DNA from: Gemmatimonadales bacterium
GTDB taxonomy: Bacteria; Gemmatimonadota; Gemmatimonadetes; Gemmatimonadales; GWC2-71-9
Assembly (NCBI GenBank): GCA_044221045.1
Contig: JBGAPX010000001.1
Location: forward strand, 56,608-120,607
Length of the DNA stretch: 64,000 nucleotides
Reading direction: 5' to 3'
Shown here: positions 1-64,000 of the stretch, piece after piece
Layout: each line of letters begins with the position of its first letter
How positions within the stretch are numbered: position 1 is the stretch's first letter
The notes under the pieces: model-generated
What the model saw: the letters and a program-made list of their open reading frames with translations, nothing else
Databases searched by the model: none
Told to the model about the DNA's origin: nothing
Made by a program: the position numbers and the translations under genes

Positions 1-27
1 GCGCATCCGATACCGGGTCCCGGGTGG

Positions 28-312
28 CTAGCGCTCCCACTCCACCAGGCGGGAAATCCGCTGCACCTGGTCCTTGGGCACCACCAGGTGCCGGTGGGCG
101 GCCCGGACCCCGAACTTGAGGGTCTTCCGCAGGAACTCCTCGCGCGAGGCGGCCCCGGGCCCGTCCATGTGCTCGGCCACGTCGTGGAGCAGGACGCCGG
201 CCGGGGTCTCCTCGTGGTAGCGGCCCACGTAGAGGGTGCTGCCGGTGGTCTCCAGGACCACGGTGATGCCGTGGAGCTCGGCGTGGCCCGGGTGAAAGAC
301 GTGCCCCGACAT
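28..312 (-). CDS. small conserved hypothetical protein (94 aa), possible Sm/LSm-like fold; last gene of the suf cluster
   Basis: ORF 28..312; its start overlaps the stop of the upstream bacilliredoxin gene (catca at 310-314); non-repetitive composition; GITVVLETTGSTLYVGRYHEE..GVLLHDV resembles an Sm1 motif (recalled, not searched). Confidence 0.55.
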   Translation of the reverse strand: MSGHVFHPGHAELHGITVVLETTGSTLYVGRYHEETPAGVLLHDVAEHMDGPGAASREEFLRKTLKFGVRAAHRHLVVPKDQVQRISRLVEWER

Positions 313-752
313 CAGACGGCGGACGTGGCGCAGTGCTTGTCGAACGCCGCGGTCAGGCTCCGGGCAATCTCGGCCGGCGCGTGGCCTTCGATCATGTGGC
401 GATGCACGAAGTGCACGACCTCGCCGTCCCGGAACAGCGCCATCGACGGGCTGCTCGGCGCGTAGTCGGCGAAGTACTGCCGGGCCCGCGCGGTGGCTTC
501 CGTGTCCTGCCCGGCGAAGACGGTCACCACCTGCTGCGGGCGGACCCCGTGCTGGAGCGCCAGGGCCAGCGCGGGCCGCGCGCCGCCCGCGGCGCAGCCG
601 CAGACCGAGTTCACCACCACCAGGGTGGTGCCCTTCTGGTCGCCGAGGGCGGCATCGACCTCGGCCACCGTGGTGAGTTCGCGGGCGCCCATGCGGACCA
701 TCTCGTCACGCATCGGCTGCACCATCCGCGGATCGTAGGGCATCTGCTTCAC
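312..752 (-). CDS. bacilliredoxin-like thiol oxidoreductase (YphP/YqiW, DUF1094 family)
   Basis: 146 aa ORF; NSVCGCAAG redox motif (CGC) and length typical of BrxA/BrxB-type proteins. Confidence 0.75.
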   Translation of the reverse strand: MKQMPYDPRMVQPMRDEMVRMGARELTTVAEVDAALGDQKGTTLVVVNSVCGCAAGGARPALALALQHGVRPQQVVTVFAGQDTEATARARQYFADYAPSSPSMALFRDGEVVHFVHRHMIEGHAPAEIARSLTAAFDKHCATSAV

Positions 753-797
753 TCCTTGAAGGTGTCGCGACCGGCGGGGAAGCTCCCGCCCGCCGTG

Positions 798-1253
798 CTA
801 GGTATGGGATCCGGCCGGTTCGTTCCCGGCCTGGTCGCGCAGGGCGCTGCTCAGCGCATGCCACGCGAGGCTGGCGCACTTGACCCGGGCCGGGAACTCC
901 CGCACGCCGGCGAACACCGCCAGCTTGGCCGGCAGGTCATCGGCCGGCCCGCCGGCCCCGGTGACCATCCGGTGGAAGCTGTCGAACATCCGGCCGGCCT
1001 CCGCGAGGGTCTTGCCCTTCACCACGGTGGTCATGAGCGAGGCGGAGGCCTTGGAAATGGCGCACCCGGAGCCCAGAAAGCTCACGTCGGCGATGCGGTC
1101 GCCGTCCAGCTTGAGCCAGACCTTGAGCTGGTCGCCGCAGAGCGGATTGTACCCTTCCGCGGCGCGGTCGGGCGCCTCGAGCTCCCGGTAGTTCCGCGGG
1201 GCCCGGTTGTGGTCGAGGATGAGGCTCTGGTAGAGCTCGCTGGCGTCGGTCAT
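798..1253 (-). CDS. sufU: SUF-type Fe-S scaffold/sulfur acceptor SufU (NifU/IscU-like N-terminal domain)
   Basis: Real start is internal ATG (MTDASELYQSLILDHNRAPRN) of ORF 798..1730; motifs NPLCGD, GSGCAIS, ARVKCASLAW; ATGA overlap with sufS stop at 1250-1253. Confidence 0.9.
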   Translation of the reverse strand: MTDASELYQSLILDHNRAPRNYRELEAPDRAAEGYNPLCGDQLKVWLKLDGDRIADVSFLGSGCAISKASASLMTTVVKGKTLAEAGRMFDSFHRMVTGAGGPADDLPAKLAVFAGVREFPARVKCASLAWHALSSALRDQAGNEPAGSHT

Positions 1254-2518
1254 GCGCCGAACACCCTCCGGGCCTCGCGCAGCCCCGCGACCATCTGGTC
1301 GACCTCCTCGAGGGTATTGTAGGCAGCGAACGACGCCCGGACCGTGCCCGGCACGCCGAAGCGCTCCATCAGGGGCTGGGCGCAATGATGGCTCGCCCGG
1401 ACCGCCACCCCATGCAGGTCGAGCACGGTACCCACGTCGTGCGGGTGGATTCCCTCGAGTACGAACGACAGCACCCCGACCCGGTGGGCGGCGGTGCCGA
1501 TGACGCGGGCACCGGGAAGCGCCGCGACCTGCTCGGTGGCATGGGTGAGCAGCCGGGCCTCGTGCCGTTCCAGGGCCGCCCAGTCGAGCGCCTGGAGCCA
1601 GCGGATGGCCGCGCCCAGGCCGATCACCTGGCTGATGGGCGGCGTCCCCGCCTCGAACCGCGCCGGCACCGGGGCGTAGGTGGTCCTCTCGAAAGTCACC
1701 CGCTGGATCATCCCGCCCCCGCCCTGCCACGGCGGCATCGCCTCGAGCAGCGGCAGCCGGCCGTACAGGAAGCCGACCCCGGTGGGCCCGTACATCTTGT
1801 GCGCGCTGGCGGCGTAGAAGTCGGCGCCGAGCGCCTGCACGTCCACCTGGAGGTGCGGCACCGCCTGGGCGCCGTCCACCACCAGCACGCCGCCCACCGC
1901 ATGCACCCGGTCGGCGAGCTCGCGGACGGGATTCACCGTGCCCAGCACGTTGGAGACGTGGGCCACGGCGACGATGCGCGTGCGGGGCGTCAGGAAGTCC
2001 GGCAGCCGGGCCAGGTCCAGCTCGCCGCGGTCGGTCACGGGCAGCGCCCGGATCCGGGCGCCGGTGGCCTCGGCCACCAGCTGCCAGGGCACGATGTTCG
2101 AGTGGTGCTCCATCGCCGTCAGCAGGATCTCGTCCCCCGCCCGGAGCGCCGACCGCCCGTAGCTCTGCGCCACCAGGTTGAGCGCCGCGGTGGTTCCGGA
2201 GGTGAAGACGATCTCGGCGGCGTCGGCGGCATGGAGGAAGCCGCGCACCTGCTCCCGCACCGCGTCGTAGCGCTGGGTGGCGCGCTGGCTCAGGGTATGG
2301 ACGCCGCGATGGACGTTGGCGTTCTCCAGCAGCGCGAAGTCGGCCTCGGCCTCGACCACCGGGCGGGGCCGCTGGCTGGTGGCGCCATTGTCCAGGTAGG
2401 CCAGCGGCTTCCCGTTGACGCGACCGCGGAGCACGGGGAAGTCGTGCCGGAGCCGGGCCACGTCGAGCTGGCCCGCCTCCGCCTGTGCCGCCACCGCCTG
2501 GCTCCGCACGCTGGTCAT
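1250..2518 (-). CDS. sufS: cysteine desulfurase SufS (class V aminotransferase)
   Basis: 422 aa; PLP-lysine motif SAHKMYGPTGVG and catalytic-Cys motif RASHHCAQP. Confidence 0.95.
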   Translation of the reverse strand: MTSVRSQAVAAQAEAGQLDVARLRHDFPVLRGRVNGKPLAYLDNGATSQRPRPVVEAEADFALLENANVHRGVHTLSQRATQRYDAVREQVRGFLHAADAAEIVFTSGTTAALNLVAQSYGRSALRAGDEILLTAMEHHSNIVPWQLVAEATGARIRALPVTDRGELDLARLPDFLTPRTRIVAVAHVSNVLGTVNPVRELADRVHAVGGVLVVDGAQAVPHLQVDVQALGADFYAASAHKMYGPTGVGFLYGRLPLLEAMPPWQGGGGMIQRVTFERTTYAPVPARFEAGTPPISQVIGLGAAIRWLQALDWAALERHEARLLTHATEQVAALPGARVIGTAAHRVGVLSFVLEGIHPHDVGTVLDLHGVAVRASHHCAQPLMERFGVPGTVRASFAAYNTLEEVDQMVAGLREARRVFGA

Positions 2519-2525
2519 CGTCTTC

Positions 2526-3689
2526 CTAGGCCTCCACCCGCTCCTCGAGCCGCTGCATCACCACCGCCTCGAGCGCCGCCCGGACCGCCTCGTGCGGGAT
2601 CTCCTCCAGCACCTCCGCCGCGAAGGCGTAGGTGAGGATCTTCCGGGCCAGCGCCCCGCCGATGCCGCGGCTCTTGAGGTAGAACGCCGCCTGCTGGTCG
2701 AGGGCGCCCACCGTGGCGCCGTGGGTGCACTTCACGTCGTCGGCGAAGATCTCGAGCTGCGGCTTGGTGTCGATCCGCGCCGTGTCCGAGAGCAGCAGCG
2801 CCCGGTTGGTCTGCTTGGCGTCGGTCTTCTGGGCAATCGGCGTGACATAGATCTTGCCGTTGAACACGCCGTGCGAGCGGCCGTCCAGGATGCCCTTGTA
2901 GATCTCGCGGGTGCCGCAGTCCGGGTGGGCGTGAAGCAGGCTGGTGTGGTTGTCCACCTCCTGCCGGCCGCGGCCCATGTAGAGCCCGAGCATGTGGGCG
3001 TCCACCCCGGGACCGTCCAGGATCACGTCCAGGTTGTTGCGGCAGAGGGCGGCGCCGAAGCTCACCGAGAACGAGAGCCCGTGGCTGTCCCGGCCGTGGC
3101 GGATGTGGGTCGTGCCCACGTGGTAGGCGCGCTCGCTCTCGCGCTGGATCTTGGTGTGCTCCAGCGTCGCGCCGTCCCCGACGATCGCCTCGGTCACGGC
3201 GTTGGTCAGGTAGGCCGCGTCGTCGAGGCCCACGTAGCTCTCCAGCACCGCCACCCGCGCGCCCCGCTCCACCAGGAGGAAGTTGCGCGGGTGCGTCGCG
3301 GCCCCGGCCGCCTGGCCGGCGGTGACGAAGACCGCGTGGATCGGCGCGGTGGCCTGCACCCCGGCCGCCACCCGCACGAACAGGCCGTCCTTCACGAACG
3401 CGGTATTGAGCGCGGTGAAGCCGTTGGCGTCCGGCGTGGCGTAGCGCCCCAGGTGCCGGCCCAGCAGCTCGGACTCGGCGGCCAGCGCGGCGGCGAGCGG
3501 CTGCACCGTGACGCCGGCCGGCAGGGCGGGCAGGGTCGACAGCGCCGGCGTGTACCGGCCGTTCACGAACACCAGGGTGACCACCCCGGGGATGGCGTAG
3601 AGGTAGGGCGCCAGCGCCTCGCGGGTAACCCGGCCCTCCGCCGGCTGCGCCAGACGGAACGGCTCGGCCACGAGCGGCGCCAGGTTCAC
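2526..3689 (-). CDS. sufD: Fe-S cluster assembly protein SufD (5' end unresolved; conserved N-terminus continues upstream without a start codon)
   Basis: 387 aa from GTG; C-terminal FNGKIYV..QKTDAKQTNRALLLS..PQLEIFADDVKCTHGATVG; upstream same frame reads WLAGLRQAGLDRFQAAGFPSSRDEDWRF, see finding. Confidence 0.9.
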   Translation of the reverse strand: MNLAPLVAEPFRLAQPAEGRVTREALAPYLYAIPGVVTLVFVNGRYTPALSTLPALPAGVTVQPLAAALAAESELLGRHLGRYATPDANGFTALNTAFVKDGLFVRVAAGVQATAPIHAVFVTAGQAAGAATHPRNFLLVERGARVAVLESYVGLDDAAYLTNAVTEAIVGDGATLEHTKIQRESERAYHVGTTHIRHGRDSHGLSFSVSFGAALCRNNLDVILDGPGVDAHMLGLYMGRGRQEVDNHTSLLHAHPDCGTREIYKGILDGRSHGVFNGKIYVTPIAQKTDAKQTNRALLLSDTARIDTKPQLEIFADDVKCTHGATVGALDQQAAFYLKSRGIGGALARKILTYAFAAEVLEEIPHEAVRAALEAVVMQRLEERVEA

Positions 3690-3828
3690 GAAGCGCCAGT
3701 CCTCGTCCCGGCTGCTCGGGAAGCCCGCCGCCTGGAAGCGGTCGAGCCCCGCCTGCCGGAGGCCGGCCAGCCAGCCGCCGGCGGGCCGCTCCGGGCCACG
3801 GCCTCGTAGTCCTGGAGGATCACGCCGC

Positions 3829-4596
<768 letters not shown>

Positions 4597-4636
4597 GCAC
4601 AGTGGCCGGCGGGGCGCGCGGTCGCGCGCCCGCCCG

Positions 4637-6081
<1,445 letters not shown>

Positions 6082-6085
<4 letters not shown>

Positions 6086-6807
6086 GCCTGCTCCTCACGG
6101 GCCGGACGCGCCGGCCCCTCCAGGACGGTCAGTGCGGGGCCCGCGCCCGGGAACTGCACCCGGTACTCGCAGGCGGGGCACCCCTCCAGCATGTGCGACT
6201 CGCGATGCACCGCGGCCGCCAGGACCTCCTCCAGGAACCGCCGCTCCGCCGCGCAGATCTCGGGGAAGCGCTCGGCCAGGGCGCGGATGGCGCAGTTGTG
6301 CTCGGTCAGGCGGAGCCCCTGCTCGCCGTCGTGCCACTCCGCCATGTAGCCGCCCGCCACCAGCGCCCGCATCACCACGTCCATCCGCCGCTCCGGCGAG
6401 GCGTCGGTGAGCTCCACCTGGAGCTTGCGGGCCAGGTCGCTGAACCGGGTCTCGAAGGCGCTCACCACCGCCTGGCGGCCCGCCTGCTCCGCCACCCGGT
6501 CCAGCACCTCGGTCAGCAGCTCCTTGTACCGCTGCGGGAAGAGCGCCTCGCCGGTGGCACTCAGGTGCCAGGCGTAGGTCGGCGCCCCGACCCCACGCTG
6601 CTCCCGCCGGTACCCGATCACCGCCTCGGTCTCCAGCTCCCGCAGGTGATGGCGGATGGCATTGGAGGAAAGGCCGAGCTGCTCCGAGAGCTCGCGCGCG
6701 GTGAGCGCGCCGGCGCGCTTGAGCGCCACCAGGATGGCGCCCCGCGGCCCCTTGTACGCGGGCGGGAGCGTCTGCTCGGCGAGTGGCTCGGAGATCGAGG
6801 TACCCAT
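6082..6807 (-). CDS. sufR: SufR-like Fe-S-sensing transcriptional regulator (winged HTH + C-terminal Cys cluster)
   Basis: ORF 6082..6846; N-terminal HTH ([34 protein letters not shown]), C-terminal cysteines HNC..EIC..GCPAC; ATGA overlap with sufB. Start placed at ATG 6807 because the TTG at 6846 is part of a TTGACA -35-like hexamer. Confidence 0.75.
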
Positions 6808-6884
6808 GGCGACCGCAACCCTAAGGCTCGGATCGGGATTTGTCAACTAATTACCAATGAATTGGGGCGAATGTCCAAGTTGTT

Positions 6885-6894
6885 GTTCATGAAC
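6885..6894. promoter_or_regulatory. perfect 10-bp palindrome GTTCATGAAC upstream of sufR
   Basis: Read directly; lies in the lower-GC sufR/def intergenic region, 40-80 nt upstream of the sufR start candidates. Confidence 0.3.
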
Positions 6895-7018
6895 GGCTTT
6901 CGTTGGTGTTTCCGGGATGTCCGCGGCAGGCCGGCCCAGCGACCCTGGGGGTCTCCGGCCCCGCCCCGGACCGGAAACCGGGGTTAGGTGGCCACGCAGA
7001 GGTTGTGATGAGTACTAC

Positions 7019-7032
7019 CAACGTATCTGTTG
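7019..7032. promoter_or_regulatory. CAAC-N6-GTTG palindrome (matches the cyanobacterial SufR-box consensus)
   Basis: CAACgtatctGTTG read directly; GTTG arm overlaps a TTGACA hexamer; between sufR (minus) and def (plus). Confidence 0.35.
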
Positions 7033-7159
7033 ACATGAAAGCGCTTATCGTGCTTCATCCCACCTGCTCCGTTCCCCATTTTCTCGCGTCGTCTCCCGCT
7101 CCCTATTGTGGTCCCCACCCCTTCGTACAAGATTGGGTCGTCTCGTTCCCGGACCCTGG

Positions 7160-7731
7160 ATGACCATTCACCGCATTCGCATGCTCGGCGACCCGATTCT
7201 CCGGACCCGCTGTGAGCCGATCGCCAAGCCGCAGTCGGCGGCGGTGCGCGTGGTGGTCGATGACCTGCGCGAGACGCTGCGGGACTTCCAGTCCCGCTTC
7301 GGGTACGGCCGCGGCATCGCCGCGCCGCAGATCGGCGCGCCGGTCCGCATCGTCTACATCGAGATGGAGCAGCCCTGGCCGCTCATCAATCCGAGATCGT
7401 GGACGTCGGCAACGAGGACTTCACCGTCTGGGACGACTGCTTCTCGTTCCCCAACCTCCTGGTGCGGGTCTCCCGCGCGCACCACATCAAGGTGCGCTAC
7501 CAGGACCAGAAGGGCGCGTGGCACATCGCCGAGCTCGAGGGCGACCGCGCCGAGCTGGTGCAGCACGAGATCGACCACCTCGACGGCGTCCTCGCCGTGG
7601 ACCGCCCGCACGGCCTGGATCCCTTCTGCCTGCGCGAGGAATGGAACCGGCAGCACGCGCACGAGGGCCGCTACGGCGAACCCGAGCCGCGCTCCGAGAG
7701 CTACGCTGTCCCGCTGACCGGACTGCTGTAG
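7160..7731 (+). pseudogene. def: peptide deformylase, one frameshift at ~7391-7395 (probable sequence error)
   Basis: N-terminal part in ORF 7106..7717 (MTIHRIRMLGDPILR.. GIAAPQIG) and C-terminal part in ORF 7399..7731 (DDCFSFP, HEIDHLDG); LINP|EIVDVG junction restored by one extra base in AATCC-GAGATC. Confidence 0.9.
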
Positions 7732-7776
7732 CCCTCCTGGTCGTAACGCTGGGGGAACGGGGCCCGCACCACGGCC

Positions 7777-7834
7777 CCTTCCCCCTTCCCTTTTCCCTCT
7801 TCCCCTTTCCCTCTTCCCGCTTCCCCTGTTCCCC
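7777..7834. repeat. heptamer array, C-rich strand up: (NNTTCCC)x7-8
   Basis: ccttccc ccttccc ttttccc tcttccc ctttccc tcttccc gcttccc; preceded by hairpin GGGGAACGGGGCC/GGCCCCTTCCCCC (7751-7785); between def stop and next ATG (7853). Confidence 0.9.
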
Positions 7835-7852
7835 ATCCCCACCCTGCCGCCG

Positions 7853-8290
7853 ATGCCTTCCCGTCCCCGCTACGCCCCGCACCCGAGTCTCGCCCGCATG
7901 CAGGGAGCGGAGGCCGATCCCGCCGCCTACCTCCGCGCGGCGCCGGGGATGGTCGACGCGATGTACGCCGCCCGCCCCGCCCTGCGGCCGCTCCACGACG
8001 CGCTCGAGGAGCTCGCGCTGGCACTCGGGCCCGACATCCGGCTCTGTCCCAGCCAGACGATCGTGCCGATCTACCGCAAGCACGTGATCGCGCAGATCAA
8101 GCCCGCGACGAAGACCCGGATCGACTTCGGGCTGGCGCTCGGCGCGCTCAAGGGCAAGGGCCGGCTGCTGGATACGGGCGGCTACGCGAAGAAGGACCGG
8201 ATCACCCACCGGATCGCGGTGGCGTCACTGGCGGACCTGGACGACGAACTGCGGGAGTGGCTGCGGCGGGCCTACGAGCTCAACGGCTGA
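7853..8290 (+). CDS. hypothetical protein (DUF5655/DUF4287-like)
   Basis: 145 aa ORF; segment IVPIYRKHVIAQIKPATKTRIDFGLAL..RITHRIAVASLADLDDELREWLRRAY recalls DUF5655 proteins; start uncertain (internal Met alternatives). Confidence 0.55.
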   Translation: MPSRPRYAPHPSLARMQGAEADPAAYLRAAPGMVDAMYAARPALRPLHDALEELALALGPDIRLCPSQTIVPIYRKHVIAQIKPATKTRIDFGLALGALKGKGRLLDTGGYAKKDRITHRIAVASLADLDDELREWLRRAYELNG

Positions 8291-8296
8291 GCGGGG

Positions 8297-8920
8297 TCAT
8301 GGTGCCGCGGCGCGGCGCACCACGCGGCCCCGGGCGTCCATCCGGTCGAGGTTGGCCTGGATGCGCTGCACGTAGTTGAGCGTCTCCTGGTGACGCCAGC
8401 CACGGACTTCAGGCGCCACCAGCGCGATGCTGGTCCACAGCGCCGGGTCGAGCGCGCGGGAGCGCGCCAGGGTGCGGGCCCGCAGGATGGGCACCCGGCC
8501 GGCGTTGTAGCTGGCGAACATGAAGTGCCGGTGGTCGTCCGCGCTCACCGAGTCGCCGAGCCACATGCGCCACAGCCGCCGGTCGTAGTAGATGCCGGCG
8601 GCGATGTTCCACTCGTCGTTGTCGATGGCGGTGAAGTCCGGGTTGCGCGATTGCACCTCGGTGAAGGTGCTCGGCATGAGCTGCATCACCCCGCGGGCGC
8701 CCACCCAGCTGGTGGCGGCGGGGTTGAGGTTGCTCTCGGTCATGCCCTGGGCCTTGAACAGGCGCCAGTCGAAGCCGATGCCGAAGAACCGCTTGCTGTA
8801 CTTGCGGAAGGTGGGGTCGTAGCGGTCGGTGACCGCCTGGGCGCGGAGCGGCAGCCCGAGGAGGAGCGGGAGCAGGGCGGGGAGGAGCCACCGCCCGAGG
8901 GCGCCGCGGAGCCGGGCCAT
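8297..8920 (-). CDS. lytic transglycosylase (SLT domain), secreted
   Basis: Internal start MARLRGALGRWLLPALLPLLLGLPLRAQA (signal) in ORF 8297..9172; catalytic region AQGMTESNLNP..GARGVMQLMPSTF..AGIYY..SYNAG. Confidence 0.85.
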   Translation of the reverse strand: MARLRGALGRWLLPALLPLLLGLPLRAQAVTDRYDPTFRKYSKRFFGIGFDWRLFKAQGMTESNLNPAATSWVGARGVMQLMPSTFTEVQSRNPDFTAIDNDEWNIAAGIYYDRRLWRMWLGDSVSADDHRHFMFASYNAGRVPILRARTLARSRALDPALWTSIALVAPEVRGWRHQETLNYVQRIQANLDRMDARGRVVRRAAAP

Positions 8921-9123
8921 CAGTTGAGCGCGCCGCCGATGATGAGCGCGATCGACACGAAGATCGCGGCGACGAAGATGGCCACCGCGACGTTCCCCTT
9001 GCGCAGCTCCTCCGCGAAATTCACCTCCGGGGTGAGCTTGTCGAAGGCGCGATACGATACGTACATCAGCACCACGCCCAGCGCGGCGTAGAGGAAGTTC
9101 AATCCGATGATGCTCCATTCCAT
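8920..9123 (-). CDS. small membrane protein, DUF350-like
   Basis: 67 aa from MEWSIIGLNFLYAALGVVLMYVSY..; two hydrophobic helices; ATGA overlap with SLT gene start; rest of ORF 8920..9846 is Arg/Gly/Pro-rich artefact. Confidence 0.6.
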   Translation of the reverse strand: MEWSIIGLNFLYAALGVVLMYVSYRAFDKLTPEVNFAEELRKGNVAVAIFVAAIFVSIALIIGGALN

Positions 9124-9198
9124 CGTGCCTCCGGGGCAGGTGGTGCAGGGCGGGTGGCCGGGATGCGTCCAATATGGCAACGGAACCGGCCGAGCGAC

Positions 9199-9786
9199 AT
9201 GCGCCTGACCTCCTGCCTCCTGCTGGCCCTGGCGGCCGCCCCGCTTGGGGCGCAGGCCGCGCCCGACAGCGCCGCCCGGCCCATCGTGGCCGCCGGGGTG
9301 TTCCGCGCCGCCGCGCTGGTCGATTCCGTCTACCTCGACCGCCAGCGCGACAGCGCCACCGTGGACGCCGGGGACTTCACCGCGTACCTCATGGCGCGGC
9401 TGGGGCTCCGGGTGATTCCCCCCGACTTCGGCTTCACCGTCACCGCCGACACGCTGCAGCTCCGCATCGGCGGGCGCATCGCCGACCTGCCGGCCGAGGC
9501 GCGCCAGGCGCTGGCGCAGCTGGTGTACCTGCTGCCGCCCGACAGCCGGCTCGAGGGGCAGGTGGAGCTGCTCCCGGCGGGCCGCGAGGCGGTGCGCTTC
9601 CACCTGCGGGGCGCCGCGGTCCGCGGCATCCCCGTGCCGGAGACGTTCCTGGCACTGCTCATGGCCGACATCGGCCGGAAGTACCCCGCGCTCACCGACA
9701 CCGGCCGCGATCTCTTCGTGCAGGTGCCGCCGGGGGCCGGGATGCGCCTGGTCGCCGGCGGCGTCGCCCTGCGGGGACCGCCCTGA
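9199..9786 (+). CDS. secreted hypothetical protein
   Basis: Start at MRLTSCLLLALAAAPLGAQA (signal peptide) inside ORF 9154..9786; non-repetitive sequence. Confidence 0.6.
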   Translation: MRLTSCLLLALAAAPLGAQAAPDSAARPIVAAGVFRAAALVDSVYLDRQRDSATVDAGDFTAYLMARLGLRVIPPDFGFTVTADTLQLRIGGRIADLPAEARQALAQLVYLLPPDSRLEGQVELLPAGREAVRFHLRGAAVRGIPVPETFLALLMADIGRKYPALTDTGRDLFVQVPPGAGMRLVAGGVALRGPP

Positions 9787-9866
9787 CGGGTTGCGGAAGC
9801 CCGTCTTGTTCGGCAACTTGGCCCCCGGATGCCGCCAGTCATTCACCCGCCGCTCGAGGTTGATCC

Positions 9867-10439
9867 ATGCTGCTCCTCCTGACCACCCTGCTGACCGCCC
9901 CGCCCGTCGCCGTTCCCACCGTCGCCGACACCGGCCGGACCATGAACGGCGTGACCATGCCCGCCACCATCGACGTCGGCGGGCACACGCTGTCGCTCAA
10001 CGGGATGGCGCTGCGCAAGAAGTTCATCATCAAGGTGTACGTGGCCGGGCTCTACGTGGCGGCCCCGTCCAGCAGCGCCGACGAGATCCTGGCCGCCGAC
10101 GCGCCGCGGCAGATGGTCATGCACTTCATCTCCGGGCACGGCACCAAGGACAAGATCTGCGGGGCCTGGAACGACGGCCTCAAGGACAACTCCCCGGGCG
10201 CCGGCGCCGAGCTCAAGCAGCAGTTCGTGGAGCTGTGCGGCATGATGCAGGACCTCAAGAACGGCGAGAGCCTCACCATCACGTACCTGCCCGGCACCGG
10301 CACCACGATCAACATCGCCGGCACCGACAAGGGCACCGTGGCGGGCAAGGACTTCGCCGACGCGATCCTGCGCTGCTGGATCGGCCCCAAGCCGGGCCCC
10401 GGCGAGGGCTTCAAGAAGAACCTGCTCGGCCAGTCCTGA
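9867..10439 (+). CDS. chalcone isomerase-like family protein, secreted
   Basis: 190 aa; N-terminal hydrophobic signal; KFIIKVYVAGLYV.. and FADAILRCWIG typical of bacterial chalcone-isomerase-like (Chalcone_3) proteins. Confidence 0.7.
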   Translation: MLLLLTTLLTAPPVAVPTVADTGRTMNGVTMPATIDVGGHTLSLNGMALRKKFIIKVYVAGLYVAAPSSSADEILAADAPRQMVMHFISGHGTKDKICGAWNDGLKDNSPGAGAELKQQFVELCGMMQDLKNGESLTITYLPGTGTTINIAGTDKGTVAGKDFADAILRCWIGPKPGPGEGFKKNLLGQS

Positions 10440-10442
10440 GCC

Positions 10443-10721
10443 GTGGCCGATCCGGAAGCGGAGCTCCGGGCCCTCTCGGGGGCCCGGCGCCGGGTGGCGC
10501 TGTCGCTCACGGCCGCCATGGTCGTGATCTACTTCGGCTTCCTCGGCCTCATCGCCTGGCAGAAGCCGCTGCTCGGCACCCTGGTGCGCCCCGGGCTCTC
10601 GCTCGGGATCCTGCTCGGCGCCCTGGTGATCGTCTCCTGCTGGGTCCTCACCTGGCTCTACGTCCGCTGGACCAACACCCGCTACGACCCCGAGATCGCC
10701 CGCCTCCGGCGCCTCCTCTGA
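10443..10721 (+). CDS. DUF485 (YjcH-like) inner-membrane protein
   Basis: 92 aa, two TM helices, ends [13 protein letters not shown]; sits directly upstream of actP as in yjcH-actP operons. Confidence 0.8.
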
Positions 10722-10734
10722 CGCCGGCCGCGCC

Positions 10735-12300
10735 ATGATCCTCCTCCAGGTCCCGCAGACCACGGTTGGCGCCCCGAGCCTGGTGGCCAAGGGGTTCTTC
10801 TTCCTCTTCCTGGCCACCACCCTCGGCATCACCTGGTGGGCCGCCCGCCGCACCCGCACCACCGAGCACTTCTACACCGCCGGCCGCACCATCACCGCCC
10901 GGCAGAACGGCGTCGCCCTCGCGGGCGACTACATGAGCGCGGCCTCCTTCCTGGGGATCGCGGGGCTGGTGTCGCTCACCGGCTTCGACGGCCTCATCTA
11001 CTCCACCGGCTGGCTGGTGGGGTGGCCGGTGGTGCTGTTCCTCATCGCCGAGCCGCTGCGGAACCTGGGCAAGTACACCTTCGCCGACGCCGTGACCGTC
11101 CGCTTCCGCCAGAAGCCGGTCCGCCTGGCCGCCGCGGTGGGCACGCTGGCCACCGTGACGCTCTACCTCATTGCCCAGATGGTCGGGGCCGGCGGCCTCA
11201 TCCGGCTCCTGTTCGGGCTGTCGTACGAGACGGCGGTGGTGGTGGTGGGCGCGGCGATGATCGCCTACGTGCTCTTCGGCGGCATGCTGGCCACCACCTG
11301 GGTGCAGATCGTCAAGGCGGGGCTGCTGCTCTCGGGGGCGGCGCTGCTGGCCCTCCTGGTGCTGGCCCGCTTCGACTTCAACCCCGCCCGGCTCTTCGCG
11401 GAGGCGAGCGCGCGCCAGGGCGCCGCGGTGCTCTCGCCAGGCAAGCTGGTGGCCAACCCGCTCGACGCCATCTCGCTCGGGCTGGCGCTGATGTTCGGCA
11501 CCGCGGGGCTGCCGCACATCCTGATGCGCTTCTACACCGTGCCCGACGCCCGCGCCGCGCGCGCCTCGGTGTTCTACGCCACCGGGATCATCGGCAGCTT
11601 CTACCTGCTGACCTTCGTGCTCGGCTTCGGCGCCATGGTGCTGGTGGGGCCTGACGCCATCGCGGCGGTGGACGCCGGCGGCAACATGGCGGCGCCGCTG
11701 CTGGCCGAGCTGCTGGGCGGCACCGCCTTCCTCGGGTTCATCGGGGCGGTGGCCTTCGCCACCATCCTGGCGGTGGTGGCGGGCCTCACGCTCTCCGGTG
11801 CCGCCGCGCTCTCCCACGACCTCTGGGTGAACGTGGTGAAGGGCGGCCAGGCCGACGCGCACGAGCAGCTGCGGGTGGCGCGGATCGCCACCCTGCTGCT
11901 GGGCCTCGTGGCGGTGGCGCTCGGCATCACCTTCAAGGGCCAGAACGTGGCCTTCATGGTGGGGCTGGCCTTCGCCATCGCGGCCAGCGGCAACTTCCCG
12001 GCGCTCATCCTCTCCATCTTCTGGCGCGGCGCCACCACCCGCGGCATCGTCACCGGCATGCTCACCGGCACCGGCGCCACCCTGCTGCTCATCGCCCTCT
12101 CGCCCACGGTGCAGGTGGACCTGCTGCACCACGCGGCGGCCTGGTTCCCGCTCAAGAACCCCGCGCTGGTGACCATGCCGCTAGGCTTCCTGTCGGCCAT
12201 CGTGGTCTCGCGCCTCTTCCCGGAGCCGGCCGCGGCGGAGGCGCATGCCCGGGCCCAGCGCCGCGCCGCCCTCGGCCAGGCGGAGGAGCCCGCGGCGTGA
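10735..12300 (+). CDS. actP: cation/acetate symporter ActP (sodium:solute symporter family), copy 1
   Basis: 521 aa; [39 protein letters not shown]. Confidence 0.9.
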
Positions 12301-13805
12301 CCGCGCAGCTCCTCTTCTTCGCGTTCCTCGCCATCACCCTCGGCATCACCTGGTGGGCCGCCCGGAAGACCCGCACCGCCGACCACTTCTACGCCGCCGG
12401 CCGCAGCATCACCGCCCTGCAGAACGGCTTCGCGCTGGCCGGCGACTACATGAGCGCCTCCTCGTTCCTCGGCATCTCGGGGCTGGTGGCGCTCTCCGGC
12501 TTCGACGGGCTCATCTACGCCGCCGGCGGGCTGGTGGGCTGGCCCATCGTGCTGTTCCTCATCGCCGAGCCGCTGCGCAACCTGGGCAAGTACACCTTTG
12601 CCGATGTGCTGGCCGCGCGGCTCCGGCAGGTGCCGGTGCGGCTGGCGGCCGCGGTCGGCACCCTGGCCACGGTGAGCCTCTACCTGATCGCGCAGATGGT
12701 CGGGGCGGGGGGGCTCATCCGGCTCCTGTTCGGGCTGCCGTACGAGGCGGCGGTGGGCATCGTGGGGGTGGCGATGATCGCCTACGTGCTCTTCGGCGGG
12801 ATGCTCGCCACCACCTGGGTGCAGATCGTCAAGGCGGCGCTGCTGCTGGCGGGGGCGCTGCTGCTCACCGGGCTGGTATTGGCGCAGGTCGGAGCCTCGC
12901 CGCTCCGGCTCTTCGCCGCGGCCGCAGCGCTGCAGGGGCTCGCCGTGCTCGCGCCGGGCAAGCTGGTGGCCAACCCGGTGGACGCCATCTCGCTCGGGCT
13001 GGCGCTCATGTTCGGCACGGCGGGGCTGCCGCACATCCTGATGCGCTTCTACACCGTCCCCGACGCGCGCGCCGCGCGGCGCAGCGTGTTCTTTGCCACC
13101 GGGCTCATCGGGCTGTTCTTCCTGCTCACGTTCGTGATCGGGTTCGGGGCCATGTTGCTGGTGGGGCCGGAGGCCATCCGCGCCGCCGATCCCGGCGGCA
13201 ACATGGCGGCGCCGCTGCTGGCCGAGCGGCTGGGGGGCACCGGGCTGCTGGGGTTCGTGGGGGCGGTGGCGTTCGCCACCATCCTGGCGGTGGTGGCGGG
13301 GCTCACGCTCTCCGGCGCGGCGGCGCTTTCCCACGACCTCTGGGTGCACGTGGTGCGGCGCGGCGTGGCCGACCCGGCGGAGGAGCTCCGCGTGGCGCGG
13401 GTGGCCACCCTGGCGCTCGGGGTGCTGGCGGTGGTGCTCGGCATCACGTTCAAGGGCCAGAACGTGGCGTTCATGGTGGGGCTCGCGTTCGCCATCGCGG
13501 CCAGCGGCAACTTCCCGGCGCTGATGCTCACGCTCTTCTGGCGGGGAGCCACCACGCGCGGCGCGGTGGCGGCCATGCTCACCGGCACGGCGGCGACGCT
13601 GCTGCTCATCTACCTCTCGCCCACCATCCAGGTGGACCTGCTGCACCGCGCCGCGGCGCCCTTCCCGCTCAAGAACCCCGCGATCGTCTCGCTGCCGCTC
13701 GGCTTCCTGGCGGGGGTCGTCGTGTCACGGCTGTGGCCGGAGCCAGCGGCGGCGGCGGCGTTCGAGGGGATGGAGCGGAGGGCGGCGGTGGGGGGGGACC
13801 GGTAG
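12297..13805 (+). CDS. actP: cation/acetate symporter ActP, tandem paralog (copy 2)
   Basis: 502 aa; collinear with copy 1 over its whole length with many identical blocks; 4-nt overlap with copy 1 stop. Confidence 0.9.
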
Positions 13806-13849
13806 GGAGGCTGGGCCGGAAGTTCGCGGGAGCGTAGTTCACTGGAGAG

Positions 13850-13884
13850 TTGTCGCGCGACCAGTCGCATCCGTCGCGCGACAA
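13850..13884. promoter_or_regulatory. perfect 12-bp inverted repeat TTGTCGCGCGAC-N11-GTCGCGCGACAA
   Basis: Read directly; 45 nt after actP2 stop and 130 nt before the RHS start; no T-tract, so either terminator-like hairpin or operator. Confidence 0.4.
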
Positions 13885-13899
13885 GGCTGCGACAAGGCC
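13878..13899. promoter_or_regulatory. 11-bp direct repeat GCGACAAGGCT GCGACAAGGCC
   Basis: Read directly; first copy overlaps the right arm of the 12-bp inverted repeat. Confidence 0.3.
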
Positions 13900-13916
13900 T
13901 TCTCCGGGACGGCGAC

Positions 13917-13934
13917 CAGGGCCGCAAGGCCCTG
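13917..13934 (+). other. stable hairpin CAGGGCC-GCAA-GGCCCTG (GNRA tetraloop)
   Basis: 7-bp GC-rich stem with GCAA loop in the actP2/RHS intergenic region. Confidence 0.4.
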
Positions 13935-14016
13935 TGGTGGCGGCGGATAGGCCTTGGGCCGCGTGTGGCACGCCGCATGACATAGCAGGGAGGCATCCCG
14001 ACTCTGGAGCCTCCCC

Positions 14017-17000
14017 GTGTGTTTCCGCCTGCCCTGGCCGCCCCACCACCCCGTTCTTGCCGCCATCCTCACACTCCTTGCCGGCCTCCCCGTCGCGGTG
14101 CGGGGGCAGATCCAGGCCCCGCTCAGCGGGTGCGCCGGCCTCGACATCACCACGACCCCGACGGGCGTGGTCCGGGCACAGAACACGGGCCCGTACAACC
14201 AGACGTTCACGGTCACCAACTGCGGCAGCACCCCCATCACCGGCATCACCCTGACCTGCGAGCAACTCGCCCCGGTTGCTTGCAGCTCGGTAACGCCGAG
14301 CAGCCGCTCAACCCTGGCGGGCGGGGCGTCGTTCACGGTGACGCTCGCCTACTCTGTCGGCAGCCCCGGGATCGGGCAGGCGTACCTGCGCGCCAGCTGG
14401 GGCGAGGATGACTCCGCCATCGGCATTCTGGGGGTGACCGTGCACGGGCCGCCGATCATCCTCCTGGAGCCGGCCGGCGCTTTCCCAGCCAGCCGCGCAG
14501 TGATCCGCAATCGGATGCCGATTCTACGCGCGCTCATCTCCGCGCAGTACTCCGCGATTGACACCACCAAGACTGTCCTGGCCTGGCGCACCGATACCGT
14601 CACCAGGTGGCGGTCCGATTCCTTGACCGTCGCGCGATGGAATCGGGGGGTGGTCGAATGGGCTGTGGATTCGATCCGCGGGCTGAACGGCACCGGAGCC
14701 GATTCGGCACTCATCACGGTGACGGCCTGTGCCGTGAATACCCTCTGCACCACGGTGACGCGTTGGGCCGTCATCCCGAATGACAGTGTGCCACTGGTGG
14801 GCCTCACGGGAGTTCCCACCGGGAACCTCGCGAGTGCCTTTGCCGCCCCTGCCGGTCCCGGGGTGGGATTCTCCGGGGTGGAGGTGGAGACCGGCCTTGC
14901 CACGGTACCCTACTTCTCCATGAATGCCGCACGGAGCCTGAGCCTCGCCTATTCCACCCGGCAGTCCTATCCCCGGGTCACCGTGCCGGTGGATCTCGAG
15001 GTCCGCTGGCCGACCACCGGGGCACCCGACCAGGTGGTGCTCCGGCTCTTCGATGGCGGAACCAAGCTGGACAGCCTCAAGCTCACCAACCCAACCTGTG
15101 CCACCGGCGGCGCCAAGCGATGCCGCGGGGTCCTGCAGGGCGACTTCTCCGCGACGACCTTCCCGACCCCGACCAGGAAATGGCTCAAGGTCGAGGTCTC
15201 CGTCACCGAGGGGGGTGTCACCAAGACCGCGACCGACTCGGTCGAGGCCGCCCTGGTGGACCGCCGGACTACCATGTATGGCTCGGGGTGGTGGCCTTCA
15301 GTGGCATCCAAGCTCGTCGCGGCCGGGCCCGATCGGCTGCTGGTCGGGGCATCGGGAGCGGTGACGGTGTACCGCGGGATCGGGGACAGCCTCTACATCC
15401 CGCCTCCGGGGAGCTTCGTGCACCTGACGAAGACGGCGGCCGGGTGGGCGCTGCGGGCGCGAGGGGACAGCGCGGTGGTTCGCTTCGACAGCTACGGCCG
15501 GCTCGCGGCGGCGGTGGATCGCAACGGCAATCTGGACTCGCTGGTATACAAGGGCGCCACGGACACGCTCTGGAAGGTGCGCGATCCCGTCGGCTCCGAG
15601 ATCAGCCTGACCTACACCTCCGGCAAACTCTCCCAGATCACCACCTCCGGAGGCCGCACGGCCTCAGTGACCGTCAGCAGCGGCCTCCTCACCGCCTTCA
15701 CCCCCGCCTCCGGCAACGGCGGGGGGTACACTTCGACCTTTGCATACCAGTCGGCGGGCTCCGGCACCGGGACCGTCCTGCTGCAGAAGCGGATCGGGGT
15801 GATCGGCGACACGACCGCGCTGACCTACGACCCGGCGCTGAAGTCCCGGCCCACCCAGGTGGCACTCCCGAAGGTTCGGAACGAGTCCGGCACCGAGGTG
15901 GTGCCGACCATCACCTACACCGCCGTGGAAACGCGGGGCATCGGGACCCTGGTCGCACTCGACAGCAGTGGCGCCTACCTCGAAGTCAGGGATCCCAGGG
16001 GCCATTGGACCCGCTCCTGGCCCAACCGCTGGGGACAGGCCCGGCTCACCTGGGACAGCCTGGGGCGGATCGCGCGAATCGCGCACAACGCCGACGGGTT
16101 CGTACGCTGGAGCGAAGGGCAGGTCGCCGACTCGAGCCGGACCTATGTCAACTACGACGACCTCTGGCGCCTGACGCGCCGGTATCTCGTGCGCCCGGCA
16201 GGGGAGGGCGGGGTGCTCCGGCTGGACAGCCTGGTGTACGACGCCAATCACCGGGTCATCCAGCAAGTGGACGCCAGGGGGCAGGTCTGGAAGACGGACT
16301 TCGACACCAAGGGCAATCCCATCCGCTCGATCAGCCCCAATAGCCCGGGGCCTGACACCACCCGGACCTGGTACCGCGGCGATGGCCTGGTGGACTCGGT
16401 GCTGGCGCCGGGTGAGGTTGCTGCGACCGGATTCCGGTACAGCGCTGGGCCCAAGGTCCTGTACCACACCATCACGCCGAGCCGCGATACCGTGACGCGG
16501 AACATGTTCTGGGATGGCTATGGCAGGGTCTACCAGGTGGATCGAAAGGTCGGCGTCGCGCCTGGCCAGGTGCAGTGGCGCCGGGTCCAGACCTTCTACA
16601 GCTCCTCCTCGAACCTGGTGGATTCCACCCGGATCATCCGCACCGAGAGCTGCGACACTCCCTGTGCCACGCCAACCTGGCCCCTCAGTCCGGACACCGA
16701 TTCGATGCAGGTGCAGCGGGTGGGCTTCCGGTACGACAGGGCCGGCCGCGATTCCGCCCGCATCAACGACCGCGGGATCGCCATGGTCAGCATGCTGGAT
16801 CGCCTGGGCCGGGTGATCAGGTCCTACCCGTACGGCCCTGGCGTGGCCGAGGTGGATTCCTTCGCCTACGATGTCGCGGGGAACCTGAGGAAGACCTGGA
16901 CTCGGCGCGGCCACCTGATCACCGCGGACTACGACAGCCGCAACCGGGACACCTTGAGCGTGGTGCCCACGGTGGGCACCCTGAGAAAGGCGTACACCGG

Positions 17001-19074
17001 ACCCCTGGGTCAGCTGACGCGCATCTGGGTGACGGGGCTGGTGGATTCCGTGGGCAACGCTCGTCCCGATGTGAGCCTCATCTACGATCAGCGTGGGCGC
17101 CTCAAGGCGGATACGGTGTGGAGCGGTACCCAGGCACGGGTCACCACCTACGCCACCGATCGGTACGAACGGGACAGCCTGACCACCGACGCGCTGGGCG
17201 CCTGGCGCATCAAGTACGAGACCATCCGGGGCATCGCCGACACGCTGGCCACCCCGCTGGGAGATACCCTGATCCTGAGCTTCGACCGGCGCGGCCGCCT
17301 GGTGGCGGACTCCATCCGGAACGGAGGCCTGCGGCTCAGCAACGCGATGAGCTACACCACGGACGGGAGCCCCCGGCGGTGGTCCACGGCGATGCACCAG
17401 CCGAGCACCTGGCCGGCGGGTGCCGAGGATCAGGACGCGTTGCAGCAGAACACGCTCCCCGCATTGCAGCCCGTATGGAGCCAGAAGCGCGGGTCGGCGG
17501 GCGCCACGGATACCTTGCGGGCGGAGCTGGCCTACGACGGCTGGGAGCGGCTTGCCACCTGGGCGGGCCTCGGCACCCTCAGCGGCGGAGTGGACGAGAC
17601 CTACGCCTTCGACCGGGCGGGCAACCTCAGCGTGACGACCGAAGCCGGGGCCGGCGCCGAGCAGTTCGATGCCAGCACCAACCGCCTGCTGCGCCGCGCC
17701 AATGGGGCGAGCCGCGCCTGGAACTACAGCTACGACGCCGCGGGCAACCTCATCCAGGCCGTGGATTCGGGGACGGTGAGCATCACCTACACCTACGCCT
17801 ACGACGCCCTCAACCGCCTGGTGCGGGTGGCCCAGGGCCCCACGCTGATCGCGCGCTACGCCTACGATGTCCTCGGGCGGCGCATCGCCAAGCGGGTCTA
17901 TGCCGCCGCCACCGGCGGCACGGTGGGCTTCACCCGGTTCGTGTATCACGGCCGCCAGGTGGCCTTCGAGACCGACTCGGCCGGCAGCACCATCGGCACC
18001 AGGTATGTCTGGGGGCCGGGGACCGACAAGCTCTTCGCCTTCCGCACCTCGGCCTCGGTCACGGACCACTATTATGTGGCGACCGACAAGCTCGGGAGCG
18101 TCCACCAGATCATGAAGCGGGACGGGACCTGGGTCATGAGTTACGCCTACGCGCCCTACGGCCGGCTGACAACCACCTTGGGCTCGGGTGTCACCCTCCG
18201 CTACCGGTGGACCGGCCGGGAATACGACGCCGAGACCGGCTGGTACTTCCACCGGGCGCGGTACTACGACCCCGGGCAGCACCGCTTCGTGCAGGAAGAC
18301 CCCGCGGGGCTGGCGGGGGGCGAGAATCGGTATGCGTATGTGGGGGGGCGGGTGCTGGCCCTGCGTGATCCGTCCGGCCGCTGGGGTGAAGCAGGGCCGC
18401 CGCGACCATTCCCAAACCCTTGTGGCAACGGCGGGTGCTACCAAACCGGCATCTACATCGATGGTATGTTTGCCGAGGGTTGGGGCCTCGGGATGATCAC
18501 GACGGGAAGCATCCACGGGCTCTGGATCACCGGGAACGACGCCAGCAACTACGCGCTGATGCGGTCACGGTATGACGTCTACGTTGCCGCATTCAAGCAG
18601 CAACAGGCTACTGGTCAGGCATCCTCCAACCTCGATGTCCAAGCGTTTTGGTCGAACATCGATGCAATGTCTTTCGACGCATTTGCAGCGACCATGACAG
18701 AATGGGCCCGAGGTACTCTTCTGGGCGGGATCCTTGCACCCGCGATAAACAAGGTGTTCTCTCAGGGGCGGATCGGTGTTAGCGATGTGATTGTCGCGGT
18801 GGCCTCACAGATGATTGGGAAGCGGCTTATTGCGACACAGGGCACCGCGCAGGTTGGGCGGACAATCGTCCTGACTTCCGAGGCCGCGAGGGTTGATGCG
18901 GCGTGGGTTGTGGGCCACGAAGTCCTTCACCAACTGCTCGGACTCTACTACGACCCGAATACCGGGGATCTTTCAGGCGAGAACCTAATCAACAATCTCC
19001 TCCGGCAGATGCTCGGCCGGAACCCACACAGCAACTGGTACGATTCGGCCACATGCAGCGCATGCACACCTTAG
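14017..19074 (+). CDS. RHS/YD-repeat polymorphic toxin, 1685 aa, N-terminal signal sequence
   Basis: GTG start; hydrophobic N-terminus PVLAAILTLLAGLPVAVRGQ; many YD units (YDSYGRL, YDANHRV, YDRAGRD, YDVAGNL, YDQRGRL, YDAAGNL, YDALNRL, YDVLGRR); RHS core end RYYDPGQHRFVQEDPAGLAGGENRYAYVGGRVLALRDPSGR. Confidence 0.9.
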   Translation: MCFRLPWPPHHPVLAAILTLLAGLPVAVRGQIQAPLSGCAGLDITTTPTGVVRAQNTGPYNQTFTVTNCGSTPITGITLTCEQLAPVACSSVTPSSRSTLAGGASFTVTLAYSVGSPGIGQAYLRASWGEDDSAIGILGVTVHGPPIILLEPAGAFPASRAVIRNRMPILRALISAQYSAIDTTKTVLAWRTDTVTRWRSDSLTVARWNRGVVEWAVDSIRGLNGTGADSALITVTACAVNTLCTTVTRWAVIPNDSVPLVGLTGVPTGNLASAFAAPAGPGVGFSGVEVETGLATVPYFSMNAARSLSLAYSTRQSYPRVTVPVDLEVRWPTTGAPDQVVLRLFDGGTKLDSLKLTNPTCATGGAKRCRGVLQGDFSATTFPTPTRKWLKVEVSVTEGGVTKTATDSVEAALVDRRTTMYGSGWWPSVASKLVAAGPDRLLVGASGAVTVYRGIGDSLYIPPPGSFVHLTKTAAGWALRARGDSAVVRFDSYGRLAAAVDRNGNLDSLVYKGATDTLWKVRDPVGSEISLTYTSGKLSQITTSGGRTASVTVSSGLLTAFTPASGNGGGYTSTFAYQSAGSGTGTVLLQKRIGVIGDTTALTYDPALKSRPTQVALPKVRNESGTEVVPTITYTAVETRGIGTLVALDSSGAYLEVRDPRGHWTRSWPNRWGQARLTWDSLGRIARIAHNADGFVRWSEGQVADSSRTYVNYDDLWRLTRRYLVRPAGEGGVLRLDSLVYDANHRVIQQVDARGQVWKTDFDTKGNPIRSISPNSPGPDTTRTWYRGDGLVDSVLAPGEVAATGFRYSAGPKVLYHTITPSRDTVTRNMFWDGYGRVYQVDRKVGVAPGQVQWRRVQTFYSSSSNLVDSTRIIRTESCDTPCATPTWPLSPDTDSMQVQRVGFRYDRAGRDSARINDRGIAMVSMLDRLGRVIRSYPYGPGVAEVDSFAYDVAGNLRKTWTRRGHLITADYDSRNRDTLSVVPTVGTLRKAYTGPLGQLTRIWVTGLVDSVGNARPDVSLIYDQRGRLKADTVWSGTQARVTTYATDRYERDSLTTDALGAWRIKYETIRGIADTLATPLGDTLILSFDRRGRLVADSIRNGGLRLSNAMSYTTDGSPRRWSTAMHQPSTWPAGAEDQDALQQNTLPALQPVWSQKRGSAGATDTLRAELAYDGWERLATWAGLGTLSGGVDETYAFDRAGNLSVTTEAGAGAEQFDASTNRLLRRANGASRAWNYSYDAAGNLIQAVDSGTVSITYTYAYDALNRLVRVAQGPTLIARYAYDVLGRRIAKRVYAAATGGTVGFTRFVYHGRQVAFETDSAGSTIGTRYVWGPGTDKLFAFRTSASVTDHYYVATDKLGSVHQIMKRDGTWVMSYAYAPYGRLTTTLGSGVTLRYRWTGREYDAETGWYFHRARYYDPGQHRFVQEDPAGLAGGENRYAYVGGRVLALRDPSGRWGEAGPPRPFPNPCGNGGCYQTGIYIDGMFAEGWGLGMITTGSIHGLWITGNDASNYALMRSRYDVYVAAFKQQQATGQASSNLDVQAFWSNIDAMSFDAFAATMTEWARGTLLGGILAPAINKVFSQGRIGVSDVIVAVASQMIGKRLIATQGTAQVGRTIVLTSEAARVDAAWVVGHEVLHQLLGLYYDPNTGDLSGENLINNLLRQMLGRNPHSNWYDSATCSACTP
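18382..19071 (+). other. variable C-terminal toxin domain of the RHS protein (230 aa) with HExxH motif
   Basis: Starts after RDPSGR; HEVLH at 18916-18930; GC falls to ~52-55% (counted on lines 18601 and 18661) versus ~68-70% in the repeat shell. Confidence 0.7.
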
Positions 19075-19754
19075 TCGTCATCGTCACGCTGCTAGCGCAC
19101 GCATCCAGCGCAGCAGCTCAATTGAGTTCCACCGCAGTCCCGCGTATTTGTTTCGATCGGGACAGGGTGAGAATCCAGTCTCCGCCCAATGGGTATCCGG
19201 GTGGGGGGCCGAGTATTCCGAGGGCGATCGCCGAGGGTCTTCGGACGGGCACAGCCGGTCGCCTGACCCTTACCGGTGGCATGGAGAGTCCGGGCCTTGA
19301 CTCCCTGTGGGCCGCGGACTCGGCAATGGTGGAGGCGGCACTTGCGACAATTGTCGTGGATCCATTCTGGTATTCCGATCAGGATGCGAGGCTGGCTGGA
19401 GCCCTCTACCTCCACTATTCGGGAAGGCCGGGACCAGTCCTTTCAGCTGCACGTCGGACCATTGGTGAGCCGCGGTGGGTCGATGCGCTCAGTTCAATAA
19501 GCACTCCGCTCGACAAGGACCAGGAAAGGCAGGTGCTGCAAGTCGCTTGTGATGCTGCATGGAGGGTATCAGCCTCACTTGCCGACAGCGCCTATTGGGG
19601 TTCACGATTGGACTCAGGACTTCGACCGAATATCGATCTCCTTTTCCTCGCCCACAGCTTACTCAGTGGTGAACCGGCATCCATGATCGCATCCTTCCTG
19701 CTTCGTGCGGCACCGTTCGAGGCTCCGATCCGATTGAGAGGGGATTCAAGGTAG
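19053..19754 (+). CDS. candidate cognate immunity protein, secreted (233 aa)
   Basis: ATG at 19053 lies 22 nt inside the RHS 3' end; signal peptide MQRMHTLVVIVTLLAHASSAAAQ; same reduced GC as the toxin tip; upstream part of ORF 18903..19754 is out-of-frame RHS sequence. Confidence 0.6.
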   Translation: MQRMHTLVVIVTLLAHASSAAAQLSSTAVPRICFDRDRVRIQSPPNGYPGGGPSIPRAIAEGLRTGTAGRLTLTGGMESPGLDSLWAADSAMVEAALATIVVDPFWYSDQDARLAGALYLHYSGRPGPVLSAARRTIGEPRWVDALSSISTPLDKDQERQVLQVACDAAWRVSASLADSAYWGSRLDSGLRPNIDLLFLAHSLLSGEPASMIASFLLRAAPFEAPIRLRGDSR

Positions 19755-19988
19755 TCGCCAATTGTCCGGTACCCATCGGGACTCCGTGCGGATCAATACG
19801 CGGCTCGCGGCGGCGCCACCGCCAGACGACGCTTAAGAGGAGTCCTTGGCGGGATCCGGCCCTTTGTCCGGAAACCCCGATGAACCCGCTACTAGTTTCG
19901 TCTGTCGTACGGCTTCAGCAGAGTACGTCCGCACATCTACCAGCGAGGAACCACTCCGTCCGGGCAATCACTTGGGAGGTGGGCCAGA

Positions 19989-20531
19989 ATGAGACCCGGA
20001 AAGTTCTGGATCGCGGCAGCCGTCGCATCCGCCACCGCGGGAACGCCGTTGGGCAGCGCCGTCTCACCGGTGCCGGGTCTGTGCGATACAAGCGCGGTGG
20101 CGGCGCCCACGGACCCGCGGAGCGTCGCTCTGTGCTGGCTCGTTCGGAAGTACGCGTCGGAGCGGAGCCACCCCGGGCAAGTGCTGCGGCGGGTAGTGTC
20201 AACAGATCTGCTCGGCACCTTCGGGCAGCCCGAGCGCTCACACGATCCGGGATGGCTGGAATCCCTCAGGCCCCTCGGGCTGGCCGAAACCTGTTCTTGG
20301 CGCGGTGCGTCCGAGTGCCCGACTCGCGAAGTCCGCATTCTGCGCGTAGGTGAACACACCACGGACCCAACCGACACCACGAACAGTCGGGTCGAGGTAC
20401 TCGCGGGAGTTACACTCACGACCGAGGATTGGCCGCTGGGCGGCGGCTTCTACCAGACATTTCGCCTGTCGCTGGTACGCTCCGGCCCTGGGTGGCTGCT
20501 CGTTGACAGTCTGCCGGGGGAAGCCAGCTAG
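19989..20531 (+). CDS. secreted hypothetical protein (180 aa) in the low-GC tail of the RHS locus
   Basis: GGGAGGTGG Shine-Dalgarno-like 8 nt before ATG; N-terminal signal-like MRPGKFWIAAAVASATAG; plausible globular composition. Confidence 0.5.
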   Translation: MRPGKFWIAAAVASATAGTPLGSAVSPVPGLCDTSAVAAPTDPRSVALCWLVRKYASERSHPGQVLRRVVSTDLLGTFGQPERSHDPGWLESLRPLGLAETCSWRGASECPTREVRILRVGEHTTDPTDTTNSRVEVLAGVTLTTEDWPLGGGFYQTFRLSLVRSGPGWLLVDSLPGEAS

Positions 20532-20726
20532 GGGCTTGCGCCCGGCATTGTCCGTTCAGGCAGTCCGTGTGGCGGGATGGCAATAGGCTAGGGCGGACCT
20601 CCCCGAAGCAGGACCACCAGGACGCGCAGACCGGCAGCCGGTTCGGACCCGGGGAGAAGCGTCCGAGCTGCGGAGCTGCGCCCCATTCGCCGCAATGGAC
20701 CCGTATCAGCTTAGGCGAGGACTCCG

Positions 20727-22793
20727 CTAGAACCACTCCCCCAGCCGCACGAACATCCCGTTGCGGCCGTCGCGGGTGATGCCGTACTCCACCCGGATCT
20801 GGCCGATCGGCGTGGCGGCGCCCACGCCGACGCGTCCACCGGTCTGCCACCGGCCGCGGGGCACCGCCGGCCCGCCGGTGGCCACCTGCCCCGACACCGC
20901 CGTCACCCGCGCCGAGAGCGGCCCGAAGAGCGGCCGCTCGAACAGGAGCTCCACCGAGACCTCCCGGTCGCCGCGCCGCTCCCCGACATTGAGGCCCGGG
21001 AAGCCGTCCACGCCACCCAGCGGGAAGGTGCGCTGCACCGGCAGGTCGCGGCCCCAGCCGTAGCGCACCGTGGGCGTGAACCGGAGGCCGGCCACCGGGA
21101 AGACCCGCCGCGCCTCGACCTCCACCCGGCGATAGCGGTCGAGCAGCATCCCCTGCGCCCAGATGCCGCTGGGGCGGTAGCGCGGGCCGCTGCTCACCTG
21201 CAGCACGCCGCCCCACGCCGTCCCCTCCGGCGCGCCACCCTCCGCGTGCCAGGTGTGCACCATGCCGCCGACCTCCACCAGCCACTCCCGCCCGAAGCGC
21301 CGCTCCGCGCCCACGATGCCGCTGAGCTCCCGCACCTTGGTGGACGGCAGGCTGCCGCCCTTCTTGTTGAAGACGCGGACCTCCTCCCGCGCGATCATCC
21401 CGCCGAGCAGCGGCCGCTGCAGCAGCCGGCCGACGCCCGCGGTGCGGAAGTTGAGCGCGAGTTCCTGGCGCAGTTCGCCCAGCACCAGGGTGCCGGAGGT
21501 CTCGACGCGGGGAATGGTGGCGCCGCGGTCCACGCCGCCCACCCACATCTGCCCGCCGAGGTCGTTGTCGTACGCCACGCCGGCCACGCCCACCCGCGGC
21601 GCGGAGGTGCGCACCAGCAGGTCGAGGCGCAGCGCGTCGGCGGGACCGGTGGGCCGCAGCCAGACCTCGCGGAACTCGTCGAGCTGCGCCAGGCGCGTGA
21701 GGTAATCGCGCAGCGCCCCGACCTCGAGGTCGTCACCCTCTTTCAGGCGCAGCTGGCGGCGGATCATGGTCTCGTCGCCGGGGCGGCCGCCCGAGAGGCC
21801 GATCTCCGTGACGTGGTAGAGCGGGCTCTGCCGCGGCTCCAGTGGCGGCGCGCCGCAGAAGGTGCGGCCCTCGAGCGCGGCGCGCGCCGCCTCGTAGCCG
21901 GCGTGGCGGATCTCCCGCTGGTGCAGCTCCCCGAAATCGAGCGGCTGGTAGGAGTCCACCGCCGGCCGGATGAGCAGGTCGCCGGCGCCGAGGGAATCGA
22001 GCGGCTGGGTGAAGAGGTAGGAGACCAGCAGGTCGGCCACGACCAGCGGGTTCTCCCCCTGCACCGAGTCGGGGGGCCGCCAGCTCACGTCGCTCACGAT
22101 GAGCCGCGCCGCGCCCTGGGCCCGCGCCACGCTGATCGGCACGTTGGCGGCGAGGCCGCCGTCCACCAGCTGGCGGCCCTCGATGCGCACCGGGTCGAAC
22201 ACCAGCGGGATCGCCATGCTGGCCCGCACCGCGCGGGCCAGGTCGCCGCTCTCGAGCACCACCGCCGCGCGGGTGCGCAGGTCGGTGGCCACGGCGCGGA
22301 AGGGAATCGGCAGGGAATCGAAGCTGCCACGGGCAAAGAGATTGCCGCGGAGCAGGGCGCGATTGAGGGCGGCGTTCACGCCGGCCTCACGCGCGATGGA
22401 CTGCGCCACCCGGAAGCCGCCGGTGCCCTGCTCCCAGACCACCAGCGGGCGCCGGTCGCCCAGGGCGCGCGGGGTGCGCTGGTCGGCGTTGGTGAACAGC
22501 TCGGCCAGGCCCAGCGAGTCGGCGAGTGTCGCGATCTGGGTGGCGCTGTAGCCGCTGGCGTACATCGCGCCCACGATGGACCCCATGCTGGTGCCCACCA
22601 CGAAGTCGGGCCGCACCCCCAGGCTGTCGAGCACCCGGAGCACGCCGATGTGCGCCAGCCCCTTGGCGCCACCGCCCGACAGCACCAGCCCGAGGGGCCC
22701 CCGGTCGGTGCACTCCTGGGCGCGCAGCACGCCCGGCGCGCCCCCGGACAGGAGGGCGATCATGAAGAACACCAACGCGCTATGGCGGGCCAT
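20727..22793 (-). CDS. PlpD-like patatin phospholipase with POTRA/Omp85 beta-barrel (type Vd autotransporter architecture)
   Basis: Start at MARHSALVFFMIALLSGGAPGVLRAQE; patatin motifs GGGAKG, GTSMGS, DGG; C-terminal barrel ending VRLGEWF (terminal aromatic). Confidence 0.85.
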   Translation of the reverse strand: MARHSALVFFMIALLSGGAPGVLRAQECTDRGPLGLVLSGGGAKGLAHIGVLRVLDSLGVRPDFVVGTSMGSIVGAMYASGYSATQIATLADSLGLAELFTNADQRTPRALGDRRPLVVWEQGTGGFRVAQSIAREAGVNAALNRALLRGNLFARGSFDSLPIPFRAVATDLRTRAAVVLESGDLARAVRASMAIPLVFDPVRIEGRQLVDGGLAANVPISVARAQGAARLIVSDVSWRPPDSVQGENPLVVADLLVSYLFTQPLDSLGAGDLLIRPAVDSYQPLDFGELHQREIRHAGYEAARAALEGRTFCGAPPLEPRQSPLYHVTEIGLSGGRPGDETMIRRQLRLKEGDDLEVGALRDYLTRLAQLDEFREVWLRPTGPADALRLDLLVRTSAPRVGVAGVAYDNDLGGQMWVGGVDRGATIPRVETSGTLVLGELRQELALNFRTAGVGRLLQRPLLGGMIAREEVRVFNKKGGSLPSTKVRELSGIVGAERRFGREWLVEVGGMVHTWHAEGGAPEGTAWGGVLQVSSGPRYRPSGIWAQGMLLDRYRRVEVEARRVFPVAGLRFTPTVRYGWGRDLPVQRTFPLGGVDGFPGLNVGERRGDREVSVELLFERPLFGPLSARVTAVSGQVATGGPAVPRGRWQTGGRVGVGAATPIGQIRVEYGITRDGRNGMFVRLGEWF

Positions 22794-22917
22794 GGGGCAA
22801 ACATAATCGCCCCCTTGCGCCGGGCATCGGTGGGTCATAATACTTGGCCCTCAACGGCGTGATTCCACCCGATTCCGGCGGCCGCTGCCGGCATCACCCT
22901 GATCGAGGAGCAGCAGC

Positions 22918-23181
<264 letters not shown>

Positions 23182-23295
23182 CCGATAGGCCCCGGCCATC
23201 GGCCGATAGAGCCCGTCGACCATGCCACGACCTCCCGCTCCGGCGGGGGGTCGTTCTGCTTCCAGGGACGCGGACGGGCCTGACGGAAAGGAGAG

Positions 23296-23337
23296 ACGCC
23301 CCATTGCCGAACTGCGTTGGCCGCGGCAATGGGGCGT
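23296..23337. terminator. perfect 14-bp stem hairpin between convergent genes (bidirectional terminator candidate)
   Basis: ACGCCCCATTGCCG-N14-CGGCAATGGGGCGT; between ferredoxin (+) and thioesterase/hydrolase (-) 3' ends. Confidence 0.5.
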
Positions 23338-23418
23338 GGAGGGAAGGAATGCAGGCGGAGGTACCGGGGTAACCCCGCCACGCATATAGACGCACCGACC
23401 CCGGGAAAAGTTGCAGCG

Positions 23419-24633
23419 CTAGCCGTGCAGCCCCAGGCCGGTGAGGAAGTCGGCCAGGAGGGCGGTCGCCGCCTCGGGCCGTTCCATCGGCGTCAGGTGG
23501 CCCGCGCCCGGCACCACGGCCAGGCGGGCGCCGGGAATGGCGGTGGCCATGGCCTGGGCGCGGTCCTTGGGGGTGATCTGGTCCTGCTCGCCCACCACCA
23601 CCAGGGTGGGGGTCCGGGTCAGGAGGGGAAGGTCCTGGGTGCTGTCGGGCCGGTCGCGCAGGGCGCCGAGGGCGCCGAGGATGCCGCTGACCGGTGTGGC
23701 CTCCATCATCTTCCGGACCCGCTCCACCAGCGCCGGGTTCTCGGTGGCGGCGGTCGGCGCCAGCATCTTCGGCAGCATCGATTCGGCGATGGCGCGGGCG
23801 CCCCCCTCCCGGGCGAGCCCGGCGGCGGCGTCACGCGCCTTGCGGCCCTCCAGGGTGTCGGCCTCGGAGCGGGTGTCCATCAGCACCATCCCGCGCACCC
23901 GCTCGTGCGCCCGCCGCAGCATCTCGAACGCCACGTAGCCGCCCATCGAGAGTCCGCACAGCACCACCCGCTCCACGCCCAGCGAGTCGAGCAAGGCCAG
24001 CAGGTCCTCGGCATAGGTGGCCATGCTGTAGCCCAGGTCGGGGGCGTCCGACTGCCCCATGCCCCGGAGGTCCGGGGCGATCCGCAGCCACCCCTCGAGG
24101 TGCGCCAGCGGATAGTCCCAGATCGAGTGGTCGAGCGGGTAACCGTGGATGAAGAGCACCGCGGGCCCCTGGCCCCGCACGTCCACGGCCAGGTTCACGC
24201 CGTTGACCGCGACGCGCCGCAGGTTGCCGGCAAGCGGCTTGTCGGCCATCACCTGGGGCAGCGCCTCGGGCACCGGCACCGGCCGGCCCTGCGCGTCCAC
24301 GCACACGAACACCAGTTCCGCCGTTGCGATCAGCGCGTCGTCGCGCAGCCGCCGCCCGGTCTGGCGCAGGGTAAAGCTGGTGCGGCCCAGGTGCACCAGC
24401 ACCTGCGAGAAGCGGAGCACGTCGCCGGGAAAGGCGGGGGCGTGGTACTCGACCACCGACTTCCGCACCGCGGGCCAGGCCCCCTGGCGGGTGAAGAAGT
24501 CCATGCCGGGCCCCCGGGCCAGCGCCTCCCATCGGGCGCGCTCGAACAAGGCGATGAACGACGCCTGGTTCAGGTGCCCGTAGGCATCACACTCGTCGGG
24601 GTAGACCGTCAGGTCGATGTCGGGGGGGGCCAC
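23419..24633 (-). CDS. fusion protein: hotdog-fold acyl-CoA thioesterase (YbgC/4HBT-like) + alpha/beta hydrolase
   Basis: 404 aa; N-terminal YPDECDAYGHLNQASF.. (4HBT-like); C-terminal VLFIHGYPLD, GLSMGG nucleophile elbow, GAGHL. Confidence 0.75.
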   Translation of the reverse strand: MAPPDIDLTVYPDECDAYGHLNQASFIALFERARWEALARGPGMDFFTRQGAWPAVRKSVVEYHAPAFPGDVLRFSQVLVHLGRTSFTLRQTGRRLRDDALIATAELVFVCVDAQGRPVPVPEALPQVMADKPLAGNLRRVAVNGVNLAVDVRGQGPAVLFIHGYPLDHSIWDYPLAHLEGWLRIAPDLRGMGQSDAPDLGYSMATYAEDLLALLDSLGVERVVLCGLSMGGYVAFEMLRRAHERVRGMVLMDTRSEADTLEGRKARDAAAGLAREGGARAIAESMLPKMLAPTAATENPALVERVRKMMEATPVSGILGALGALRDRPDSTQDLPLLTRTPTLVVVGEQDQITPKDRAQAMATAIPGARLAVVPGAGHLTPMERPEAATALLADFLTGLGLHG

Positions 24634-25760
24634 AGCGACTCCGCGTAGCGGTGCGCGTCCCGCAGCACCGGGTGGTCCATCGGGGGCGCCACGAGCGTCG
24701 GGTCAAAGGTATGCCAGAAGCAGACATGCCGGAAGGAACCGGCGAGGCCCCGCACCGCGGCGCAGGCCTTGGCGCTGTAGGTGGCGTCGAGCACGACGCC
24801 CCGTTCCGCCAGGCGGGTGCGCGCCATGGCCGCCGTCGCCGTGTCGTGCCCGTAGCCGGGACCGAGCTGCGTGGCGTCGAGCCTGAGCGCGGCGGCGCCG
24901 GCCGGCGCGCCAAGCAGTGCGCGGGTGCGCGCGGCGAGGGAGAGGATGCGCCGCCGGGTGGTGAACCAGGGGTCGGTGACCCGCACCGCCACGATCGTCA
25001 CCGGCCAGCCGACCAGGTCAGCGCCCACCAGCAGGCCGGCGGCGGTGCCGCCGGAGCCGTAGGGCACGACGATCGCCTCGGGGCGGGGGAGGCCCTCCGT
25101 GCCGACCTGGGCGGCACACTCGAGCAGGGCGTTCACGCTGCCGAGCACGCCCAGCGGCGTGGCACCGCCCGGCGGCAGCCAGGCGACGGGGCCGTGACGC
25201 CGCGCCGCGACCCAGGCCCGCGCCAGCGCCGCCGGCAGGCGCCAGCGCCGCGCGGCCAGGTGCACCCCCGCGCCCGCCACCGTGGTGCCGAGCACCCCGG
25301 CCACCGCGGCCGACCAGGGCTGCGGAAAGAGCGCTACCTCCGCCCGCTGCCCGGTGCCGCCCGTGGCGGCGGCGAGCGCGGCGCACCAGGTGGAGCCGTA
25401 GCCGCCCATCGTGAGCAGCGACGGGCCCGCCGCGGGGAGCAGCCATTCGAGGGCACGCCGCTTGTTGCCACCGGCCTGGTCGTCACGCTTGACCAGGAAC
25501 GAGTCGAGGCCGCACTCCTCCGCCAGGATGGGGTGCGACTCGAGCGGCGAGGGGAGCCGCGCCAGGGGGCGGCGGGGCAGCGGCCGGCGGAGGTGGGCCT
25601 CGAGGGGGAGGGTCACCCCCGCAGGGTACCGCGGGCCGCGAGCGGGGTCCAGTGTGGCGGCGCGGGATTCGGGGGAGCGGGGGAGGCGACTAGATTGCAC
25701 CGTTGCCGTGACGCCCACTTCCACCCGATGCGCCGCCATGCGAGCTGCCCCTGAGCCCAT
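24609..25760 (-). CDS. PLP-dependent enzyme of the ACC deaminase / D-cysteine desulfhydrase family
   Basis: 383 aa ORF (start may be Met8 at 25739); FLVKRDDQAGGNKRRALEWLL with PLP lysine, GGYGSTW. Confidence 0.7.
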   Translation of the reverse strand: MGSGAARMAAHRVEVGVTATVQSSRLPRSPESRAATLDPARGPRYPAGVTLPLEAHLRRPLPRRPLARLPSPLESHPILAEECGLDSFLVKRDDQAGGNKRRALEWLLPAAGPSLLTMGGYGSTWCAALAAATGGTGQRAEVALFPQPWSAAVAGVLGTTVAGAGVHLAARRWRLPAALARAWVAARRHGPVAWLPPGGATPLGVLGSVNALLECAAQVGTEGLPRPEAIVVPYGSGGTAAGLLVGADLVGWPVTIVAVRVTDPWFTTRRRILSLAARTRALLGAPAGAAALRLDATQLGPGYGHDTATAAMARTRLAERGVVLDATYSAKACAAVRGLAGSFRHVCFWHTFDPTLVAPPMDHPVLRDAHRYAESLWPPPTST

Positions 25761-25787
25761 CCCTCACGCCCACGCCGGCGCGCGCGC

Positions 25788-26924
25788 GTGACTGACGCCG
25801 GCGCCGCGGGCGACCTCTACCTCGACACCCAGCCGGCCGTCGACGCCTTCCTCGGCGGGCTGCGCGGCATCCCGCTCCTGGCGGTGGACACCGAGGCCGC
25901 GAGCTTCCATCGCTACCGCGACCGCATCTACCTGATCCAGCTGTCCACCCGGGACCGCACCGCCGTCATCGATCCCGTGGCGGTGCCCGACCTCACGGTC
26001 CTCGGCGCCCTGCTCGCCGATCCCGCCGTCGAGACCCTCTTCCACGACGCCGACTACGACCTCCGCATCCTGCACCGCGACTACGGCTTCACCGCGCGCA
26101 ACCTGTTCGACACCCGGATCGCGGCCCAGCTGCTCAACGAACCCGGCATCGGGCTCGCCGCGCTGCTCGAGAAGTACCTCGGCGTCACCCTCGACAAGAA
26201 GTACCAGCGGGCCGACTGGTCGGTGCGCCCGCTCCTTCCCGAGATGCTGGCCTACGCCGCCGACGACACCCGCTACCTGGCGCAGCTGCGCGACATCCTC
26301 AAGGAGCAGCTCACCGGGATGGGGCGCTGGCACTGGGCGGAGGAGGAGTTCCAGCTGCTGGAGCAGGTACGCTGGAGCGTGAACGGCCCGCCGGAGGAGG
26401 CCTACCTCCGGCTCAAGGGCGCGCGGACCCTGCGCGGCCACCAGCTCGCGGTCCTGCGCGAGCTCTTTGCCTGGCGCGAGGGCGTGGCGAGCCAGCTCGA
26501 CCGGGCGCCGTTCCGGGTGCTGATGAACGACGCCATGCTCAGCATCGCCAGGGCAATGCCGGCCGACGAGACGGCGCTCAAGGAGCTCAAGGCCCTCTCG
26601 CCCGACCAGCTCCGGCGGCGGGGCGCCGACCTGCTGGGGGCGGTGGCGCGGGGCGTGACGGCGCCGGCCGACAGCATCCCGGTGTTCGAGCGGGGACGGC
26701 GGATGGCGCCGGACCTGGCCTACGAGGCGCGGCTGGAGCGGCTCAAGGCCGCCCGCAACCAGGCGGCGGAGGCACTGCCGCTGGCGCCGGGCGTGCTGTG
26801 CGCCAACGGGATCCTCGAGGCGATCGCGCGGCTGGAGCCGAAGGGGGTGCCCGACCTGGCGCAGGTGGAGGGGATGCGGCGGTGGCAGGTGGAGGTGCTG
26901 GGGAAGGCGCTGGTCGGGACCTGA
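25788..26924 (+). CDS. rnd: ribonuclease D (DEDD 3'-5' exonuclease + HRDC)
   Basis: 378 aa; LAVDTEAASFHRYRDRIYLIQLS, HDADYDLRIL, YAADDTRYL. Confidence 0.85.
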   Translation: MTDAGAAGDLYLDTQPAVDAFLGGLRGIPLLAVDTEAASFHRYRDRIYLIQLSTRDRTAVIDPVAVPDLTVLGALLADPAVETLFHDADYDLRILHRDYGFTARNLFDTRIAAQLLNEPGIGLAALLEKYLGVTLDKKYQRADWSVRPLLPEMLAYAADDTRYLAQLRDILKEQLTGMGRWHWAEEEFQLLEQVRWSVNGPPEEAYLRLKGARTLRGHQLAVLRELFAWREGVASQLDRAPFRVLMNDAMLSIARAMPADETALKELKALSPDQLRRRGADLLGAVARGVTAPADSIPVFERGRRMAPDLAYEARLERLKAARNQAAEALPLAPGVLCANGILEAIARLEPKGVPDLAQVEGMRRWQVEVLGKALVGT

Positions 26925-26957
26925 GGCGCGCGGCCGGGCGCGCCACCACCACGCCGG

Positions 26958-27257
26958 TCATCCCCCCAGGAACGCCCGGATCCGCGGGTCCATCCGTTCG
27001 GGCGTCCAGTACGGTTCCCAGACAATCTCGACGCTGACCGAGTTCACGCCCTCGAGGTCCTCGATGGCGCGCTTGACGTCGCCCACGATCTCGGGGCCGG
27101 AGGGACAGCCGGGGGAGGTGAGCGTCATGTTGACGTGCACGTCGCCGGCCTCGCTCACGGTGATGTCGTAGATCAGGCCGATGTCGACCACGTTGAGGTT
27201 GAGCTCCGGGTCCTTGACCCCGCGGAGCGCCTTCCGGACCGTTTCTGGTGTCTGCAT
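26958..27257 (-). CDS. sufT: DUF59/MIP18-family Fe-S assembly factor (SufT-like)
   Basis: 99 aa; VKDPELNLNVVDIGLIY, TLTSPGCPSGP. Confidence 0.85.
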   Translation of the reverse strand: MQTPETVRKALRGVKDPELNLNVVDIGLIYDITVSEAGDVHVNMTLTSPGCPSGPEIVGDVKRAIEDLEGVNSVSVEIVWEPYWTPERMDPRIRAFLGG

Positions 27258-27304
27258 GCTGCCTCCCGCCTCAATCCTAGTGCGGTGGTCGGGAAGGGGC
27301 TACG

Positions 27305-27751
27305 GGTTGGGGGATTGGGCGGTTAGGCGGGTAGGCGGTTGGGAGGTACTGAGGGCCTTTGGGAGCGGCGCAGCCGCGACCCGGGCCCGAGGGAGAGGGC
27401 GATTAGGCGCGACTCCCGGCCCCGGGAGCGTAGCGGCCGCGACCCGGGCCCGCGGGAGAGGGCGATTGGGCGCGACCGCCCCGGGGAGCGGCGGAGCTCC
27501 TGATCAGTCTCGCGGGAGTCTCTTGGGGCGCCTCCCGGGCGCTGAATATCCACTCCGGAGCAACGAACCGCCCAACCGCCGAACCGTCGGCGCACGCACT
27601 CGCGGAAAATCCGCCGGCGCGGCGAATCGGCCGCGGAGGCCCCGGGAAAAGCCGCGCGGCTCCTCTGGCGGGAGTCCCTGGGGGCGTTCCCGGGGTGCTG
27701 AAAACATTCCCGGAGGCCCGAACCGCCCAACCGACGAACCGCCCAACCGTC
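27305..27751. repeat. complex non-coding repeat region: octamer array + 2.3 tandem copies of a 60-63-nt core unit + two ~80-nt direct repeats ending in CCGCCCAA units
   Basis: (GGTTGGGG GATTGGGC GGTTAGGC GGGTAGGC GGTTGGGA) 27305-27344; GGGAGCG..GCGACCCGGGCCCG.GGGAGAGGGCGATT.GGCG at 27361, 27424, 27484; GGGAGTC.CT.GGGGCG..CCCGGG.GCTGAA..A...CCGGAG...GAACCGCCCAACCG at 27511-27587 and 27667-27751. Confidence 0.9.
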
Positions 27752-27780
27752 TGACGACCCGAAATTTCCGCCGGACAGCG

Positions 27781-28935
27781 TTACGGCGCCGCGGAACGGG
27801 CGAGCGCGTCGGCGAGGGCCCCGCGGACGCCGCGCAGGGCGCGGATGGAATTCCCGACCCGCGGTGCGTAGCTCCGGTTGGTGAGGAACACGACGAAGAG
27901 GTCGCGGGCGGGATCCGCCCAGAGCAGGGTGCCGGTCCAGCCGGTGTGGCCGAAGGCGGCGTCGGAGAGTTCGGAACCGTAGGCGGAGTCGCAGGGCCTG
28001 GGGCAGGGCTCGCCGGCGCCGTTGGCGCGGTGGGGCGGACGCTCCCAGCCGAGGAGGCGCGTGGCGCCGGCGCCGGCGGGGGAGAGGAAGAGCCGCGCGG
28101 TGGCGGGCGAGAGGATCCGCACCCCCTCCAGTTCTCCTTCACCCAGCCAGAGCCGGAGGTAGCGCGCCAGGTCCGCACCCGTCCCGAACAGCCCCGCGTG
28201 CCCCGCCGCGCCCCCGAAGCGTGCCGCGTTCTGGTCGTTGACGGTGCAGCAGACCGGCCGCCCGCGGTACTGTCCCGTCGGCGCCGTCCGTTCCCGGGCC
28301 GCCGCCGGCACCCCGTAGCCGGTGTGCATCATCCCCGCCGGGCCGAGCACCGCCCGGGGCACGTAGCGCCCCAGCGGCTCGCCGCTCACCGTCTCCACCA
28401 GCAGGCCGAGCAGCAGGAAGTTGAGGTCGCTGTATTCCACCGCGGCGCCGGGCGCGCGGCGGAGCGGGGTACGGTAGAGCAGGGCAATGGCGCTGTCGCG
28501 GCCCTGGGTGAGGCGGAAGAACTCCACGTAGGCGGGGAGGCCGGAGGTGTGGTCGAGGAGCATGCGGACGGTGACCCGCCCCTTGGCCCCGCCGGCAAAC
28601 CGCGGCAGGTAGCGCTCCACCGGCGCGTCGAGCGCCACCGTTCCCTCCTCCACCAGCCGCGCCACCGCCGGCATCGTCCCCACCACCTTGGTGAGGCTGG
28701 CCAGGTCGTAGCGGGTAGAGTCGGGATCGGGCACCGGCGACGCCGCGGACCAGGTGAGGTGGCCGTAGCCCTTCTGGTAGCGGATGCCGGCGCGGCCGCC
28801 CACCACGAGCACGGCGCCCGGATAGATGCCACGGCGGATGCCGGACTCGACGATCGAATCCGCCACCCGGTACTGCTGCGCCCCGAGCGCCGCCGGCAGC
28901 AGCGCCGCCGCCACCAGCCTCCTCCACCGCAACAT
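27781..28935 (-). CDS. serine hydrolase, beta-lactamase/transpeptidase-like (class C-like), secreted
   Basis: Start at MLRWRRLVAAALLPAALGAQQ inside ORF 27781..29064; SxxK motif ASLTKVV; the N-terminal GGSAARRLGGSATRRLG of the long ORF is translated octamer array. Confidence 0.8.
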   Translation of the reverse strand: MLRWRRLVAAALLPAALGAQQYRVADSIVESGIRRGIYPGAVLVVGGRAGIRYQKGYGHLTWSAASPVPDPDSTRYDLASLTKVVGTMPAVARLVEEGTVALDAPVERYLPRFAGGAKGRVTVRMLLDHTSGLPAYVEFFRLTQGRDSAIALLYRTPLRRAPGAAVEYSDLNFLLLGLLVETVSGEPLGRYVPRAVLGPAGMMHTGYGVPAAARERTAPTGQYRGRPVCCTVNDQNAARFGGAAGHAGLFGTGADLARYLRLWLGEGELEGVRILSPATARLFLSPAGAGATRLLGWERPPHRANGAGEPCPRPCDSAYGSELSDAAFGHTGWTGTLLWADPARDLFVVFLTNRSYAPRVGNSIRALRGVRGALADALARSAAP

Positions 28936-28950
28936 GCACCCTCCCTTCAC

Positions 28951-29054
28951 GCCGAGCCGCCGAGCCGCCGAGTCGCCGAGCCGCCGAGCCGCCGAGTCGC
29001 CGAGTCGCCGAGTCGCCGAGCCGCCGAGCCGCCGAGCCGCCGAGCCGCCGAGCT
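28951..29054. repeat. octamer array (GCCGAGYC)x13
   Basis: 13 contiguous 8-nt units (9x GCCGAGCC/GCCGAGCT, 4x GCCGAGTC); last unit ends on the TGA of the matrixin gene; followed by one CCGCCCAA unit. Confidence 0.95.
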
Positions 29055-29830
29055 CACCGCCCAATGAACCCCGTCGGCAGCTCGTACAGGAGCCGCAGCG
29101 AGAACCGGTCCCGGTCGCTCAGGGCCAGCGCCGTGGCGATCGGGTACATCACGTCGTCGGCGCGACTCGAGTGCGGCAGGCCCAGGGCATGCCCGATCTC
29201 GTGCAGCGCCACGGCGCGGCGGCTCTCCGGCGGCAGCGGCCGCCCCGACGACGGGGAGCGGGTCACCAGCGTGAGCACGGTGCGGCGGATCCGGCCCCCG
29301 CGGTCCCAGGTGACGTCGGTGACCCCGGCGCGGTCGGCCTCGAGGGTGTCGGCCCACTGGATGAGGAAGTCGGCCTGGCTGCTGTCGTCCTCCGCCAGCC
29401 AGCGGAGCCCCACCGCGGCGGGGTTCCAGGCGTCGAGGGCCCAGCGCACGTCATTCACCATCTCGGGGAGGAAGCCGCTGGCGCCCCCGGGGACGATGGC
29501 CACCCGGATCACGTGCATGCCCCCGGGCCAGTGCCGCACGATCGAATCGGTCTCGGAGAAGAGCGAGTCGAGGAAGTGCCGTTCCACCTGGGCCTGGAGC
29601 TGGGTGCGGACGCCGACCCGGGAGAGGGAGTCGAGCGGGACGATGCCGGGCAGCTCGAGCGGCGGCCCGGCCCGGTGATCGCGCGCGGGGTCGAGGGTGA
29701 GGTCGGCCCGCGCGGCCGGGGCGGGGGGCGTGCCGGCCGCCGCGCCCGCCGGGCGCGGGGCCTGGAGCCGCTCCCAGACGGCGAGGCCCACCAGGGTGAG
29801 CAGGATCAGCAGCAGCAGGCGGCGGAGCAT
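29054..29830 (-). CDS. matrixin-like zinc metalloprotease (M10 family), membrane-anchored/secreted
   Basis: Start at MLRRLLLLILLTLVGLAVW inside ORF 29054..30007; HEIGHALGLPHS zincin motif. Confidence 0.8.
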   Translation of the reverse strand: MLRRLLLLILLTLVGLAVWERLQAPRPAGAAAGTPPAPAARADLTLDPARDHRAGPPLELPGIVPLDSLSRVGVRTQLQAQVERHFLDSLFSETDSIVRHWPGGMHVIRVAIVPGGASGFLPEMVNDVRWALDAWNPAAVGLRWLAEDDSSQADFLIQWADTLEADRAGVTDVTWDRGGRIRRTVLTLVTRSPSSGRPLPPESRRAVALHEIGHALGLPHSSRADDVMYPIATALALSDRDRFSLRLLYELPTGFIGR

Positions 29831-29957
29831 GGACGGGGAATATCGGGCCCCGGGCGATCCGGGCGCCACCGCTGGCGCCCAAGTGTGTGTCCCCCTAGAA
29901 TTTCGCCGACCGCACAGCCCCTGTCCGCCCCCGTCCCATCCGGGAGTTCTCCCGCTC

Positions 29958-32222
29958 GTGGCTTCCGTCCTGTCGCGCGCCCTGATCCGCTGGCGCTGGG
30001 CCATCATCGTCGTCTGGGCGGTGATCGGCTACGTCGCGGCGGAGAAGTCCCCCCAGGTCGTGCAGGTGCTCAACGTGCGCGGCGGCACCCGGGAGCCCAC
30101 CGAGGCGGGCGCGGCCGACATCCTGCTCCGGACGCGCTTCGCGCGGCCGCTCAACGACTTCTTCGCCGTCACCCTCGAGGCGCCCGCGCCGGTGGACAGC
30201 GGGCCCGGCGCGCTGCTGCTCGACAGCCTCCTCGCCAAGTTCGGGCGCCAGCCCTGGCTCGGCACCGTCGCGTCGTTCCGGAGCACCGGCGATTCCACGT
30301 TCATCAGCGGGGACGGCCGCACCACCTTCGTGGTGGTGGCGGTGAACGCGGACAAGGGCGACAGCGTGGCGAAGCTGGTGGCACCGGTCCGCGCCCTGGT
30401 GCAGGAGTCGTTCCGGCAGACGGGGGTGGATAGCGCCACGCACCGGGTCCGGGTCACCGGCCGCTCCCCGCTCGACCTCGACGTGCGCACCGTGGTGGCC
30501 GCCGACAGCAAGCGGGGGGAGCTCCGCCTGCTGCCGCTCACGGCGGGGATCCTGCTGCTCGCCTTCGGGGCGCTGGTGGCGGCGGTGCTGCCGCTCATCA
30601 TCGGGTTCCTGGCCATCTGGGTCACCCTCGCGGTGGTGGTGATCCTCGCCGACTACACGCCGATGTCGGTCTTCGTGCTCAACATGACGACCATGCTCGG
30701 CCTCGGCGTGGGCATCGACTACTCCCTGCTCATCGTCACCCGCTTCCGCGAGGAGCTCAACCGCGGGCTGCGGCGCCAGGAGGCGGCCGCCCGCGCGCTC
30801 AGCACCGCCGGCGCCGCGGTGCTCACCTCGGGGATGACGGTGGTGGTGGGCTTCGCGGCGCTGCTGCTCACGCCGCTGGTGGAGACCCAGTCGGTGGGGA
30901 TCGGCGGGCTGGTGGTGGTGGCGGTCGCCGTGGCGCTCTCGACCACGCTGCTCCCGGCGCTGCTGGCGGTGCTGGGCCGGCAGATCGACCGGCCCCGCTG
31001 GCTGGCGCGGCGGCTCACCTGGTACCACGCCCCCGGCGCCTGGGAGAAGTGGGCCCGCAGCCTCTCCCGCAACCCGCTCCGCGCCCTCACCCTCGGCGGG
31101 ACGGTGATCGCGCTGCTCACTGCCCCGGTGTTCTGGATCCGGATCGGGCTGCCGGCCCGCAACTGGTGGCCCACCGCCACGGAGGCCGGCCAGGGGGTGC
31201 AGACCCTCGAGGCCATGGGCGTGGCCAACATCATCCTGCCGGTGCGGATGGTGATCGAGCTGCCCGAGGGCCAGAGCGCGGTCTCCGCGGCCAGCCTGCG
31301 CGGGCTCCGGGCGCTGTCCGATTCGCTCAAGGCCGACGGCCGGGTGGCCCAGGTGCGCAGCCTGGTGGACCTCGAGCCGGGGATGGGCATCCTCGAGTAC
31401 TCGATCCTCTACGGCAACCTCGAGGACGCCCGCGCCCGCTACGGCGGCTTCCTCGACGCCTACCTCTCCACCGACCAGCGGGTGACGCTGATCGACGTGG
31501 TGCTCCGGGACACCACCAGCCTCACCTCGGGGATGGACCTCTCGCGCCACGCGCGGACCCTGGCCCGGACCCCGCCCAAGCAGCTGCGCGGCGCCACGAT
31601 CGTGGTGGGGGGCTACACCGCGGCGAGCCTCGACCTGCAGGACGTGCTGCTGCGCCGCTTCCCGATGCTGGTGGTGCTGATCCTGGGCTGCACCGGGCTC
31701 ATGCTCGCCATCGTGTTCCGCTCCGTGCTGGTGCCGATCAAGGCGGTCATCATGAACACCCTCTCGGTGAGTGCCACCTTCGGCCTCATCGTGCTGGTGT
31801 TCCAGCACGGCATCGGCGCCGGCCTCTTCGGCCTCGACGGCCCCACCTCGGCCATCTTCGTGGTGGTCCCGGTGCTGGTCTTCGCCGTGGTGTTCGGCCT
31901 CAGCATGGACTACGAGGTGTTCCTGCTGGCCCGGGTCAAGGAGGCGTTCGACAAGACCGGCAACAACGAGAAGGCCACCGAGGAGGGGCTCTCGGCCACC
32001 GCCTCGGTGATTACCAGCGCGGCGCTGATCATGATCCTGGTCTTCGGGGTGTTCGCCTTCGCCCGGGTGCTGGCGATGCAGTTCCTGGGCTTCGGGCTGG
32101 CGGTCGCGGTGCTGCTCGACGCCACGATCATCCGGATGGTGCTGGTGCCCGCCATCATGCACCTGGCGGGCGAATGGAACTGGTGGCCGGGCTACCGGCG
32201 CAAGCCCAAGGCCACGACATGA
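29958..32222 (+). CDS. MMPL-family (RND superfamily) membrane transporter
   Basis: GTG start (VASVLSRALIRWRWAIIVVWAVIG) inside ORF 29697..32222; two 6-TM bundles with GVGIDYSLLIVTRFREE and GLSMDYEVFLLARVKE. Confidence 0.85.
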   Translation: MASVLSRALIRWRWAIIVVWAVIGYVAAEKSPQVVQVLNVRGGTREPTEAGAADILLRTRFARPLNDFFAVTLEAPAPVDSGPGALLLDSLLAKFGRQPWLGTVASFRSTGDSTFISGDGRTTFVVVAVNADKGDSVAKLVAPVRALVQESFRQTGVDSATHRVRVTGRSPLDLDVRTVVAADSKRGELRLLPLTAGILLLAFGALVAAVLPLIIGFLAIWVTLAVVVILADYTPMSVFVLNMTTMLGLGVGIDYSLLIVTRFREELNRGLRRQEAAARALSTAGAAVLTSGMTVVVGFAALLLTPLVETQSVGIGGLVVVAVAVALSTTLLPALLAVLGRQIDRPRWLARRLTWYHAPGAWEKWARSLSRNPLRALTLGGTVIALLTAPVFWIRIGLPARNWWPTATEAGQGVQTLEAMGVANIILPVRMVIELPEGQSAVSAASLRGLRALSDSLKADGRVAQVRSLVDLEPGMGILEYSILYGNLEDARARYGGFLDAYLSTDQRVTLIDVVLRDTTSLTSGMDLSRHARTLARTPPKQLRGATIVVGGYTAASLDLQDVLLRRFPMLVVLILGCTGLMLAIVFRSVLVPIKAVIMNTLSVSATFGLIVLVFQHGIGAGLFGLDGPTSAIFVVVPVLVFAVVFGLSMDYEVFLLARVKEAFDKTGNNEKATEEGLSATASVITSAALIMILVFGVFAFARVLAMQFLGFGLAVAVLLDATIIRMVLVPAIMHLAGEWNWWPGYRRKPKATT

Positions 32223-32228
32223 ACTGAA

Positions 32229-32323
32229 GGGAAGCGGGAAGCGCGAAGGACGTGTTGGCCCACCGCGGGCTTCCACGTCCTTCCCTATTCCCGCTTCCCG
32301 TTTCCCTCTTCCCGCTTCCCCCC
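32229..32323. repeat. inverted heptamer arrays forming a long hairpin between convergent genes (bidirectional terminator candidate)
   Basis: GGGAAGCGGGAAGCGCGAAGGACGTG (32229-32254) pairs with CACGTCCTTCCCTATTCCCGCTTCCC (32274-32299), then GTTTCCC TCTTCCC GCTTCCC; 6 nt after MMPL stop, 8 nt before pilin stop. Confidence 0.85.
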
Positions 32324-32331
32324 GATTCAAA

Positions 32332-32718
32332 TCACGAGCAGCTGATCGCCCCGTCGTTCGTCGCCGAGCCGACCGGCACCGCATTCCCCACGACCACGTA
32401 GCACTGCTTGGTGACCTTCGGGTTGGCCACGCTCCCGGACCAGCCGGAGGCGGTGGCCTCGTGGATCGTGATGGTGTTGCCGGCGGTGTAGTTGGGGTTG
32501 AGCGAGTCGGTGGTGGCGCTGTAGAAGCGGTGGTCGAAGTAGAACGCTTCCTGCTCCTCGGTGACGGCCCGCAGGTCGGAGGTCATGCTGGCGATGGTGG
32601 CCTTGTCCTTGGTGTTCTGCAGCCGGGCGAACGCCAGCGTGGCCAGGATGCCGATCACCACCATGACCATCAGCATCTCGATGATGGTGAAACCACGCCG
32701 GGTGGGGTCGTGTCGCAT
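32332..32718 (-). CDS. type IV pilin-like protein (prepilin N-terminal cleavage/methylation domain)
   Basis: 128 aa from MRHDPTRRGFTIIEMLMVMVVIGILA; C-terminal Cys pair (KQC..ISC); GAGGA RBS; 11 nt downstream of polA stop; remainder of ORF 32332..35130 is a polA shadow frame. Confidence 0.85.
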   Translation of the reverse strand: MRHDPTRRGFTIIEMLMVMVVIGILATLAFARLQNTKDKATIASMTSDLRAVTEEQEAFYFDHRFYSATTDSLNPNYTAGNTITIHEATASGWSGSVANPKVTKQCYVVVGNAVPVGSATNDGAISCS

Positions 32719-32729
32719 GCGGGAGTTCC

Positions 32730-35528
32730 TCAGTGTTTGGCCTCGAGCCAGTTGTCCCCCACCCCCACCTCCACCACCAGCGGGACCTTGAGCGCCGCCG
32801 CCCCCTCCATGTGCCGGCGCACCAGCGCCACCGCCTCGTCGACTGCGGCGGTTTCGGCCTCGAGGACCAGTTCGTCGTGCACCTGTAGCAACAACCGGGC
32901 CGGGAGCCGGGATTCGGCCAGGGCGGCGTGGATCCGGACCATGGCCACCTTGATCAGGTCGGCCGCCGACCCCTGGAGCGGGGTGTTCTGGGCGGTCCGC
33001 TCGGCGAAGGCCCGCAGGTTGAAGTTCTTCTCGTTGATCTCCGGGATGTAGCGCCGCCGGCCGAAGAGGGTCTCGACGTACCCATGCTCCCGGGCCAGCC
33101 GGACCTGCAGGTCGAGGTAGGCCCGCACCCCGGCGAAGCGCTCGAAATACTGCTGGATGAAGGTCCGGGCCTCCTCCTGCGTGATCCCCAGCTGCCGGGA
33201 GAGGGCGAACGGGCCCTGGCCGTAGATCGTGCCGAAGTTGATGGTCTTGGCCCGCGACCGCATCTCGCTGGTCACCTGGGCCAGTGGCACCCCGAAGATC
33301 ACCGCCGCGGTCTGGCGGTGGATGTCGCCGCCGGAGCGGAACGCCTCGATGAAGGCCGGGTCCTCGGAGAGGTGGGCCATGAGCCGCAGCTCGATCTGCG
33401 AGTAGTCCGCCACCACGAAGCGGCACCCCGGCTTGGGCACGAAGCCCTTGCGGATCTCCTCGCCCCGCGGGGAGCGCACCGGGATGTTCTGCAGGTTCGG
33501 ATCGGACGAGGAGAGCCGGCCGGTGGCGGCGCCGGTCTGGTTGAAGCTGGTGTGGATCCGGCCGGTGGAGCGGTTCACGCGGGTGGGGAGCACGTCCACG
33601 TACGTGCTCTTGAGCTTCTGCACCTCGCGGTACTCCAGGATCAGCCCCGGCACCTCGTGCCCCAGGGCCGAGAGCTGCTCCAGCACGTCGGCGTCGGTGG
33701 AGGGGCCGGTCTTGGTCTTCTTGAGCACCGGCAGCTGCAGCTTCTCGAACAGGAGCGCGGCGAGCTGCTTCGGGGAGTTGAGGTTGACGGTGGCCCCGGC
33801 GGCCTGGGCGATCTTCGCCTCGAGCGCCACCAGGTCGGTGGTAAGCTCCACGGACACCCGGCTGAACAGCACGGGGTCGATCGCGATGCCGTCCCACTCC
33901 ATGTCCACCAGCACCGGCACCAGCGGCATCTCGAGGTCGCGCAGCAGCGGCTCGAGCCCCATCTCCCGCAGCGACGGCGCGAAGAACTGGTGCAGCGCCA
34001 GCACGGTTGCGCTGTCGGCGCCGCAGTACGCGGCCGCCTCCGCCACCGGGACCTCGGCGAAGGGGATCTGCGCCTTGCCCTTGCCGGTGAGGTCGGTGTA
34101 GCTCCGCATGCCGCGGCCCAGGTGCTCCAGGCTCAGGGTGTCGATGGCGTGCGAGCGGCGGCCCGGGTCGAGCACGAAGCTGGCGAGCATGGAGTCGTAG
34201 GCCGCGCCCGCCAGCTCCACCCCGGCCCGGCGCAGCACCTGCCAGTCGTACTTGAGGTTGTGGCCCGCCTTGGGCACCGCCGGGTCGCGCAGCAGCGCCA
34301 CCAGCCCCGCGCACGCGGGGTCGGTGAGCGGCGGCAGGTTGCGCACCGGGTCGGGGGCCGCCAGTTCCCCCGCCGGGGGCCGGTGCCCGAAGGGCAGGTA
34401 CCAGACCTCGTCCGGCGCCGCCGCCAGCGACAGCCCGATGAGCTCGGCGTCGTGCGGCTCGAGCGAGCTGGTCTCGGTGTCGAGCGCCACCAGCGGCGCC
34501 CGCCGCAGCCGCTCGAGCAGCGCGGGCAGCCCCGCGGGGTCGTCGAGCACCGGCACCGCCATCCCCGCCGCGTCCTCCCGGCCCGCGGCGGGGGCCGCCG
34601 CCGCTGCCGCCGGCGCGGCCGCGGCCTCGGCGGCGCCCTCCAGCCGCTTGGCCAGGGTGTAGAACTCGAGCTCGCTCACCACCCGCAGCAGCTCCGCCCG
34701 GTCCGGCTCCTGCTCGGCCAGCGCCGCCGGGTCGAGCGTCACCGGCACGTCGCGCTTGATGGTCACCAGCTCCCGCGACAGCCGCGCGTCGGCGGCGTGC
34801 TGCTCCAGCGCCTCGCGGGAGCGCTTGCCCTTCACCTCGCCGGTGCGGCCCAGCATCGCCTCCAGGCTCCCGAACTGCGTGAGCAGCTCCACCGCGCCCT
34901 TGCTGCCGATGCCCTTCACCCCGGGCACGTTGTCGGAGGCGTCGCCCACCAGCGCCAGGTAGTCCACCACCTGCCCCGGCGGCACGCCGAGGCGGTCGGC
35001 GGCGTTGGACTCGTCCACCCAGAGCTCGTCCACCGCGCCGGGACCGCCCCGGCCCGGGTTGAGCAGCGCCACCCGCGGGCCGATCAGCTGGTAGAAGTCC
35101 TTGTCGCCCGAGACCACCACCACCTGCCACCCCTGGTCCACCCCCAGCCGCGCCATGGTGCCGATGACGTCGTCCGCCTCGTACCCCTGGACCGCCACCA
35201 CCGGCACCCGGAAGGCATGCAGCAGCTGCTCGATCCGCACCACCGAGCGGTCGAACTCGGCCTGCAGCTCGTCGTCGAGCTTCTCGCGGGTGGACTTGTA
35301 TTCGGGGTAGAGCGCGGTGCGGAAGGAGTCACCCGCGTCGTGCACCCAGGCCAGGTACTCCGGCCGGTACTTCTCCCGCAGCCGCAGCAGGAAGTTCACC
35401 ACCCCCCACGCGGCGGAGGTGTTCTCACCCCGGGTGGTGCGGAGCGGGCGGGTGATGAGGGCGAAGAAGGCCCGGTAGATCAGGGCATAACCGTCGATGA
35501 GGAACAGCTGGGGGGGCGAATGCGGCAT
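32730..35528 (-). CDS. polA: DNA polymerase I
   Basis: 932 aa; 5'-nuclease LFLIDGYALIYRAFFA, 3'-5' exo ALDTETSSLEP, polymerase DYSQIELRLMAHLS and QVHDELVLEA. Confidence 0.97.
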   Translation of the reverse strand: MPHSPPQLFLIDGYALIYRAFFALITRPLRTTRGENTSAAWGVVNFLLRLREKYRPEYLAWVHDAGDSFRTALYPEYKSTREKLDDELQAEFDRSVVRIEQLLHAFRVPVVAVQGYEADDVIGTMARLGVDQGWQVVVVSGDKDFYQLIGPRVALLNPGRGGPGAVDELWVDESNAADRLGVPPGQVVDYLALVGDASDNVPGVKGIGSKGAVELLTQFGSLEAMLGRTGEVKGKRSREALEQHAADARLSRELVTIKRDVPVTLDPAALAEQEPDRAELLRVVSELEFYTLAKRLEGAAEAAAAPAAAAAAPAAGREDAAGMAVPVLDDPAGLPALLERLRRAPLVALDTETSSLEPHDAELIGLSLAAAPDEVWYLPFGHRPPAGELAAPDPVRNLPPLTDPACAGLVALLRDPAVPKAGHNLKYDWQVLRRAGVELAGAAYDSMLASFVLDPGRRSHAIDTLSLEHLGRGMRSYTDLTGKGKAQIPFAEVPVAEAAAYCGADSATVLALHQFFAPSLREMGLEPLLRDLEMPLVPVLVDMEWDGIAIDPVLFSRVSVELTTDLVALEAKIAQAAGATVNLNSPKQLAALLFEKLQLPVLKKTKTGPSTDADVLEQLSALGHEVPGLILEYREVQKLKSTYVDVLPTRVNRSTGRIHTSFNQTGAATGRLSSSDPNLQNIPVRSPRGEEIRKGFVPKPGCRFVVADYSQIELRLMAHLSEDPAFIEAFRSGGDIHRQTAAVIFGVPLAQVTSEMRSRAKTINFGTIYGQGPFALSRQLGITQEEARTFIQQYFERFAGVRAYLDLQVRLAREHGYVETLFGRRRYIPEINEKNFNLRAFAERTAQNTPLQGSAADLIKVAMVRIHAALAESRLPARLLLQVHDELVLEAETAAVDEAVALVRRHMEGAAALKVPLVVEVGVGDNWLEAKH

Positions 35529-35580
35529 GGGGGGAATGTGCCGCGCCGACGCCGGAGGGGGTAGGGCGGGGGGGAGACGA

Positions 35581-35631
35581 CGGGAAACGGGAAACGGGAA
35601 GCGGGAAGCGGAACGACGGGGCCTGCGCCCC
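35581..35631. repeat. heptamer array (CGGGAAA x2, CGGGAAG x2, CGGAACG) plus GGGGC-CTGC-GCCCC hairpin
   Basis: Read directly; between GWxTD gene stop (35671) and polA start (35528); preceded by G-rich GGAGGGGGTAGGGCGGGGGGGAG. Confidence 0.85.
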
Positions 35632-35670
35632 TGGTCTAACGCCGTCCGATCCCGCGTCCCGCGGTCGGCC

Positions 35671-37023
35671 TCAGTCCGCCTGGCGCGACAGCCGGGCCAT
35701 CACCCGTTCCAGTTCCGCGCGGGAACCGGGGGTCAGCCGGTAGCGGCTGAAGCCGGTCTCGTCCACGAAGTAGAGCACCAGCTGGTACCCGGTGTAGCCC
35801 CAGCGGATCAGGCGCCCCTCGCTGGCGGGACTGGCGTCGAAGATCTCGTCCGGCTCGCCGAGGCGGATGTAGACCTCGCCCCGGTCGGTGCGCCAGCCGG
35901 CGACGCCCTCGTCGCGGAAGCGCTGGTTGGCGCGCGCCAGCCGGGCGAAGTACTGGTCGAGCGCCTCGTTGGCGGGCGTGGCGGTGTTGGGGTCGGAGGC
36001 GTGATAGAACCGCTTCCAGGCCTCACCCCGCTCGGCGGCGGGGGCCTTGCGCAGCGAGTCGAGTCCCGGCGAGGGCGTGAAGTAGCGCAGCAGCGCCACC
36101 AGGTCGTCGAAGTTGGTGACCACCCATCCCTGCGAGAACGACACCACGGCGATGGTGCTGTCCTGGACCTGGCCGCTCCCCACCACGATGTGCAGCTCGC
36201 CGAGCGGGGCGGAGTCAGGGGTGAAGCGGATGAGCGCGCTCTCCACCGCCTGGCCGCCGGCGAAGCGCAGCGAGTCGATGCGGATCACGCTGTCGCGCAT
36301 GTCGCGGAGCACCACGGGCACGGTGGTGGGTCCGGTGAGGCCGTACGCCTCGACGTAGGCCGCGGCGGTGTCCCCGCCGTACGCCACGGTGCCGCGCGGG
36401 TTGAGGATGATGGCCAGCGGCGCGGCGCGGGTGGTGCGCCCGCTGCTCTGGTACACCAGCCGCGGCGCGGAGACGGTGCCCGCCGCGAACGCCGGCGCCT
36501 GGTACACCCCCTCGGCCCGGCCGGTGCGGGCGCCGAGCTGGTCGATCACCTGCAGCACCAGCCGGTAGTTGCCCGGGGCGAGCGTGAGACCATCCTGGTA
36601 CAGCACGCTCTCGTCATTGCGCTGGGTCTCGGCGAACGTCCCCACCCGGACCGTCTGGTCCTTGGCCGCCACGATCGTGGCCCCGCCACCCACCGGGGTG
36701 GCGGAGAACTCCACCCGGTACCGGGCGGCGAAGGCATCGCCGTCCTTCTGGAAGGCCAGGTTGCGGCTCTCGAGCGACAGGCCCATCAGCGCCACGGTGG
36801 AGTCGCCGGGACCGCCGAAGAAGCCCACCTCGGCCACGAAGGGGAGCGGCGGGCCGGCCGTGAGCCGCCCCAGCCGCCGGTACACCGAGGTGAGGTCCAG
36901 CATCTGGGTCAGGGTCTGGCCCTGGTTGGGCTGCGGCTGGCTCCCCACCCGGCCCCACGAACCACAGCCGGTGAGCGCGAGGGCGGCGAGGACGGCGACG
37001 GCGGCAGTGGGTCGGGGCATCAT
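35671..37023 (-). CDS. GWxTD domain-containing lipoprotein
   Basis: 450 aa; lipobox LALTGC; C-terminal GWRTDRGEVYIRLGEPDEIFD. Confidence 0.8.
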   Translation of the reverse strand: MMPRPTAAVAVLAALALTGCGSWGRVGSQPQPNQGQTLTQMLDLTSVYRRLGRLTAGPPLPFVAEVGFFGGPGDSTVALMGLSLESRNLAFQKDGDAFAARYRVEFSATPVGGGATIVAAKDQTVRVGTFAETQRNDESVLYQDGLTLAPGNYRLVLQVIDQLGARTGRAEGVYQAPAFAAGTVSAPRLVYQSSGRTTRAAPLAIILNPRGTVAYGGDTAAAYVEAYGLTGPTTVPVVLRDMRDSVIRIDSLRFAGGQAVESALIRFTPDSAPLGELHIVVGSGQVQDSTIAVVSFSQGWVVTNFDDLVALLRYFTPSPGLDSLRKAPAAERGEAWKRFYHASDPNTATPANEALDQYFARLARANQRFRDEGVAGWRTDRGEVYIRLGEPDEIFDASPASEGRLIRWGYTGYQLVLYFVDETGFSRYRLTPGSRAELERVMARLSRQAD

Positions 37024-37108
37024 GACCTAGCTTAGTGATCGTGGTGGAAGAGCGTCAAGCAACGGCTGCTTGCTCCCCCATTGGAGCGGGACTAGCTTGG
37101 AGCATCCC

Positions 37109-37996
37109 ATGAGTCAGGACAGCCTCATCGGCCGGACGATCGCGGGGTACCGCCTCCTCGCCCACGTGGGCGAGGGCGGAACCGCCACCGTCTACAAGGC
37201 CGAACACCCCGAGACCGGTATCGCCGCCGTGAAGGTCCTGCGCACCCGCCTGGCGCAGGATCCGGTGGCCATCAAGCGCTTCCTGCGGGAGGCGGAATTC
37301 GGCACCCGCGTCAGCCACCCGAACATCGTCAAGACCTACGCCTACGGCCAGACCGAGGACCTGTATTACCTCGCCATGGAGTGGGTCGAGGGCGAGGCGC
37401 TGGAGAAGTTCGCGATCCGCTCCGGGCAACTGGCGCCCGCGCTGGTGAGCCACATCATCGAGCAGATCGGCGGGGCGCTCACCGCCGCGCACTCCCAGGG
37501 CATCATCCACCGGGACCTCAAGCCCGCCAACATCCAGTACAACCCCGAAACCCAGCGCGCGGTCCTGCTCGACTTCGGCATCGCCCGCGACGCCGACCTC
37601 AAGCCCGAGGAGCGGCTCACCCGCACCGGGTTCTTCGTGGGGACCCTGCAGTACGTGGCCCCCGAGGCGCTCTCCGGCGAGCTGGTCAGCGAGCAGGCCG
37701 ACGTCTACAGCCTCGCCACGATCGCCTACTACCTCCTCACCAGCGCGCTGCCCTACAACGGCCGCTCCCCCCGGGAGCTGTTCCAGCAGCTGCTCACCCA
37801 GCCGCCCACGCCGCTCAACCAGGCGGTGAAGGGACTCAAGTTCCCGGTGGCCGTGGAAGAGGCCATCATGGCCGGCCTGGAACGGGACCTGAGCAAGCGC
37901 AGCAAGACGGTTGACGAGTTCACCGCCCGACTTTGCACCGCGCTGCGTCAGGGCGGCGAACGCAAGAGCTTTCTCAAGAGCCTCTTCGGCAAATGA
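37109..37996 (+). CDS. Ser/Thr protein kinase (kinase domain only)
   Basis: Start at MSQDSLIGRTIAGYRLL inside ORF 37070..37996; GEGGTATVYKA, HRDLKPANI, DFGIARD, GTLQYVAPE. Confidence 0.85.
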   Translation: MSQDSLIGRTIAGYRLLAHVGEGGTATVYKAEHPETGIAAVKVLRTRLAQDPVAIKRFLREAEFGTRVSHPNIVKTYAYGQTEDLYYLAMEWVEGEALEKFAIRSGQLAPALVSHIIEQIGGALTAAHSQGIIHRDLKPANIQYNPETQRAVLLDFGIARDADLKPEERLTRTGFFVGTLQYVAPEALSGELVSEQADVYSLATIAYYLLTSALPYNGRSPRELFQQLLTQPPTPLNQAVKGLKFPVAVEEAIMAGLERDLSKRSKTVDEFTARLCTALRQGGERKSFLKSLFGK

Positions 37997-38547
37997 CCAC
38001 CGCGGATGCCGCCGCGCTCGACCGACTGCTGCTGGCGCGGTCCGTCAAGCGGGGCCACTTCGTGCTCGCCTCCGGCCGCACCTCCACGTTCTACATCGAT
38101 TGCCGGCTCACCACCATGGCCGCCGAGGGGCTGGTGCTCATCGGCCAGCTGGGGCTCGCCGCCCTGCGCGAGGCCGGCTGGGCGCCCCGCAGCATCGGCG
38201 GGCTCACCATGGGCGCCGACCCGGTGGCCTACGCCATCGCCGCCGCCAGCGTGGGCCGCCCCCCGATCGTCGATGCCTTCAGCGTCCGCAAGGAGGCCAA
38301 GGCCCACGGCACCGGCCGCCGGGTGGAGGGGAACTTCACCGCCGGCGACGCCGTGGTCGTGGTCGAGGACGTGATCACCACCGGCGGCTCCGCCCTCAAG
38401 GCCATCGAGTCCATCCGCGAGGAGGGCGGCACCGTGCTGGGGGTGCTGGCCGTGGTCGACCGCGAGGAAGGCGGACGGGCCACCCTGGAAGCGGCTGGCC
38501 ACAAGGTAGTTGCGTTGACGACTTCCACGAGACTCGGCCTCAAGTAG
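37993..38547 (+). CDS. pyrE: orotate phosphoribosyltransferase
   Basis: Start MTTADAAALDRLLL.. overlaps kinase stop (ATGA); PRPP motif VVVVEDVITTGGS. Confidence 0.9.
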   Translation: MTTADAAALDRLLLARSVKRGHFVLASGRTSTFYIDCRLTTMAAEGLVLIGQLGLAALREAGWAPRSIGGLTMGADPVAYAIAAASVGRPPIVDAFSVRKEAKAHGTGRRVEGNFTAGDAVVVVEDVITTGGSALKAIESIREEGGTVLGVLAVVDREEGGRATLEAAGHKVVALTTSTRLGLK

Positions 38548-38562
38548 GCGCCGGTCCCCGGT

Positions 38563-39444
38563 TCAGCGCTTCGCGCCCCGGGCCAGGGGCCGGAAGCGCT
38601 GCCACACCTCCCGGTAGGGCTCCACCATCAGCACCAGGAACCGGTCGAGCGCCGCGTCGAAGGGAAAACGCCGGCGCAGCTCCGACGTGGTGATCCCCAT
38701 CAAGCCCCGCACATGCCGGCCGAGACTCTGGGGAGACGAGTAGTCGAGCCGGTACGCCACGTCGGCGACGGTGTAACCCTGCCGCTCGAAGAGCAGCGTG
38801 GCATGCACCAGCCGCATCGCGGCCAGGTAGCTCTTGGGGGACGGCAGGCCGGCCCGCCCGAACCTGGACATGAGCGTGGTCGCGGGAATGCCGAGCTGGG
38901 CGGCGAACTGGAGCGCGGTGGGCACCTCGGGGGCCAGGCGGATGAGGGCCTCGAAGAAGAGCCGGGTGTCGGGCGGGGCGTCATCGCCCAGGGCGGCGAG
39001 GACCGGGCCCTGGATGCGGGCGGCGTCGCGGGTGGCGGGCTGGCCGAGGAGGCTGCGCAGCCGGTGCCACCCCTCGGGGCCGGTGACGTCGATGACCTGC
39101 CGCACGCCGCTCGCGCCGAGGTGGAGCAGGACCTCCGAGCCGCGCGGGTCGTGGCTGCTCACCAGGGCGACGGTGGGGATGCCGGGGAAGCCGCGCACCA
39201 GGTGGCCCAGGGAGTCGAACTGCTGCTCCGGGCACTGGTGCACCGAGACCAGGACGGCGTCCACCGGGCGCTCCCGGACGGTGCGGATGGCCTCGGGGAT
39301 GGACTCGCGGTGGACGAGCGAAAACCAGCCGGTGCCCGCGGCATCGAGCCGCTGCCGCTCCTCGGGCCGGAGCACGGTGGCGACGATGGGGGCGGCGGGA
39401 CGCGGCGGCATGGGGGCATCCAGGTGGAGGATGGCCGCCAGCAT
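38563..39444 (-). CDS. AraC-family transcriptional regulator with N-terminal receiver-like domain
   Basis: 293 aa; C-terminal AraC HTH (LQFAAQLGIPATTLMSRF..VADVAYRLDYSSPQSLGRHVRGLMGITTSELRR). Confidence 0.7.
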   Translation of the reverse strand: MLAAILHLDAPMPPRPAAPIVATVLRPEERQRLDAAGTGWFSLVHRESIPEAIRTVRERPVDAVLVSVHQCPEQQFDSLGHLVRGFPGIPTVALVSSHDPRGSEVLLHLGASGVRQVIDVTGPEGWHRLRSLLGQPATRDAARIQGPVLAALGDDAPPDTRLFFEALIRLAPEVPTALQFAAQLGIPATTLMSRFGRAGLPSPKSYLAAMRLVHATLLFERQGYTVADVAYRLDYSSPQSLGRHVRGLMGITTSELRRRFPFDAALDRFLVLMVEPYREVWQRFRPLARGAKR

Positions 39445-39590
39445 AGGGTGGAGTGCTCAACCTTCGTTCAATCACGGGGTGGCGCAGGCTGCAACCTTGG
39501 CGGGGCCCGGCGCGTCAGGGCTCAAGGGGGGTCCCGTCCACCAGGGGGCCCCGGTAGGCGTCTCCCGTCTCTCGACCTAAGTTCAGGACC

Positions 39591-42500
39591 ATGACCGAGC
39601 CGCCGGAACTGATGGCCCGCCTGCAGGCCGCGCTTGGGGCACAGTACCGCATCGAGCGGGCGCTGGGCCACGGCGGCATGGGCGTGGTCTTCCTGGCGCG
39701 CGACACCACCCTCGACCGCCCGGTGGCGGTGAAGGTGGTGCATCCCGAACTCGCGGTACACACCACCATCACGGAGCGGTTCCTCGCCGAGGCGCGCATG
39801 ATCGCGCGGCTGCGGCATCCCGGCATCGTGGCGGTGCACACCGCGGGCGAGGCGACCGGCGTCTTCTACTACGTCATGGACTACGTCCCCGGCGAGAGCC
39901 TGCGGCAGCGGCTGCAGCGGGAGGGGGCGCTGCCGGTGGACCAGGTGGAGCGGATCGTGGCCGACCTGGCCGACGCGCTCGACGCCGCGGGCCGCGCGGG
40001 GCTGGTGCACCGCGACGTGAAGCCGGAGAACATCCTCCTCGACGAGGGATCCGGCCGCGCCATGCTGGCCGACTTCGGCATCGCGCGGGTGATGGCGGGC
40101 GAGGGCGACGGCGCCCGCACCGCGCAGGGCGTGGCGGTGGGCACCCCGACGTACATGAGTCCCGAGCAGGCGGCGGGGGAGCAGGTCGACGCCCGCAGCG
40201 ACCTGTACGCGCTCGGCGTGGTGGCGTACGAGATGCTCACCGGCCGGCCCCCCTTCCGCGCCGAGAACGCGGCCGCGGTGGCCTCCAAGCACCTGGCCGA
40301 GGTGGCGGCGCCGGTGGCGGGGAAGCGGCCCGAGACGCCGGCGTCACTGGCGCACGCGGTGACCCGGGCGCTGGAGAAGGACCCGGCGCGGCGGTGGCAG
40401 ACCGGCGCCGAGATGCGCGATGCCGCGCAGGGCCGGACCAGCGCGCCGGCGCCGCCGACCCGCGGCCGCCGCGTCGGGCTGGTCGCCGCCGCCCTCGGCC
40501 TGGCGCTGCTGGTGGTGGGGTTCCTGGCCCTGCGCCCCGGCGGCCCGCCGGAAGGGGTGAACCCGCGGCACTCGATCCTGGTGCTGCCCTTCGACAACCA
40601 GCGGCAGGACCCGACGGTGGAGTGGCTGCGCGACGGCAGCGTCAGCATGCTGGCGCTCAACCTGTCGCAGTGGACCGACCTGACCGTGGTGGACCACGAG
40701 CGGCTGCACGACCTGCTGGCGCGCCGCAAGCTCGACCCGCGGGCGGCGCCCGGGCTCGAGATGGCGCGGCGGCTGGCCCGCGACGCCGGGGCCTGGACGG
40801 TGGTGCTCGGGGAATTCACCCGGGTGGGCGACTCGCTGCACCTGCTGGCGCGGGTGTTCGACGTGGCGAGCGGGGCGCGGGTGGACGCGGCCGAGGTGCA
40901 CGGCCGCCCCGGCGACGACGCCCGGCCGCTGTTCGACCAGCTGGCCCTGCGGCTGCTCAACATCTCCGGCGCGCCGGCCGGGATGACCGCCGACCTGGCG
41001 CGGGTGACCACCCCGTCCATCGAGGCCTATCGCGCCTACCTCGCCGGCATGGACGACCTCAACCGCTGGAACCTCGGCGCCGCGGAGCAGGGCTTCCGGC
41101 GCGCGGTCGAGACCGACACCAGCTTCGGCCTGGCCTACTACCGGCTCTCGCTCACCCGCGGCTGGCTCGCCGGCCCCGCCGATTCCCTCGGGCTGGTCTC
41201 GATCCAGCGGGCCACCCGGTTCGCGGGCCGCCTGCCCGAGCACGACCGCGCGATGATCGGCGCCTACCGGCTGTTCCTCGAGGGGGACTACGCCCGCGGG
41301 CAGGCGGCGTACGGGGCGCTGCTGGCCAAGGACTCCACCGACGCCGACGCCTGGTACGGGCTGGGCGACGCCTGGTTCCACGACACGGCCAGCACCAACG
41401 TGGCGAGCCGGATGACCCGCTCGCTGCGCGCCTTCAAGCGGACCCTCGCGCTGGACCCGGAATACTTCCTGGCCTTCGAGCACGTGGCGTGGATCTACCG
41501 CCAGGCGGCGCAGGACAAGCCGTTCATGGCGCTGCTGCCCAACGACTCGCTGGTCTCGCCGGGGCGCGAGGGGGGCCGGCCGGGCCTTGATTCGTTCGCG
41601 CTGGCGCAGGCGATCCGCCGCGCCCGGACCGACGGCATCGCCAGCGCGCGCGACTGGATGTCGCGGCAGCCGGACAACGACCATGCCCAGAACGCGCTGC
41701 TCTACGCCCTGCTGGCGTCCGACGACCGGGCCCAGGCGCTGCGCGAGATGGACCGGCTCCGGCTGGCGCCCGAGGGCCGCGACCGGGCCGACCTGCCCTT
41801 CCTCCGGGGGCGGGTGCTCGCCGCCACCGGCGAGACCCGTGAGGCGCTCAAGGCCGTCGCGGGCGCGCTCGACACCCTGACGGCCGGCGACTTCGACGTG
41901 ACCCGCCTGCCGATCACCGCGGTGGGCGAGGTGGCCGGCGGCGCCAACCTGCTCGGGTACGCGGGCAAGGTGGAGCTGGCGGGCAAGAGCCTGACGCTCG
42001 CGGCGGAGGTGAGCGCGGGCTACATGCCCTCCGCCCAGCAGTCGCAGCGGCTGCACGGCCGCACCCTGTACGACTACCTGCTGCAGAGCCACCTGTTCAC
42101 GGCGCTGGGCGCGCCCGCGGCGCGGCTGCAGCCGCTGTGGGACGACGTGGCGGACAGCGCCCGCCGCGCCCCGCGCGGCAACCGCGCCGCGATCGTCAAC
42201 TACGGCTGGGCGGCGGCGATGGGGCTGTTCCTGCAGGACCCGTCGGACCCGCGCCCGCTCGAGGAGCTGCAGGCCCTCGACGGCAATCCCACGCCGCCCG
42301 AGCTGCAGGCCCTCACCGCGCTCGACCGGGGCGACTCGACCCGGGCCCGCGCCCTGCTGGCGCTGCCGGACTCCGCCACCCCGCCGGTCTACCACAAGCG
42401 GCCCCAGTGGTGGGGCTACCGCCACATGATCGCGGCCCACGCCTGGCACGCCCTGGGCGACGACACCCGCGCCCTGGCCTCGCTCGAGATCTTCGCGCCG

Positions 42501-42716
42501 GAGCACTTCTCCCAGGAGGGATTCGACGTGCGCTGGCTGCTGCTGGGCCAGGCCCGGGTGCTGCGCGGGGAGATCTACGAGGGGCAGGGCAAGCCCGACC
42601 TGGCCCGGAAGGAGTACGAGGGGGCGCTGGCCCAGTGGGAGGACGCCGACAGCACCCTCACCCCCCTGATCGGCCGGGTGCGCACCCGGCTGGCCGGCCT
42701 GGCCGGCCCGGGGTAG
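39591..42716 (+). CDS. Ser/Thr protein kinase with TM segment and large TolB-N-like/TPR sensor region
   Basis: 1041 aa; HRDVKPENILL, DFGIARV, GTPTYMSPEQ; TM VGLVAAALGLALLVVGFLAL; C-terminal TPR-like repeats. Confidence 0.9.
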   Translation: MTEPPELMARLQAALGAQYRIERALGHGGMGVVFLARDTTLDRPVAVKVVHPELAVHTTITERFLAEARMIARLRHPGIVAVHTAGEATGVFYYVMDYVPGESLRQRLQREGALPVDQVERIVADLADALDAAGRAGLVHRDVKPENILLDEGSGRAMLADFGIARVMAGEGDGARTAQGVAVGTPTYMSPEQAAGEQVDARSDLYALGVVAYEMLTGRPPFRAENAAAVASKHLAEVAAPVAGKRPETPASLAHAVTRALEKDPARRWQTGAEMRDAAQGRTSAPAPPTRGRRVGLVAAALGLALLVVGFLALRPGGPPEGVNPRHSILVLPFDNQRQDPTVEWLRDGSVSMLALNLSQWTDLTVVDHERLHDLLARRKLDPRAAPGLEMARRLARDAGAWTVVLGEFTRVGDSLHLLARVFDVASGARVDAAEVHGRPGDDARPLFDQLALRLLNISGAPAGMTADLARVTTPSIEAYRAYLAGMDDLNRWNLGAAEQGFRRAVETDTSFGLAYYRLSLTRGWLAGPADSLGLVSIQRATRFAGRLPEHDRAMIGAYRLFLEGDYARGQAAYGALLAKDSTDADAWYGLGDAWFHDTASTNVASRMTRSLRAFKRTLALDPEYFLAFEHVAWIYRQAAQDKPFMALLPNDSLVSPGREGGRPGLDSFALAQAIRRARTDGIASARDWMSRQPDNDHAQNALLYALLASDDRAQALREMDRLRLAPEGRDRADLPFLRGRVLAATGETREALKAVAGALDTLTAGDFDVTRLPITAVGEVAGGANLLGYAGKVELAGKSLTLAAEVSAGYMPSAQQSQRLHGRTLYDYLLQSHLFTALGAPAARLQPLWDDVADSARRAPRGNRAAIVNYGWAAAMGLFLQDPSDPRPLEELQALDGNPTPPELQALTALDRGDSTRARALLALPDSATPPVYHKRPQWWGYRHMIAAHAWHALGDDTRALASLEIFAPEHFSQEGFDVRWLLLGQARVLRGEIYEGQGKPDLARKEYEGALAQWEDADSTLTPLIGRVRTRLAGLAGPG

Positions 42717-42758
42717 CCCCCCTGACCCCAGCCGGTCCCCTCACGTATCTTTCCCACA

Positions 42759-43158
42759 CAGGCTGGACGTGATGGTCGCGGGCCGGGCAACCGGTCCCGA
42801 GGAAAGTCCGAGCTCCACCGGGTAGACTGCCAGGTAACGCCTGGGCGCCGCAAGGCGACGGACAGGGCCACAGAAAACAGACCGCCTCCGGCGCGAGCCG
42901 GGGGTAAGGGTGAAACGGTGGGGTAAGAGCCCACCGCCCCGAGCGCAAGCAAGGGGGCACGGCAACCCCCAGTCGGTGCAAGGCCAAATAAGCGGCGAGG
43001 TGTGACCCACACCGCCCATGGGACGACGGGGCTTGCCCCGGGATTCCAAGCCGCGGGTAGGCTGCTCGAGGCGGCCGGCGACGGCCGTCCCAGATAGATG
43101 ACCATCTCCCGGAGGGGCAACCCCGAGGGAAACAGAACTCGGCTTACGGTCTGGCCTG
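42759..43158 (+). ncRNA. rnpB: RNase P RNA, bacterial class A
   Basis: Universal motifs GAGGAAAGTCCGAGCTCCAC, ACAGAAAACAGACCGCC, GGTAAGGGTGAAACGGTGGGGTAAGAGCCCACC, ACAGAACTCGGCTTAC; P1 pairing CAGGCTGGACG / CGGTCTGGCCTG defines the ends (+-5 nt). Confidence 0.93.
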
Positions 43159-43252
43159 GGGCCGGGGATCCGCGGGGGAGCGCGCGTCGTGCGCCGCCCG
43201 GGGCGCCCCGGCCCTCCCGTCCCCCGGGCGCCCGGGGTAGGTTCCTGAGTCA

Positions 43253-43510
43253 GTGTCCAGCAGGGTGTCACGCATGAGTCGATCGCCGTCGTCGCCGGAT
43301 CGGAACAAGCCGTACCCGGATTCGTGGGAGCAGGTGGCGGAACTGCGGGTGTTCCGGACCGCGGCCACGGACTGGGACCGGCTCGCCACCTGGCGGCAGG
43401 ACATGTGGAAGCGCGGCTGGCGGCTCCTCAAGGTCACCAGCGACGAGGTGGAGCTGGTGGCCGTCTTCGGCAAGACCAAGGCCGACCTGCAGTCGCCGGC
43501 CTCTCTCTAG
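43253..43510 (+). CDS. small hypothetical protein (85 aa; start may be 43274)
   Basis: ORF with balanced composition (DSWEQVAELRVFRTAATDWDRLATWRQDMWKRGWRLLKVTSDEVELVAVFGK); no family recognised. Confidence 0.45.
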   Translation: MSSRVSRMSRSPSSPDRNKPYPDSWEQVAELRVFRTAATDWDRLATWRQDMWKRGWRLLKVTSDEVELVAVFGKTKADLQSPASL

Positions 43511-43544
43511 TCGCAGTCCATCTCCCCATCACACAGAGGAAGTC

Positions 43545-44315
43545 ATGACGGTTCGTCCCTGGCTGGTCGCCCTGGTCAGCGTGAGCGCCCTCGCGGCGTG
43601 GACCGATGCGGCCCCCGCGGGTCCGGCGCGGTACCGGGTCGAGGTGAAGACCGCGGTCACGCAGGACCTCACCGCGGTGGGACAGGGTGAGCAGAAGCAG
43701 GAGTTCACCAACACCGGGTTCGTGACCGTGACGATGAAGGACAGCGCCGGCGGGCAGGCGGTGACGATCGTGCTCGACTCGCTGCTGCCGGGCGAGGGCT
43801 CGCCCTTCGTCGGGGAGATGGCGACGGGCGCGGCGGGCACCACCTGGACCGGGTTCCGGCAGCCGAACGGCCGGGTGAAGGAGCTCAAGAGCGGCTCCGA
43901 GAACCCCGCCGCCAACACCATGCAGGGCGTGCTGCAGCAGCTGCTGCCGCCGATGAAGGCCGGCACCCGCGAGGGCCAGGCGTGGACCGACACCACCGAG
44001 TCGGACAACGACGGCGTGGCGGTCCGCACCGTGACGAACTTCCAGACCACGGGCGAGACCGTGAACGGCGCCAAGGTGCTGCGGCTGGCGGGCGCGTCGA
44101 GCACGGCGATGTCCGGGCAGCAGAACGGCCCGCAGGGGAGCATGAGCCTCGAGGGGAACGGCACCGCCACCTCGAGCTGGCTCGTGGCCACCGACGGCAC
44201 CTGCCTCTCGTCGTCGTTCGCCGGCACCCAGAACATCGCGGTCACCGTGGCCCAGCTCCCCGAGCCGATCCCGGTGACGGTGAAGCTCGAGGGCTCCACC
44301 ACGCTGCTCAAATAG
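43545..44315 (+). CDS. secreted hypothetical protein (256 aa)
   Basis: Signal peptide MTVRPWLVALVSVSALAAWTDA; beta-rich sequence; paralog of next gene. Confidence 0.65.
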   Translation: MTVRPWLVALVSVSALAAWTDAAPAGPARYRVEVKTAVTQDLTAVGQGEQKQEFTNTGFVTVTMKDSAGGQAVTIVLDSLLPGEGSPFVGEMATGAAGTTWTGFRQPNGRVKELKSGSENPAANTMQGVLQQLLPPMKAGTREGQAWTDTTESDNDGVAVRTVTNFQTTGETVNGAKVLRLAGASSTAMSGQQNGPQGSMSLEGNGTATSSWLVATDGTCLSSSFAGTQNIAVTVAQLPEPIPVTVKLEGSTTLLK

Positions 44316-44317
44316 CC

Positions 44318-45199
44318 ATGCGCCACGGCTGGCGGGTCGCGGGGCTGCTCCTGGGCGCGGCATGCGCCTCGGGGGGCCCCGCGAGCCGTCCCGGGGGTCC
44401 CGCCCCGGCCCCGCCCGCCACGCCCCGCCCCAGCGTCGACCCGGTGCGCACCACGCCGGCGCCGCCGGTGGCGCTGCGCTACCCGCGCAGCGGCGGCGGC
44501 ATCGTCCGCTACGCGTTCCACCGCCGCGACTCGCTCACCGCCACGATGCCCAGCGGCGAGACCCAGGTGCAGCAGCTGGCGCGGACGGCGTACCTCACGC
44601 TCACCCTGGTGCACGCCGACAGCGGCAGCCGCATCACCGCGGTGGTCGACTCGGTGCGCCCCGACAGCGGCTTCGCCTTCGCCGCGCTGCTGCTCGACAG
44701 CGCCCGCGCCGCGCGCTGGACCGCCTGGCGCGACACCGCGGGCCACACCCGCGTGGACGCCGGCACCTCGCCCTCGCTCGCGGCGAGCCAGATCCGCGAC
44801 GAGCTGCAGCTGCTCTTCCCCCCGCTGCCGCCGCAGGGCGCGCTGCCCGGCGCCCGCTGGACCGACTCCACCACCATGGACGGCCGGGTGAGCGCCTTCG
44901 CCGCCACCGAGGTGGTGCACAGCCAGCTCGCCGCCGGCACCGCGCTCAGCGCCGCCGGGGCGGTGCCGGTGGAGGTGCTGCGCAGCCGCGCCGCGAGCGG
45001 CACCGGCACCCAGTTCGGCCAGCCGATCAGCGTGGCCGGCACCGGCGCCGACAGCCTGGCCTACCAGCTGTTCCCCGACGGCCGCGTGGTGCAGGTGGAA
45101 GGCCGCCGCTGGACCGACCTGGTGGTGAGCCTCCCGACGATCGGGCAGTCGGTGCCGGCGCGGGAATCCTCGACGCTCCTGTTCACGCTGCTGCGCTGA
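44318..45199 (+). CDS. hypothetical lipoprotein (293 aa), paralog of 43545..44315
   Basis: Start MRHGWRVAGLLLGAACAS (lipobox) inside ORF 43982..45199; shared block LL(F/P)PP..G..G..WTD(S/T)T with upstream gene. Confidence 0.65.
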   Translation: MRHGWRVAGLLLGAACASGGPASRPGGPAPAPPATPRPSVDPVRTTPAPPVALRYPRSGGGIVRYAFHRRDSLTATMPSGETQVQQLARTAYLTLTLVHADSGSRITAVVDSVRPDSGFAFAALLLDSARAARWTAWRDTAGHTRVDAGTSPSLAASQIRDELQLLFPPLPPQGALPGARWTDSTTMDGRVSAFAATEVVHSQLAAGTALSAAGAVPVEVLRSRAASGTGTQFGQPISVAGTGADSLAYQLFPDGRVVQVEGRRWTDLVVSLPTIGQSVPARESSTLLFTLLR

Positions 45200-45207
45200 G
45201 GCCCGGC

Positions 45208-46104
45208 ATGCGCCGCGCCCTCACCGTGCTCCTCGCCCTGGCGGCGCTGTTCGTGGCGTGGCTCTTCGCCATCTGGCCGCCCCCCCTCTGGTACCGCACC
45301 CACTGGCCCCGGCAGACCGCCTTCATGGCGATGCGCGCCGGCGACACCGTGCCGGTGCTGTACCGCCCCGTGCCGCTCGATTCCATCGCCCCGGTGATGC
45401 AGGACGCCGTGATCATCGGCGAGGACAACAACTTCCGCATCCACGGCGGGCTCGACTACCTGGCGCTGGCCCACGCGCTGGGCTACCAGCGCCGGACCTT
45501 CGCCTGGGACAACCCGCGCGACCGCCGGGAGCTCACCGCCCTGCTGCCCCACGCCTGGAGCCGGCGCGACAAGCTGCGCGGCGCCAGCACGATCTCGCAG
45601 CAGCTGGCCAAGAACCTCTACCTCAGCGCCTCCCGCAACCCGCTCCGCAAGGTGAAGGAGGCGGTGATCACCTGGCGGCTGGAGTCGGCGCTGGGGAAGG
45701 ACCGGATCATGGAGCTCTACCTGAACATCGTGGAGCTCGGCCGCGGCACCTGGGGGGTCGAGGCGGCGAGCCAGCGCTACTTCAAGCGCAGCGCCCGCCA
45801 GCTCACCACCGAGCAGGCCGCGGCGCTGGCCGGCGCGCTGCCGTTCCCGCTCTCGTCCAACCCCGGCTACCGCCCGGGCCGGATGCGCTGGCGCCAGAAC
45901 CTGATCCTGCGCCGGCTGCGGGGGGAGGCGGTGGAGGTGCCGAAGGTGGAGACCGAGACCGAACCGCCGGCGGTGGCGACGGACTCCACGGCGGCGCTCC
46001 CCGACACCGCGCCAGCGCCCCTGGAAGCCCCGCCGCCCGACGAACCGGTCCCGGTCGATACCCTGCCCGCCCCGGCCGACACGGCGGCGGAGGCGGCCCC
46101 CTGA
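45208..46104 (+). CDS. mtgA: monofunctional peptidoglycan glycosyltransferase (GT51)
   Basis: Start MRRALTVLLALAALFVAWL inside ORF 44362..46104; GT51 motifs IIGEDNNFRIHGGLD, ASTISQQLAKNLYL, RKVKEAVITWRLE; Pro/Ala-rich tail. Confidence 0.85.
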   Translation: MRRALTVLLALAALFVAWLFAIWPPPLWYRTHWPRQTAFMAMRAGDTVPVLYRPVPLDSIAPVMQDAVIIGEDNNFRIHGGLDYLALAHALGYQRRTFAWDNPRDRRELTALLPHAWSRRDKLRGASTISQQLAKNLYLSASRNPLRKVKEAVITWRLESALGKDRIMELYLNIVELGRGTWGVEAASQRYFKRSARQLTTEQAAALAGALPFPLSSNPGYRPGRMRWRQNLILRRLRGEAVEVPKVETETEPPAVATDSTAALPDTAPAPLEAPPPDEPVPVDTLPAPADTAAEAAP

Positions 46105-46934
46105 TGCGGAAGCGGCTGCAGCTGTTCACCGTGCGGACGGCGATGCGCACCCTGGGCCGGGTGGCCCCGGAGCGCGCCGCCCGGCTGGCCGAACGGCTCT
46201 TCACCCGGCCGCCCCGCGCCGCGGCCCGACCCCACGAGGACGACTTCCTGGCCACCGGCACCCCGTTCGAGCTGCCCATCAGCGTGGGGACGCTGGCGGC
46301 GTGGCGCTGGGGCGAGGGGCCGACGGTGCTGCTGGTGCATGGGTGGGCCAGCCGCGCCGCGCGCTTCCGGGTGCTGGTGCCGCGGCTGGTGGCGGCCGGC
46401 TTCTCCGCCGTGGCCTACGACGGTCCCGCCCACGGCCGCTCGCCGGGGCAGTACACCAGCCTGCCGGAGTACGCCGCCGCCCTGCTCGAGGTGAGCCGGC
46501 AGCTGGGGCCGCTGCACGCGGCGGTGGGACACTCGCTCGGTGGGGGCGCCATCGCGGTGGCGCTGGCGCGCGGGCTCTCGCTGCAGCGCGCGGCGCTGAT
46601 CGCGCCCTTCGCCGCGCCGCCGGAGTTCTTCGACCAGTTCGCCGACCACGTGGCGCTCCCGCCCAAGGCGCGCGCACGGCTGCGCACCAACCTGGAGCGG
46701 CGCTACAAGCTCAAGTACGGCGACCTCTACGTGCCGCACCTGGCCACCGCGTTCACCATCCCGGCGCTGGTGGTCCACGACCGCGACGACACGGACATCC
46801 CCATCGGCTACGGCAAGGCGATCGCGGAGGCGTGGCCGGGGGCCACCTTCGTGCGCACCGAGGGGCTGGGCCACCACGCGATCATGCGGGACCCGGGCGT
46901 GATGGACCGGGTGGCGGCGTTCATCGCGGGCTGA
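46104..46934 (+). CDS. alpha/beta hydrolase
   Basis: Start MRKRLQLFTVRT.. overlaps mtgA stop (TGATG) inside ORF 45258..46934; VLLVHGW, GHSLGG nucleophile elbow, GLGHHAI. Confidence 0.75.
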   Translation: MRKRLQLFTVRTAMRTLGRVAPERAARLAERLFTRPPRAAARPHEDDFLATGTPFELPISVGTLAAWRWGEGPTVLLVHGWASRAARFRVLVPRLVAAGFSAVAYDGPAHGRSPGQYTSLPEYAAALLEVSRQLGPLHAAVGHSLGGGAIAVALARGLSLQRAALIAPFAAPPEFFDQFADHVALPPKARARLRTNLERRYKLKYGDLYVPHLATAFTIPALVVHDRDDTDIPIGYGKAIAEAWPGATFVRTEGLGHHAIMRDPGVMDRVAAFIAG

Positions 46935-46956
46935 GGCGCGCACTGCGGTGCGCGCC
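46935..46956. terminator. perfect 9-bp stem/tetraloop hairpin between convergent genes
   Basis: GGCGCGCAC-TGCG-GTGCGCGCC immediately after the hydrolase stop and 4 nt before the stop of the minus-strand gene. Confidence 0.5.
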
Positions 46957-46960
46957 GGGG

Positions 46961-47293
46961 TCAGAGCAGGCCGGTGAGCAGCGCGTAGTTGAGGGCCATC
47001 GCCGCCAGGGCCACGCCCAGCACGGCCTTCCAGCGCGGCGTAAGCAGGTCCATCCCCTGCAGCTGCGAGATGTCCTCCCCCCGCTCCAGCCGTTCCTGCC
47101 GGTAGCCCTTGAACAGCACCAGCCCGATGCCCAGCACCACGAAGGCGGGGCCGGCCAGCCCCGCAAGCATGGAAAACTGGCCCTCTTCACGGGCCTGCAC
47201 CCAGGCCTGGTTGGTCATCCACGCGCTGGCGACGGCCATGGCGAGGCCGATGCCGCGCCGGGCCATGGGGGGAGGGTTGTTCTTGAGGTCCAT
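46961..47293 (-). CDS. small membrane protein (110 aa)
   Basis: ORF with three hydrophobic segments (IGLAMAVASAW, LAGLAGPAFVVLGIGLVLF, AVLGVALAAMALNYALLTGLL). Confidence 0.6.
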   Translation of the reverse strand: MDLKNNPPPMARRGIGLAMAVASAWMTNQAWVQAREEGQFSMLAGLAGPAFVVLGIGLVLFKGYRQERLERGEDISQLQGMDLLTPRWKAVLGVALAAMALNYALLTGLL

Positions 47294-47429
47294 GGGGGAG
47301 AAGGAGAGAAAAGGGAAACGGGAAGAGGGAAACGGGAAGGGGGAACTGCTCGCCCAATCGCCCAGCCGCCGAGCCGCCGAGCCGCCGAGCCGCCGAGCCG
47401 CCGAGCCGCCGAGCCGCCGAGCCGCCTAC
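47294..47429. repeat. composite array: ~8 heptamers (GGGAARN) then 10 octamers (TCGCCCAA TCGCCCAG (CCGCCGAG)x7 CCGCCTAC)
   Basis: Fills the whole gap between arginase stop (TAG 47426-47428, inside last unit) and the ATG of the downstream membrane protein (47293). Confidence 0.95.
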
Positions 47430-48304
47430 AGAATCTGCTTCCCGAACGCCGACTGGACCAGTTCCACGGCGAACTCGGCGGAGCGGTTGCGATCGTCGAG
47501 GATGGGGTTCACCTCGACCATCTCGAGCGAGGTGACGACCCGGGCGGCGGCGAGCGACTCCATGAGCAGCTGGGCCTCGCGGTAGTCGAGGCCGCCCTTG
47601 ACCGGGGTGCCGACGCCGGGCGCGAGCGACGGATCCACGGCGTCGAGGTCGAAGCTCACGTGGACGTAGTCGGTGTCCTTGGTGACCTGGGCGAGCGCCT
47701 TCTCCATGACGATGTGGATGCCATGGCGGTCGATGTCGGCGATGGTGTAGACGTGCACGCCGAGCCGGCGCAGGTGCTCGCGCTCGCCGTCATCCACGCT
47801 GCGGATCCCCACCAGCGCCACGTGGCCCGGTTCCACCTTGCGGAAGCGGCCGGCGATCCGGCCCAGCGGCGCGGGGCCCAGGCCGAGCAGCGCGGCGAGC
47901 GGCATGCCGTGGACGTTGCCGGAGGGCGAGGTCTTCGGGGTGTTGATGTCGCTGTGCGCGTCGACCCAGAGCACGCCGACCTTCCGGCCCTTGCTCCGGG
48001 CGTGGGCCGCCACGCCGGAAATGGTGCCCACCGCGATCGAGTGGTCGCCGCCGAGCACCAGGGGGACGTGGCCCCGCGCCAGCACGGCGCGCACCCGCTC
48101 GGCCAGGCGGGTGTTGGCCTGGACGATCTCCGCGAGGTAGCGCGCCCGGCGGTCGCCGACGCGCATGACCTCCATGTTGCGGATGTCGAGGTCGCCCTCG
48201 TCGATGACGGTGTAGCCCTGCTCGCGCAGGCGGTCGTTGAGGCCGGCGATGCGGATGGCGGAGGGACCCATGTCCACGCCGCGACGCCCGGACCCGAGGT
48301 CCAT
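47426..48304 (-). CDS. rocF: arginase-family ureohydrolase (arginase-like); true start probably ATG 48345 in another frame
   Basis: 292 aa; GGDHSIAVGTISG, WVDAHSDINTP, SFDLDAVDP; upstream in frame reads HAPRPQAIHIIGVP with no start, see finding. Confidence 0.85.
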   Translation of the reverse strand: MDLGSGRRGVDMGPSAIRIAGLNDRLREQGYTVIDEGDLDIRNMEVMRVGDRRARYLAEIVQANTRLAERVRAVLARGHVPLVLGGDHSIAVGTISGVAAHARSKGRKVGVLWVDAHSDINTPKTSPSGNVHGMPLAALLGLGPAPLGRIAGRFRKVEPGHVALVGIRSVDDGEREHLRRLGVHVYTIADIDRHGIHIVMEKALAQVTKDTDYVHVSFDLDAVDPSLAPGVGTPVKGGLDYREAQLLMESLAAARVVTSLEMVEVNPILDDRNRSAEFAVELVQSAFGKQIL

Positions 48305-48348
48305 GGGGACGCCGATGATGTGGATGGCTTGGGGGCGCGGGGCATGAG

Positions 48349-48438
48349 GGCGGCTCGGCGGCTCGGCGACTCGGCGGCTCGGACTCCGGTCGGCCGGTCG
48401 GGAAGGCCGAGCCGACCAGCCGTCCAGCCGCCGAGCCG
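48349..48438. repeat. inverted octamer arrays (GGCGGCTC x4-5 versus CCGAGCCG-type) forming an imperfect hairpin
   Basis: GGCGGCTC GGCGGCTC GGCGACTC GGCGGCTC GGACTCCG ... GGCCGAGCCGACCAGCCGTCCAGCCGCCGAGCCG; ends 5 nt before dnaN stop. Confidence 0.85.
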
Positions 48439-48443
48439 TCAGA

Positions 48444-49559
48444 TCAGTCCACCAACCGGAGCGGCATGACCAGCGTCAGGTACGCCGCCGGGTCGTTCCA
48501 GCCCACCGGTTCGCAGGTGGCGGCGCGCTCGGGGCCCTTGAAGGTCATGCGCACCTCGTCGGTGGGCATGTACTTCATGATCTCGAGCAGGTAGGCGGCG
48601 TTGGGGCCGATCTCCATGGTCTCGCCGTCGTAGCTCACCGACAGCTCCTCCTGGGCCTCGCCCAGGTCCGGGGTCTGCACCGAGAGCTTGCAGGAGCCGT
48701 TGGCGAGTCCCATGCGGATGCGGTGGGTCTGGTCGCTGGCGACGATGCTCATGCGCTTGAGGGCCGAGGCGAGGGCCGCCTTGTCGGCGGTCATCATCTT
48801 GTCGTTCTCGCGCGGGATCACCTGCTCGTAGTTCGGGTACGGCCCCTCGATGAGCCGGGTGTAGACCTGGGTGGTCGCAGAGCGGAAGCCGAGGTGGTTC
48901 TCGCTCTTGGCGATCTCGAGCTCGTCCTGGTCGCCGAAGAGGCGGCGGATCTGGTCCAGCGCCTTGGGCGGGATGATGAGGTCGGCCTGGCCCTTGCCGA
49001 TGCCGGCGGTGACGGGCACGTCCATCCGGGCCAGCCGGTGGCCGTTGGTGGCCACCATGCGCATCCGCTCGGGCCGGAGCTCCCACAGCACGCCGTTCAG
49101 GATGGGGCGGCTCTCCTCCGTGCTGGCGGCGAACGCGACGTGGGAGACCAGCTTCTGGACGTCGCCGGCCTTGGAGCGCCAGGCGGCGTCGAACTTGACG
49201 GCGGGGAAGGCCGGGAATTCCTCGCGGGGGAGGCCCAGCAGCCGGAACTTGGAGCGGCCGCACTCGATGGTGGCCCGCTGCTCGCCCGAGCTGGTGAGGC
49301 GGATGGCCGCGCTCGGCAGCTCCCGGACGATGTCCGAGAGCTTCTTGGCCGGCAGGGTGATCGCGCCTTCCTGGTCCACGCTGGCCGGCACCGTGGTGCT
49401 GACCGCGATGTCGAGGTCGGTCCCGGAGAGCCGGAGCCCGTCGCCGGTGGCCTCGAGCAGCACGTTCGAGAGCACCGGCAGGGTGGTCTTCGTGGGAATC
49501 GAGGCGGTGACGGCTTGCAGTCCTTCCTGGAACTGCTCCCGCGTGATCGTGAACTTCAT
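48444..49559 (-). CDS. dnaN: DNA polymerase III beta sliding clamp
   Basis: Start MKFTITREQFQEGLQAV inside ORF 48444..49760; 371 aa; ends LVMPLRLVD. Confidence 0.95.
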   Translation of the reverse strand: MKFTITREQFQEGLQAVTASIPTKTTLPVLSNVLLEATGDGLRLSGTDLDIAVSTTVPASVDQEGAITLPAKKLSDIVRELPSAAIRLTSSGEQRATIECGRSKFRLLGLPREEFPAFPAVKFDAAWRSKAGDVQKLVSHVAFAASTEESRPILNGVLWELRPERMRMVATNGHRLARMDVPVTAGIGKGQADLIIPPKALDQIRRLFGDQDELEIAKSENHLGFRSATTQVYTRLIEGPYPNYEQVIPRENDKMMTADKAALASALKRMSIVASDQTHRIRMGLANGSCKLSVQTPDLGEAQEELSVSYDGETMEIGPNAAYLLEIMKYMPTDEVRMTFKGPERAATCEPVGWNDPAAYLTLVMPLRLVD

Positions 49560-49774
49560 CCCGTTCCTCGGCGTGCAAGAAGTACTACTGTTTCCCTGTT
49601 TACTTAAACTAGTAGTAACAGTAGGCGGTGGGGATATGTCGACACCGGCCCCAACTCCGCGCCGCGTCACCGGTTGCCCGGTTCCGGCCCTGTGGACCGG
49701 CTGTGGAGGGCGGGGACGGCATCCGGAGAAGTGCCCAGTTGTCACAGCAACATCTCCCATGTCCGCGTGGACAA
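49560..49774. other. candidate oriC segment (dnaA-dnaN intergenic): AT-rich element plus DnaA-box-like 9-mers
   Basis: AT-rich 49576-49624 (aagaagtactactgtttccctgtttacttaaactagtagtaacagtag, with CTACTGTT/AACAGTAG inverted repeat); TGTGGACCG 49691, TGTGGAG 49702, TTGTCACAG 49739, CGTGGACAA 49766. Confidence 0.5.
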
Positions 49775-51133
49775 CTACTGTGCAATCAGTTCCGTGCGCG
49801 CGCTTTCGATGCGGTCGCGGAAGCTGCGGTCGCGGGCCATCTGGCGCTGGACCTTGTCCACGCTGTGGATCACCGTGGAGTGGTCGCGCCCGCCGAGGCC
49901 TGCCCGATCTCGATCAGCTGCATCTGCAGGATGTCGCGGGCCAGGACATAACGATCCTGGCGCGGCACCAGGAGTCTTGATCGGGCCTTGAGGCGCAACT
50001 GCTCGAGGTCACCCCCAGCGCCAGGCCACGACGTCCTGGATCGGTCGATGGTGGGAAAAGTCGCAGGGTGGCCGCGAGGTCGTCCCAGGCGGATCTTGTC
50101 GGCCAGGGCCTCGCAGGCCAGCTCGATCGGCCTCGCGGTGTGAGCAAGCGAAGAGCAGCAGCTTGATGATGCAGCCCTCGGGCTCGGACGTTGGAGCGGA
50201 CGTGCTCGGCGATGAACCGGAGCACGTCGTCCGGGATGGTCATCTCGAGTGGTCCTGCTCCACCAGCTGCCGCGCAGGATGGCGATCCGGTGCTCGAGGT
50301 CGCTGGCCGATGTCGCAAACCCACCATGCCCCACTCGAAGCGGCTCACCAGCCGGGCCTCGGGCCCGGGATCTCGCGCGGGGGGCCGGTCGGAGGTCAGG
50401 ACGATCTGCTTCCCCGCCTCGTACAGGGCGTTGAAGGTGTGGAAGAACTCCTCCTGGGTACCTCGCCCTCGGAAGTGCACGTCGTCCACCCAGGAAGGGT
50501 CGATGTCTGCCGGTAGCGCTTGCTGACTCCCGGCATGGTGCGGCGCGAGATCCCTCGATCCTCATTGATGAACAACCGGCGCTCACGTACAGCACCCAGT
50601 GCCAGGGCTGCGGCGCAGCGCCAATGGCCGTGCGCGATCATGCTGCATCCGGAACAGGTCTTGCCCAGCCCCGGTGGCGCCGTAGATGAACAGGGGTTGT
50701 AGGTCTTGCCCGGGGCCTCGACCGCGGCGTGGGCGGCGCGGCGGCCAACTGGTTCGACTTGCCGATGGCCAGGTCAGGCTGTAGCGCTCGTTGAGCGGCT
50801 GGTTGCTCAGGTTGGACGCCACCAGGCGTAGCCGCCCGACGGGGGCTCGGCGGTTATCCTCCCCTGGGGCCGCCGCTGCCGGTCCTCCTGGACCCGGAAG
50901 GTGACCGTCACGGGCTTCCCCGCCACGGACTCCGCCAGCCGGGAGAGCAGGGCCCCGTGGTTGGTCTCGTTCCACTTGGCCGCGAACTCGTCGGGCACGG
51001 CGATGACCAGCCGGTCGTCCTCGAGGGCGACGGCTTCGGTGGGCTCGAGCCAGGCGCGCACGACCTTGTCGGGTAGCTTCTGCCCGGCTTCGTCGAGGAT
51101 GCGCTTCCAGATGTCTTTGGCGGACTGCTGCAT
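49775..51133 (-). pseudogene. dnaA: chromosomal replication initiator DnaA, reading frame broken at least 10 times
   Basis: Recognisable DnaA blocks are scattered over all three minus frames: MQQSAKDIWKRILDE.. (ORF 50807..51133), LNERY / PLFIYGATG (50583..50975), GTQEEFFHTFNALYEAGKQIVLTSDRPP, ARLVSRFEWGMV (49914..50489), LEHRIAILR, IELACEALADKI (49870..50595), GGRDHSTVIHSVDKVQRQMARDRSFRDRIESARTELIAQ* (short frame ending TAG 49775). Confidence 0.9.
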
Positions 51134-51186
51134 GCCACTCAGGAGAGATGAGGCGTTAGCAAGGGTGGCCGAACGTACGGGCCGGA

Positions 51187-51195
51187 TGTGGAAAA
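51187..51195. promoter_or_regulatory. DnaA-box-like 9-mer TGTGGAAAA (8/9 to TGTGGATAA)
   Basis: Read directly in the divergent dnaA/rpmH intergenic region. Confidence 0.35.
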
Positions 51196-51259
51196 GTCAA
51201 CCTTGACCCGAACGGGGGGTCCTGGCTAGGTTTGCAGGCTCATTTGAGGGGATTTTCCG

Positions 51260-51421
51260 ATGAATCCGTCATACCGTCCGCGCAACAAGCGCCGGGTCGC
51301 GAAGCATGGCTTCCGGGCCCGCATGTCCACCCGCTGGGGCCGCGAGACCCTGTCCCGCCGCCGCAAGAAGGGGCGGAAGCAGCTCGTGGTGAGCATCGGC
51401 TCCAAAGACGGGAGCCGCTGA
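51260..51421 (+). CDS. rpmH: 50S ribosomal protein L34 (53 aa, C-terminally longer than usual)
   Basis: Not in ORF track (<60 aa); translated by hand: [53 protein letters not shown]; canonical HGFRARMST core. Confidence 0.9.
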
Positions 51422-51759
51422 CGCCAGGCGAACGGCGGCCGCGGTCGAGCCGCCTCGCGGGCCGGGCCGAACGGCTCCGGTGCCTCGAGCAGGGTCGCCG
51501 GCGCCGGCAGCGCTTGCTGGAGTTCATCTGGATGGACAACATGGTGGGCCACCCACGGATGGGACTGATCGTTCCGAAGTTCCAGTCCACGGCGGTGGCC
51601 CGCAATCGTTTACGGCGGCGCCTGCAGGAGCTGTGGCGCCGGGAGGTCCAGCCCAGGCAGGGCGGGCGGGACCTCCTGATCCGGGCCCGGAAGGAAGCCT
51701 ACGGCGTGCCGTTCCAGACGCTCAGGACCGAGCTGCTGACATGGGTGGGCGGGCTGTGA
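51418..51759 (+). CDS. rnpA: ribonuclease P protein component; start codon unresolved
   Basis: Frame of ORF 51232..51759; conserved [41 protein letters not shown]; no ATG/GTG/TTG in frame between rpmH and the conserved N-terminus (only CTG at 51418). Confidence 0.7.
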
Positions 51760-52070
51760 TGCTCGGCGGCTCGGCGGCTCGGCGACTCGGCGGCTCGGCG
51801 GATCGGCACCTCTTTCCCCGGCCCACCACGCCCCTCGGCTGGCTGCAGGCGCCGCTCACCTGGCTCAGCATCCTCCTCATCCGTCTCTACCAGCTCGTCA
51901 TCTCCCCGGGCCTCCCCTCGAGCTGCCGCTTTGCGCCCAGCTGTTCGGCGTACACGCTCGAGGCGGTGCAGCGCCACGGTGCCCTCCGGGGCATCTGGCT
52001 CGGCGCCCGCCGGCTCGATCGCGCCATCAGCCATGCTCGAGGCGGCCAGTTCCCTGACCCCGACGCATAG
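51759..52070 (+). CDS. yidD: membrane protein insertion efficiency factor YidD, with octamer array in codons 2-17
   Basis: ATG overlaps rnpA stop (TGATG); LIRLYQLVISPGLPSSCRFAPSCSAYTLEAVQRHGALRG; N-terminal LGGSAARRLGGSADRH is encoded by the array. Confidence 0.75.
   Translation: MLGGSAARRLGGSADRHLFPRPTTPLGWLQAPLTWLSILLIRLYQLVISPGLPSSCRFAPSCSAYTLEAVQRHGALRGIWLGARRLDRAISHARGGQFPDPDA
51761..51808. repeat. octamer array (GCTCGGCG x3, ACTCGGCG, GCTCGGCG, GATCGGCA) inside the yidD 5' end
   Basis: Six contiguous 8-nt units = 48 nt = 16 codons. Confidence 0.9.
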
Positions 52071-52175
52071 GCACTCATGGACCGCCGTGTGATCTGGGCG
52101 ATCGGCCTGATGATGATCATCGCCATCGCCCCCACCTTCTTCCTCAAGCCGCCGGCCAAGCCGGTGGTGTAGAAA

Positions 52176-52238
52176 CCGCCGATTCGGCGGCTCAGGCGGC
52201 TCGGTGACTCGACGGCTCGGCGGCTCGGCGACTCGGCC
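52176..52238. repeat. octamer array (7 degenerate GCTCGGCG-type units) starting with palindrome CCGCCGATTCGGCGG, inside yidC right after the TAG
   Basis: TTCGGCGG CTCAGGCG GCTCGGTG ACTCGACG GCTCGGCG GCTCGGCG ACTCGGCC. Confidence 0.85.
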
Positions 52239-52517
52239 GAAGTGCTTGGACGCGACAGCGCGTTCGGGCCCGTCGGCACCGTCGAGGCCGACGGCGCCAT
52301 CCGCCCCGCGGCCGACACGGTCGTGGTCTCGAGCCCGCTCTACCGCTACGAGTTGAGCACCCGCGGCGGCGCCCTGGTGCAGGCCACGCTGGCCCGGTAC
52401 AACGCCCTCGACCCTCGGGAAGGGCAAGCCGGTCGAGCTGCTGACCGCCCCGATCCACCAGCTCGCGATCAACGTGGGGAACGACACCCTGTCGCTGGCC
52501 GAGTGGGACTTCACGGT

Positions 52518-52549
52518 GCTCGGCGGCTCGGCGGCTCGGCGGCTCGAGG
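52518..52549. repeat. octamer array (GCTCGGCG x3, GCTCGAGG) inside the yidC periplasmic domain
   Basis: Encodes VLGGSAARRLEA in the yidC frame. Confidence 0.85.
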
Positions 52550-53780
52550 CGAAGGGGCAGCCCCAGGACCTGGTGCTCACCGGCGGCCGCGGCGGCGCGC
52601 AGGTGGAGCTCACCTACACCTTCCGCCCCGACGACTACCTGATCGGCGTGCGCGGCCGGGTCACCGGCCTCGGGCCGGTGGGCGGGCACCTGCTGATCGA
52701 CATGGGCAGCGGCTTCCGCCAGACCGAGGCCGACAGCGCCGCCAACTACTACGAGTTCGGCCTGGTCACCAAGACCGACGAGTCGAAGCTCACCAAGTTC
52801 TCCTCGCTCAAGCCGCTGGAGCGGCGCACCCTGGAGGGGCCGCTGGAGTGGGCGGCGGTCAAGGCCAAGTACTTCGTGGCCGCGGTGCTGGTGGTGGATT
52901 CCGGCGCGGCCCCGCTCTCCGGCGCCACGGCACAGGCGCTGCCGGCCGCCAAGAAGCCGACCCACGCCGCGGTGACCTTCGGGATGCCCATCGCCGCCGC
53001 CGGCGACTTCCAGTACCGCTTCTACCTGGGCCCGATGGAGTACCCGCGGCTCAAGGCGATCGGTCACGGCTTCTACGACATCAATCCCTACGGCTGGCCC
53101 GGCTTCCGCACCATGATCCGCCCGATCGCGGTGGGCGCGCGGTGGCTGCTGGTGTCCATGCACGAGAACCTGGGCCTGGCCTACGGCATCGTGCTGGTGC
53201 TGTTCGGGGTGCTGATCCGGATCGTGCTGTGGCCGCTCAACCAGAAGGGCATGCGCGCCAGCATCCGGATGCAGGGCCTGCAGCCCGAGATGCAGCGGAT
53301 CCAGGACAAGTACAAGGAAGACCCCGCGCGGATGCAGAAGGAAGTGATGGAGCTGTACAAGCGCGAGGGCGTGAACCCCTTCAGCGGCTGCTGGCCGCTG
53401 CTGCTGCCCTGGCCCATCCTGCTGGCGCTGTTCTTCGTGCTGTCGAACTCGATCGAGCTGCGCGGGCAGGCGTTCCTGTGGCTCCCCGACCTGGCGCTCA
53501 AGGACCCGCTCTACGTCATCCCGGTGGTGATGGGGCTGTCGATGTTCGCGGTGAACAAGGTCGGCATGATGGGCATGCCGCCCAACCCGCAGTCGAAGAT
53601 GATGCTGTACTTCCTGCCGGTGATGATGACGGTGATGTTCCTGAACTTCGCGTCGGGACTCAACCTGTACTACGCGGTGCAGAACCTCGTCAGCATCCCG
53701 CAGCAGTGGTACCTGGCCAAGGAGCGGCTCAAGGCCAAGCCGCCGGAAGTCGGCACGAAGAAGGGCTGACGGCGCGCCGA

Positions 53781-53863
53781 CGGGAAACGGAAAACGGGAA
53801 GCGGGAAGGCACGGAGCTCACCTCGCCTTCCCGCTTCCCTTTTCCCGTTTCCCGGTAGTTTTT
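53781..53863 (+). terminator. intrinsic terminator built from inverted heptamer arrays: 30-nt arms (28/30 paired) + T5
   Basis: CGGGAAACGGAAAACGGGAAGCGGGAAGGC (53781-53810), 14-nt loop, GCCTTCCCGCTTCCCTTTTCCCGTTTCCCG (53825-53854), then GTAGTTTTT; 11 nt after yidC stop. Confidence 0.7.
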
Positions 53864-53878
53864 CCTTCTCCTACGACC

Positions 53879-55188
53879 ATGCTCTCGGACCCCATCGTCG
53901 CCCTCGCCACCCCGCCCGGCCGCTCCGCGCTCGCGGTGATCCGGCTCTCGGGCGCGGGGGCGTTCGGGATCGCGGCGCGGGTCATCCCCGGCTTCCGCGC
54001 CGACCCGCCGCGCACCGCGCATTACGCCGCCTTCCGCGACGCCGCCGGCCAGCTGATCGACCGGGGGATCTACCTGGTGTTCGCCGGCCCGCGCTCCGAG
54101 ACCGGCGAGGACGTGGTGGAGTTCCAGTGCCACGGCGGGCTCGCGGTGCCGGCGCGGCTGGTGGCGGCGATCGAGGCCGCCGGCGCGCGCCCCGCCCACC
54201 CGGGGGAGTTCACCCGCCGCGCGGTGATGCACGGGAAGCTCGACCTGCTCCAGGCCGAGGCGCTGGGCGACCTCATCGATGCCGAGGCGCCGGCGCAGGC
54301 CCGCGCCGCGCTGGTGCAGCTGGAGGGCGGGCTCTCCCGCCGGATCGCGGCGCTCCCCGCGCCGGGCTGGTGGAGCTGCTGGCGCTGCTCGCGTACGACG
54401 TGGACTTCCCCGAGGAAGACGACGGCCCCGTTGCCCGCGACCGGATCGAGGCCGCCCGCGCCACCGTGCTCGCCGGGGTGGAGCAGCTGCTCGGCACCGC
54501 GCCGCTCGCCGACCGGGTGCGCCGCGGCGCGCTGGTGGTGCTGGCCGGCCCGCCCAACGCCGGCAAGTCGTCGCTGTTCAACGCCCTGCTCGGGAGCGAA
54601 CGGGCGCTGGTCACCGAGATCCCCGGCACCACCCGCGACGCCATCGAGGCCCACGTGGAGTTCCACGGCTGGCCCATCCGCCTGGTGGATACCGCCGGCC
54701 TCGGCGAGGCCACCGACCGGCTCGACGCGCTGGGCCAGGCGATGGGCCGGCGATTCGTGGAGGGGGCGGATCTGGTGGTGGAGCTGGGCGGCCTGGCGGT
54801 TCGGCGGCTCGGCGGTTCGGAGGCTGCACCGCTGCTGGTCCGCGCCAAGGCCGACCTGGGTGGCGAGGGGGAGGGGCTCCCGGTGTCGGCGGTGACGGGG
54901 CAGGGGCTCGCGGAGCTCAAGCGCGCCATCGTCGCGCGGCTGTTCCAGTCCGGCGCCGGCTTCGCCGACCTGGAGCCGGCGCTCACCCGCGAGCGGCACC
55001 GGGTGGCGCTCAGTACCGCGCGCGACGCCCTCGCGGCCACCGCCACCCAACTCGGCCCCCGTGGCGAGGCGGTGCTCGCCGCACATCACGTGCAGGAGGC
55101 GGTGCGCGCACTCGATGGCCTGGTGGGAGTGGTGGATGTGGAGGAGGTGCTGGACCGGGTGTTTGCGAGTTTTTGCGTGGGGAAGTAG
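53879..55188 (+). pseudogene. mnmE: tRNA modification GTPase MnmE, single frameshift in the C4 run at 54355-54358 (probable sequence error)
   Basis: N-terminal half in ORF 53879..54895 (MLSDPIVALATPPGRSALAVIRLSG, GKLDLLQAEALGDLI), C-terminal half in ORF 54127..55188 (GPPNAGKSSLFNALLG, DTAGL, ..FCVGK*); total 1310 nt = 437 codons minus 1 nt. Confidence 0.9.
54787..54826. repeat. octamer array (GGCGGCCT GGCGGTTC GGCGGCTC GGCGGTTC GGAGGCTG) inside the mnmE G-domain
   Basis: Encodes ELGGLAVRRLGGSEA between the ADLVV and LLVRAKADL strands. Confidence 0.85.
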
Positions 55189-55198
55189 GCCCGACGGA

Positions 55199-55323
55199 CG
55201 GGAAGCGGGAAACGGGAAGCGGGAAGCGGAACCGCCGATCCCCGCGGCTTTCGCCGGCGCCCGGGAACCCGAGCCGTCTTGCTGAGTAGCGCCCTCTTCC
55301 CGCTTCCCGCTTCCCTTTTCCCG
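55199..55323. repeat. inverted heptamer arrays separated by a 61-nt spacer
   Basis: CGGGAAG CGGGAAA CGGGAAG CGGGAAG CGGAACC (55199-55233) ... CTCTTCC CGCTTCC CGCTTCC CTTTTCC CG (55294-55323); 10 nt after mnmE stop, 9 nt before the next ATG. Confidence 0.9.
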
Positions 55324-55332
55324 TTGGTGCCC

Positions 55333-56124
55333 ATGCGCCTCTCCAGCCTCCACGTCTACCCTGTTAAGTCCTGCGCCGGCCTGAGTCCCTCCAGCTGGCC
55401 GGTAGACGCCCTCGGCTTCCAGTACGACCGCCGCTGGATGGTGACCACGCCGCGAGGGCAGTTCCTGACGCAGCGCGAGGTGCCGGCGCTGGCGCTGGTG
55501 ACGCCGGAGATCCGGCCGCCGCACCTGGTCCTGCGCTTCCCCGGCCTGCCCGACCTGGTGACGGCGCTGGCCCCCATGGGCGGCCGGCCCGTGGCCACGC
55601 AGGTCTGGGACGACCCGCTCCGCGTGGTGGCGCCCGACCACAAGGCCGATGCCTGGTTCTCCGACGTGGTGGAGCAGGAGGCGGTGCTGGCCTGGTTCCC
55701 CGAGACGGTGGTCCGCCCGGTGAACACCGACTGGGCCCCGCGCGGCGGCCGCACCGGCTTCGCCGATGGGTTTCCCTTCCTGCTGGCGGGCGAGGCCTCG
55801 CTGGCCGACCTCAACGCCCGGCTGGCCACGCCGCTCCCCATGAACCGCTTCCGGCCCAACCTGGTGGTGTCAGGCAGCGCGCCCTTCGCCGAGGATGGCT
55901 GGCGCGAGGTCGTGATCGGCGGCATCGCGATGGAGGTGGTGAAGCCCTGCGCCCGCTGCGTGATCACCACCACCGACCAGGCCACCGGCCGGCGCATGGG
56001 CGACGAGCCGCTGCGCACCCTGGCCACGTTCCGACGCCAGGACCAGAAGGTGATGTTCGGGCAGAACGTGGTGCACTATGGGACGGGAACGCTTCAGGTG
56101 GGCGATGAGGTGAGCGTCGGGTAG
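55333..56124 (+). CDS. MOSC domain-containing protein (YcbX-like)
   Basis: Start MRLSSLHVYPVKSCAGL inside ORF 55279..56124; RFRPNLVV, VKPCARCVITTTDQATG. Confidence 0.85.
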   Translation: MRLSSLHVYPVKSCAGLSPSSWPVDALGFQYDRRWMVTTPRGQFLTQREVPALALVTPEIRPPHLVLRFPGLPDLVTALAPMGGRPVATQVWDDPLRVVAPDHKADAWFSDVVEQEAVLAWFPETVVRPVNTDWAPRGGRTGFADGFPFLLAGEASLADLNARLATPLPMNRFRPNLVVSGSAPFAEDGWREVVIGGIAMEVVKPCARCVITTTDQATGRRMGDEPLRTLATFRRQDQKVMFGQNVVHYGTGTLQVGDEVSVG

Positions 56125-56130
56125 ATTGCC

Positions 56131-56218
56131 GGGAAGCGGGAAGCGGGAAGCGGGAAGCGGGAAGCGGGAAGCGGGAAGCGGGAGGCGGCGGACTCCGCTT
56201 CCCGTTTCCCGTTTCCCG
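56131..56218. repeat. (GGGAAGC)x7 + GGGAGGC, short loop, then (GCTTCCC GTTTCCC GTTTCCC)
   Basis: Seven perfect units 56131-56179; partial complementary arm 56194-56218; 6 nt after the MOSC stop. Confidence 0.95.
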
Positions 56219-56253
56219 TCTAGTCTTCACCCAATCTCACCCCAGCGACATCC

Positions 56254-57051
56254 ATGACCCCCACCCTCCTCGGCATCCCGTGGGATGCGAGCTCGTCGTT
56301 CCAGCGCGGGCCGGCGCAGGCGCCGGCTGCCGTCCGCGCCGCCCTCCGCTCCGATTCCAGCAACGGCTGGAACGAGGAGCTGGTGGACGCCCGCGCGCTG
56401 CTCCAGGACGCCGGCGACCTGGCGCTCCCCGCCGACGGCCCGCTGCCGCTCGAGGCGATCACCGCCGGCGCCCGCGCGCTGCTCGACGCCGGCGCGACGC
56501 CGGTCTTCCTGGGCGGCGACCATTCGGTGACCTGGCCGCTGGTCCGCGCGGTACGGCCCCGCCACGAGCGGCTCACGATCTTCCACCTCGACGCCCACCC
56601 CGACCTCTACGACGAACTCGACGGCCGGCGCGACAGTCACGCCTGCCCCTTCGCGCGGATCCTCGAGGAGGGCGGCGCCAATCACCTGGTGCAGGCGGGG
56701 ATCCGCACCCTCAACGCGCACCAGCGCGACCAGGCCCGCCGCTTCGGGGTGGAGATGGTGCAGATGCGCCAGGGACTCGAGGCGATGGTCACCGCCGCCC
56801 GCCGCCTGGCCGGGCCGGTCTACCTGTCCGTCGACCTCGACGCGCTCGACCCGGCCTTCGTCCCCGGGATCAGTCACCCCGAACCGGGCGGGCTCAGCAC
56901 CCGCGAGCTGCTCACGATCCTGCAGGCGATCCCCAAGGGCCGGATCGTGGCGGCCGACGTGGTGGAACTCAACCCCGCCAACGACCTGCGCGACCTCACG
57001 GCCAGGGTGGCGGCGAAGGTGGTTGGGGAGATCGTGGGGAGGTTGGGGTAG
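56254..57051 (+). CDS. speB: agmatinase-like ureohydrolase
   Basis: 265 aa; GGDHSVTWP, HLDAHPDLY, SVDLDALDPAFVPGISHPEPGGL. Confidence 0.85.
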   Translation: MTPTLLGIPWDASSSFQRGPAQAPAAVRAALRSDSSNGWNEELVDARALLQDAGDLALPADGPLPLEAITAGARALLDAGATPVFLGGDHSVTWPLVRAVRPRHERLTIFHLDAHPDLYDELDGRRDSHACPFARILEEGGANHLVQAGIRTLNAHQRDQARRFGVEMVQMRQGLEAMVTAARRLAGPVYLSVDLDALDPAFVPGISHPEPGGLSTRELLTILQAIPKGRIVAADVVELNPANDLRDLTARVAAKVVGEIVGRLG

Positions 57052-57058
57052 GAACAGC

Positions 57059-57323
57059 GGGAAGCGGGAAGCGGGAAGCGGGAAGCGGGAAGCGGGAAAC
57101 GGGAAACGGGAAACGGGAAACGGGAAACGGGAAGGGGGAAAGGGGGAAAGGGAAGCGGGAAGGGGAACCCGCGAGAGCCAGGGGAGTACATCAAACCGCC
57201 CAACCGCCACTCCCTCGCGCCCGGGTCGCCGCTACGCGGCTCCCGAAGGGCGCTCGGTCGCCGCCCTACCGCCCTACCGCCCTACCGCCTTACCGCCTTA
57301 CCGCCCTACCGCCTACCGCCCCT
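57059..57323. repeat. largest composite element: (GGGAAGC)5 (GGGAAAC)5 + ~5 degenerate heptamers, conserved core, (CCGCCCTA/CCGCCTTA)x8
   Basis: Heptamers 57059-57170; core ..CCGCCCAACCGCCACTCCCTCGCGCCCGGGTCGCCGCTACGCGGCTCCCGAAGGGCGCTCGGTCGCCG 57195-57260; octamers 57261-57323; fills the gap between convergent speB and CDGSH genes. Confidence 0.95.
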
Positions 57324-57510
57324 CGTTATGCGACCCATCGCAGAACGGCTTGGACTTGGAGCGGCCGCAGCCGCAGAGCTTGACGGTGCCGGGCTTCTTG
57401 GGAGTGGGCTGGGGGATTTCGCGGCCGTCGCCATCGACGAGGACGACCGGCGTTTCGATGAGGATGCTGCCGGAGGGCTTGATGGTGATGCGGACCGGCG
57501 TGTCGCTCAT
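57313..57510 (-). CDS. CDGSH iron-sulfur domain protein (65 aa)
   Basis: MSDTPVRITIKPSGSILIE..CGCGRSKSKPFCDGSH; last codons and TAG stop lie within the octamer array; ATGA overlap with upstream gene. Confidence 0.85.
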   Translation of the reverse strand: MSDTPVRITIKPSGSILIETPVVLVDGDGREIPQPTPKKPGTVKLCGCGRSKSKPFCDGSHNEGR

Positions 57511-58451
57511 GCCGTCTGGACGCCCCGGGCCTGGTCTTCGGCGGCCTGGAACTCCTGGGCGCTGGCGCGCAGCGCCTGCGCGATGCCCCGCTCCTGCACC
57601 AGGGCCTCGGACATCCGGTGGCCGAGGTAGTAGCCGGAGCGCTCGGGGAGAACGCGGCCGGCGACGAGGCGGGCGGAGGGGCTCATGCCGCCGCTCAGGT
57701 AGCGGAGCCGGAGCCCGATGCCGCGGCCCTCGAGCTCGGGCTCGACGACGCGGCGGAGCAGGGACTCGAGCTCGCGCAGGCGGCGGTACTGGCGGCGGGG
57801 GTAGCCGAAGTAATTGGCCGGGTCGAGGCCGGGCGCCACCGCCTGGGCGGCGTGGACGGCCAGGCCCTCGTTGAGCAGCAGCTCGCGCAGGGTGGCGCGG
57901 CTGCCGGTGACCCAGTAGTCGTAGTAGCCGCCCTGGTCGGCCACGATGCGCTTGAGCTCGCTCTGGCTCTGGGGCGAGGTGTACCGGACGCAGTGCGCCA
58001 GCTCGTGCGCCACCCACAGCGGGATGAGCTCCGGCGGCAGGCCCATGCCGTAGGTCTCGGGGTTGGCGCGCCCGGTGAAGTGCTCCAGGCAGATGAACGC
58101 CACGCCCCGCCCGCCCACCACCAGCTCGCCCGCGTTGGCCGCGCCCATCCCGACCATCAGGTACACGTCCGTGGGCCGGTCGACGCCCAGCAGGTCCTCG
58201 GACTGCGCGATCGCGTCCTCGACGATGCCCGCGACGTCCGAGCTCTCGAGCAGTTCGTAGAGGTCGGAGCGGTCGGCGTTGAGCGCGTGGGTCATCACCG
58301 CGCGCGCCTGCTGGCTCTCGAGGTCCAGCACGTAGTTGTGCCAGTACGCGGAGAGGACGGCGCGATGTGCGTTCAGGTACTGCTCGAACGCGGCTTCGCG
58401 GTCTGTGGCTTTCAGGACGGAGAGGAATTCGGGGACGAGATTGATCAGCAC
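57507..58451 (-). CDS. predicted zinc-dependent protease (DUF2268-like, HExxH)
   Basis: GTG start (VLINLVPEFLSVL) inside ORF 57507..59978; WVAHELAHCVRY; upstream part of the long ORF is Arg/Gly/Pro-rich artefact. Confidence 0.65.
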   Translation of the reverse strand: MLINLVPEFLSVLKATDREAAFEQYLNAHRAVLSAYWHNYVLDLESQQARAVMTHALNADRSDLYELLESSDVAGIVEDAIAQSEDLLGVDRPTDVYLMVGMGAANAGELVVGGRGVAFICLEHFTGRANPETYGMGLPPELIPLWVAHELAHCVRYTSPQSQSELKRIVADQGGYYDYWVTGSRATLRELLLNEGLAVHAAQAVAPGLDPANYFGYPRRQYRRLRELESLLRRVVEPELEGRGIGLRLRYLSGGMSPSARLVAGRVLPERSGYYLGHRMSEALVQERGIAQALRASAQEFQAAEDQARGVQTA

Positions 58452-58562
58452 GTGCGCAAATATCGGCGGTTCGCGTGGAGGCGCAAGGTCTCTTCTCCCT
58501 GCTGGAATTGTCCGGGCGTCTTGACAGTGGCGGACCGAGTGTGAGACAGCGCACAGATCGAA

Positions 58563-58693
58563 GGCGGTTGGGCGGTTGGGCGGTTGGGCGGTTGGGCGGT
58601 TGGGCGATTGGGCGACTGGGCGACTGGACGGCGCAGATGCCTTGGCCTCGCCTTCCCGCTTCCCTCTTCCCTTTTCCCTTTTCCCTCTTCCCG
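58563..58693. repeat. composite array: (GGCGGTTG)x5 GGCGATTG (GGCGACTG)x2, spacer, (NNCTTCC)x6
   Basis: Octamers 58563-58629, heptamers 58650-58693; ends flush with the TGA (58694) of the BTAD regulator gene. Confidence 0.95.
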
Positions 58694-61600
58694 TCAGTTC
58701 CCCCCCAGCTGCGCGACCCGGATCCTCGCCCGCTCCACCCGCGCCCGGTAGATCGGGTCGGCATCGCTCCAGTTCTTGAGCACCTGGCGGTAGCGGGTGA
58801 CGGCGCTGTCGCGCTCGCCGGCGGCGTCCCAGGCCAGGGCGCCGAGCTCGAGGAGCTCGGTGGTGGTGGCGTAGGTCTGGGAGGCGTCGAGTCCGCCGCG
58901 GCGGGCGGCGTCGGCCCAGTAGGCGGCCTCGCGGGGGCGGTTGAGGCGCAGCAGGACCTTGGCCAGCTCGATGTTGGTGCGGGTGTAGCCGCTGGTCGGG
59001 CTCCAGATGGCCTGACGGAATTCGGCCGCGGCCTGCTCCAGCTGGCCCCGCGCCGCGTAGAGCAGGCCGCGCACGTGATGGTGGGCCCGGCCGTCGCGGC
59101 CGTAGCTGTTCCGCTGGCCCCAGACCTCGATGCTGTCGGCGATGCGTGGCAGGGGCGCGGTGTCGCCGGCGGCGGCGAGGGCGGTGCTCCGGAGCAGCTG
59201 GGTCCACACCAGGTTGCGGGCCACCTGCGAGCGGGTGGTGTCCCGGGGGCTGCGCGAGACGGAATCGAACGTCGCCGCCGCGCGGCGGAAGTCGCCCAGC
59301 TCGTACCAGGCCTGCGCCTCGAAGAGGGCGCTGTAGGGCGCGGCGCCTCGGGGGAAGGGATCCTCGAGGCCCCGGAGCCGGTGGGCCCACTCCAGGCCCT
59401 CGCGCGGCTTCCCCTGCATGCGATGGCTGATGCTCAGCCACTTGTAGCCCTCGCCGGGGAGCTTGCCGTGCGCCAGCTGGGTGTAGTAGCTGTCCGCCGC
59501 GGCGAAGTCGCCCATGCGGAGCCACACCTGCACCCGGAAGCCGTCGCGCACCAGGCCGGGGTCGCGGGCGATGACGACCTGGTCGGCGGTGAGCGCCTCG
59601 CGGTACCGGCCCGCGAGCATGAGCACCCAGCTGACCTGCCCCGCCGGCCCCGCCGCCTGCGGCTGGGCCCGCTGCCACTCCTCCGCGGTGCGGAGCGCGG
59701 CCGGCAGCGAGTCCATGTAGGCGTAGGTGCTGACGAGCATGAGGTAGGCGATGCAGGCATGGCAGCGCACCGGCGGGCCATCCTTGCGCTCGCTGGCCCG
59801 GAGCGAGAGCGAGTCCATCCGGATGACCTTCCGCAGCGGCTCGACCGCGCCCAGGAAGTCCCCGCTCGAGTTCCGCGCCGCCGCGAGCCAGGTGTAGCCC
59901 TCCGGCTCGGTGGGGTAGCGCACGGTGAGGCTCTCCGCCACCGCGATCCGGTTGGGCGCGTCCACCGCCGCGCTCCACCCCGCCAGGATGGTGAGCCGCT
60001 CCCGTTCCGAGGCCCGCGCCGAGAGCCGCACCGCCCGCTCCAGGCCGCGGATGAGGTTGACGTCGTTGAAGCTCCCCTGCGTCGTCGCCAGCCAGTAGGC
60101 GGCCATCGCGAAGGTGGAGTCCTCCTGCAAGGCCTGCTCCATCAGGCGCGCGCCCGCCTCGCCGTCGCCGCGGAAGAGGGCGCGCAGCCCTTCCTCATAG
60201 AACCGGTACGCCACCAGGGAGCGGGTGGTGACCTCGGCGATGCTGCCATTGGCGGCGCTGTCGATCCCCTCGGTGATGCTGCGCCGCGCCTCCTCCACCA
60301 GCCCGAAGAGGTCGCCCGCCTCCGCCGAGTAGCTCTCGGTCACGCCGCCGGTGGCGAGGTTGGTGCGGGTGAGGTCGAGCCGCAGCCGGCCGTCGGGCCG
60401 GCGGTAGAGGGCGCCGTCGATCAGCTCGGTGGCACCGGCGGCGCGCGCGGCGCGCACGGCGCTCGCCGCGGAATCGCCGGGGCCGCCCGATTGCGCCATG
60501 AGCTCGTACATCCGCGCGGTGCTGATGACCTGCAGCGCGCGGCTGCGCGCCAGGTCGGTGGCGAGCATGTCGCCGAGCGGGCGCGCCAGGCCCTCGCCGC
60601 TCCGGGTGTAGTCCTTGATCATCCCCACCGCCACCACCGGCGCCGCGGCGCCCGCGCCGAGCTCGTCCCGGAACACCCGCACCCGCATCACGCCCGCCAC
60701 CAGCAGGCCGAGGACGAGGCCGATGGCGATGCCGAGGCGGGTGGAGGTTCGGCGGAGAAACGGCTTGCGGGGCGGCAGGGCCGCCAGCGGCTCGGCGGCT
60801 CGGCGACTCGGCGGCTCGACCTGCGGACGGGGGCGGGCGTACTCGTCGGTGTAGCCGGAGATGAGCTTGCGGCCCGAGGGCTCCGGCACCGGCGCCGGCC
60901 GGGTGACGGCGGGGGTGCCGGGGATGGTGGAGATGGGGACGGAGGCGAGCGGCTCGGCGGCTCGGCGACTCGGCGGCTCGGCGGCTTGGCGGCTCGGCGG
61001 CTCGACCGTTTCCCGCACTCTCTCGCCCCCGGGTCGCGCTGACGCGCTCCCGAAGGGGGCTCGGTCGCCGCTTCCCGCTTCCCGCAGTTGATCTGCCAGC
61101 CGCTTCACCTCCGGGTCCGGCTCCAGCTCCAGTTCCTGCCGCAGCAGCATCTCGTACACCCGGTAGTGCTGCAGGGCGGCGGCGCGGTCGCCGACGGCGG
61201 CGAGGGCCTGCATCAGGCCGAGTGCGCTCCGGGCGTTGAGCGGGTCGGCGTTGGCGAGGAGGCGCCAGTAGCCGAGGGCGGTGCGGGGATCGCCGGCGGA
61301 GGAGGTGTCGCGGGCCAGCCGCTCCACGGCGGCGATGTAGTCGTGCGCCAGCGCGGCGCGTTCGCTCTCGGCCCAGCGCTCGAACTCGGGGGCCTCGTCG
61401 AGGTAGATGCCGTCGAGGAAGGGGCCCTTGTAGAGCGCGACCGCGTCGGCGAGGCGCTGCTCCTTGAGCGCCTGGCGGAAGCGGGCCAGGTCGCTGTCGC
61501 AGAGGTCGGGGTTGAGCCGGAGGTCGGTGGTGCCGAGCACCAGGTCCTCGGCGCCCAGGTCGCGGCGCAGGGCGTAGACCGTCTGGGCGAGGTTCTTCCG

Positions 61601-61792
61601 GGCCCGCTCCAGGTCGGACTCGGGCCACAGGAGGCTGAGCAGCTTCTCGCGCGAGAGGCCGCGCTCGCCGGCGGCGGCGAGGAGGGCCAGCAGCGCCAGG
61701 CGGCGGCGCTGGGCGCCGGCGCCCGCGGCCGGGGCGCCGCCCCGCTGGACGCCCAGGCCGCCGAAGGTGACGAGGAGGAGCGGTGGGCTCAT
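58694..61792 (-). CDS. BTAD/SARP-like winged-helix transcriptional regulator with TM segment and TolB-N-like/TPR sensor region (1032 aa)
   Basis: N-terminus RRLALLALLAAAGERGLSREKLLSLLWPE..; BTAD block ALYKGPFLDGIYLDEAPEFERWAESERAAL..ALQHYRVYEMLLRQELELEPD; TM LGIAIGLVLGLLVAGV; TPR-like C-terminus. Confidence 0.85.
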   Translation of the reverse strand: MSPPLLLVTFGGLGVQRGGAPAAGAGAQRRRLALLALLAAAGERGLSREKLLSLLWPESDLERARKNLAQTVYALRRDLGAEDLVLGTTDLRLNPDLCDSDLARFRQALKEQRLADAVALYKGPFLDGIYLDEAPEFERWAESERAALAHDYIAAVERLARDTSSAGDPRTALGYWRLLANADPLNARSALGLMQALAAVGDRAAALQHYRVYEMLLRQELELEPDPEVKRLADQLREAGSGDRAPFGSASARPGGERVRETVEPPSRQAAEPPSRRAAEPLASVPISTIPGTPAVTRPAPVPEPSGRKLISGYTDEYARPRPQVEPPSRRAAEPLAALPPRKPFLRRTSTRLGIAIGLVLGLLVAGVMRVRVFRDELGAGAAAPVVAVGMIKDYTRSGEGLARPLGDMLATDLARSRALQVISTARMYELMAQSGGPGDSAASAVRAARAAGATELIDGALYRRPDGRLRLDLTRTNLATGGVTESYSAEAGDLFGLVEEARRSITEGIDSAANGSIAEVTTRSLVAYRFYEEGLRALFRGDGEAGARLMEQALQEDSTFAMAAYWLATTQGSFNDVNLIRGLERAVRLSARASERERLTILAGWSAAVDAPNRIAVAESLTVRYPTEPEGYTWLAAARNSSGDFLGAVEPLRKVIRMDSLSLRASERKDGPPVRCHACIAYLMLVSTYAYMDSLPAALRTAEEWQRAQPQAAGPAGQVSWVLMLAGRYREALTADQVVIARDPGLVRDGFRVQVWLRMGDFAAADSYYTQLAHGKLPGEGYKWLSISHRMQGKPREGLEWAHRLRGLEDPFPRGAAPYSALFEAQAWYELGDFRRAAATFDSVSRSPRDTTRSQVARNLVWTQLLRSTALAAAGDTAPLPRIADSIEVWGQRNSYGRDGRAHHHVRGLLYAARGQLEQAAAEFRQAIWSPTSGYTRTNIELAKVLLRLNRPREAAYWADAARRGGLDASQTYATTTELLELGALAWDAAGERDSAVTRYRQVLKNWSDADPIYRARVERARIRVAQLGGN
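60787..60818. repeat. octamer array (GCGGCTCG x2, GCGACTCG, GCGGCTCG) inside the BTAD regulator linker
   Basis: Encodes VEPPSRRAAEPLAAL on the minus strand. Confidence 0.85.
60949..61084. repeat. composite element inside the BTAD regulator CDS: (GCGGCTCG)x7, conserved core, (CTTCCCG)x2
   Basis: Core ACCGTTTCCCGCACTCTCTCGCCCCCGGGTCGCGCTGACGCGCTCCCGAAGGGGGCTCGGTCGCCG 61005-61070; translated as EAGSGDRAPFGSASARPGGERVRETVEPPSRQAAEPPSRRAAEPLA. Confidence 0.9.
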
Positions 61793-62445
61793 GCGGCGCC
61801 GGCCAGCGCCCGCCGGGCGCGCTCGAGGTTCCGCCGGGCGGCGGCCTCGAAGCGGGCCCGGAACGGCGCCGTGCTATAGATGAAAGGGCGGGAGAGGAAC
61901 CGCTCCAGCACCGCGTCGCGGCCGGCGCGGAAATCCGGCGCCGGCACCCCGGCGTATTCGGCCCGGATCTGCCGCTCGTACTCATCGTAGCGCGCCGGCA
62001 CCGCGCCGAGGATGGCGAGGTCGATGTCCACCAGGAGCGCCTCCGCCGGGGTCTCGGGGGGCAGGTCGTGCCGGGTGGCGAGGATCAGCCGCTCGATCCG
62101 GCGCACGATGTCGGGTGCCGCGCCGGCTCCACGCAACACCTCAGAGGCCCACGTCGCGCTGGCCTGCTCGTTGTCGGAGCGACGGGTGTCGTAGACCGCA
62201 TCGTGGAACCAGAGCGCCACCGCCACCTCCCCGCCTGACGTTCCCGCCGCCGCCGCCAGCTCCCCCGCCTCTTCGAGCCGCTCGAAACACTCCCCCAGGT
62301 GCTGGAGGGAGTGATAGGCGCGGTCGGGCGCACGGTACGCCGCGATCACCTGGTCCCTGACGGCGGGCGCGGGGGCCGGGAGGCCGAGGGCGGCCCAACT
62401 GCGGTCCCATCGGGACGCCGCGTCGAAAGGCTTGCCGGGCAACAC
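61789..62445 (-). CDS. HD-superfamily predicted metal-dependent phosphohydrolase (COG4339-like)
   Basis: 218 aa; YHSLQHLGECF, ALWFHDAVYD, LVDIDLAILG, IRAEYAGVP; ATGA overlap with the BTAD gene start. Confidence 0.7.
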   Translation of the reverse strand: MLPGKPFDAASRWDRSWAALGLPAPAPAVRDQVIAAYRAPDRAYHSLQHLGECFERLEEAGELAAAAGTSGGEVAVALWFHDAVYDTRRSDNEQASATWASEVLRGAGAAPDIVRRIERLILATRHDLPPETPAEALLVDIDLAILGAVPARYDEYERQIRAEYAGVPAPDFRAGRDAVLERFLSRPFIYSTAPFRARFEAAARRNLERARRALAGAA

Positions 62446-62452
62446 GTTGCGT

Positions 62453-62507
62453 CAGGTGATCGGCAGGTGATCGCAGGGTGAAGGGGAATTCATGGGCAGG
62501 TGAACGC
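62453..62507. promoter_or_regulatory. helical-turn-phased direct repeats CAGGTGATCGG / CAGGTGATCG / CAGGGTGAAGG ... CAGGTGAACGC
   Basis: Starts at 62453, 62464, 62474 and 62497; directly upstream of the HD/BTAD operon start (62445). Confidence 0.4.
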
Positions 62508-62543
62508 CGGGCCTATTGTAGCCCGCGTAGCAGATGGGAGCAA

Positions 62544-62663
62544 GCGGCGGCTCGGCGGCTCGGCGGCTCGGCGGTTCGGGGGTTCGGGGGTTCGGGGGTG
62601 CGGCGGTGCGGTCTCGAACCGCCCAACCGCCTAACCGCCCAACCGCCGAACCGCCCAACCGCC
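62544..62663. repeat. inverted octamer arrays: (TCGGCGGC/TCGGGGGT/GCGGCGGT)x9 facing (GAACCGCC/CAACCGCC/TAACCGCC)x6
   Basis: GGCGGTTC-type units are the reverse complement of GAACCGCC units, giving a long imperfect hairpin; 36 nt upstream of a lipoprotein gene with AAAGGAGA RBS. Confidence 0.9.
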
Positions 62664-62699
62664 CGACACCAAACTCAAACAAGTAAAGGAGACCAGGCA

Positions 62700-63284
62700 A
62701 TGCGGGGCACCAGGTGGATGGCGACGATGGCGACGATGGCGGCGGTGGCGGTTCTCACGGCCTGCGGTGGCGATGGCAACGGCAGCGTGGGCCCGGGGAA
62801 CGGCGGGGCGGGGTTCTCGGCGGACGTGCAGGGGGACATCGAGACCTCCATCAAGGGCGACGCGCTGTACGGCAACGCCAGCGACCCCGAGGCGGGGACG
62901 ATCTTCGCCATCGAGATGTCGGAGGATGACTCGACCGGCGGCGGGCTGATCCAGCTGATCCGGATCGGCGCCGGGATGCCGGCGGTGGGCAACTACCAGC
63001 TGACCGACGCGGTGAACGGCACCCCACAGGAGGGTGACTGGGTGGCGGCGGCCTATGACAGCGACCACGGGCAGCTGACCGCGATCTTCGCCGCCACCAG
63101 CGGCTCGGTCAAGGTGACGCGCAACAGCAACGGCGCCTACGAGGGCACGTTCGACTTCATCGCCATCGGCGGGGCGCTGTCCGACCCGACCACCGAGATG
63201 ACGATCGCGGTGAACGGCCGCTTCAAGGCGACGCAGTCGCCCGGCTCGGCGGTGCGGTCGCTGCCGCGGGTGCGGAGCCGGTAA
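62700..63284 (+). CDS. hypothetical lipoprotein (194 aa)
   Basis: Start MRGTRWMATMATMAAVAVLTACGG (lipobox) inside ORF 62478..63284; strong RBS AAAGGAGA 8 nt upstream. Confidence 0.7.
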   Translation: MRGTRWMATMATMAAVAVLTACGGDGNGSVGPGNGGAGFSADVQGDIETSIKGDALYGNASDPEAGTIFAIEMSEDDSTGGGLIQLIRIGAGMPAVGNYQLTDAVNGTPQEGDWVAAAYDSDHGQLTAIFAATSGSVKVTRNSNGAYEGTFDFIAIGGALSDPTTEMTIAVNGRFKATQSPGSAVRSLPRVRSR

Positions 63285-63769
63285 TGCGCGCGGGCCGCGC
63301 CGTCCTCGGACTGTGCCTGGTGCTCGGGGGGTGCCGCGAGGCGCCGGTCCCGGCCACCCGGGTGGCGGTCCGGCTGGACCGCGGCCCCGCGGCCGGGAGC
63401 TACGAAGGCACCGCCAGCCGGCCGGCCTGCGTGCTGGCCCCGACGGGCCCCGGCAGCGTGGCGGTGCAGTTCACCGACTGGACCGGCCCCAAGCACGGGC
63501 TGCGCAGTCTGTCCCTGGTGGTGCCGTCGCCGGCGCGGCCCACCGACTTCTACCTCGGCATGGTGTTCGGCGACTTCTTCGCCGGGCAGGTGCTCGAGAT
63601 CGACACCCGCGCGACCACTCCGGTCCCGCGCGGGCATGGCCAGGTCGCGGTGCAGTCCAGCAGCCGCACGACCACCGTGACCGTCACCGGAGAAACCGAC
63701 AGCGCCGTGACGCTCACGGCGACCATCACCTGTCTCAACCCGAATGGAACGGAAGGAACCGACTCATGA
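63284..63769 (+). CDS. hypothetical lipoprotein (161 aa)
   Basis: MRAGRAVLGLCLVLGGC lipobox; TAATG overlap with upstream gene. Confidence 0.65.
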   Translation: MRAGRAVLGLCLVLGGCREAPVPATRVAVRLDRGPAAGSYEGTASRPACVLAPTGPGSVAVQFTDWTGPKHGLRSLSLVVPSPARPTDFYLGMVFGDFFAGQVLEIDTRATTPVPRGHGQVAVQSSSRTTTVTVTGETDSAVTLTATITCLNPNGTEGTDS

Positions 63770-64000
63770 TGCGCGCTCCCCTCTCCCCGACGCGGTACGT
63801 GACCTCCGTGGTCCTCACCGCCGGCGCCGCCGTGGCCCTCATGGGCATGAGCGGCCCCAAGCCCGCGCCCAAGGCGCCGACCTCGCTCCGGATCGTGGCC
63901 CGCGACTTCGGCTACGACCTCCCGGCCAGCGTCCCCTCCGGTCCCACGCGGATCGAGCTGGTGAACGGCGGCCACGACCTGCACCACGCGCAGCTGGTGC
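63766..64000 (+). CDS. hypothetical membrane-anchored protein, 5' fragment (runs off the window)
   Basis: Hand-translated: MMRAPLSPTRYVTSVVLTAGAAVALMG..LRIVARDFGYDLPASVPSGPTRIELVNGGHDLHHAQLV; ATG overlaps upstream stop (ATGA); open to the window end. Confidence 0.45.
   Translation, partial: MMRAPLSPTRYVTSVVLTAGAAVALMGMSGPKPAPKAPTSLRIVARDFGYDLPASVPSGPTRIELVNGGHDLHHAQLV

Follow-up and report, generated by a model that had tools for sequence, protein, structure and literature searches.

Within the window, a 64,000-nt stretch of DNA from an uncultured soil-type bacterium of the order Gemmatimonadales, runs of 7-base and 8-base repeats occupy many intergenic gaps and a few flexible protein linkers, which raises the question of what kind of repeat they are, how they came to lie at so many junctions and what they might do there. 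The window was searched with Tandem Repeats Finder and a regex scan, with expectations taken from shuffles keeping the dinucleotide content. The heptamer pattern GGGAARCGGGAARC (two units, at most one mismatch) has 46 matches as compared to 0.14 expected, and the octamer pattern CCGCCNNNCCGCCNNNCCGCC has 28 three-unit matches as compared to 0.02 expected. The window-wide family proposed by the sequence-only reading is therefore real and far above chance, and it comprises two families of VNTRs (variable-number tandem repeats), both dispersed and built of short units, namely the GGGAARC heptamer and the CCGCCNNN octamer. The arrays are not an assembly artefact, as independent short-read contigs and also metagenome-assembled genomes have them at the same positions. 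All 19 loci originally listed carry the arrays ascribed to them, 27305 being weak (2.9 copies), but the list is an undercount, as most loci consist of two arrays (32229+32280, 53780+53827, 55199+55292, 56130+56195, 48349+48410 and 62545+62617 as well as 47304+47359, 57056+57261 and 58563+58652). Both stretches described as array-free, 7.9-27.3 kb and 35.7-47.2 kb, indeed contain neither family according to Tandem Repeats Finder, the view that the arrays are not CRISPR is supported, and a comparison with Rfam returned no matching family for either repeat. The intergenic arrays are as follows.

7751-7840, plus strand: module past the def stop (7731) that opens with a short G-rich arm and hairpin (7751-7786) and continues with about 8-9 units of C-rich heptamers CTTCCCN (7775-7840); weak fold, z -1.8.
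27318-27340, plus strand: 2.9 units of the G-rich octamer GGCGGTTA, at the left edge of the spacer 27257-27781 (524 nt).
27356-27470, minus strand: core element of 45-55 nt in two tandem copies, in reverse orientation; the same core occurs at 57205 and 61016.
27566-27749, plus strand: C-rich octamer arrays AACCGCCC (27566-27586 and 27716-27749), each following another repeated unit, about 50 nt long (27508-27586 matches 27664-27741).
28950-29053, minus strand: 13 octamers CTCGGCGG, as read in the direction of the minus-strand genes, separating the stop of the M10 peptidase gene (29054) from the ATG of the beta-lactamase gene (28936).
32229-32320, plus strand: hairpin module past the MMPL stop (32222), (GGGAAGC)2.9, central stem GAAGGACGTG/CACGTCCTTC, (CTTCCCG)5.9; -56.1 kcal/mol, z -6.7.
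35580-35611, plus strand: 4.6 heptamers ACGGGAA in the gap that separates the GWxTD-gene stop (35671) from the polA start (35528), adjoining a small GC hairpin; z -1.3.
47304-47426, plus strand: hetero-module of G-rich heptamers (47304-47345) and, following them, C-rich octamers CCGCCGAG x8.5 (47359-47426), the final unit bearing the stop of an arginase-family gene.
48349-48440, plus strand: octamer inverted pair, GGCGGCTC x4.2 and AGCCGNCC x3.9, folding into a hairpin in the gap that separates the dnaN stop from the arginase-gene start; -66.4 kcal/mol, z -4.5.
53780-53854, plus strand: heptamer hairpin past the yidC stop, 4+4 units with GAGCTC in the loop, then TTTTT; -56.1 kcal/mol, z -7.1.
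55199-55323, plus strand: heptamer inverted pair, 4.4 and 4.6 units set 67 nt apart, in the mnmE/MOSC junction; -75.1 kcal/mol, z -4.1.
56130-56219, plus strand: heptamer hairpin of GGGAAGC x8.4 followed by GYTTCCC x3.6, separating the MOSC gene from arginase-2; -62.9 kcal/mol, z -5.9.
57056-57321, plus strand: hetero-module between convergent genes, (GGGAARC) x16 (57056-57167), core (57205-57258), (CCGCCYTA) x7.8 (57261-57321), the last unit supplying the final codons and stop of the CDGSH gene.
58563-58692, plus strand: hetero-module, (GGCGGTTG) x7.5 then (CTTCCCN) x5.9, ending 1 nt from the BTAD-gene stop.
62545-62664, plus strand: octamer inverted pair, CGGCGGTT x8.4 then AACCGCCC x6, a hairpin in the divergent spacer between 61789-62445 (minus strand) and a lipoprotein gene starting at 62698; -87.2 kcal/mol, z -4.7.

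With respect to their architecture, the statement that terminal inverted repeats are missing proved wrong, since the partner arrays are inverted repeats of each other, and most intergenic loci are inverted pairs predicted to form long hairpins. The heptamer/heptamer and octamer/octamer modules are such predicted hairpins, often around a unique central stem, and the predicted fold of six modules lies between -56 and -87 kcal/mol (z -4.1 to -7.1). The G-rich array comes first and the C-rich array second in all 11 window modules, hetero-pairs included; counted as G-first to C-first, the window gives 4:0 and loci from other phyla give 28:0, and in other genomes 12 of 13 unpaired arrays lying at most 12 nt past a stop are G-rich on the sense strand. 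The arms of the hetero-modules (heptamer plus octamer) are, however, non-complementary and yet have the same polarity, so that a hairpin role leaves the polarity unexplained. A consistent asymmetry of arm lengths with respect to the upstream gene was not found.

The modules sit directly past stop codons, where they fill what used to be tiny spacers. Of 13 array-bearing spacers, 12 have one gene tail or more; arrays start 2-11 nt past the stops at 32222, 53769, 55188, 56124 and 57051, the array at 58563 runs flush to the stop at 58694, and at 29054, 47426 and 57313 the last array unit contains or adjoins the stop, all much as first described. In the colinear relative L133 (about 75% identity), which is array-free over 20.8 kb, the gene junctions measure 0-60 nt, and the docking onto gene boundaries is largely due to the modules filling spacers that are as short as this in the array-free relative. 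Six loci (51761, 52184, 52518, 54787, 60787 and 60949) are not at gene boundaries, their octamers lying in frame within coding sequence, namely in yidD, twice in yidC, in mnmE and twice in a BTAD regulator.

51761-51807, plus strand: octamer array GCTCGGCG, 5.9 units, in yidD, whose ATG (51759) overlaps the rnpA stop; codes for 14 residues, length fixed in six strain contigs.
52184-52237, plus strand: octamer array, 6.6 units, in yidC, coding for the YidC linker from transmembrane helix 1 to the periplasmic domain; same length across strains.
52518-52546, plus strand: octamer array, 3.6 perfect units, in frame in yidC, in the periplasmic domain (VLGGSAARRLEA).
54787-54824, plus strand: octamer array, about 5 units, in frame in mnmE, in the G domain between the G3 and G4 motifs.
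60787-61085, minus strand: arrays in the BTAD-regulator gene, octamers (60787-60818 and 60949-61004, coding for EPPSRRAA repeats), core (61016-61071) and two heptamers (61068-61085).

The octamer CTCGGCGG is stop-free and is tolerated in protein linkers, three units making eight codons (LGGSAARR or, on the other strand, EPPSRRAA), and gene calls on strain contigs take in the coding arrays (YidC 563 aa, YidD 101 aa, MnmE 435 aa). Imperfect versions of equal length stand at the 52518 array in L024 and L129, the mnmE array is longer in L024 by 39 nt (13 codons, in frame), and in strains L199 and L201-L203 the BTAD segment 61020-61095 is replaced by a 97-nt octamer array (+21 nt, in frame). In the strain contigs, no within-population length change was found in the coding arrays.

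Between strains, a comparison proposed in the sequence-only reading, copy number varies by gain and loss of whole units, as replication slippage predicts. In six metagenome contigs of the same species (97.5-99.4% identical) covering 52.4-64 kb, 14 of 18 distinct indels fall in arrays, all of them exact multiples of 7 in heptamer and of 8 in octamer arrays, and a second contig set (L207, L213-L220) covering 25.8-57 kb agrees with this at 47359, 53780 and 56130. Exceptions in the second set are a divergent allele shorter by 33 nt at 28950, a gain of 44 nt in the heptamers at 47333 in L218, and indels in non-array spacers. Across strains the octamer array at 47359 has 8.5, 6.5 or 4.5 units, the G arm at 56130 has 8.4, 7.4, 6.4 or 5.4 (2 in L024, 10 in L129), the octamers at 58563 range from 5.5 to 9.5, the module at 62545 changes in length by -8 and -16, and the hairpin at 53780, near-identical in relatives of about 90% identity, has one extra G-arm unit. 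At 28950 L207 has about 9 units, and L205 and L206 carry other octamer variants; the central stem of the 32229 module is retained in the latter two and the arm lengths vary. In general, the same junctions in the ~90% relatives have other copy numbers, other unit variants or no arrays: the mnmE/MOSC junction (55199) in L024 holds about 13 + 5 units around a short GAGCTC loop, the dnaN/arginase junction (48349) in L129 has heptamers instead of octamers, and the 58563 module is missing in L024, L129 and L130, with a single GCTTCCC seed beside the BTAD stop in L024 and L130 where the window has 6 units.

Slippage accounts for the length changes, but not for the recurrence of the same two units at about 20 loci, and the swap of unit families at one junction is likewise left unexplained by it.

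These arrays are probably best regarded as two dispersed VNTR families, driven by slippage, which bloomed in one Gemmatimonadales lineage and form hairpins just downstream of genes. The bloom is lineage-specific: besides the array-free L133, about 330 kb of loci picked by protein similarity, some at 72-73% GC, contain only about 4 array-bearing loci. A placing of the arrays around the origin, as first described, is not supported by one window alone, and in other genomes arrays occur on several contigs, in one contig 1.6 Mb apart. Among 4-unit arrays in viral contigs, three control heptamers of similar composition reach 12, 8 and 6 as compared to 8 for GGGAARC, and occurrence across phyla may therefore be ordinary microsatellite background. 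New arrays would form on the spot, starting from single seed units or from the sequence flanking hairpins already present downstream of genes. Core and octamers might in addition spread together as composite pieces via ectopic recombination or copying, and copy number would be nearly neutral.

The paired modules might act as U-tract-poor transcription terminators or as hairpins protecting RNA 3' ends. Intrinsic (Rho-independent) terminators are GC-rich hairpins a few nucleotides past the stop, with bidirectional and U-tract-poor forms in high-GC bacteria. The modules likewise lie between convergent and co-directional genes and have a purine-rich 5' flank and a pyrimidine- and U-containing 3' flank, as in the A-tract and U-tract of bidirectional terminators. 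They differ, however, in that a T run follows the module only at 53780, in their far longer, repeat-built stems (30-45 pairs) and in the hairpin at 62545, whose divergent spacer is not where a terminator is expected. Canonical hairpin-plus-U terminators do not exceed chance at 46-64 kb (6 as compared to 4.7 expected).

A rather unlikely alternative is that the modules are non-autonomous mobile elements, like REP/BIME or MITEs, moved by a transposase encoded elsewhere (e.g. a RAYT, a REP-associated tyrosine transposase of IS200/IS605 type) into spacers and tolerant coding sites, with slippage being secondary. The same units do recur at about 20 loci, single junctions differ in presence or absence (58563-58692 is found only in the window's population) or hold different families in close relatives, and the 45-55 nt core accompanies octamers to three loci (57205, 27356/27425 and, within a gene, 61016). 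Two haplotypes of the BTAD gene occur within one population, with core plus heptamers or an octamer array, and a GAGCTC-centred loop is common to modules at two junctions. However, filled and empty junctions show neither target-site duplications nor fixed ends, "empty" sites hold single seed units, and no transposase or Y1 domain was found in the part of the window's ORFs scanned with Pfam. Moreover, the ~90% relatives have imperfect orthologous segments that match the coding arrays in length, and the difference is therefore one of substitutions, not of insertion. REP/BIME elements and REPINs of Proteobacteria are extragenic, mostly downstream of genes, form inverted-pair hairpins and mosaics of repeat and linker, vary between strains and have proposed roles in mRNA stabilisation and termination; their units are imperfect palindromes of about 20-40 nt tied to RAYT transposases. 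The window modules share the extragenic inverted-pair hairpins, the mosaic structure, the strain variability and an architecture like that of paired REP elements, but are built from arrays of 7-8 nt units that also occur in frame within genes, and no RAYT was seen among the scanned ORFs of the window.

It is improbable that the arrays are contingency (phase-variation) loci, their copy number switching or tuning the expression of neighbours or frameshifting host genes. The unit lengths are not divisible by three, copy number is highly polymorphic in the population, and several arrays occupy the gap from a stop codon to the following start or, at 62545, a divergent promoter region. However, coding arrays never differ by a frame-breaking length in the strains sampled, the affected genes are housekeeping genes (yidC, yidD, mnmE, dnaN, polA) and not surface or restriction genes, and the variable arrays lie mostly downstream of genes.

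Very improbable, too, is a role as structural or recognition tracts in the DNA, be it as G-quadruplex formers, Chi-like recombination signals or binding arrays for nucleoid or origin-region proteins. The heptamer matches the canonical G4 motif directly, since (GGGAAGC)4 or more fits G3N4 repeats, and a Chi-like function is suggested by GAAGCGG and AGCGG within the repeat, which are the Chi sites of S. aureus and B. subtilis and may not be the Chi of this phylum. In each of the 8 unpaired octamer arrays, the G-rich strand is the plus strand if the array lies right of dnaA and the minus strand if it lies left, as expected for a leading-strand signal if oriC lies at dnaA, and arrays are denser at 47-63 kb (8/9 spacers as compared to 5/17 elsewhere in the window, p = 0.011, Fisher's exact test, on approximate spacer counts). 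However, the G arm of paired modules is predicted to be locked in duplex or hairpin, 6/8 octamer orientations also agree with gene direction, and the two spacers flanking dnaA, the candidate oriC, contain no array.

That the arrays are ordinary low-complexity DNA such as any high-GC genome may contain, or result from faulty assembly, is hardly tenable and already refuted by shuffles yielding essentially none, by control loci at 72-73% GC and other high-GC DNA sampled regardless of repeats, which lack them, and by the strain-contig comparisons, even if viral contigs contain control heptamers about as often as GGGAARC and private indel lesions of the window (dnaA, yidC, yidD, mnmE, def) indicate an imperfect source assembly.

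The VNTR arrays add a further case to a kind of bacterial repeat that is already known and do not represent a new kind of system. That they match no known family is true as far as Rfam is concerned, but the kind is known, with close precedents in 7-bp STRR elements forming hairpins and in the 8-bp HOOF-Prints of Brucella; in style, the resemblance is most likely to the cyanobacterial STRR elements. In filamentous cyanobacteria, STRR are tandem 7-bp units at many loci per genome, intergenic (e.g. hupS-hupL) and hairpin-capable, with a suggested effect on transcript stability (PMC2670836). The window arrays are likewise tandem 7-bp units, multi-locus, intergenic and hairpin-forming, but belong to Gemmatimonadota, have the unit GGGAARC combined with an octamer family and a unique core, are documented as strictly G-first, and their octamers also lie in frame within essential genes. 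The HOOF-Prints (hypervariable octameric oligonucleotide fingerprints) consist of one 8-bp unit in tandem at at least eight loci, differing by 8-bp steps between strains (PMC1183211). The window octamers are also tandem at many loci and vary by 8-bp steps, but have another unit in another taxon (variants CCGCCGAG, CCGCCCAA and CCGCCYTA), form inverted pairs and are partly coding. Rickettsia palindromic elements (RPE), single palindromes of about 100-150 nt, lie in frame in conserved protein-coding genes which they do not destroy, as do the octamers, but the latter are tandem arrays, and array-free relatives have orthologous segments of roughly the same length.

Tandem Repeats Finder recovered period-7 or period-8 arrays at all 19 loci named in the sequence-only reading, and a regex scan agreed. 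The arrays consist of short head-to-tail units in 3–16 copies with 80–100% matches, the distances to stop and start codons reported earlier are correct, and at several positions the same program found partner arrays that had been absent from the first list. In the window, which has a G + C content of 72%, the two-unit heptamer pattern was observed 46 times as opposed to 0.14 times expected from dinucleotide-preserving shuffles, and the three-unit CCGCC-N3 pattern of the octamer 28 times as opposed to 0.02; since the observed counts far exceed the expected ones, base composition does not explain the arrays. Together with control loci retrieved on the basis of protein similarity (some 330 kb in total, including DNA of 72–73% G + C), of which only about four bear arrays, the shuffles rule out ordinary high-GC low complexity. 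An assembly artefact is likewise ruled out, as the arrays were independently confirmed in other contigs, and so is a CRISPR array with repeats of 23–50 nt and unique spacers of similar length: the units are contiguous 7–8-mers with no spacers, which bears out the earlier statement to this effect. The arrays are VNTRs, or simple-sequence repeat arrays.

Most intergenic loci do not carry single arrays, as had first been described, but modules of two arrays, a G-rich one followed by a C-rich one, and this G-first order is found in 11 of the 11 modules in the window. The inverted repeats and the hetero-modules, which join a heptamer to an octamer array, are the following (starts of the two arrays, window positions):

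32229/32280, heptamer inverted repeat
53780/53827, heptamer inverted repeat
55199/55292, heptamer inverted repeat
56130/56195, heptamer inverted repeat
48349/48410, octamer inverted repeat
62545/62617, octamer inverted repeat
47304/47359, hetero-module
57056/57261, hetero-module
58563/58652, hetero-module

Modules built from one family form hairpins with folding energies between −56 and −87 kcal/mol (z of −4.1 to −7.1 against shuffles), and the heptamer inverted pairs of the window are G-first rather than C-first at a ratio of 4:0. The arms of the three hetero-modules are non-complementary; nevertheless, they retain the G-first order. Some modules enclose a unique central stem, e.g., GAAGGACGTG/CACGTCCTTC at 32229, where relatives share the stem but have different arms. 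In addition, a unique core of 45–55 nt (CTCCCTCGSGCCCGGGTCGCSGCTRCGCSGCTCCCGAAGG) is found next to octamers at 57205 and 61016, and in two copies at 27356–27470. Two cores, three octamer arrays and another unit of about 50 nt, whose copies lie 156 nt from each other, are found in the mosaic spacer of 524 nt (27361–27477, 27508–27741) that separates the FeS-assembly gene from the beta-lactamase gene. In Rfam, at the gathering threshold and at E ≤ 1, the modules had no family match, their output consisting only of sub-threshold and meaningless matches to miRNA-precursor hairpins; the only above-threshold Rfam family in the window is the bacterial RNase P RNA, class A, at 42759–43162 (262 bits).

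The comparison of copy numbers between strains that the sequence-only reading had proposed revealed whole-unit differences. The window belongs to an uncultured Gemmatimonadales bacterium, whose population is represented by numerous MEGAHIT contigs of a single ENA study (97.5–99.4% identical) and by the NCBI genome GCA_964426055.1 (L219), which is 99.5% identical over 9 kb. Over 52.4–64 kb, 14 of 18 distinct indels relative to six contigs of 97.5–99.4% identity lay within arrays, and all 14 were exact unit multiples (7, 14 or 42 nt for the heptamer, 8 or 16 nt for the octamer). A second set (contigs L207 and L213–L220, covering 25.8–57 kb) displayed changes of −16 and −32 at 47359, +7 at 53780, and −14 and −21 at 56130. 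Exceptions are the array at 28950, which is 33 nt shorter in the divergent allele of L207, and the heptamers at 47333, which are 44 nt longer in L218, neither being a difference of whole units; in the second set indels also occurred in non-array spacers, e.g., at 55257.

Numbers of units seen in four arrays
Array 56130: 8.4, 7.4, 6.4, 5.4
Array 57056: 16, 14, 10
Array 58563: 5.5 to 9.5
Array 47359: 8.5, 6.5, 4.5

The two arms of one hairpin change length independently. Coding arrays, in turn, had no length change across the sampled population, and in the STL-GEM4 MAG (GCA_046327715.1; L024 and L206, contig JAXLXY010000004.1), a colinear relative at 89–94% identity, the array of mnmE has an in-frame difference of 39 nt. 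Whole-unit gain and loss combined with constant coding arrays is the pattern that slippage leaves when selection guards the reading frame. Simple-sequence contingency loci are a very unlikely reading, as the coding arrays are either length-invariant or changed in frame and the genes involved are housekeeping genes. At 54500–55000 the window is 98–99.6% identical to L129, a relative at about 90% elsewhere, and in the mnmE octamer segment the population contig L199 (98% identical overall) differs at about 15 positions, which together suggest a recombination tract between lineages.

According to Pfam, the dense array cluster lies in the dnaN-dnaA-rpmH-rnpA-yidD-yidC-mnmE neighbourhood, followed downstream by a MOSC gene, an arginase-family gene, CDGSH and DUF2268 genes and a BTAD regulator. 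A gene tail borders 12 of the 13 array-bearing spacers, and six octamer loci lie in frame within the coding sequences of yidD, yidC, mnmE and the BTAD gene:

51761, octamer array following the start codon of yidD (ATG, overlapping the rnpA stop)
52184, octamer array encoding the YidC linker from the first transmembrane helix to the periplasmic domain
52518, octamer array within the YidC periplasmic domain
54787, octamer array in MnmE, between the G3 and G4 motifs
60787 and 60949, octamer arrays in a linker of the BTAD regulator

The coding arrays are included in the gene calls of the strain contigs (YidC of 563 aa, YidD of 101 aa, MnmE of 435 aa). The unit CTCGGCGG is stop-free in all six frames, three such units making up eight codons that translate as LGGSAARR or, from the opposite strand, as EPPSRRAA, and octamer variants containing TA are confined to intergenic positions, the one at 57313 contributing the final codons of the CDGSH gene together with its stop. 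Within one population two haplotypes of the BTAD gene coexist at 61020–61095: the window, L200 and L204 have 76 nt made up of the core and two heptamers, while L199 and L201–L203 have a 97-nt octamer array, i.e., 21 nt more and in frame, with products of 1032 and 1039 aa, respectively. A 9-nt in-frame repeat (GATGGCGAC, 3.8 copies, 62717–62750) resides in the signal peptide of the lipoprotein gene starting at 62698, with one unit fewer in L199 and L200. Pyrimidine-rich sequence with no Shine-Dalgarno match precedes the mnmE, MOSC and arginase-2 starts (53855–53880, 55323–55336 and 56220–56256), and clear GGAGG-like sites are present at the genes for the beta-lactamase and the lipoprotein.

The window also carries private frame-breaking lesions when compared with every population contig. 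In dnaA (49733–50823) there are about 40 indels of 1–5 nt, while dnaN and rpmH-rnpA on either side are clean and an intact dnaA of 460–480 aa is present in L129, in the more distant relative L133 and in all of L213–L219; poor polishing of the source assembly is the probable cause here, rather than pseudogene formation. Further lesions are −1 and −7 in yidD and, in yidC, an in-frame TAG (52171) together with +2 and +1 and, after these, −2 (positions 52022–52046, 52171–52194 and about 52411), +2 nt at 54355 in mnmE, and a frameshift near 7395 between the N- and C-terminal halves of def. In the strain contigs yidD, yidC, mnmE and def are intact wherever covered. The private lesions look like local assembly or polishing errors, and the exact copy numbers in the window should therefore be read with caution, the existence of the arrays having been confirmed independently.

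Comparison with deeper relatives shows how the junctions have changed. The relative L133 is colinear over 47.4–58.5 kb at about 75% identity and has no array in 20.8 kb; its MOSC/arginase-2 junction is the stop/start overlap TGAATG, its mnmE/MOSC junction is about 20 nt and its yidC/mnmE junction about 35 nt long, as opposed to window spacers of 110–260 nt. Of the gene-boundary docking described earlier, the adjacency to stops and starts stands, but because the junctions of L133 are so tiny the docking is largely a matter of modules filling very short spacers. At the same junctions, the relatives at about 90% identity (L024, L129, L130, L205 and L206) and the window display 8, 2 or 10 units at the 56130 junction, a swap of unit family between dnaN and arginase (an octamer pair in the window, heptamers in L129), and CCGCCGAG, AATCGCCC or core fragments at the M10/beta-lactamase junction. 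The module at 58563–58692 is found only in the population of the window, and at this site L024 and L130 have a lone GCTTCCC adjoining the stop codon, which is consistent with expansion from a seed. The arrays are a lineage-specific, fast-turnover bloom. In L130 (about 91%) an extra gene of about 2.2 kb lies between the MOSC and arginase-2 orthologues (646–2827) with no array there; the window counterpart of this junction is the 56130 hairpin.

A scan for (GGGAARC)4 in one genome per species yielded at least 120 loci. Among the matches listed, about 39 of 120 belong to Gemmatimonadota, a share that is indicative and no census, and the remainder to Acidobacteriota, Thermoanaerobaculia, Hydrogenophilales, Xanthomonadales, Verrucomicrobiota and other groups. 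In the same listed matches, heptamer inverted pairs of other genomes are G-first in 28 cases and C-first in none, many of them starting 2–8 nt past a stop; of 13 unpaired arrays that start at most 12 nt after a stop, 12 are G-rich in the sense orientation, and C-sense single arrays are present farther from the stop. However, in viral contigs three control heptamers formed 12, 8 and 6 four-unit arrays as opposed to 8 for GGGAARC; being as frequent there, they imply that the presence of GGGAARC across phyla is not special, and its specificity is unproven.

Starting from the whole-unit gain and loss, the frame-constrained coding arrays, the hairpin geometry, the polarity, the lineage-specific gain and the shared composite pieces, a course of events can be proposed in which seeds, or the flanks of hairpins lying downstream of genes, would give rise to arrays, composite pieces might occasionally be copied between loci, and the products could act as U-tract-poor terminators or RNA 3′-end hairpins. 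As in intrinsic terminators, a GC-rich stem-loop is present shortly past a stop codon. Bidirectional terminators have an A-tract 5′ and a U-tract 3′ of the hairpin, and the polarity of the modules, with a purine arm 5′ and a U/C-containing arm 3′, would fit such a putative terminator or 3′-end role; canonical terminators and promoters, moreover, were only at chance level in a consensus scan of 46–64 kb. Against it, a consensus scan found no U tract directly 3′ of the module stems except for the TTTTT after 53780, the 62545 hairpin lies in a divergent spacer, and the arms of hetero-modules cannot pair; there was also no consistent trend towards a longer 3′ arm as in terminator-style asymmetry. 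It is a rather speculative and on balance unlikely proposition that GGGAARC/GYTTCCC arrays form a cross-phylum class of putative expandable-stem, U-tract-independent, bidirectional terminators or RNA 3′-end hairpins, which the Gemmatimonadales lineage would have recruited, along with the analogous octamer, at nearly every junction. If true, the G-first polarity (28:0 in other phyla, 4:0 here) and the array starts at most 12 nt after stops would both reflect an RNA-level function. Alternatively, the G-first polarity could be the footprint of some templated repeat-propagating process.

A mobile, REP- or MITE-like origin of the modules is an unlikely but live rival. The position and hairpin architecture of REP/BIME elements are analogous to those of the modules, but their unit is an imperfect palindrome of about 20–40 nt as opposed to 7 or 8 nt here, the palindromy in the window arises solely from paired arrays, and REP/BIME elements are strictly extragenic whereas six octamer loci of the window are coding. 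Neither target-site duplications nor fixed ends as expected of a MITE were seen between filled and empty junctions, and no transposase, RAYT included, was found among the window ORFs scanned with Pfam.

The closest precedents are the cyanobacterial STRR repeats, i.e., hairpin-forming intergenic 7-bp units of unknown function (PMC2670836), and the Brucella HOOF-Print octamers, a single 8-bp unit at eight hypervariable loci (PMC1183211). The window heptamers resemble STRR in being hairpin-capable 7-bp tandem units at many intergenic loci, but the genomes closest to the window are Gemmatimonadales MAGs, with no cyanobacterial host. GGGAARC is not known as a cyanobacterial STRR unit, and full-text literature searches found no description of these heptamer and octamer repeats in Gemmatimonadota. 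The arrays are real and well supported, and of a kind already known from STRR and HOOF-Print; the features worth following up are the strict G-first polarity, a concrete clue to repeat function or origin, and the in-frame colonisation of essential genes, whose linker residues and stop codons can even come from the repeats. Until now, dispersed short tandem repeats that form hairpins were familiar chiefly from cyanobacterial STRR and from the typing markers of pathogens; the arrays add the poorly studied phylum Gemmatimonadota, where they are able to inflate compact junctions from 0–60 to 110–260 nt and mutate fast enough to separate strains within a species, as is visible from public metagenomes alone. 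In practical terms, the arrays are strain markers as well as trouble spots for assembly and for the calling of gene starts and stops.

With respect to the origin, about 8 of 9 spacers of at least 40 nt carry arrays in 47–63 kb as opposed to about 5 of 17 elsewhere in the window (p = 0.011, Fisher's exact test, the spacer counts being approximate). However, neither of the two spacers next to dnaA, which are the candidate oriC, carries an array, and in other genomes, among the matches listed, arrays occur on several contigs and, on one contig, 1.6 Mb apart. Part of the array-free stretch of the window (12.8–20.7 kb) is a putative island absent from relatives. This segment of about 8 kb (12783–20729) is missing in L205 and L206 (92–94%), where an SSF gene directly precedes the patatin gene; it contains the end of the second of two SSF transporter paralogues and a 1685-aa RHS-repeat protein (14017–19074) but no arrays, its G + C content drops to 61.5% at 18–20 kb, and it looks like a genomic island. 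The sodium:solute symporter genes at 10796–12243 and 12313–13760 are tandem paralogues with 83.6% identity over 1450 nt.

Follow-up and report, generated by a model that had tools for sequence, protein, structure and literature searches.

An RHS toxin gene of a Gemmatimonadales bacterium with an unclassified HExxH tip and a candidate exported immunity protein

The window analysed here, a 64,000-nucleotide stretch from a soil-type bacterium of the Gemmatimonadales (GCA_044221045.1, JBGAPX010000001.1:56608-120607), carries an RHS/YD-repeat polymorphic toxin gene, a candidate cognate immunity gene and a conserved flanking ORF (Table 1). The RHS frame (GC3 0.86) is intact and identical on no fewer than 23 contigs, drawn from many samples, and related shells belong to Gemmatimonadales MAGs. 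Its product contains YD/RHS repeats forming a shell, as judged from a match to PF05593 in four stretches (E 2e-13) in a Pfam scan, a further profile match to TIGR01643, and the annotation of PF25023 (TEN_YD-shell) in the database record of an identical protein. The RHS-associated core model TIGR03696 (Rhs_assc_core) matched aa 1378-1454 at E 7e-20 over model positions 1-75 of 76 in NCBIfam; the core includes RARYYDPGQHRFVQEDPAG (aa 1413-1431) and closes with a DPxG-type motif, DPSGR (aa 1451-1455), directly before the tip. The N-terminal 450 aa form a clade-specific region with Ig-like features and only a weak match to DUF7507.

Table 1. Features of the RHS toxin locus, in window coordinates; a slash marks a predicted cleavage site or domain junction.
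Feature	Position	Strand	Details
RHS/YD-repeat polymorphic toxin gene	14017..19074	+	1685 aa
Probable Sec signal peptide of RHS	14017..14106	+	aa 1-30, ...LLAGLPVAVRG/QIQ
RHS-associated core domain, ending in cleavage-site motif DPSGR	18148..18381	+	aa 1378-1455, TIGR03696
Tip after DPSGR/W	18382-19071	+	230 aa, begins W1456
Post-core linker module 'type A' with Cys pair, WGEAGPPRPFPNPCGNGGCYQTGIYIDGMFAEGW	18382..18483	+	aa 1456-1489, 34 aa
Variable toxin domain	18484..19071	+	aa 1490-1685
L034-homologous part of toxin domain	about 18652-19071	+	roughly last 140 aa
GRTIVLT, 13 residues upstream of HEVLH	18856-18876	+	aligns with GRWTILT of the L034 tip
HEVLH, candidate zinc-binding and catalytic motif	18916..18930	+	aa 1634-1638; H1634, E1635, H1638
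L034-conserved residues past HEVLH	18952..19056	+	D1646-x-N-x-G, E1655, N1669-x-H1671, D1676, C1680; invariant columns in the alignment of the window and L034 tips
Cognate immunity candidate	19053..19754	+	233 aa; stop 19752-19754
Sec-type signal peptide of immunity candidate	19053..19118	+	aa 1-22, cleavage AAA/QL
Conserved flanking ORF (ORF180), weakly hydrophobic N-terminus	19989..20531	+	180 aa, GC 67.6%

The RHS protein is a member of the Sec-dependent class of RHS toxins. By its sequence it has a probable Sec-type leader, in which PVLAAILTLLAGLPVAVRG has a mean Kyte-Doolittle hydropathy of 1.79 over 19 residues in a rule-based assessment, and ...LRG/Q is kept at the same position in RHS paralogues and orthologues. 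No PAAR/VgrG-binding domain was found in the protein with Pfam or NCBIfam, and no T6SS-family match was obtained among about 29 larger ORFs, some three quarters of the window's high-GC3 frames; the 64-kb window thereby offered neither a PAAR/VgrG domain nor T6SS neighbours by which a T6SS-delivered Rhs effector would be recognised. The RHS gene has SSF symporter genes and a patatin gene for neighbours, and the scanned ORFs have housekeeping roles (suf, polA, dnaN and yidC, among others).

Base composition changes at the 3' end of the RHS gene, from 68.8% GC in the shell (GC3 0.88) to 61.7% in the linker, 58.2% in the tip (GC3 0.68) and 59.9% in the immunity ORF, against 71.5% for the whole window, and the lowest-GC 1250-bp stretch of the 64 kb begins at 18451, about 4 sd under the mean. 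The GC drop described in the original prediction is real, the lowest in the window and shared by the downstream ORF; its depth, given there as 52-55%, was overstated, as the drop begins near 18400, tip and ORF average 58-60% and only single 100-bp bins fall to 52%. The flanking 180-aa ORF is 67% identical to an ORF at the same position (5468-6010) in L034, a related locus described below, and lies outside the swapped cassette. No tRNA or flanking repeats were detected at the island, promoter and terminator scans found none, and candidate orphan RHS core remnants downstream proved to be compositional noise only.

The 230-residue tip predicted after the core, with HExxH at 18916-18930, was recovered when the ORF (14017-19074) and the DPSGR/W1456 junction were located. 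Its description as a variable domain throughout holds for the remainder but not for the first 34 residues, which on alignment are a shared linker module and not toxin. This type A linker is common to tips with unrelated toxin domains: P0002 and P0003, the sole matches of an exhaustive phmmer search, align over the linker (linker-only SW z 23-24) and then diverge. A second linker type occurs on L034, L035 and L011, and among 12 surveyed tips the two linker types are distributed independently of the toxin domain. A TM segment is absent from the tip, where the top mean hydropathy of any 19-residue window is 1.26, and a pore-forming or membrane-inserting tip was ruled out as no window reached the TM threshold. 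The middle of the tip is Gly/Ala-rich and moderately hydrophobic.

Scans of Pfam, NCBIfam, PHROGs and PADLOC returned only noise (OCRE, PfpI, Cnd3) for the immunity candidate, for ORF180, and for the tip, whole or cut to its C-terminal 90 aa. Zincin families including Tox-MPTase1-5 and M91/HopH1 gave no profile match to the tip in the same libraries, with Pfam searched up to E 10. Neither the tip, its C-terminal 110 aa nor a two-sequence tip profile matched any PDB sequence, zincin or other, and the same holds for the immunity candidate and its two-sequence profile. A clustered-protein homology search with the tip found no relative at E 1e-3 or E 10, a weak negative because the window's own RHS, a cluster representative, was also missed; the phmmer search of 1.84e9 representatives matched the shared linker only, and neither a JGI metagenome scan with the tip nor a plasmid tblastn search found a relative. 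Together, these comparisons across profile libraries, PDB and large protein collections show no match of the tip to a characterised toxin family, in line with the original prediction, which assigned it to none. The only relatives escaped the large protein searches and came to light on looking behind homologous shells. Clustering of RHS proteins follows the shell, and matches of about 40 bits are insignificant among 10^9 sequences.

This context-guided search compared the tips and downstream ORFs behind homologous Gemmatimonadales shells and identified one distant relative of the cassette, L034, on a 79%-identical shell. The window and L034 tips align by BLASTP at 29% identity over 95 aa (E 0.002), across HExxH, with an SW z of 6.2 that was reached by none of 300 shuffles. 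The immunity candidate and the ORF directly behind the L034 tip are 33% identical over 98 aa (E 1e-9, SW z 12.8) and share a CDAAW motif; L034 also has a second small ORF, whose N-terminus is similar to the first 86 aa of the candidate, and the L034 cassette is low in GC too. Since L034 has both a homologous tip with HExxH and a homologous downstream ORF, toxin and immunity gene co-vary, with conservation of the motif.

The survey of alternative tips on the same shell that was proposed with the original prediction yielded 12 distinct tips on shells 49-96% identical, which together with the low-GC cassette bears out the expectation of a displaced tip/immunity module on an RHS shell. HExxH is present in six of the 12 tips, 31-60 residues from the C-terminus, where about 0.002 would be expected per tip. 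The ORF behind each of these six has a hydrophobic N-terminus, by a measure that rates cytoplasmic proteins high too (SufD 2.52). Cysteines occur in even numbers in all 12 tips, which suggests disulfides. A second HExxH tip family is formed by L012, L035 and L037 (tips z 7-11), whose downstream ORFs are also related (L035-L037 z 5.9, L012-L037 z 3.6). Placing the window tip in one family with the HExxH tips of L012, L017, L035 and L037 was rejected at pairwise z of 2.0 or less, as was the joining of the two HExxH families by hhalign, which gave a probability of 16% and aligned the motif alone.

The immunity candidate begins 22 nt inside the toxin gene, as had been proposed, with its ATG at 19053 and the RHS stop codon at 19072-19074; a second ATG at 19062 (230 aa) is used by some gene callers. 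Its position in this 22-nt overlap and its co-variation with the tip, as seen in L034, argue for a cognate immunity gene. The Sec signal peptide claimed for it is canonical by rules, with an n-region MQRMH, an h-region TLVVIVTLLA (mean Kyte-Doolittle hydropathy 2.89 over 10 residues) and a c-region HASSAAA/QL, in keeping with the SPase I rule, which asks for a positively charged n-region, 8-12 hydrophobic residues in the h-region and small side chains at -3/-1. A protein identical to the candidate occurs on at least 18 metagenome contigs; the island is without population SNPs that could serve as a coding-constraint test. Taken as a whole, sequence comparison supports the 233-aa ORF as a real gene co-varying with the tip.

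Within the tip, HEVLH is the sole HExxH of the 1685-aa protein, against about 0.002 expected in the tip from composition, and aligns with HESIH of the L034 tip, this conservation being that of two sequences, the window tip and its one homologue. The conserved upstream motif is strand-like and has the form GR-x-I/V-L-T, and the candidate third metal ligands D1646, E1655 and H1671 are all kept in L034. Foldseek comparison of AlphaFold models, suggested at the outset, was uninformative: the single-sequence AF2 model of the tip (pLDDT 34.6) gave no PDB match and is of a quality that makes fold search meaningless, and that of the mature immunity protein reached pLDDT 40.0. In the tip model the order of elements, at low confidence, is helices, strands, the HExxH helix and a helix with E1655, in agreement with published accounts of the zincin core (PMC3482391; PMC6899460). 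The HExxH signature of zincins is present, and its helical state is suggested by the low-confidence model. The earlier proposal of a zinc metallopeptidase-type effector is favoured by retention of the motif in L034; zincin profiles gave no match to the tip, and the AF2 model is of low confidence. HExxH kept at 29% identity together with the GR motif and the D/E/H residues, its enrichment in six of 12 tips and the AF2 element order are the grounds on which the tip is probably a zinc-protease-like toxin, with zinc binding, proteolysis and periplasmic action as its presumed properties.

The reading that we favour, with a probability of roughly 0.55, is that of a Sec-exported RHS (YD-shell) polymorphic toxin with a horizontally exchanged tip and immunity cassette, a zincin-like envelope-acting tip and a periplasmic immunity protein. 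The RHS precursor would cross the inner membrane via Sec by its N-terminal leader; the YD shell would enclose the C-terminal tip, and the core aspartyl autoprotease, by analogy with its family, would cut at DPSG(R)/W1456. The freed 230-aa piece would consist of the 34-aa Cys-pair linker followed by a toxin domain, soluble and 150-190 aa long, in which H1634-E1635-x-x-H1638 and one of D1646, E1655 and H1671 may form a zinc metallopeptidase site. That the toxin acts extracytoplasmically, in the periplasm or envelope of bacterial neighbours, is suggested by the signal peptide of the immunity candidate, the hydrophobic N-termini in six of six partners, the even cysteine counts, the tip without a TM segment and the precedent of VgrG2b. 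The downstream gene would encode a protein, about 211 aa long and largely helical, that leaves the cytoplasm by a Sec leader of its own and is predicted, from its position, co-variation and export signal, to neutralise the toxin in the producer's periplasm.

It is very improbable that the 233-aa ORF stays open by chance in DNA of lower GC and that the tip is a decaying, functionless orphan end. Some gene callers leave the ORF uncalled, on six ENA contigs, its GC3 of 0.605 is not above GC1, and it has no family matches. However, a homologue stands at the same position behind the L034 tip (E 1e-9, z 12.8), by calculation 233-283 codons at 60% GC stay open in a given frame with a probability near 1e-4 to 6e-4, a canonical leader peptide is present, and the RHS ORF is unbroken on all of the 23 or more contigs that share it. 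The toxin might also act in the target cytoplasm or on non-bacterial targets, with the exported protein serving only as a guard of the producer's periplasm during export, or as an accessory or secretion factor and not for immunity. The RHS itself passes the periplasm by Sec, so that a guard would possibly be needed whatever the final target, and T6SS genes are absent among the window ORFs scanned. Such an arrangement is nevertheless improbable, since tip and downstream ORF vary together in cognate pairs and the even cysteines in all 12 tips point to an oxidising folding compartment; the immunity proteins of the CdiA/CdiI and WapA/WapI systems are cytoplasmic, where their toxins act (PMC3150448), and immunity location therefore normally follows the site of action.

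A less remote alternative, although an unlikely one, keeps a genuine envelope-acting toxin/immunity pair with a toxin that is not a peptidase, HExxH being then a structural element or a metal site for glycan-, lipid- or lipid II-directed chemistry. It draws on the absence of zincin profile or fold support for a tip that is an orphan by sequence, on conservation defined by two sequences only, and on the Gly/Ala-rich, moderately hydrophobic middle of the tip with its 19-residue maximum of 1.26. It sits poorly with an HExxH kept at 29% identity in a typical small/hydrophobic-residue context and strongly enriched among sister tips, and a soluble exported immunity protein suits an enzyme inhibitor better than a guard against a pore former, immunity to which is usually membrane-embedded.

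The zincin-like, envelope-acting tip that we prefer may be compared with several known systems. Zhang et al. 2012 (PMC3482391) class the Sec-dependent RHS/YD toxins as 'T2SS'-type, and B. subtilis WapA/WapI is the studied example. The window locus shares with them the signal peptide, YD shell, DPxG core end, swappable tip, small downstream immunity gene and compositionally distinct cassette, but differs in its diderm host (Gemmatimonadales), its clade-specific N-terminal 450 aa, a candidate immunity protein that is probably exported instead of cytoplasmic, and a toxin domain that is not of a nuclease family. Zincin-type RHS tips include Tox-MPTase1-5, Tox-HopH1/Peptidase M91 and PVC-metallopeptidase (PMC3482391), as well as Rhs-M91 of Salmonella Dublin (PMC13556075). 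The window tip resembles these in being a small, putatively alpha+beta domain with HExxH at the RHS C-terminal extreme, and in an acidic residue in the predicted helix after HExxH (GEN here; HopH1 is described as 'HExxH, [DE]N'), whereas profile similarity to their Pfam families is undetectable; Salmonella Rhs-M91 is T6SS-delivered, unlike the window RHS with its Sec-type leader, and most of these families are without a described immunity protein, whereas the window tip has a candidate. The functional model proposed for the window tip and its exported partner is VgrG2b of P. aeruginosa, whose C-terminal HExxH metallopeptidase is toxic in the periplasm only and whose immunity protein PA0261 needs its signal peptide (PMC6899460), although VgrG2b is fused to a T6SS spike instead of an RHS shell and PA0261 is a lipoprotein. 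A further HExxH effector, T6EC12, is built on a new scaffold (bioRxiv 10.64898/2026.09.28.754971). By description it is, like the window tip, an orphan scaffold with conserved acidic residues a short way past HExxH, at D +7 and E +36 in T6EC12 and at D +8 and E +17 in the window tip; it differs in being T6SS-associated, two-domained and toxic in the cytoplasm too.

The locus encodes a classical RHS toxin-in-shell, a kind of weapon already well known, with a previously unclassified tip. The bolder proposal, that tip and partner found a new toxin/immunity family with an undescribed fold (perhaps a minimal zincin that has diverged very far, or else an HExxH scaffold outside the zincins), an envelope target and a T6SS-free, Sec-dependent RHS delivery uncharacterised in diderms, is advanced only tentatively and is more doubtful than the reading above. 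To our knowledge, there is almost no experimental work on interbacterial antagonism in Gemmatimonadota. On the bolder proposal the Sec-dependent RHS route would appear to be common in Gemmatimonadales, half of the surveyed tips having HExxH and probably exported partners. If confirmed, an unclassified envelope-acting toxin domain and its matching exported immunity protein would join the polymorphic toxin catalogue. The clade, in which a single shell is combined with two linker modules and at least 12 tips, offers a compact natural series in which to examine the passage of Sec-exported RHS toxins into the periplasm of diderm neighbours when no T6SS is involved.

The RHS gene encodes a 1685-aa protein with RHS repeats (PF05593, E 2e-13) and YD repeats (TIGR01643) in Pfam/NCBIfam profile scans, followed by a core ending in ...RVLALRDPSGR and, from W1456 (nt 18382), a 230-aa tip. 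The identical protein, for which a TEN_YD-shell match is recorded, occurs on at least 23 metagenome contigs in public collections. Its N-terminus resembles a Sec leader by rule-based criteria (...LLAGLPVAVRG↓QIQ), and the ~450 aa following the leader are kept in relatives, with only a weak match to DUF7507. Given this leader, the lack of a PAAR or VgrG-type domain in the protein and of T6SS family matches among the window ORFs scanned, and the fact that the nearest relatives found by genome scan with the shell C-terminus are Gemmatimonadales MAGs (76, 71 and 49-56% identity), the protein is predicted to be a diderm RHS toxin of the Sec-dependent kind, a class recognised and labelled T2SS-type by Zhang et al. 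2012 (PMC3482391). In L011 and L012, the two closest genome relatives, the first tip/immunity cassette is followed immediately by a second, tandem RHS gene, that of L011 apparently split across frames, whereas the window has one RHS gene.

Positions of the features discussed, in the window unless a related locus is named, with base composition where available
Feature	Position	Strand	GC (%)	GC3	Remark
SSF (sodium:solute symporter) paralogues, tandem	10735-12300, 12297-13805				directly upstream of RHS gene
RHS ORF, 1685 aa	14017-19074	+			one long ORF
RHS shell			68.8	0.88	
RHS-associated core domain	aa 1378-1454	+			TIGR03696, E 7e-20
Linker			61.7	0.675	
Tip			58.2	0.68	
HEVLH	18916-18930				aa 1634-1638
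Downstream ORF, 233 aa	19053-19754	+	59.9	0.605	ATG 19053; starts 22 nt inside RHS gene
180-aa ORF	19989-20531				
Patatin gene					convergent
ORF with matrixin match	29057-30007	-			
MMPL transporter ORF	29697-32222	+			
L034, ORF 3' of tip	4254/4293-4997				
L034, 180-aa ORF	5468-6010				
L034, 158-aa ORF	6158-6634				
L011, second RHS gene	8461-11682 and 11537-13003				
L012, second RHS gene	8815-13071				
L037, IS3-type transposase	1936-3240	-			rve, rve_3, HTH_21

The GC content of the 64-kb window is 71.5%, and the tip and downstream ORF form its lowest-GC 1250-bp stretch, ~4 sd under the mean; the cassette is compositionally foreign. All coordinates of the original prediction hold, and its GC drop is real, but the depth of the drop (52-55%) was overstated, the mean being 58-60%. 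The two upstream SSF paralogues are ~83% identical in DNA, with overlapping stop and start codons, and 3' of the cassette lie the 180-aa ORF and the patatin gene. Elsewhere the window carries core chromosomal genes (suf operon, polA, dnaN, a yidC that includes a periplasmic domain, Ser/Thr kinases); it contains no tRNA. The ORF whose C-terminus matches matrixin (Peptidase_M10) and the MMPL transporter ORF overlap at the 5' part of the latter, and gene boundaries there (29057-32222) need proper calling. Across five ENA contigs of different sample origin, the RHS gene, cassette and 180-aa ORF (13806-20726, 6.9 kb) contain 0 SNPs, against 47 variable sites in the upstream symporters (flank 11017-13805) and 9 in the patatin gene (flank 20727-22074), most of these 9 being synonymous. 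Identity of the RHS protein was the criterion by which the contigs were chosen, and the symporter paralogues may yield assembly chimeras; that the RHS island was recently swept or acquired is therefore only a possibility.

The 230 post-core residues had been described as a variable domain not assignable to a known toxin family. Searches of Pfam (E up to 10), NCBIfam, PHROGs, PADLOC and PDB sequences likewise gave no family match, and the post-core length stands, but the first 34 residues are a linker module with a Cys pair common to other tips, the toxin proper starting at ~aa 1490. This division rests on the two matches of an exhaustive phmmer search of 1.84e9 representatives, P0002 and P0003, whose similarity is limited to tip residues 1-40 and 1-96. 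In each of these RHS fragments the shell is near-identical and leads into a related post-core stretch (QWAEGGPPQPFQDPCPGFDTCYEHGIEIDGVFVKGW), after which the sequence is quite different. One stretch of P0003 reads like frameshifted shell. A word-indexed protein search of 5.8e9 clusters returned no tip homologue, a JGI metagenome scan gave no matches and plasmids gave noise; the word-indexed search, however, failed to return the window's own RHS, itself a cluster representative, and did not recover the immunity homologue of L034 (42.7 bits) although the collection contains it. Since clustering at 50% identity sorts RHS proteins by shell and hides their tips, the lack of database matches for RHS tips is weak evidence. 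No TM segment was found in the tip. AlphaFold2 single-sequence models were unusable both for the tip (pLDDT 34.6) and for the mature downstream protein (40.0, mostly helical); Foldseek with these low-confidence models gave no match at E <=0.001.

A distant relative of the cassette was found on contig WBZN01001540.1 (L034) by scanning metagenome contigs for the shell (79% identical), not the tip. The RHS protein of L034 ends in ...GRWTILTPALFGRGPLGNIVVHESIHFFHPDWNEGKVCWETNRHAIDRVSCN, and the two tips share 29% identity over 95 aa (BLASTP, E 0.002), aligning GRTIVLT with GRWTILT and VVGHEVLH with IVVHESIH; the toxin parts reach a Smith-Waterman z of 6.2, with 0/300 shuffles attaining the score. 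HEVLH is the sole HExxH in the RHS protein (~0.002 expected in the tip by composition), and D1646-x-N-x-G, E1655, N1669-x-H1671, D1676 and C1680 behind it are also conserved. The ORF directly 3' of the L034 tip is homologous to the window downstream ORF (33% over 98 aa, E 1e-9, z 12.8), sharing G-x-PGP-L and CDAAW, and has the N-terminal hydrophobic segment WWLILGMGACAPAAGLAQ; the L034 cassette has 55-62% GC vs ~69% in its flanks. This homologous pair in a low-GC cassette shows that the window downstream ORF is a real gene travelling with this tip type, in which HExxH persists at 29% identity. The 180-aa ORF, at the same position and 67% identical between the loci, is by this conservation a flanking gene outside the swapped unit; it has a weakly hydrophobic, Ala-rich N-terminus and no family match, and looks like a secreted neighbour kept at the RHS locus.

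The downstream ORF, for which some gene callers choose an alternative ATG at 19062, overlaps the toxin gene and is low in GC as originally described, and the Sec signal peptide ascribed to it agrees with an export-type leader detected by rules. Two cysteines are kept at similar positions in the window and L034 homologues. L034 also has, 3' of its 180-aa ORF, a second small low-GC ORF (158 aa) whose N-terminal 85 aa resemble the N-terminus of the window candidate (19062-19310; 29%, E 1e-4, z 7.5), with a common leader (...HAS..AQ.SST.V) and YPGGG motif. The C-terminal part of the window candidate matches the other L034 ORF instead, so that the immunity genes of this clade seem to be mosaics with a common leader module.

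The proposed survey of alternative tips covered 12 complete tips on homologous shells (window, L011-L017, L034, L035, L037, P0002, P0003 set) and showed that tips are exchanged between such shells. HExxH occurs in six of them, 31-60 residues before the C-terminus, in one family formed by the window and L034 and another by L012, L035 and L037 (z 7-11; G-[LV]-P...HExxH...[YW]-E-[ND]), with L017 a marginal member; kinship between the families was not demonstrable (hhalign probability 16%, motif only). The ORFs downstream of the L012, L035 and L037 tips are interrelated (L035-L037 z 5.9, L012-L037 z 3.6), none being related to that of the window; with each HExxH tip family having its own related downstream ORFs, toxin and partner families co-vary. 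All six ORFs downstream of HExxH tips have a hydrophobic N-terminal segment, and partners of non-HExxH tips have several membrane passes (L011) or an N-terminal anchor (L015). Cysteine number is even in 12/12 tips (2-14; probability ~2e-4 under random parity), which, with the two conserved cysteines of the immunity homologues, suggests disulfide-bonded proteins working outside the cytoplasm. Linkers are of type A (C-x4-C; window, P0002, P0003) or type B (CC; L034, L035, L011) and assort independently of the toxin domain, so the tips themselves are mosaics. The P0002, P0003 and L036 tips carry H-x-H-P...S-x-x-D (FHGHPGGDPTFSPGD; VHSHPNAGKPW...SGTFGD); on visual inspection this looks like the signature of JAB/MPN metalloproteases, but Pfam gave no match. 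The transposase of L037, which directly follows the cassette (tip and immunity gene) of a related RHS, suggests a possible vehicle of cassette movement.

Together, the tip and downstream ORF can be regarded as a cognate RHS toxin/immunity cassette with a probability of about 0.9. Mechanistically, the RHS protein would be exported by Sec and undergo autoproteolysis at DPSG(R)↓W, the tip would use zinc-dependent peptidase chemistry (H1634, E1635 and H1638 plus D1646, E1655 or H1671) in the target-cell periplasm or envelope, and an exported ~211-aa protein would neutralise it. The zinc metallopeptidase-type effector of the original prediction gains from conservation of HExxH in L034; against a zincin count the lack of profile or fold evidence, the single homologue and the ambiguous third ligand. 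The full model of a Sec-exported RHS, a zincin-like envelope-acting tip and an exported immunity protein is accordingly given slightly better than even odds.

The system type is already textbook. It is well known that RHS proteins can end in HExxH toxin domains, among them Tox-MPTase1-5, HopH1/M91 and PVC-metallopeptidase (PMC3482391) as well as Rhs-M91 (PMC13556075). The closest functional precedent, also pairing an HExxH toxin with an exported immunity protein, is VgrG2b, whose HExxH domain is toxic solely in the periplasm, loses toxicity upon E936A mutation and is countered by an immunity protein requiring its signal peptide (PMC6899460). In CDI and WapA, which are likewise polymorphic toxin systems exported by Sec, the immunity proteins stay in the cytoplasm, since that is where the toxins act (PMC3150448), whereas the window partner is predicted to be exported, which makes it informative on the site of toxin action. 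Judged by sequence, which cannot confirm the zincin status of the tip, tip and partner appear to fall outside all described families. Of interest are the orphan scaffold, the delivery route, and how common HExxH tips paired with exported partners appear to be on a Sec-dependent RHS in an unstudied diderm phylum.

What the first reader, a model, noticed from the sequence alone, without database searches (positions are those of the whole stretch)
49775..51133. dnaA is shattered across all three reading frames while its neighbours dnaN and rpmH are intact
Every DnaA domain is recognisable, with highly conserved wording:
- domain I: MQQSAKDIWKRIL
- LNERY, PLFIYGATG, GLGKT
- GTQEEFFHTFNALYEAGKQIVLTSDRPP, ARLVSRFEWGMV, LEHRIAILR
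- domain IV: GGRDHSTVIHSVDKVQRQMARDRSF..

The blocks alternate between frames at least ten times within 1.36 kb. Both one-base losses (GCCTTCGG read as GCCTCGG) and apparent gains occur. Amino-acid conservation inside each block is too good for an old pseudogene.

Two explanations remain. The first is a stretch of very poor consensus quality, for example an unpolished assembly end or circularisation junction, which is commonly placed at dnaA. The second is a very recent inactivation of the initiator, which would be biologically remarkable.
Basis: partly seen in the sequence, partly recalled or inferred. Interest (0 to 1): 0.6.

Follow-up and report, generated by a model that had tools for sequence, protein, structure and literature searches.

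The report
dnaA scrambled by a sequencing-error patch
The replication-initiator gene dnaA looks shattered only because about 1 kb of this assembled sequence carries raw-read-level noise; ten independent assemblies of the same species have a perfectly intact gene, so this is an ordinary assembly artefact, not a bacterium living without its initiator.

Summary
dnaA (49775..51133, minus strand) has about 30 indel events and 29 frame changes, net -24 nt.

The damage is a sharp-edged patch (49897..50863), not gene-wide. The first 270 nt and last 123 nt of dnaA, the dnaA-rpmH spacer, rpmH and rnpA are 100% identical to short-read contigs of the same species, which match the window at about 99% outside the patch.

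Ten such contigs from different samples all carry an intact 460-codon dnaA, with 0-3 nt differences among them and no amino-acid differences. None shares any of the window's indels.

Inside the patch the window is only 89% identical to that allele:
- The indels are deletion-biased.
- Substitutions show no third-position excess.
- Substitutions fall on evolutionarily invariant sites at the chance rate, and short stretches are garbled.

Neutral decay cannot give about 11% divergence next to 0% divergent flanks.

The window also has scattered 1-2 bp frameshifts in def, yidC and mnmE, plus garbled stretches at the yidD 3' end and yidC 5' end. So "neighbours intact" holds only for dnaN, rpmH and rnpA.

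Verdict: a local patch of poor consensus, most likely uncorrected long-read sequence. Real pseudogenisation is effectively excluded (about 2%). Interest is low.

The parts
49775..51133 (-). dnaA, the chromosomal replication initiator. It is 1359 nt here against 1383 nt (460 codons plus stop) in intact copies, and cannot be read as one ORF in the window.
49897..50863 (.). Main noise patch (dnaA nt 271-1260). It is 89.1% identical to the same-species allele, with 49 mismatches and 38 gap openings (59 gapped bases) over 990 aligned columns. Indels are deletion-biased and short blocks are garbled.
50864..51133 (-). dnaA 5' 270 nt (domain I), 100% identical to the short-read contig L081.
49775..49896 (-). 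dnaA 3' end (last 40 sense codons plus the stop; end of domain IV), 100% identical to L081.
49738..49765 (.). Second small error cluster, in the dnaA-dnaN spacer just 3' of dnaA: three deletions (1, 4 and 1 nt) and a few mismatches relative to L081.
48444..49559 (-). dnaN (beta clamp), an intact 371-codon ORF with only 5 substitutions against L081.
51260..51421 (+). rpmH (L34), intact, with a product identical to that of the ten short-read contigs. The downstream rnpA (about 51532..51759) also shows 0 differences.
52023..52049 (+). Garbled 3' end of yidD: mismatches plus a 1-nt and a 7-nt deletion and a 1-nt insertion against L081.
52077..53769 (+). yidC, broken in the window. The garbled stretch 52170-52194 creates an in-frame TAG at 52170-52172. 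A 2-bp deletion at 52415 (C5 to C3) shifts the frame. The gene is 563 aa and intact in the short-read contigs.
53879..55188 (+). mnmE, with one frameshift from a 2-bp insertion at 54357 (C2 to C4). It is 435 aa and intact in the short-read contigs.
7160..7731 (+). def (peptide deformylase), split by a 1-nt frameshift near 7393. Pfam profile positions 2-64 lie in one frame and 83-150 in the next. This shows that sporadic indels occur far from dnaA too.

Best explanation
dnaA in this Gemmatimonadales organism is an ordinary, intact, 460-codon initiator gene. The window's copy is corrupted by a roughly 1-kb patch of raw-read-grade sequence noise. The patch differs from the true allele by about 11%, with deletions outnumbering insertions and short blocks garbled. 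It sits inside a contig that is otherwise of high consensus quality.

**Shown**
- The patch has sharp edges that ignore gene boundaries.
- Its flanks are identical to independent short-read assemblies of the same species.
- Those assemblies all carry an intact gene.
- The differences are random with respect to codon position and evolutionary constraint.
- The same contig has a few other 1-2 bp changes that break the reading frame in conserved genes, three of them in runs of a single base.

**Inferred**
- The contig comes from a long-read (Nanopore-like) or hybrid assembly.
- In that assembly this segment escaped polishing or had almost no read support.
- One possible reason is that the dnaA core is among the most conserved DNA locally between co-occurring relatives, so reads or graph paths there are ambiguous.
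For: 1. **Same-species references.** Ten MEGAHIT contigs from different ENA samples share the gene order. They match the window at 98.8-99.7% over 10.7-25.0 kb and 28.5-49.5 kb and at 98.8-99.2% over 57.3-61.3 kb. Their alignments that cross the patch score 95.7-97.7%.
2. **Intact gene elsewhere.** All ten have a 1383-nt dnaA, with 0-3 nt differences among them and 0 amino-acid differences.
3. **Sharp edges.** Window against L081 shows zero differences over 51195-50864 and 49896-49766. Between them the identity is 89.1%, with 49 mismatches and 38 gap openings. At that density about 43 differences would be expected in the 393 clean nt of dnaA; none is observed.
4. **Indel profile.** There are 26 deletion events against 7 insertion events, in sizes of 1-5 nt.
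5. **Codon position.** Substitutions in dnaA fall 27/20/12 on codon positions 1/2/3. Every other gene in the 20 kb compared is dominated by position 3.
6. **Randomness against constraint.** 66% of patch mismatches hit sites invariant in 13 intact sequences, and 68% of sites are invariant. Only 17% match a base seen in any relative.
7. **Clean elsewhere.** There are no frameshifting indels in 10.7-25.0 kb or 29.0-48.3 kb. Isolated 1-2 bp frameshifts occur in yidC and mnmE and in def.
8. **Pattern among relatives.** Among 89 related loci, a frame-split dnaA occurs only in 4 of 17 MFD MAGs, the Nanopore-only set assembled with Flye and one Medaka round. It occurs in none of the 72 other loci.
9. 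**Known cause.** Long-read errors are a documented cause of false pseudogenes (PMC12007338, abstract).
Against: - No reads, depth or assembly metadata are available, so the technical cause is inferred rather than observed.
- The window's own source record was not found.
- Deletions are only weakly enriched in homopolymers: 15 of 26, against 47% of bases lying in runs.
- The equally conserved dnaN segment is undamaged, so "conserved region" alone does not explain why this spot was hit.
- An 11% error level is high for current R10.4 Nanopore chemistry.
Confidence: 0.93

Rival explanations
1. Real, very recent inactivation of dnaA in this strain. The gene would be a true pseudogene and the cell would initiate replication without DnaA.
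For: - The gene cannot be translated as it stands.
- The window is a slightly different strain from the short-read contigs, with about 0.3-1% substitutions elsewhere, so strain-specific changes are possible in principle.
- From general knowledge, DnaA-independent replication exists in some endosymbionts and cyanobacteria.
Against: - The damage stops 270 nt inside the 5' end and 123 nt before the stop codon. It reappears outside the gene in the spacer. A gene freed from selection decays along its whole length.
- The flanks, including the non-coding dnaA-rpmH spacer, show 0 differences. There was therefore no time for about 11% neutral divergence.
- There are 38 gap openings against 49 mismatches in the BLAST alignment, whereas real bacterial pseudogenes accumulate far more substitutions than indels (general knowledge).
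- yidC, which is essential, as well as mnmE and def, are also broken.
- None of ten population contigs shares any of the lesions.
Confidence: 0.02
2. Still an artefact, but of a different kind: a chimeric consensus made by piling reads from several co-occurring strains or species onto the highly conserved dnaA core.
For: - The dnaA core is a local maximum of cross-species nucleotide identity, at 93-96% against about 70-85% elsewhere.
- It holds the longest exact inter-species run found, 119 bp.
- Eight short-read contigs of relatives end inside dnaA, so the region does tangle assemblies.
Against: - Only 18 of 104 patch mismatches match a base seen in any of 12 related species.
- The mismatches hit invariant sites at the chance rate. 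They are noise, not foreign alleles.
- The patch is closest to the same-species allele (89.1%) and not to any other (at most 84.7%).
- The equally conserved part of dnaN is clean.
Confidence: 0.1
3. Still an artefact, but caused by a contig-end overlap or circularisation junction that was merged and never re-polished.
For: - The additional small error islands lie within a few kb on both sides, from 48.3 to 54.4 kb.
- Pipelines commonly rotate or join assemblies at dnaA (general knowledge).
Against: - The window is collinear with ten short-read contigs straight through the patch. There is no duplicated, missing or rearranged segment beyond the net -24 nt.
- The patch lies inside the gene and not at its start.
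- The edges are abrupt and not graded.
- A sporadic frameshift also occurs 42 kb away, in def.
Confidence: 0.12
4. Still an artefact, but driven by DNA methylation: systematic Nanopore base-calling errors at a modified motif (for example GATC) that is dense in this region.
For: - GATC is denser in the patch (12 per kb) than the window mean of 5.5 per kb.
- Several one-base G-run errors sit directly 5' of GATC, for example at 50043, 49983 and 49957, and in def at 7393.
Against: - There is no significant association. 8 of 12 GATC sites have an error within 3 nt, against 6.6 expected (P = 0.29). No association was found for CCWGG, GGCC, CCGG, GCGC or CGCG either.
- Other 1-kb bins with 10-14 GATC sites are error-free where they could be compared.
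- GATC sites inside the clean 3' end of dnaA are unaffected.
Confidence: 0.03

Closest known systems
DnaA chromosomal replication initiator (Pfam DnaA_N PF11638, Bac_DnaA PF00308, Bac_DnaA_C PF08299) in the conserved rpmH / dnaA-dnaN origin neighbourhood
   Same: - Same locus, orientation and neighbours: rnpA-rpmH is divergent from dnaA-dnaN.
- The N-terminal 90 codons and C-terminal 41 codons are identical to the intact same-species protein.
- All domain motifs are recognisable in one frame or another.
   Different: - The window copy has no continuous ORF.
- The Walker A region and most of domains III-IV are interrupted by 29 frame changes.
- This difference belongs to the sequence record, not to the organism.
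False pseudogenes created by indel errors in long-read or hybrid assemblies (for example the problem addressed by Kastor, PMC12007338; Nanopore-only MAGs such as the Microflora Danica set, PMC12313526)
   Same: - Deletion-biased small indels.
- Frameshifts in essential, conserved genes.
- The lesions are absent from short-read assemblies of the same population.
- Relatives with a split dnaA are all Nanopore-only MAGs.
   Different: - Typical consensus errors are isolated homopolymer slips, like those seen here in yidC and mnmE.
- A 1-kb block with about 11% error and garbled stretches is far denser. It looks like unpolished raw-read sequence rather than residual consensus error.
Genuine loss or decay of dnaA in reduced endosymbionts and some cyanobacteria (general knowledge, not tested here)
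   Same: There is no translatable dnaA in the sequence as given.
   Different: - Real cases show gene-wide decay or absence, matching divergence of the flanks, and persistence across independent genomes of the lineage.
- Here the flanks are identical to intact copies, and ten of ten independent assemblies are intact.

Membership tests
DnaA initiator family | N-terminal DnaA_N domain (domain I) | tested here: met
   PF11638 hits the 108-aa ORF 50810-51133(-) with E = 7.6e-9, above the curated cut-off. These 270 nt are identical to L081.
DnaA initiator family | Continuous AAA+ ATPase domain (Bac_DnaA PF00308) with an intact Walker A motif GxxGxGKT | tested here: not met
   - Only profile positions 103-160 of 162 are found, in one 191-aa fragment.
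- The Walker A region is split over frames and altered: "GATGAGQ" in one frame and "GLGKTCSG" in another.
- The feature is met in full (positions 1-161, E = 4e-67) by the same-species copy L081.
DnaA initiator family | C-terminal DNA-binding domain (Bac_DnaA_C PF08299) | tested here: inconclusive
   - No Pfam hit in any window fragment.
- The last 41 codons (FGGRDHSTVIHSVDKV...) are identical to L081, whose full protein hits PF08299 at E = 2.5e-27.
DnaA initiator family | Single open reading frame of about 460 codons next to dnaN | tested here: not met
   The window has 29 frame changes. Ten same-species contigs and 77 of 89 related loci have a full-length in-frame gene.
Genuine bacterial pseudogene | Lesions distributed over the whole former gene, with divergence matched by neutral sites in the flanks | tested here: not met
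   All lesions lie in gene nt 271-1260. There are 0 differences in the other 393 nt, in the dnaA-rpmH spacer, in rpmH or in rnpA.
Genuine bacterial pseudogene | The same lesions present in independent samplings of the lineage | tested here: not met
   None of ten same-species contigs from different samples carries any of the indels. The broken N-terminal product is absent from the protein-position index.
Long-read consensus or unpolished-segment artefact | Differences random with respect to codon position and evolutionary constraint; indels about as frequent as substitutions; deletion bias | tested here: met
   - Codon positions 27/20/12.
- 66% of mismatches fall on invariant sites, against 68% expected.
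- 38 gap openings against 49 mismatches.
- 26 deletion events against 7 insertion events.
Long-read consensus or unpolished-segment artefact | Other sporadic homopolymer-length errors elsewhere in the same contig | tested here: met
   - yidC: C5 to C3 at 52415.
- mnmE: C2 to C4 at 54357.
- Arginase gene: G3 to G2 at about 48327.
- def: frameshift at about 7393.
Long-read consensus or unpolished-segment artefact | Low or anomalous read depth, or failed polishing, at the locus; long-read provenance of the record | not testable with these tools
   No reads or metadata are available. The source record was not found.

The most novel reading that the evidence does not exclude
The lesions are real. 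Under this reading, a free-living soil Gemmatimonadales strain has just suffered a localised burst of mutation that destroyed the core of dnaA (and nicked yidC and mnmE). It would persist through DnaA-independent replication or as a non-viable or rescued subpopulation.
Probability: 0.02. Interest if true: 0.8.

Novelty: not a real feature. Interest (0 to 1): 0.05.

Why it matters
Biologically it does not matter, because the organism has a normal dnaA.

It matters practically. Automated annotation of this record would report dnaA, yidC, mnmE and def as pseudogenes. That could mislead completeness estimates, essential-gene surveys or claims of initiator loss. The case shows a quick way to settle such calls without reads: compare the region with independent short-read contigs of the same population.

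Tried and rejected
1. **Finding the window's own source record.** Exact-product look-ups for DnaN and for the broken 108-aa DnaA fragment found nothing. A 31-mer from the garbled stretch found nothing in JGI metagenome contigs. Provenance and assembly method therefore remain unknown.
2. **Methylation-motif explanation.** There was no significant association of errors with GATC, CCWGG, GGCC, CCGG, GCGC or CGCG.
3. **Strain-mixture consensus.** The patch mismatches do not match alleles of relatives.
4. **Foreign dnaA allele.** I considered whether the patch came from another species. It is closest to the same-species allele.
5. **Homopolymer-only error model.** The enrichment is weak, at 15 of 26 deletions against a 47% base rate.
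6. **DnaA-box census, to argue the origin is still in use.** Only 2 boxes with at most 1 mismatch were found in the window. This is too few to be informative.
7. **Exact-product look-ups for four other window proteins** failed. As a result 1-10.7 kb, 25-28.5 kb and 61.3-64 kb were not compared with a same-species reference. Frame plots covered those stretches, and Pfam scans of selected ORFs in them revealed the def frameshift.
8. **Programmed frameshifting or recoding** was dismissed, because 29 frame changes plus garbled blocks are incompatible with it.

Full report
**1. What is in the sequence**

The window has 72% G+C. The finding lies in a typical origin neighbourhood:
- dnaN at 48444..49559 (-)
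- dnaA at 49775..51133 (-)
- rpmH at 51260..51421 (+), divergent from dnaA, followed by rnpA, yidD, yidC and mnmE

The longest pieces are ORFs of 108, 130, 191, 241 and 32 aa. Pfam recognises DnaA_N in the N-terminal piece and the tail of the AAA+ Bac_DnaA domain in one fragment, and nothing else.

**2. Who the organism is and what an intact copy looks like**

A search of species-representative genomes with the DnaN protein returned Gemmatimonadales and Gemmatimonadota MAGs. DnaN was up to 98% identical at the protein level, but the DNA was only about 80-83% identical, so these are other species. Of the fourteen checked, twelve carry an uninterrupted dnaA ORF spanning the 460-codon gene (459 in L015); L013 and L014 do not and are treated in section 6. 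In a multiple alignment with twelve of them, about 29 indel events are private to the window. All lie between gene nt 309 and 1236.

**3. Same-species references**

An exact-product look-up with the window's RpmH found ten MEGAHIT short-read contigs, from different ENA assemblies, with the same gene order.
- They match the window at 98.8-99.7% over 10.7-25.0 kb and 28.5-49.5 kb and at 98.8-99.2% over 57.3-61.3 kb. Their alignments that cross the patch score 95.7-97.7%.
- Each encodes an intact 460-aa DnaA.
- Among the ten, dnaA differs at 0-3 of 1383 nt and at no amino acid.

**4. Anatomy of the damage**

Binned differences between the window and L081 are 0-4 substitutions and no indels per 250 bp over most of the 20 kb compared; a few strain-variable bins reach 33 substitutions, and the isolated indels are those listed in section 6. 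Between 49738 and 50863 there are about 60 substitutions, 31 deletions and 11 insertions.

The base-level alignment shows abrupt edges:
- 51195-50864 is 100% identical. This covers the first 270 nt of dnaA and part of the spacer towards rpmH.
- 49896-49766 is 100% identical. This covers the last 123 nt of dnaA.
- The 967 nt in between are 89.1% identical, with 49 mismatches, 38 gap openings and 59 gapped bases.

Some stretches are simply garbled. For example, ATGGACTTCTTCGTGAGC is read as GGGAGGATAACCGCCGAG at 50863-50846.

Tracking the frame gives 30 in-gene indel events, 29 frame changes and a net loss of 24 nt. The net loss is a multiple of three, which is why the first and last segments share a frame. 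A second small cluster lies outside the gene, in the dnaA-dnaN spacer at 49738-49765.

**5. Noise or evolution?**

Five results point to noise.
- **The lesions ignore the gene's boundaries.** At the patch's density, about 43 differences would be expected in the 393 clean nt of dnaA, and none is seen.
- **The neighbouring neutral sites have not diverged.** The dnaA-rpmH spacer, rpmH and rnpA show 0 differences. Time-dependent decay to about 11% is therefore impossible.
- **Codon positions differ from real variation.** Substitutions in dnaA fall 27/20/12 on positions 1/2/3. All other genes in the region are dominated by position 3, for example 9/12/40 in mnmE and 5/1/14 in the second arginase gene.
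- **Mismatches are random with respect to constraint.** 66% of patch mismatches hit sites invariant in 13 intact sequences, and 68% of sites are invariant. Only 17% match a base present in any relative.
- **The indel profile fits raw-read noise.** In the BLAST alignment there are 38 gap openings against 49 mismatches. Deletions outnumber insertions 26 to 7, with sizes of 1-5 nt.

The patch is still closest to the same-species allele, at 89.1% against at most 84.7% for any other species. It is therefore a noisy copy of the right gene and not a foreign allele.

**6. The rest of the contig**

Against same-species contigs there are no frameshifting indels in 10727-25039 or in 29019-48300. The only changes there are copy-number differences in intergenic microsatellites and one in-frame 3-nt indel.

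There are, however, isolated small lesions:
- arginase gene: G3 to G2 at about 48327
- yidD: 3' end garbled (52023-52049)
- yidC: a garbled stretch creating a TAG at 52170-52172, and C5 to C3 at 52415
- mnmE: C2 to C4 at 54357
- def: a 1-nt frameshift at about 7393, with the two halves of the Pfam deformylase profile in different frames

The contig as a whole therefore behaves like a polished long-read consensus with occasional homopolymer slips and one badly unpolished segment.

Consistent with this, among 89 related loci a frame-split dnaA occurs in 4 of the 17 MFD MAGs and in none of the 72 other loci. The MFD set is Nanopore-only, assembled with Flye and polished with one Medaka round.

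**7. Why here?**

This is unresolved.
- The dnaA core is one of two local maxima of cross-species nucleotide identity, at 93-96%. It contains the longest exact inter-species match found (119 bp), and eight short-read contigs of relatives break inside dnaA. Ambiguous read placement or graph tangling in a mixed community is therefore plausible.
- Against that, the equally conserved dnaN segment is clean, and the mismatches are not foreign alleles.
- A methylation-motif cause was tested and not supported.
- A circularisation or contig-end junction cannot be excluded. It is not favoured, because the window is collinear with ten contigs through the patch.

**8. Comparison with what is known, and verdict**

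The gene belongs at the DnaA locus by position, by its identical ends and by its recognisable motifs. As written in the window, it fails the family's requirement for a continuous AAA+ domain and a single ORF. That failure belongs to the record and not to the organism.

The phenomenon matches the well-known class of false pseudogenes produced by long-read indel errors (PMC12007338). It is an unusually dense example.

Real pseudogenisation is retained only as a remote possibility of about 2%. Nothing here is novel biology, so interest is low. The decisive check is read mapping or an amplicon across 49.6-51.3 kb.

Noticed in passing
window 28950-29053, 47359-47426, 48349-48382, 51761-51807, 52184-52237, 52518-52546, 60787-61004; also 7775-7840, 32280-32320, 35580-35611, 53780-53807, 55199-55323, 56130-56219, 57056-57167, 58652-58692; 57261-57321; 58563-58631, 62545-62664: Intergenic DNA is peppered with 7-8-nt microsatellite arrays, in both orientations: (CGCCGAGC)n, (CGGGAAG)n, (GGCGGTTG)n and (CCGCCCTA)n. 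They often flank genes as opposed pairs, and one extends into the 5' coding part of yidC. Copy number differs between the window and same-species short-read contigs, for example +32 bp at about 47375, +38 bp at 28948 and +14 bp at 56130. Their function is unknown.
   Followed up: partly
window 7160-7731 (+): Peptide deformylase (def) is split by a 1-nt frameshift near 7393. CCGAGATCG appears where CCGGAGATCG is expected. Pfam profile positions 2-64 and 83-150 lie in different frames. No same-species reference was available to confirm that it is an error.
   Followed up: partly
window 54500-55250 (3' half of mnmE): About 10% divergence from the short-read contigs, made only of substitutions and mostly at third positions (9/12/40 on positions 1/2/3 for the whole gene), in an otherwise 99%-identical region. 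This looks like genuine strain variation or a recombination tract. It is a useful contrast to the dnaA patch.
   Followed up: partly
loci L013, L014, L022, L028 (dnaA upstream of dnaN, around 8390-9775): Four related MAGs have dnaA split over two frames. All four belong to the MFD set, which is Nanopore-only. None of the 72 other related loci does.
   Followed up: partly
loci L024, L026, L038, L042, L060, L065, L074, L080: Eight short-read contigs of related Gemmatimonadales end inside dnaA. This suggests that its highly conserved core breaks short-read metagenome assemblies.
   Followed up: no
window 14017-19074 (+) and 18000-20000: A 1685-aa RHS/YD-repeat protein is called identically in the short-read contigs (Pfam TEN_YD-shell). 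Its 3' end and downstream DNA drop to about 61% G+C.
   Followed up: no
window 10735-12300 and 12297-13805 (+): Tandem paralogous sodium:solute symporter (SSF) genes, about 83% identical at the DNA level.
   Followed up: no
locus L088 7155-8270: In one short-read contig of the same species, dnaN is called as two pieces (125 + 202 aa). It differs from L081 only by 13 substitutions and has no indels. This may be a nonsense variant or a mis-assembly.
   Followed up: partly
window 49575-49640: An AT-rich stretch (gaagtactactgtttccctgtttacttaaactagtagtaacagtagg) lies in the dnaA-dnaN spacer. It could be the origin's unwinding element. Only weak DnaA-box matches lie nearby: TTGTCCACG at 49766 and TTTTCCACA at 51187.
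   Followed up: partly
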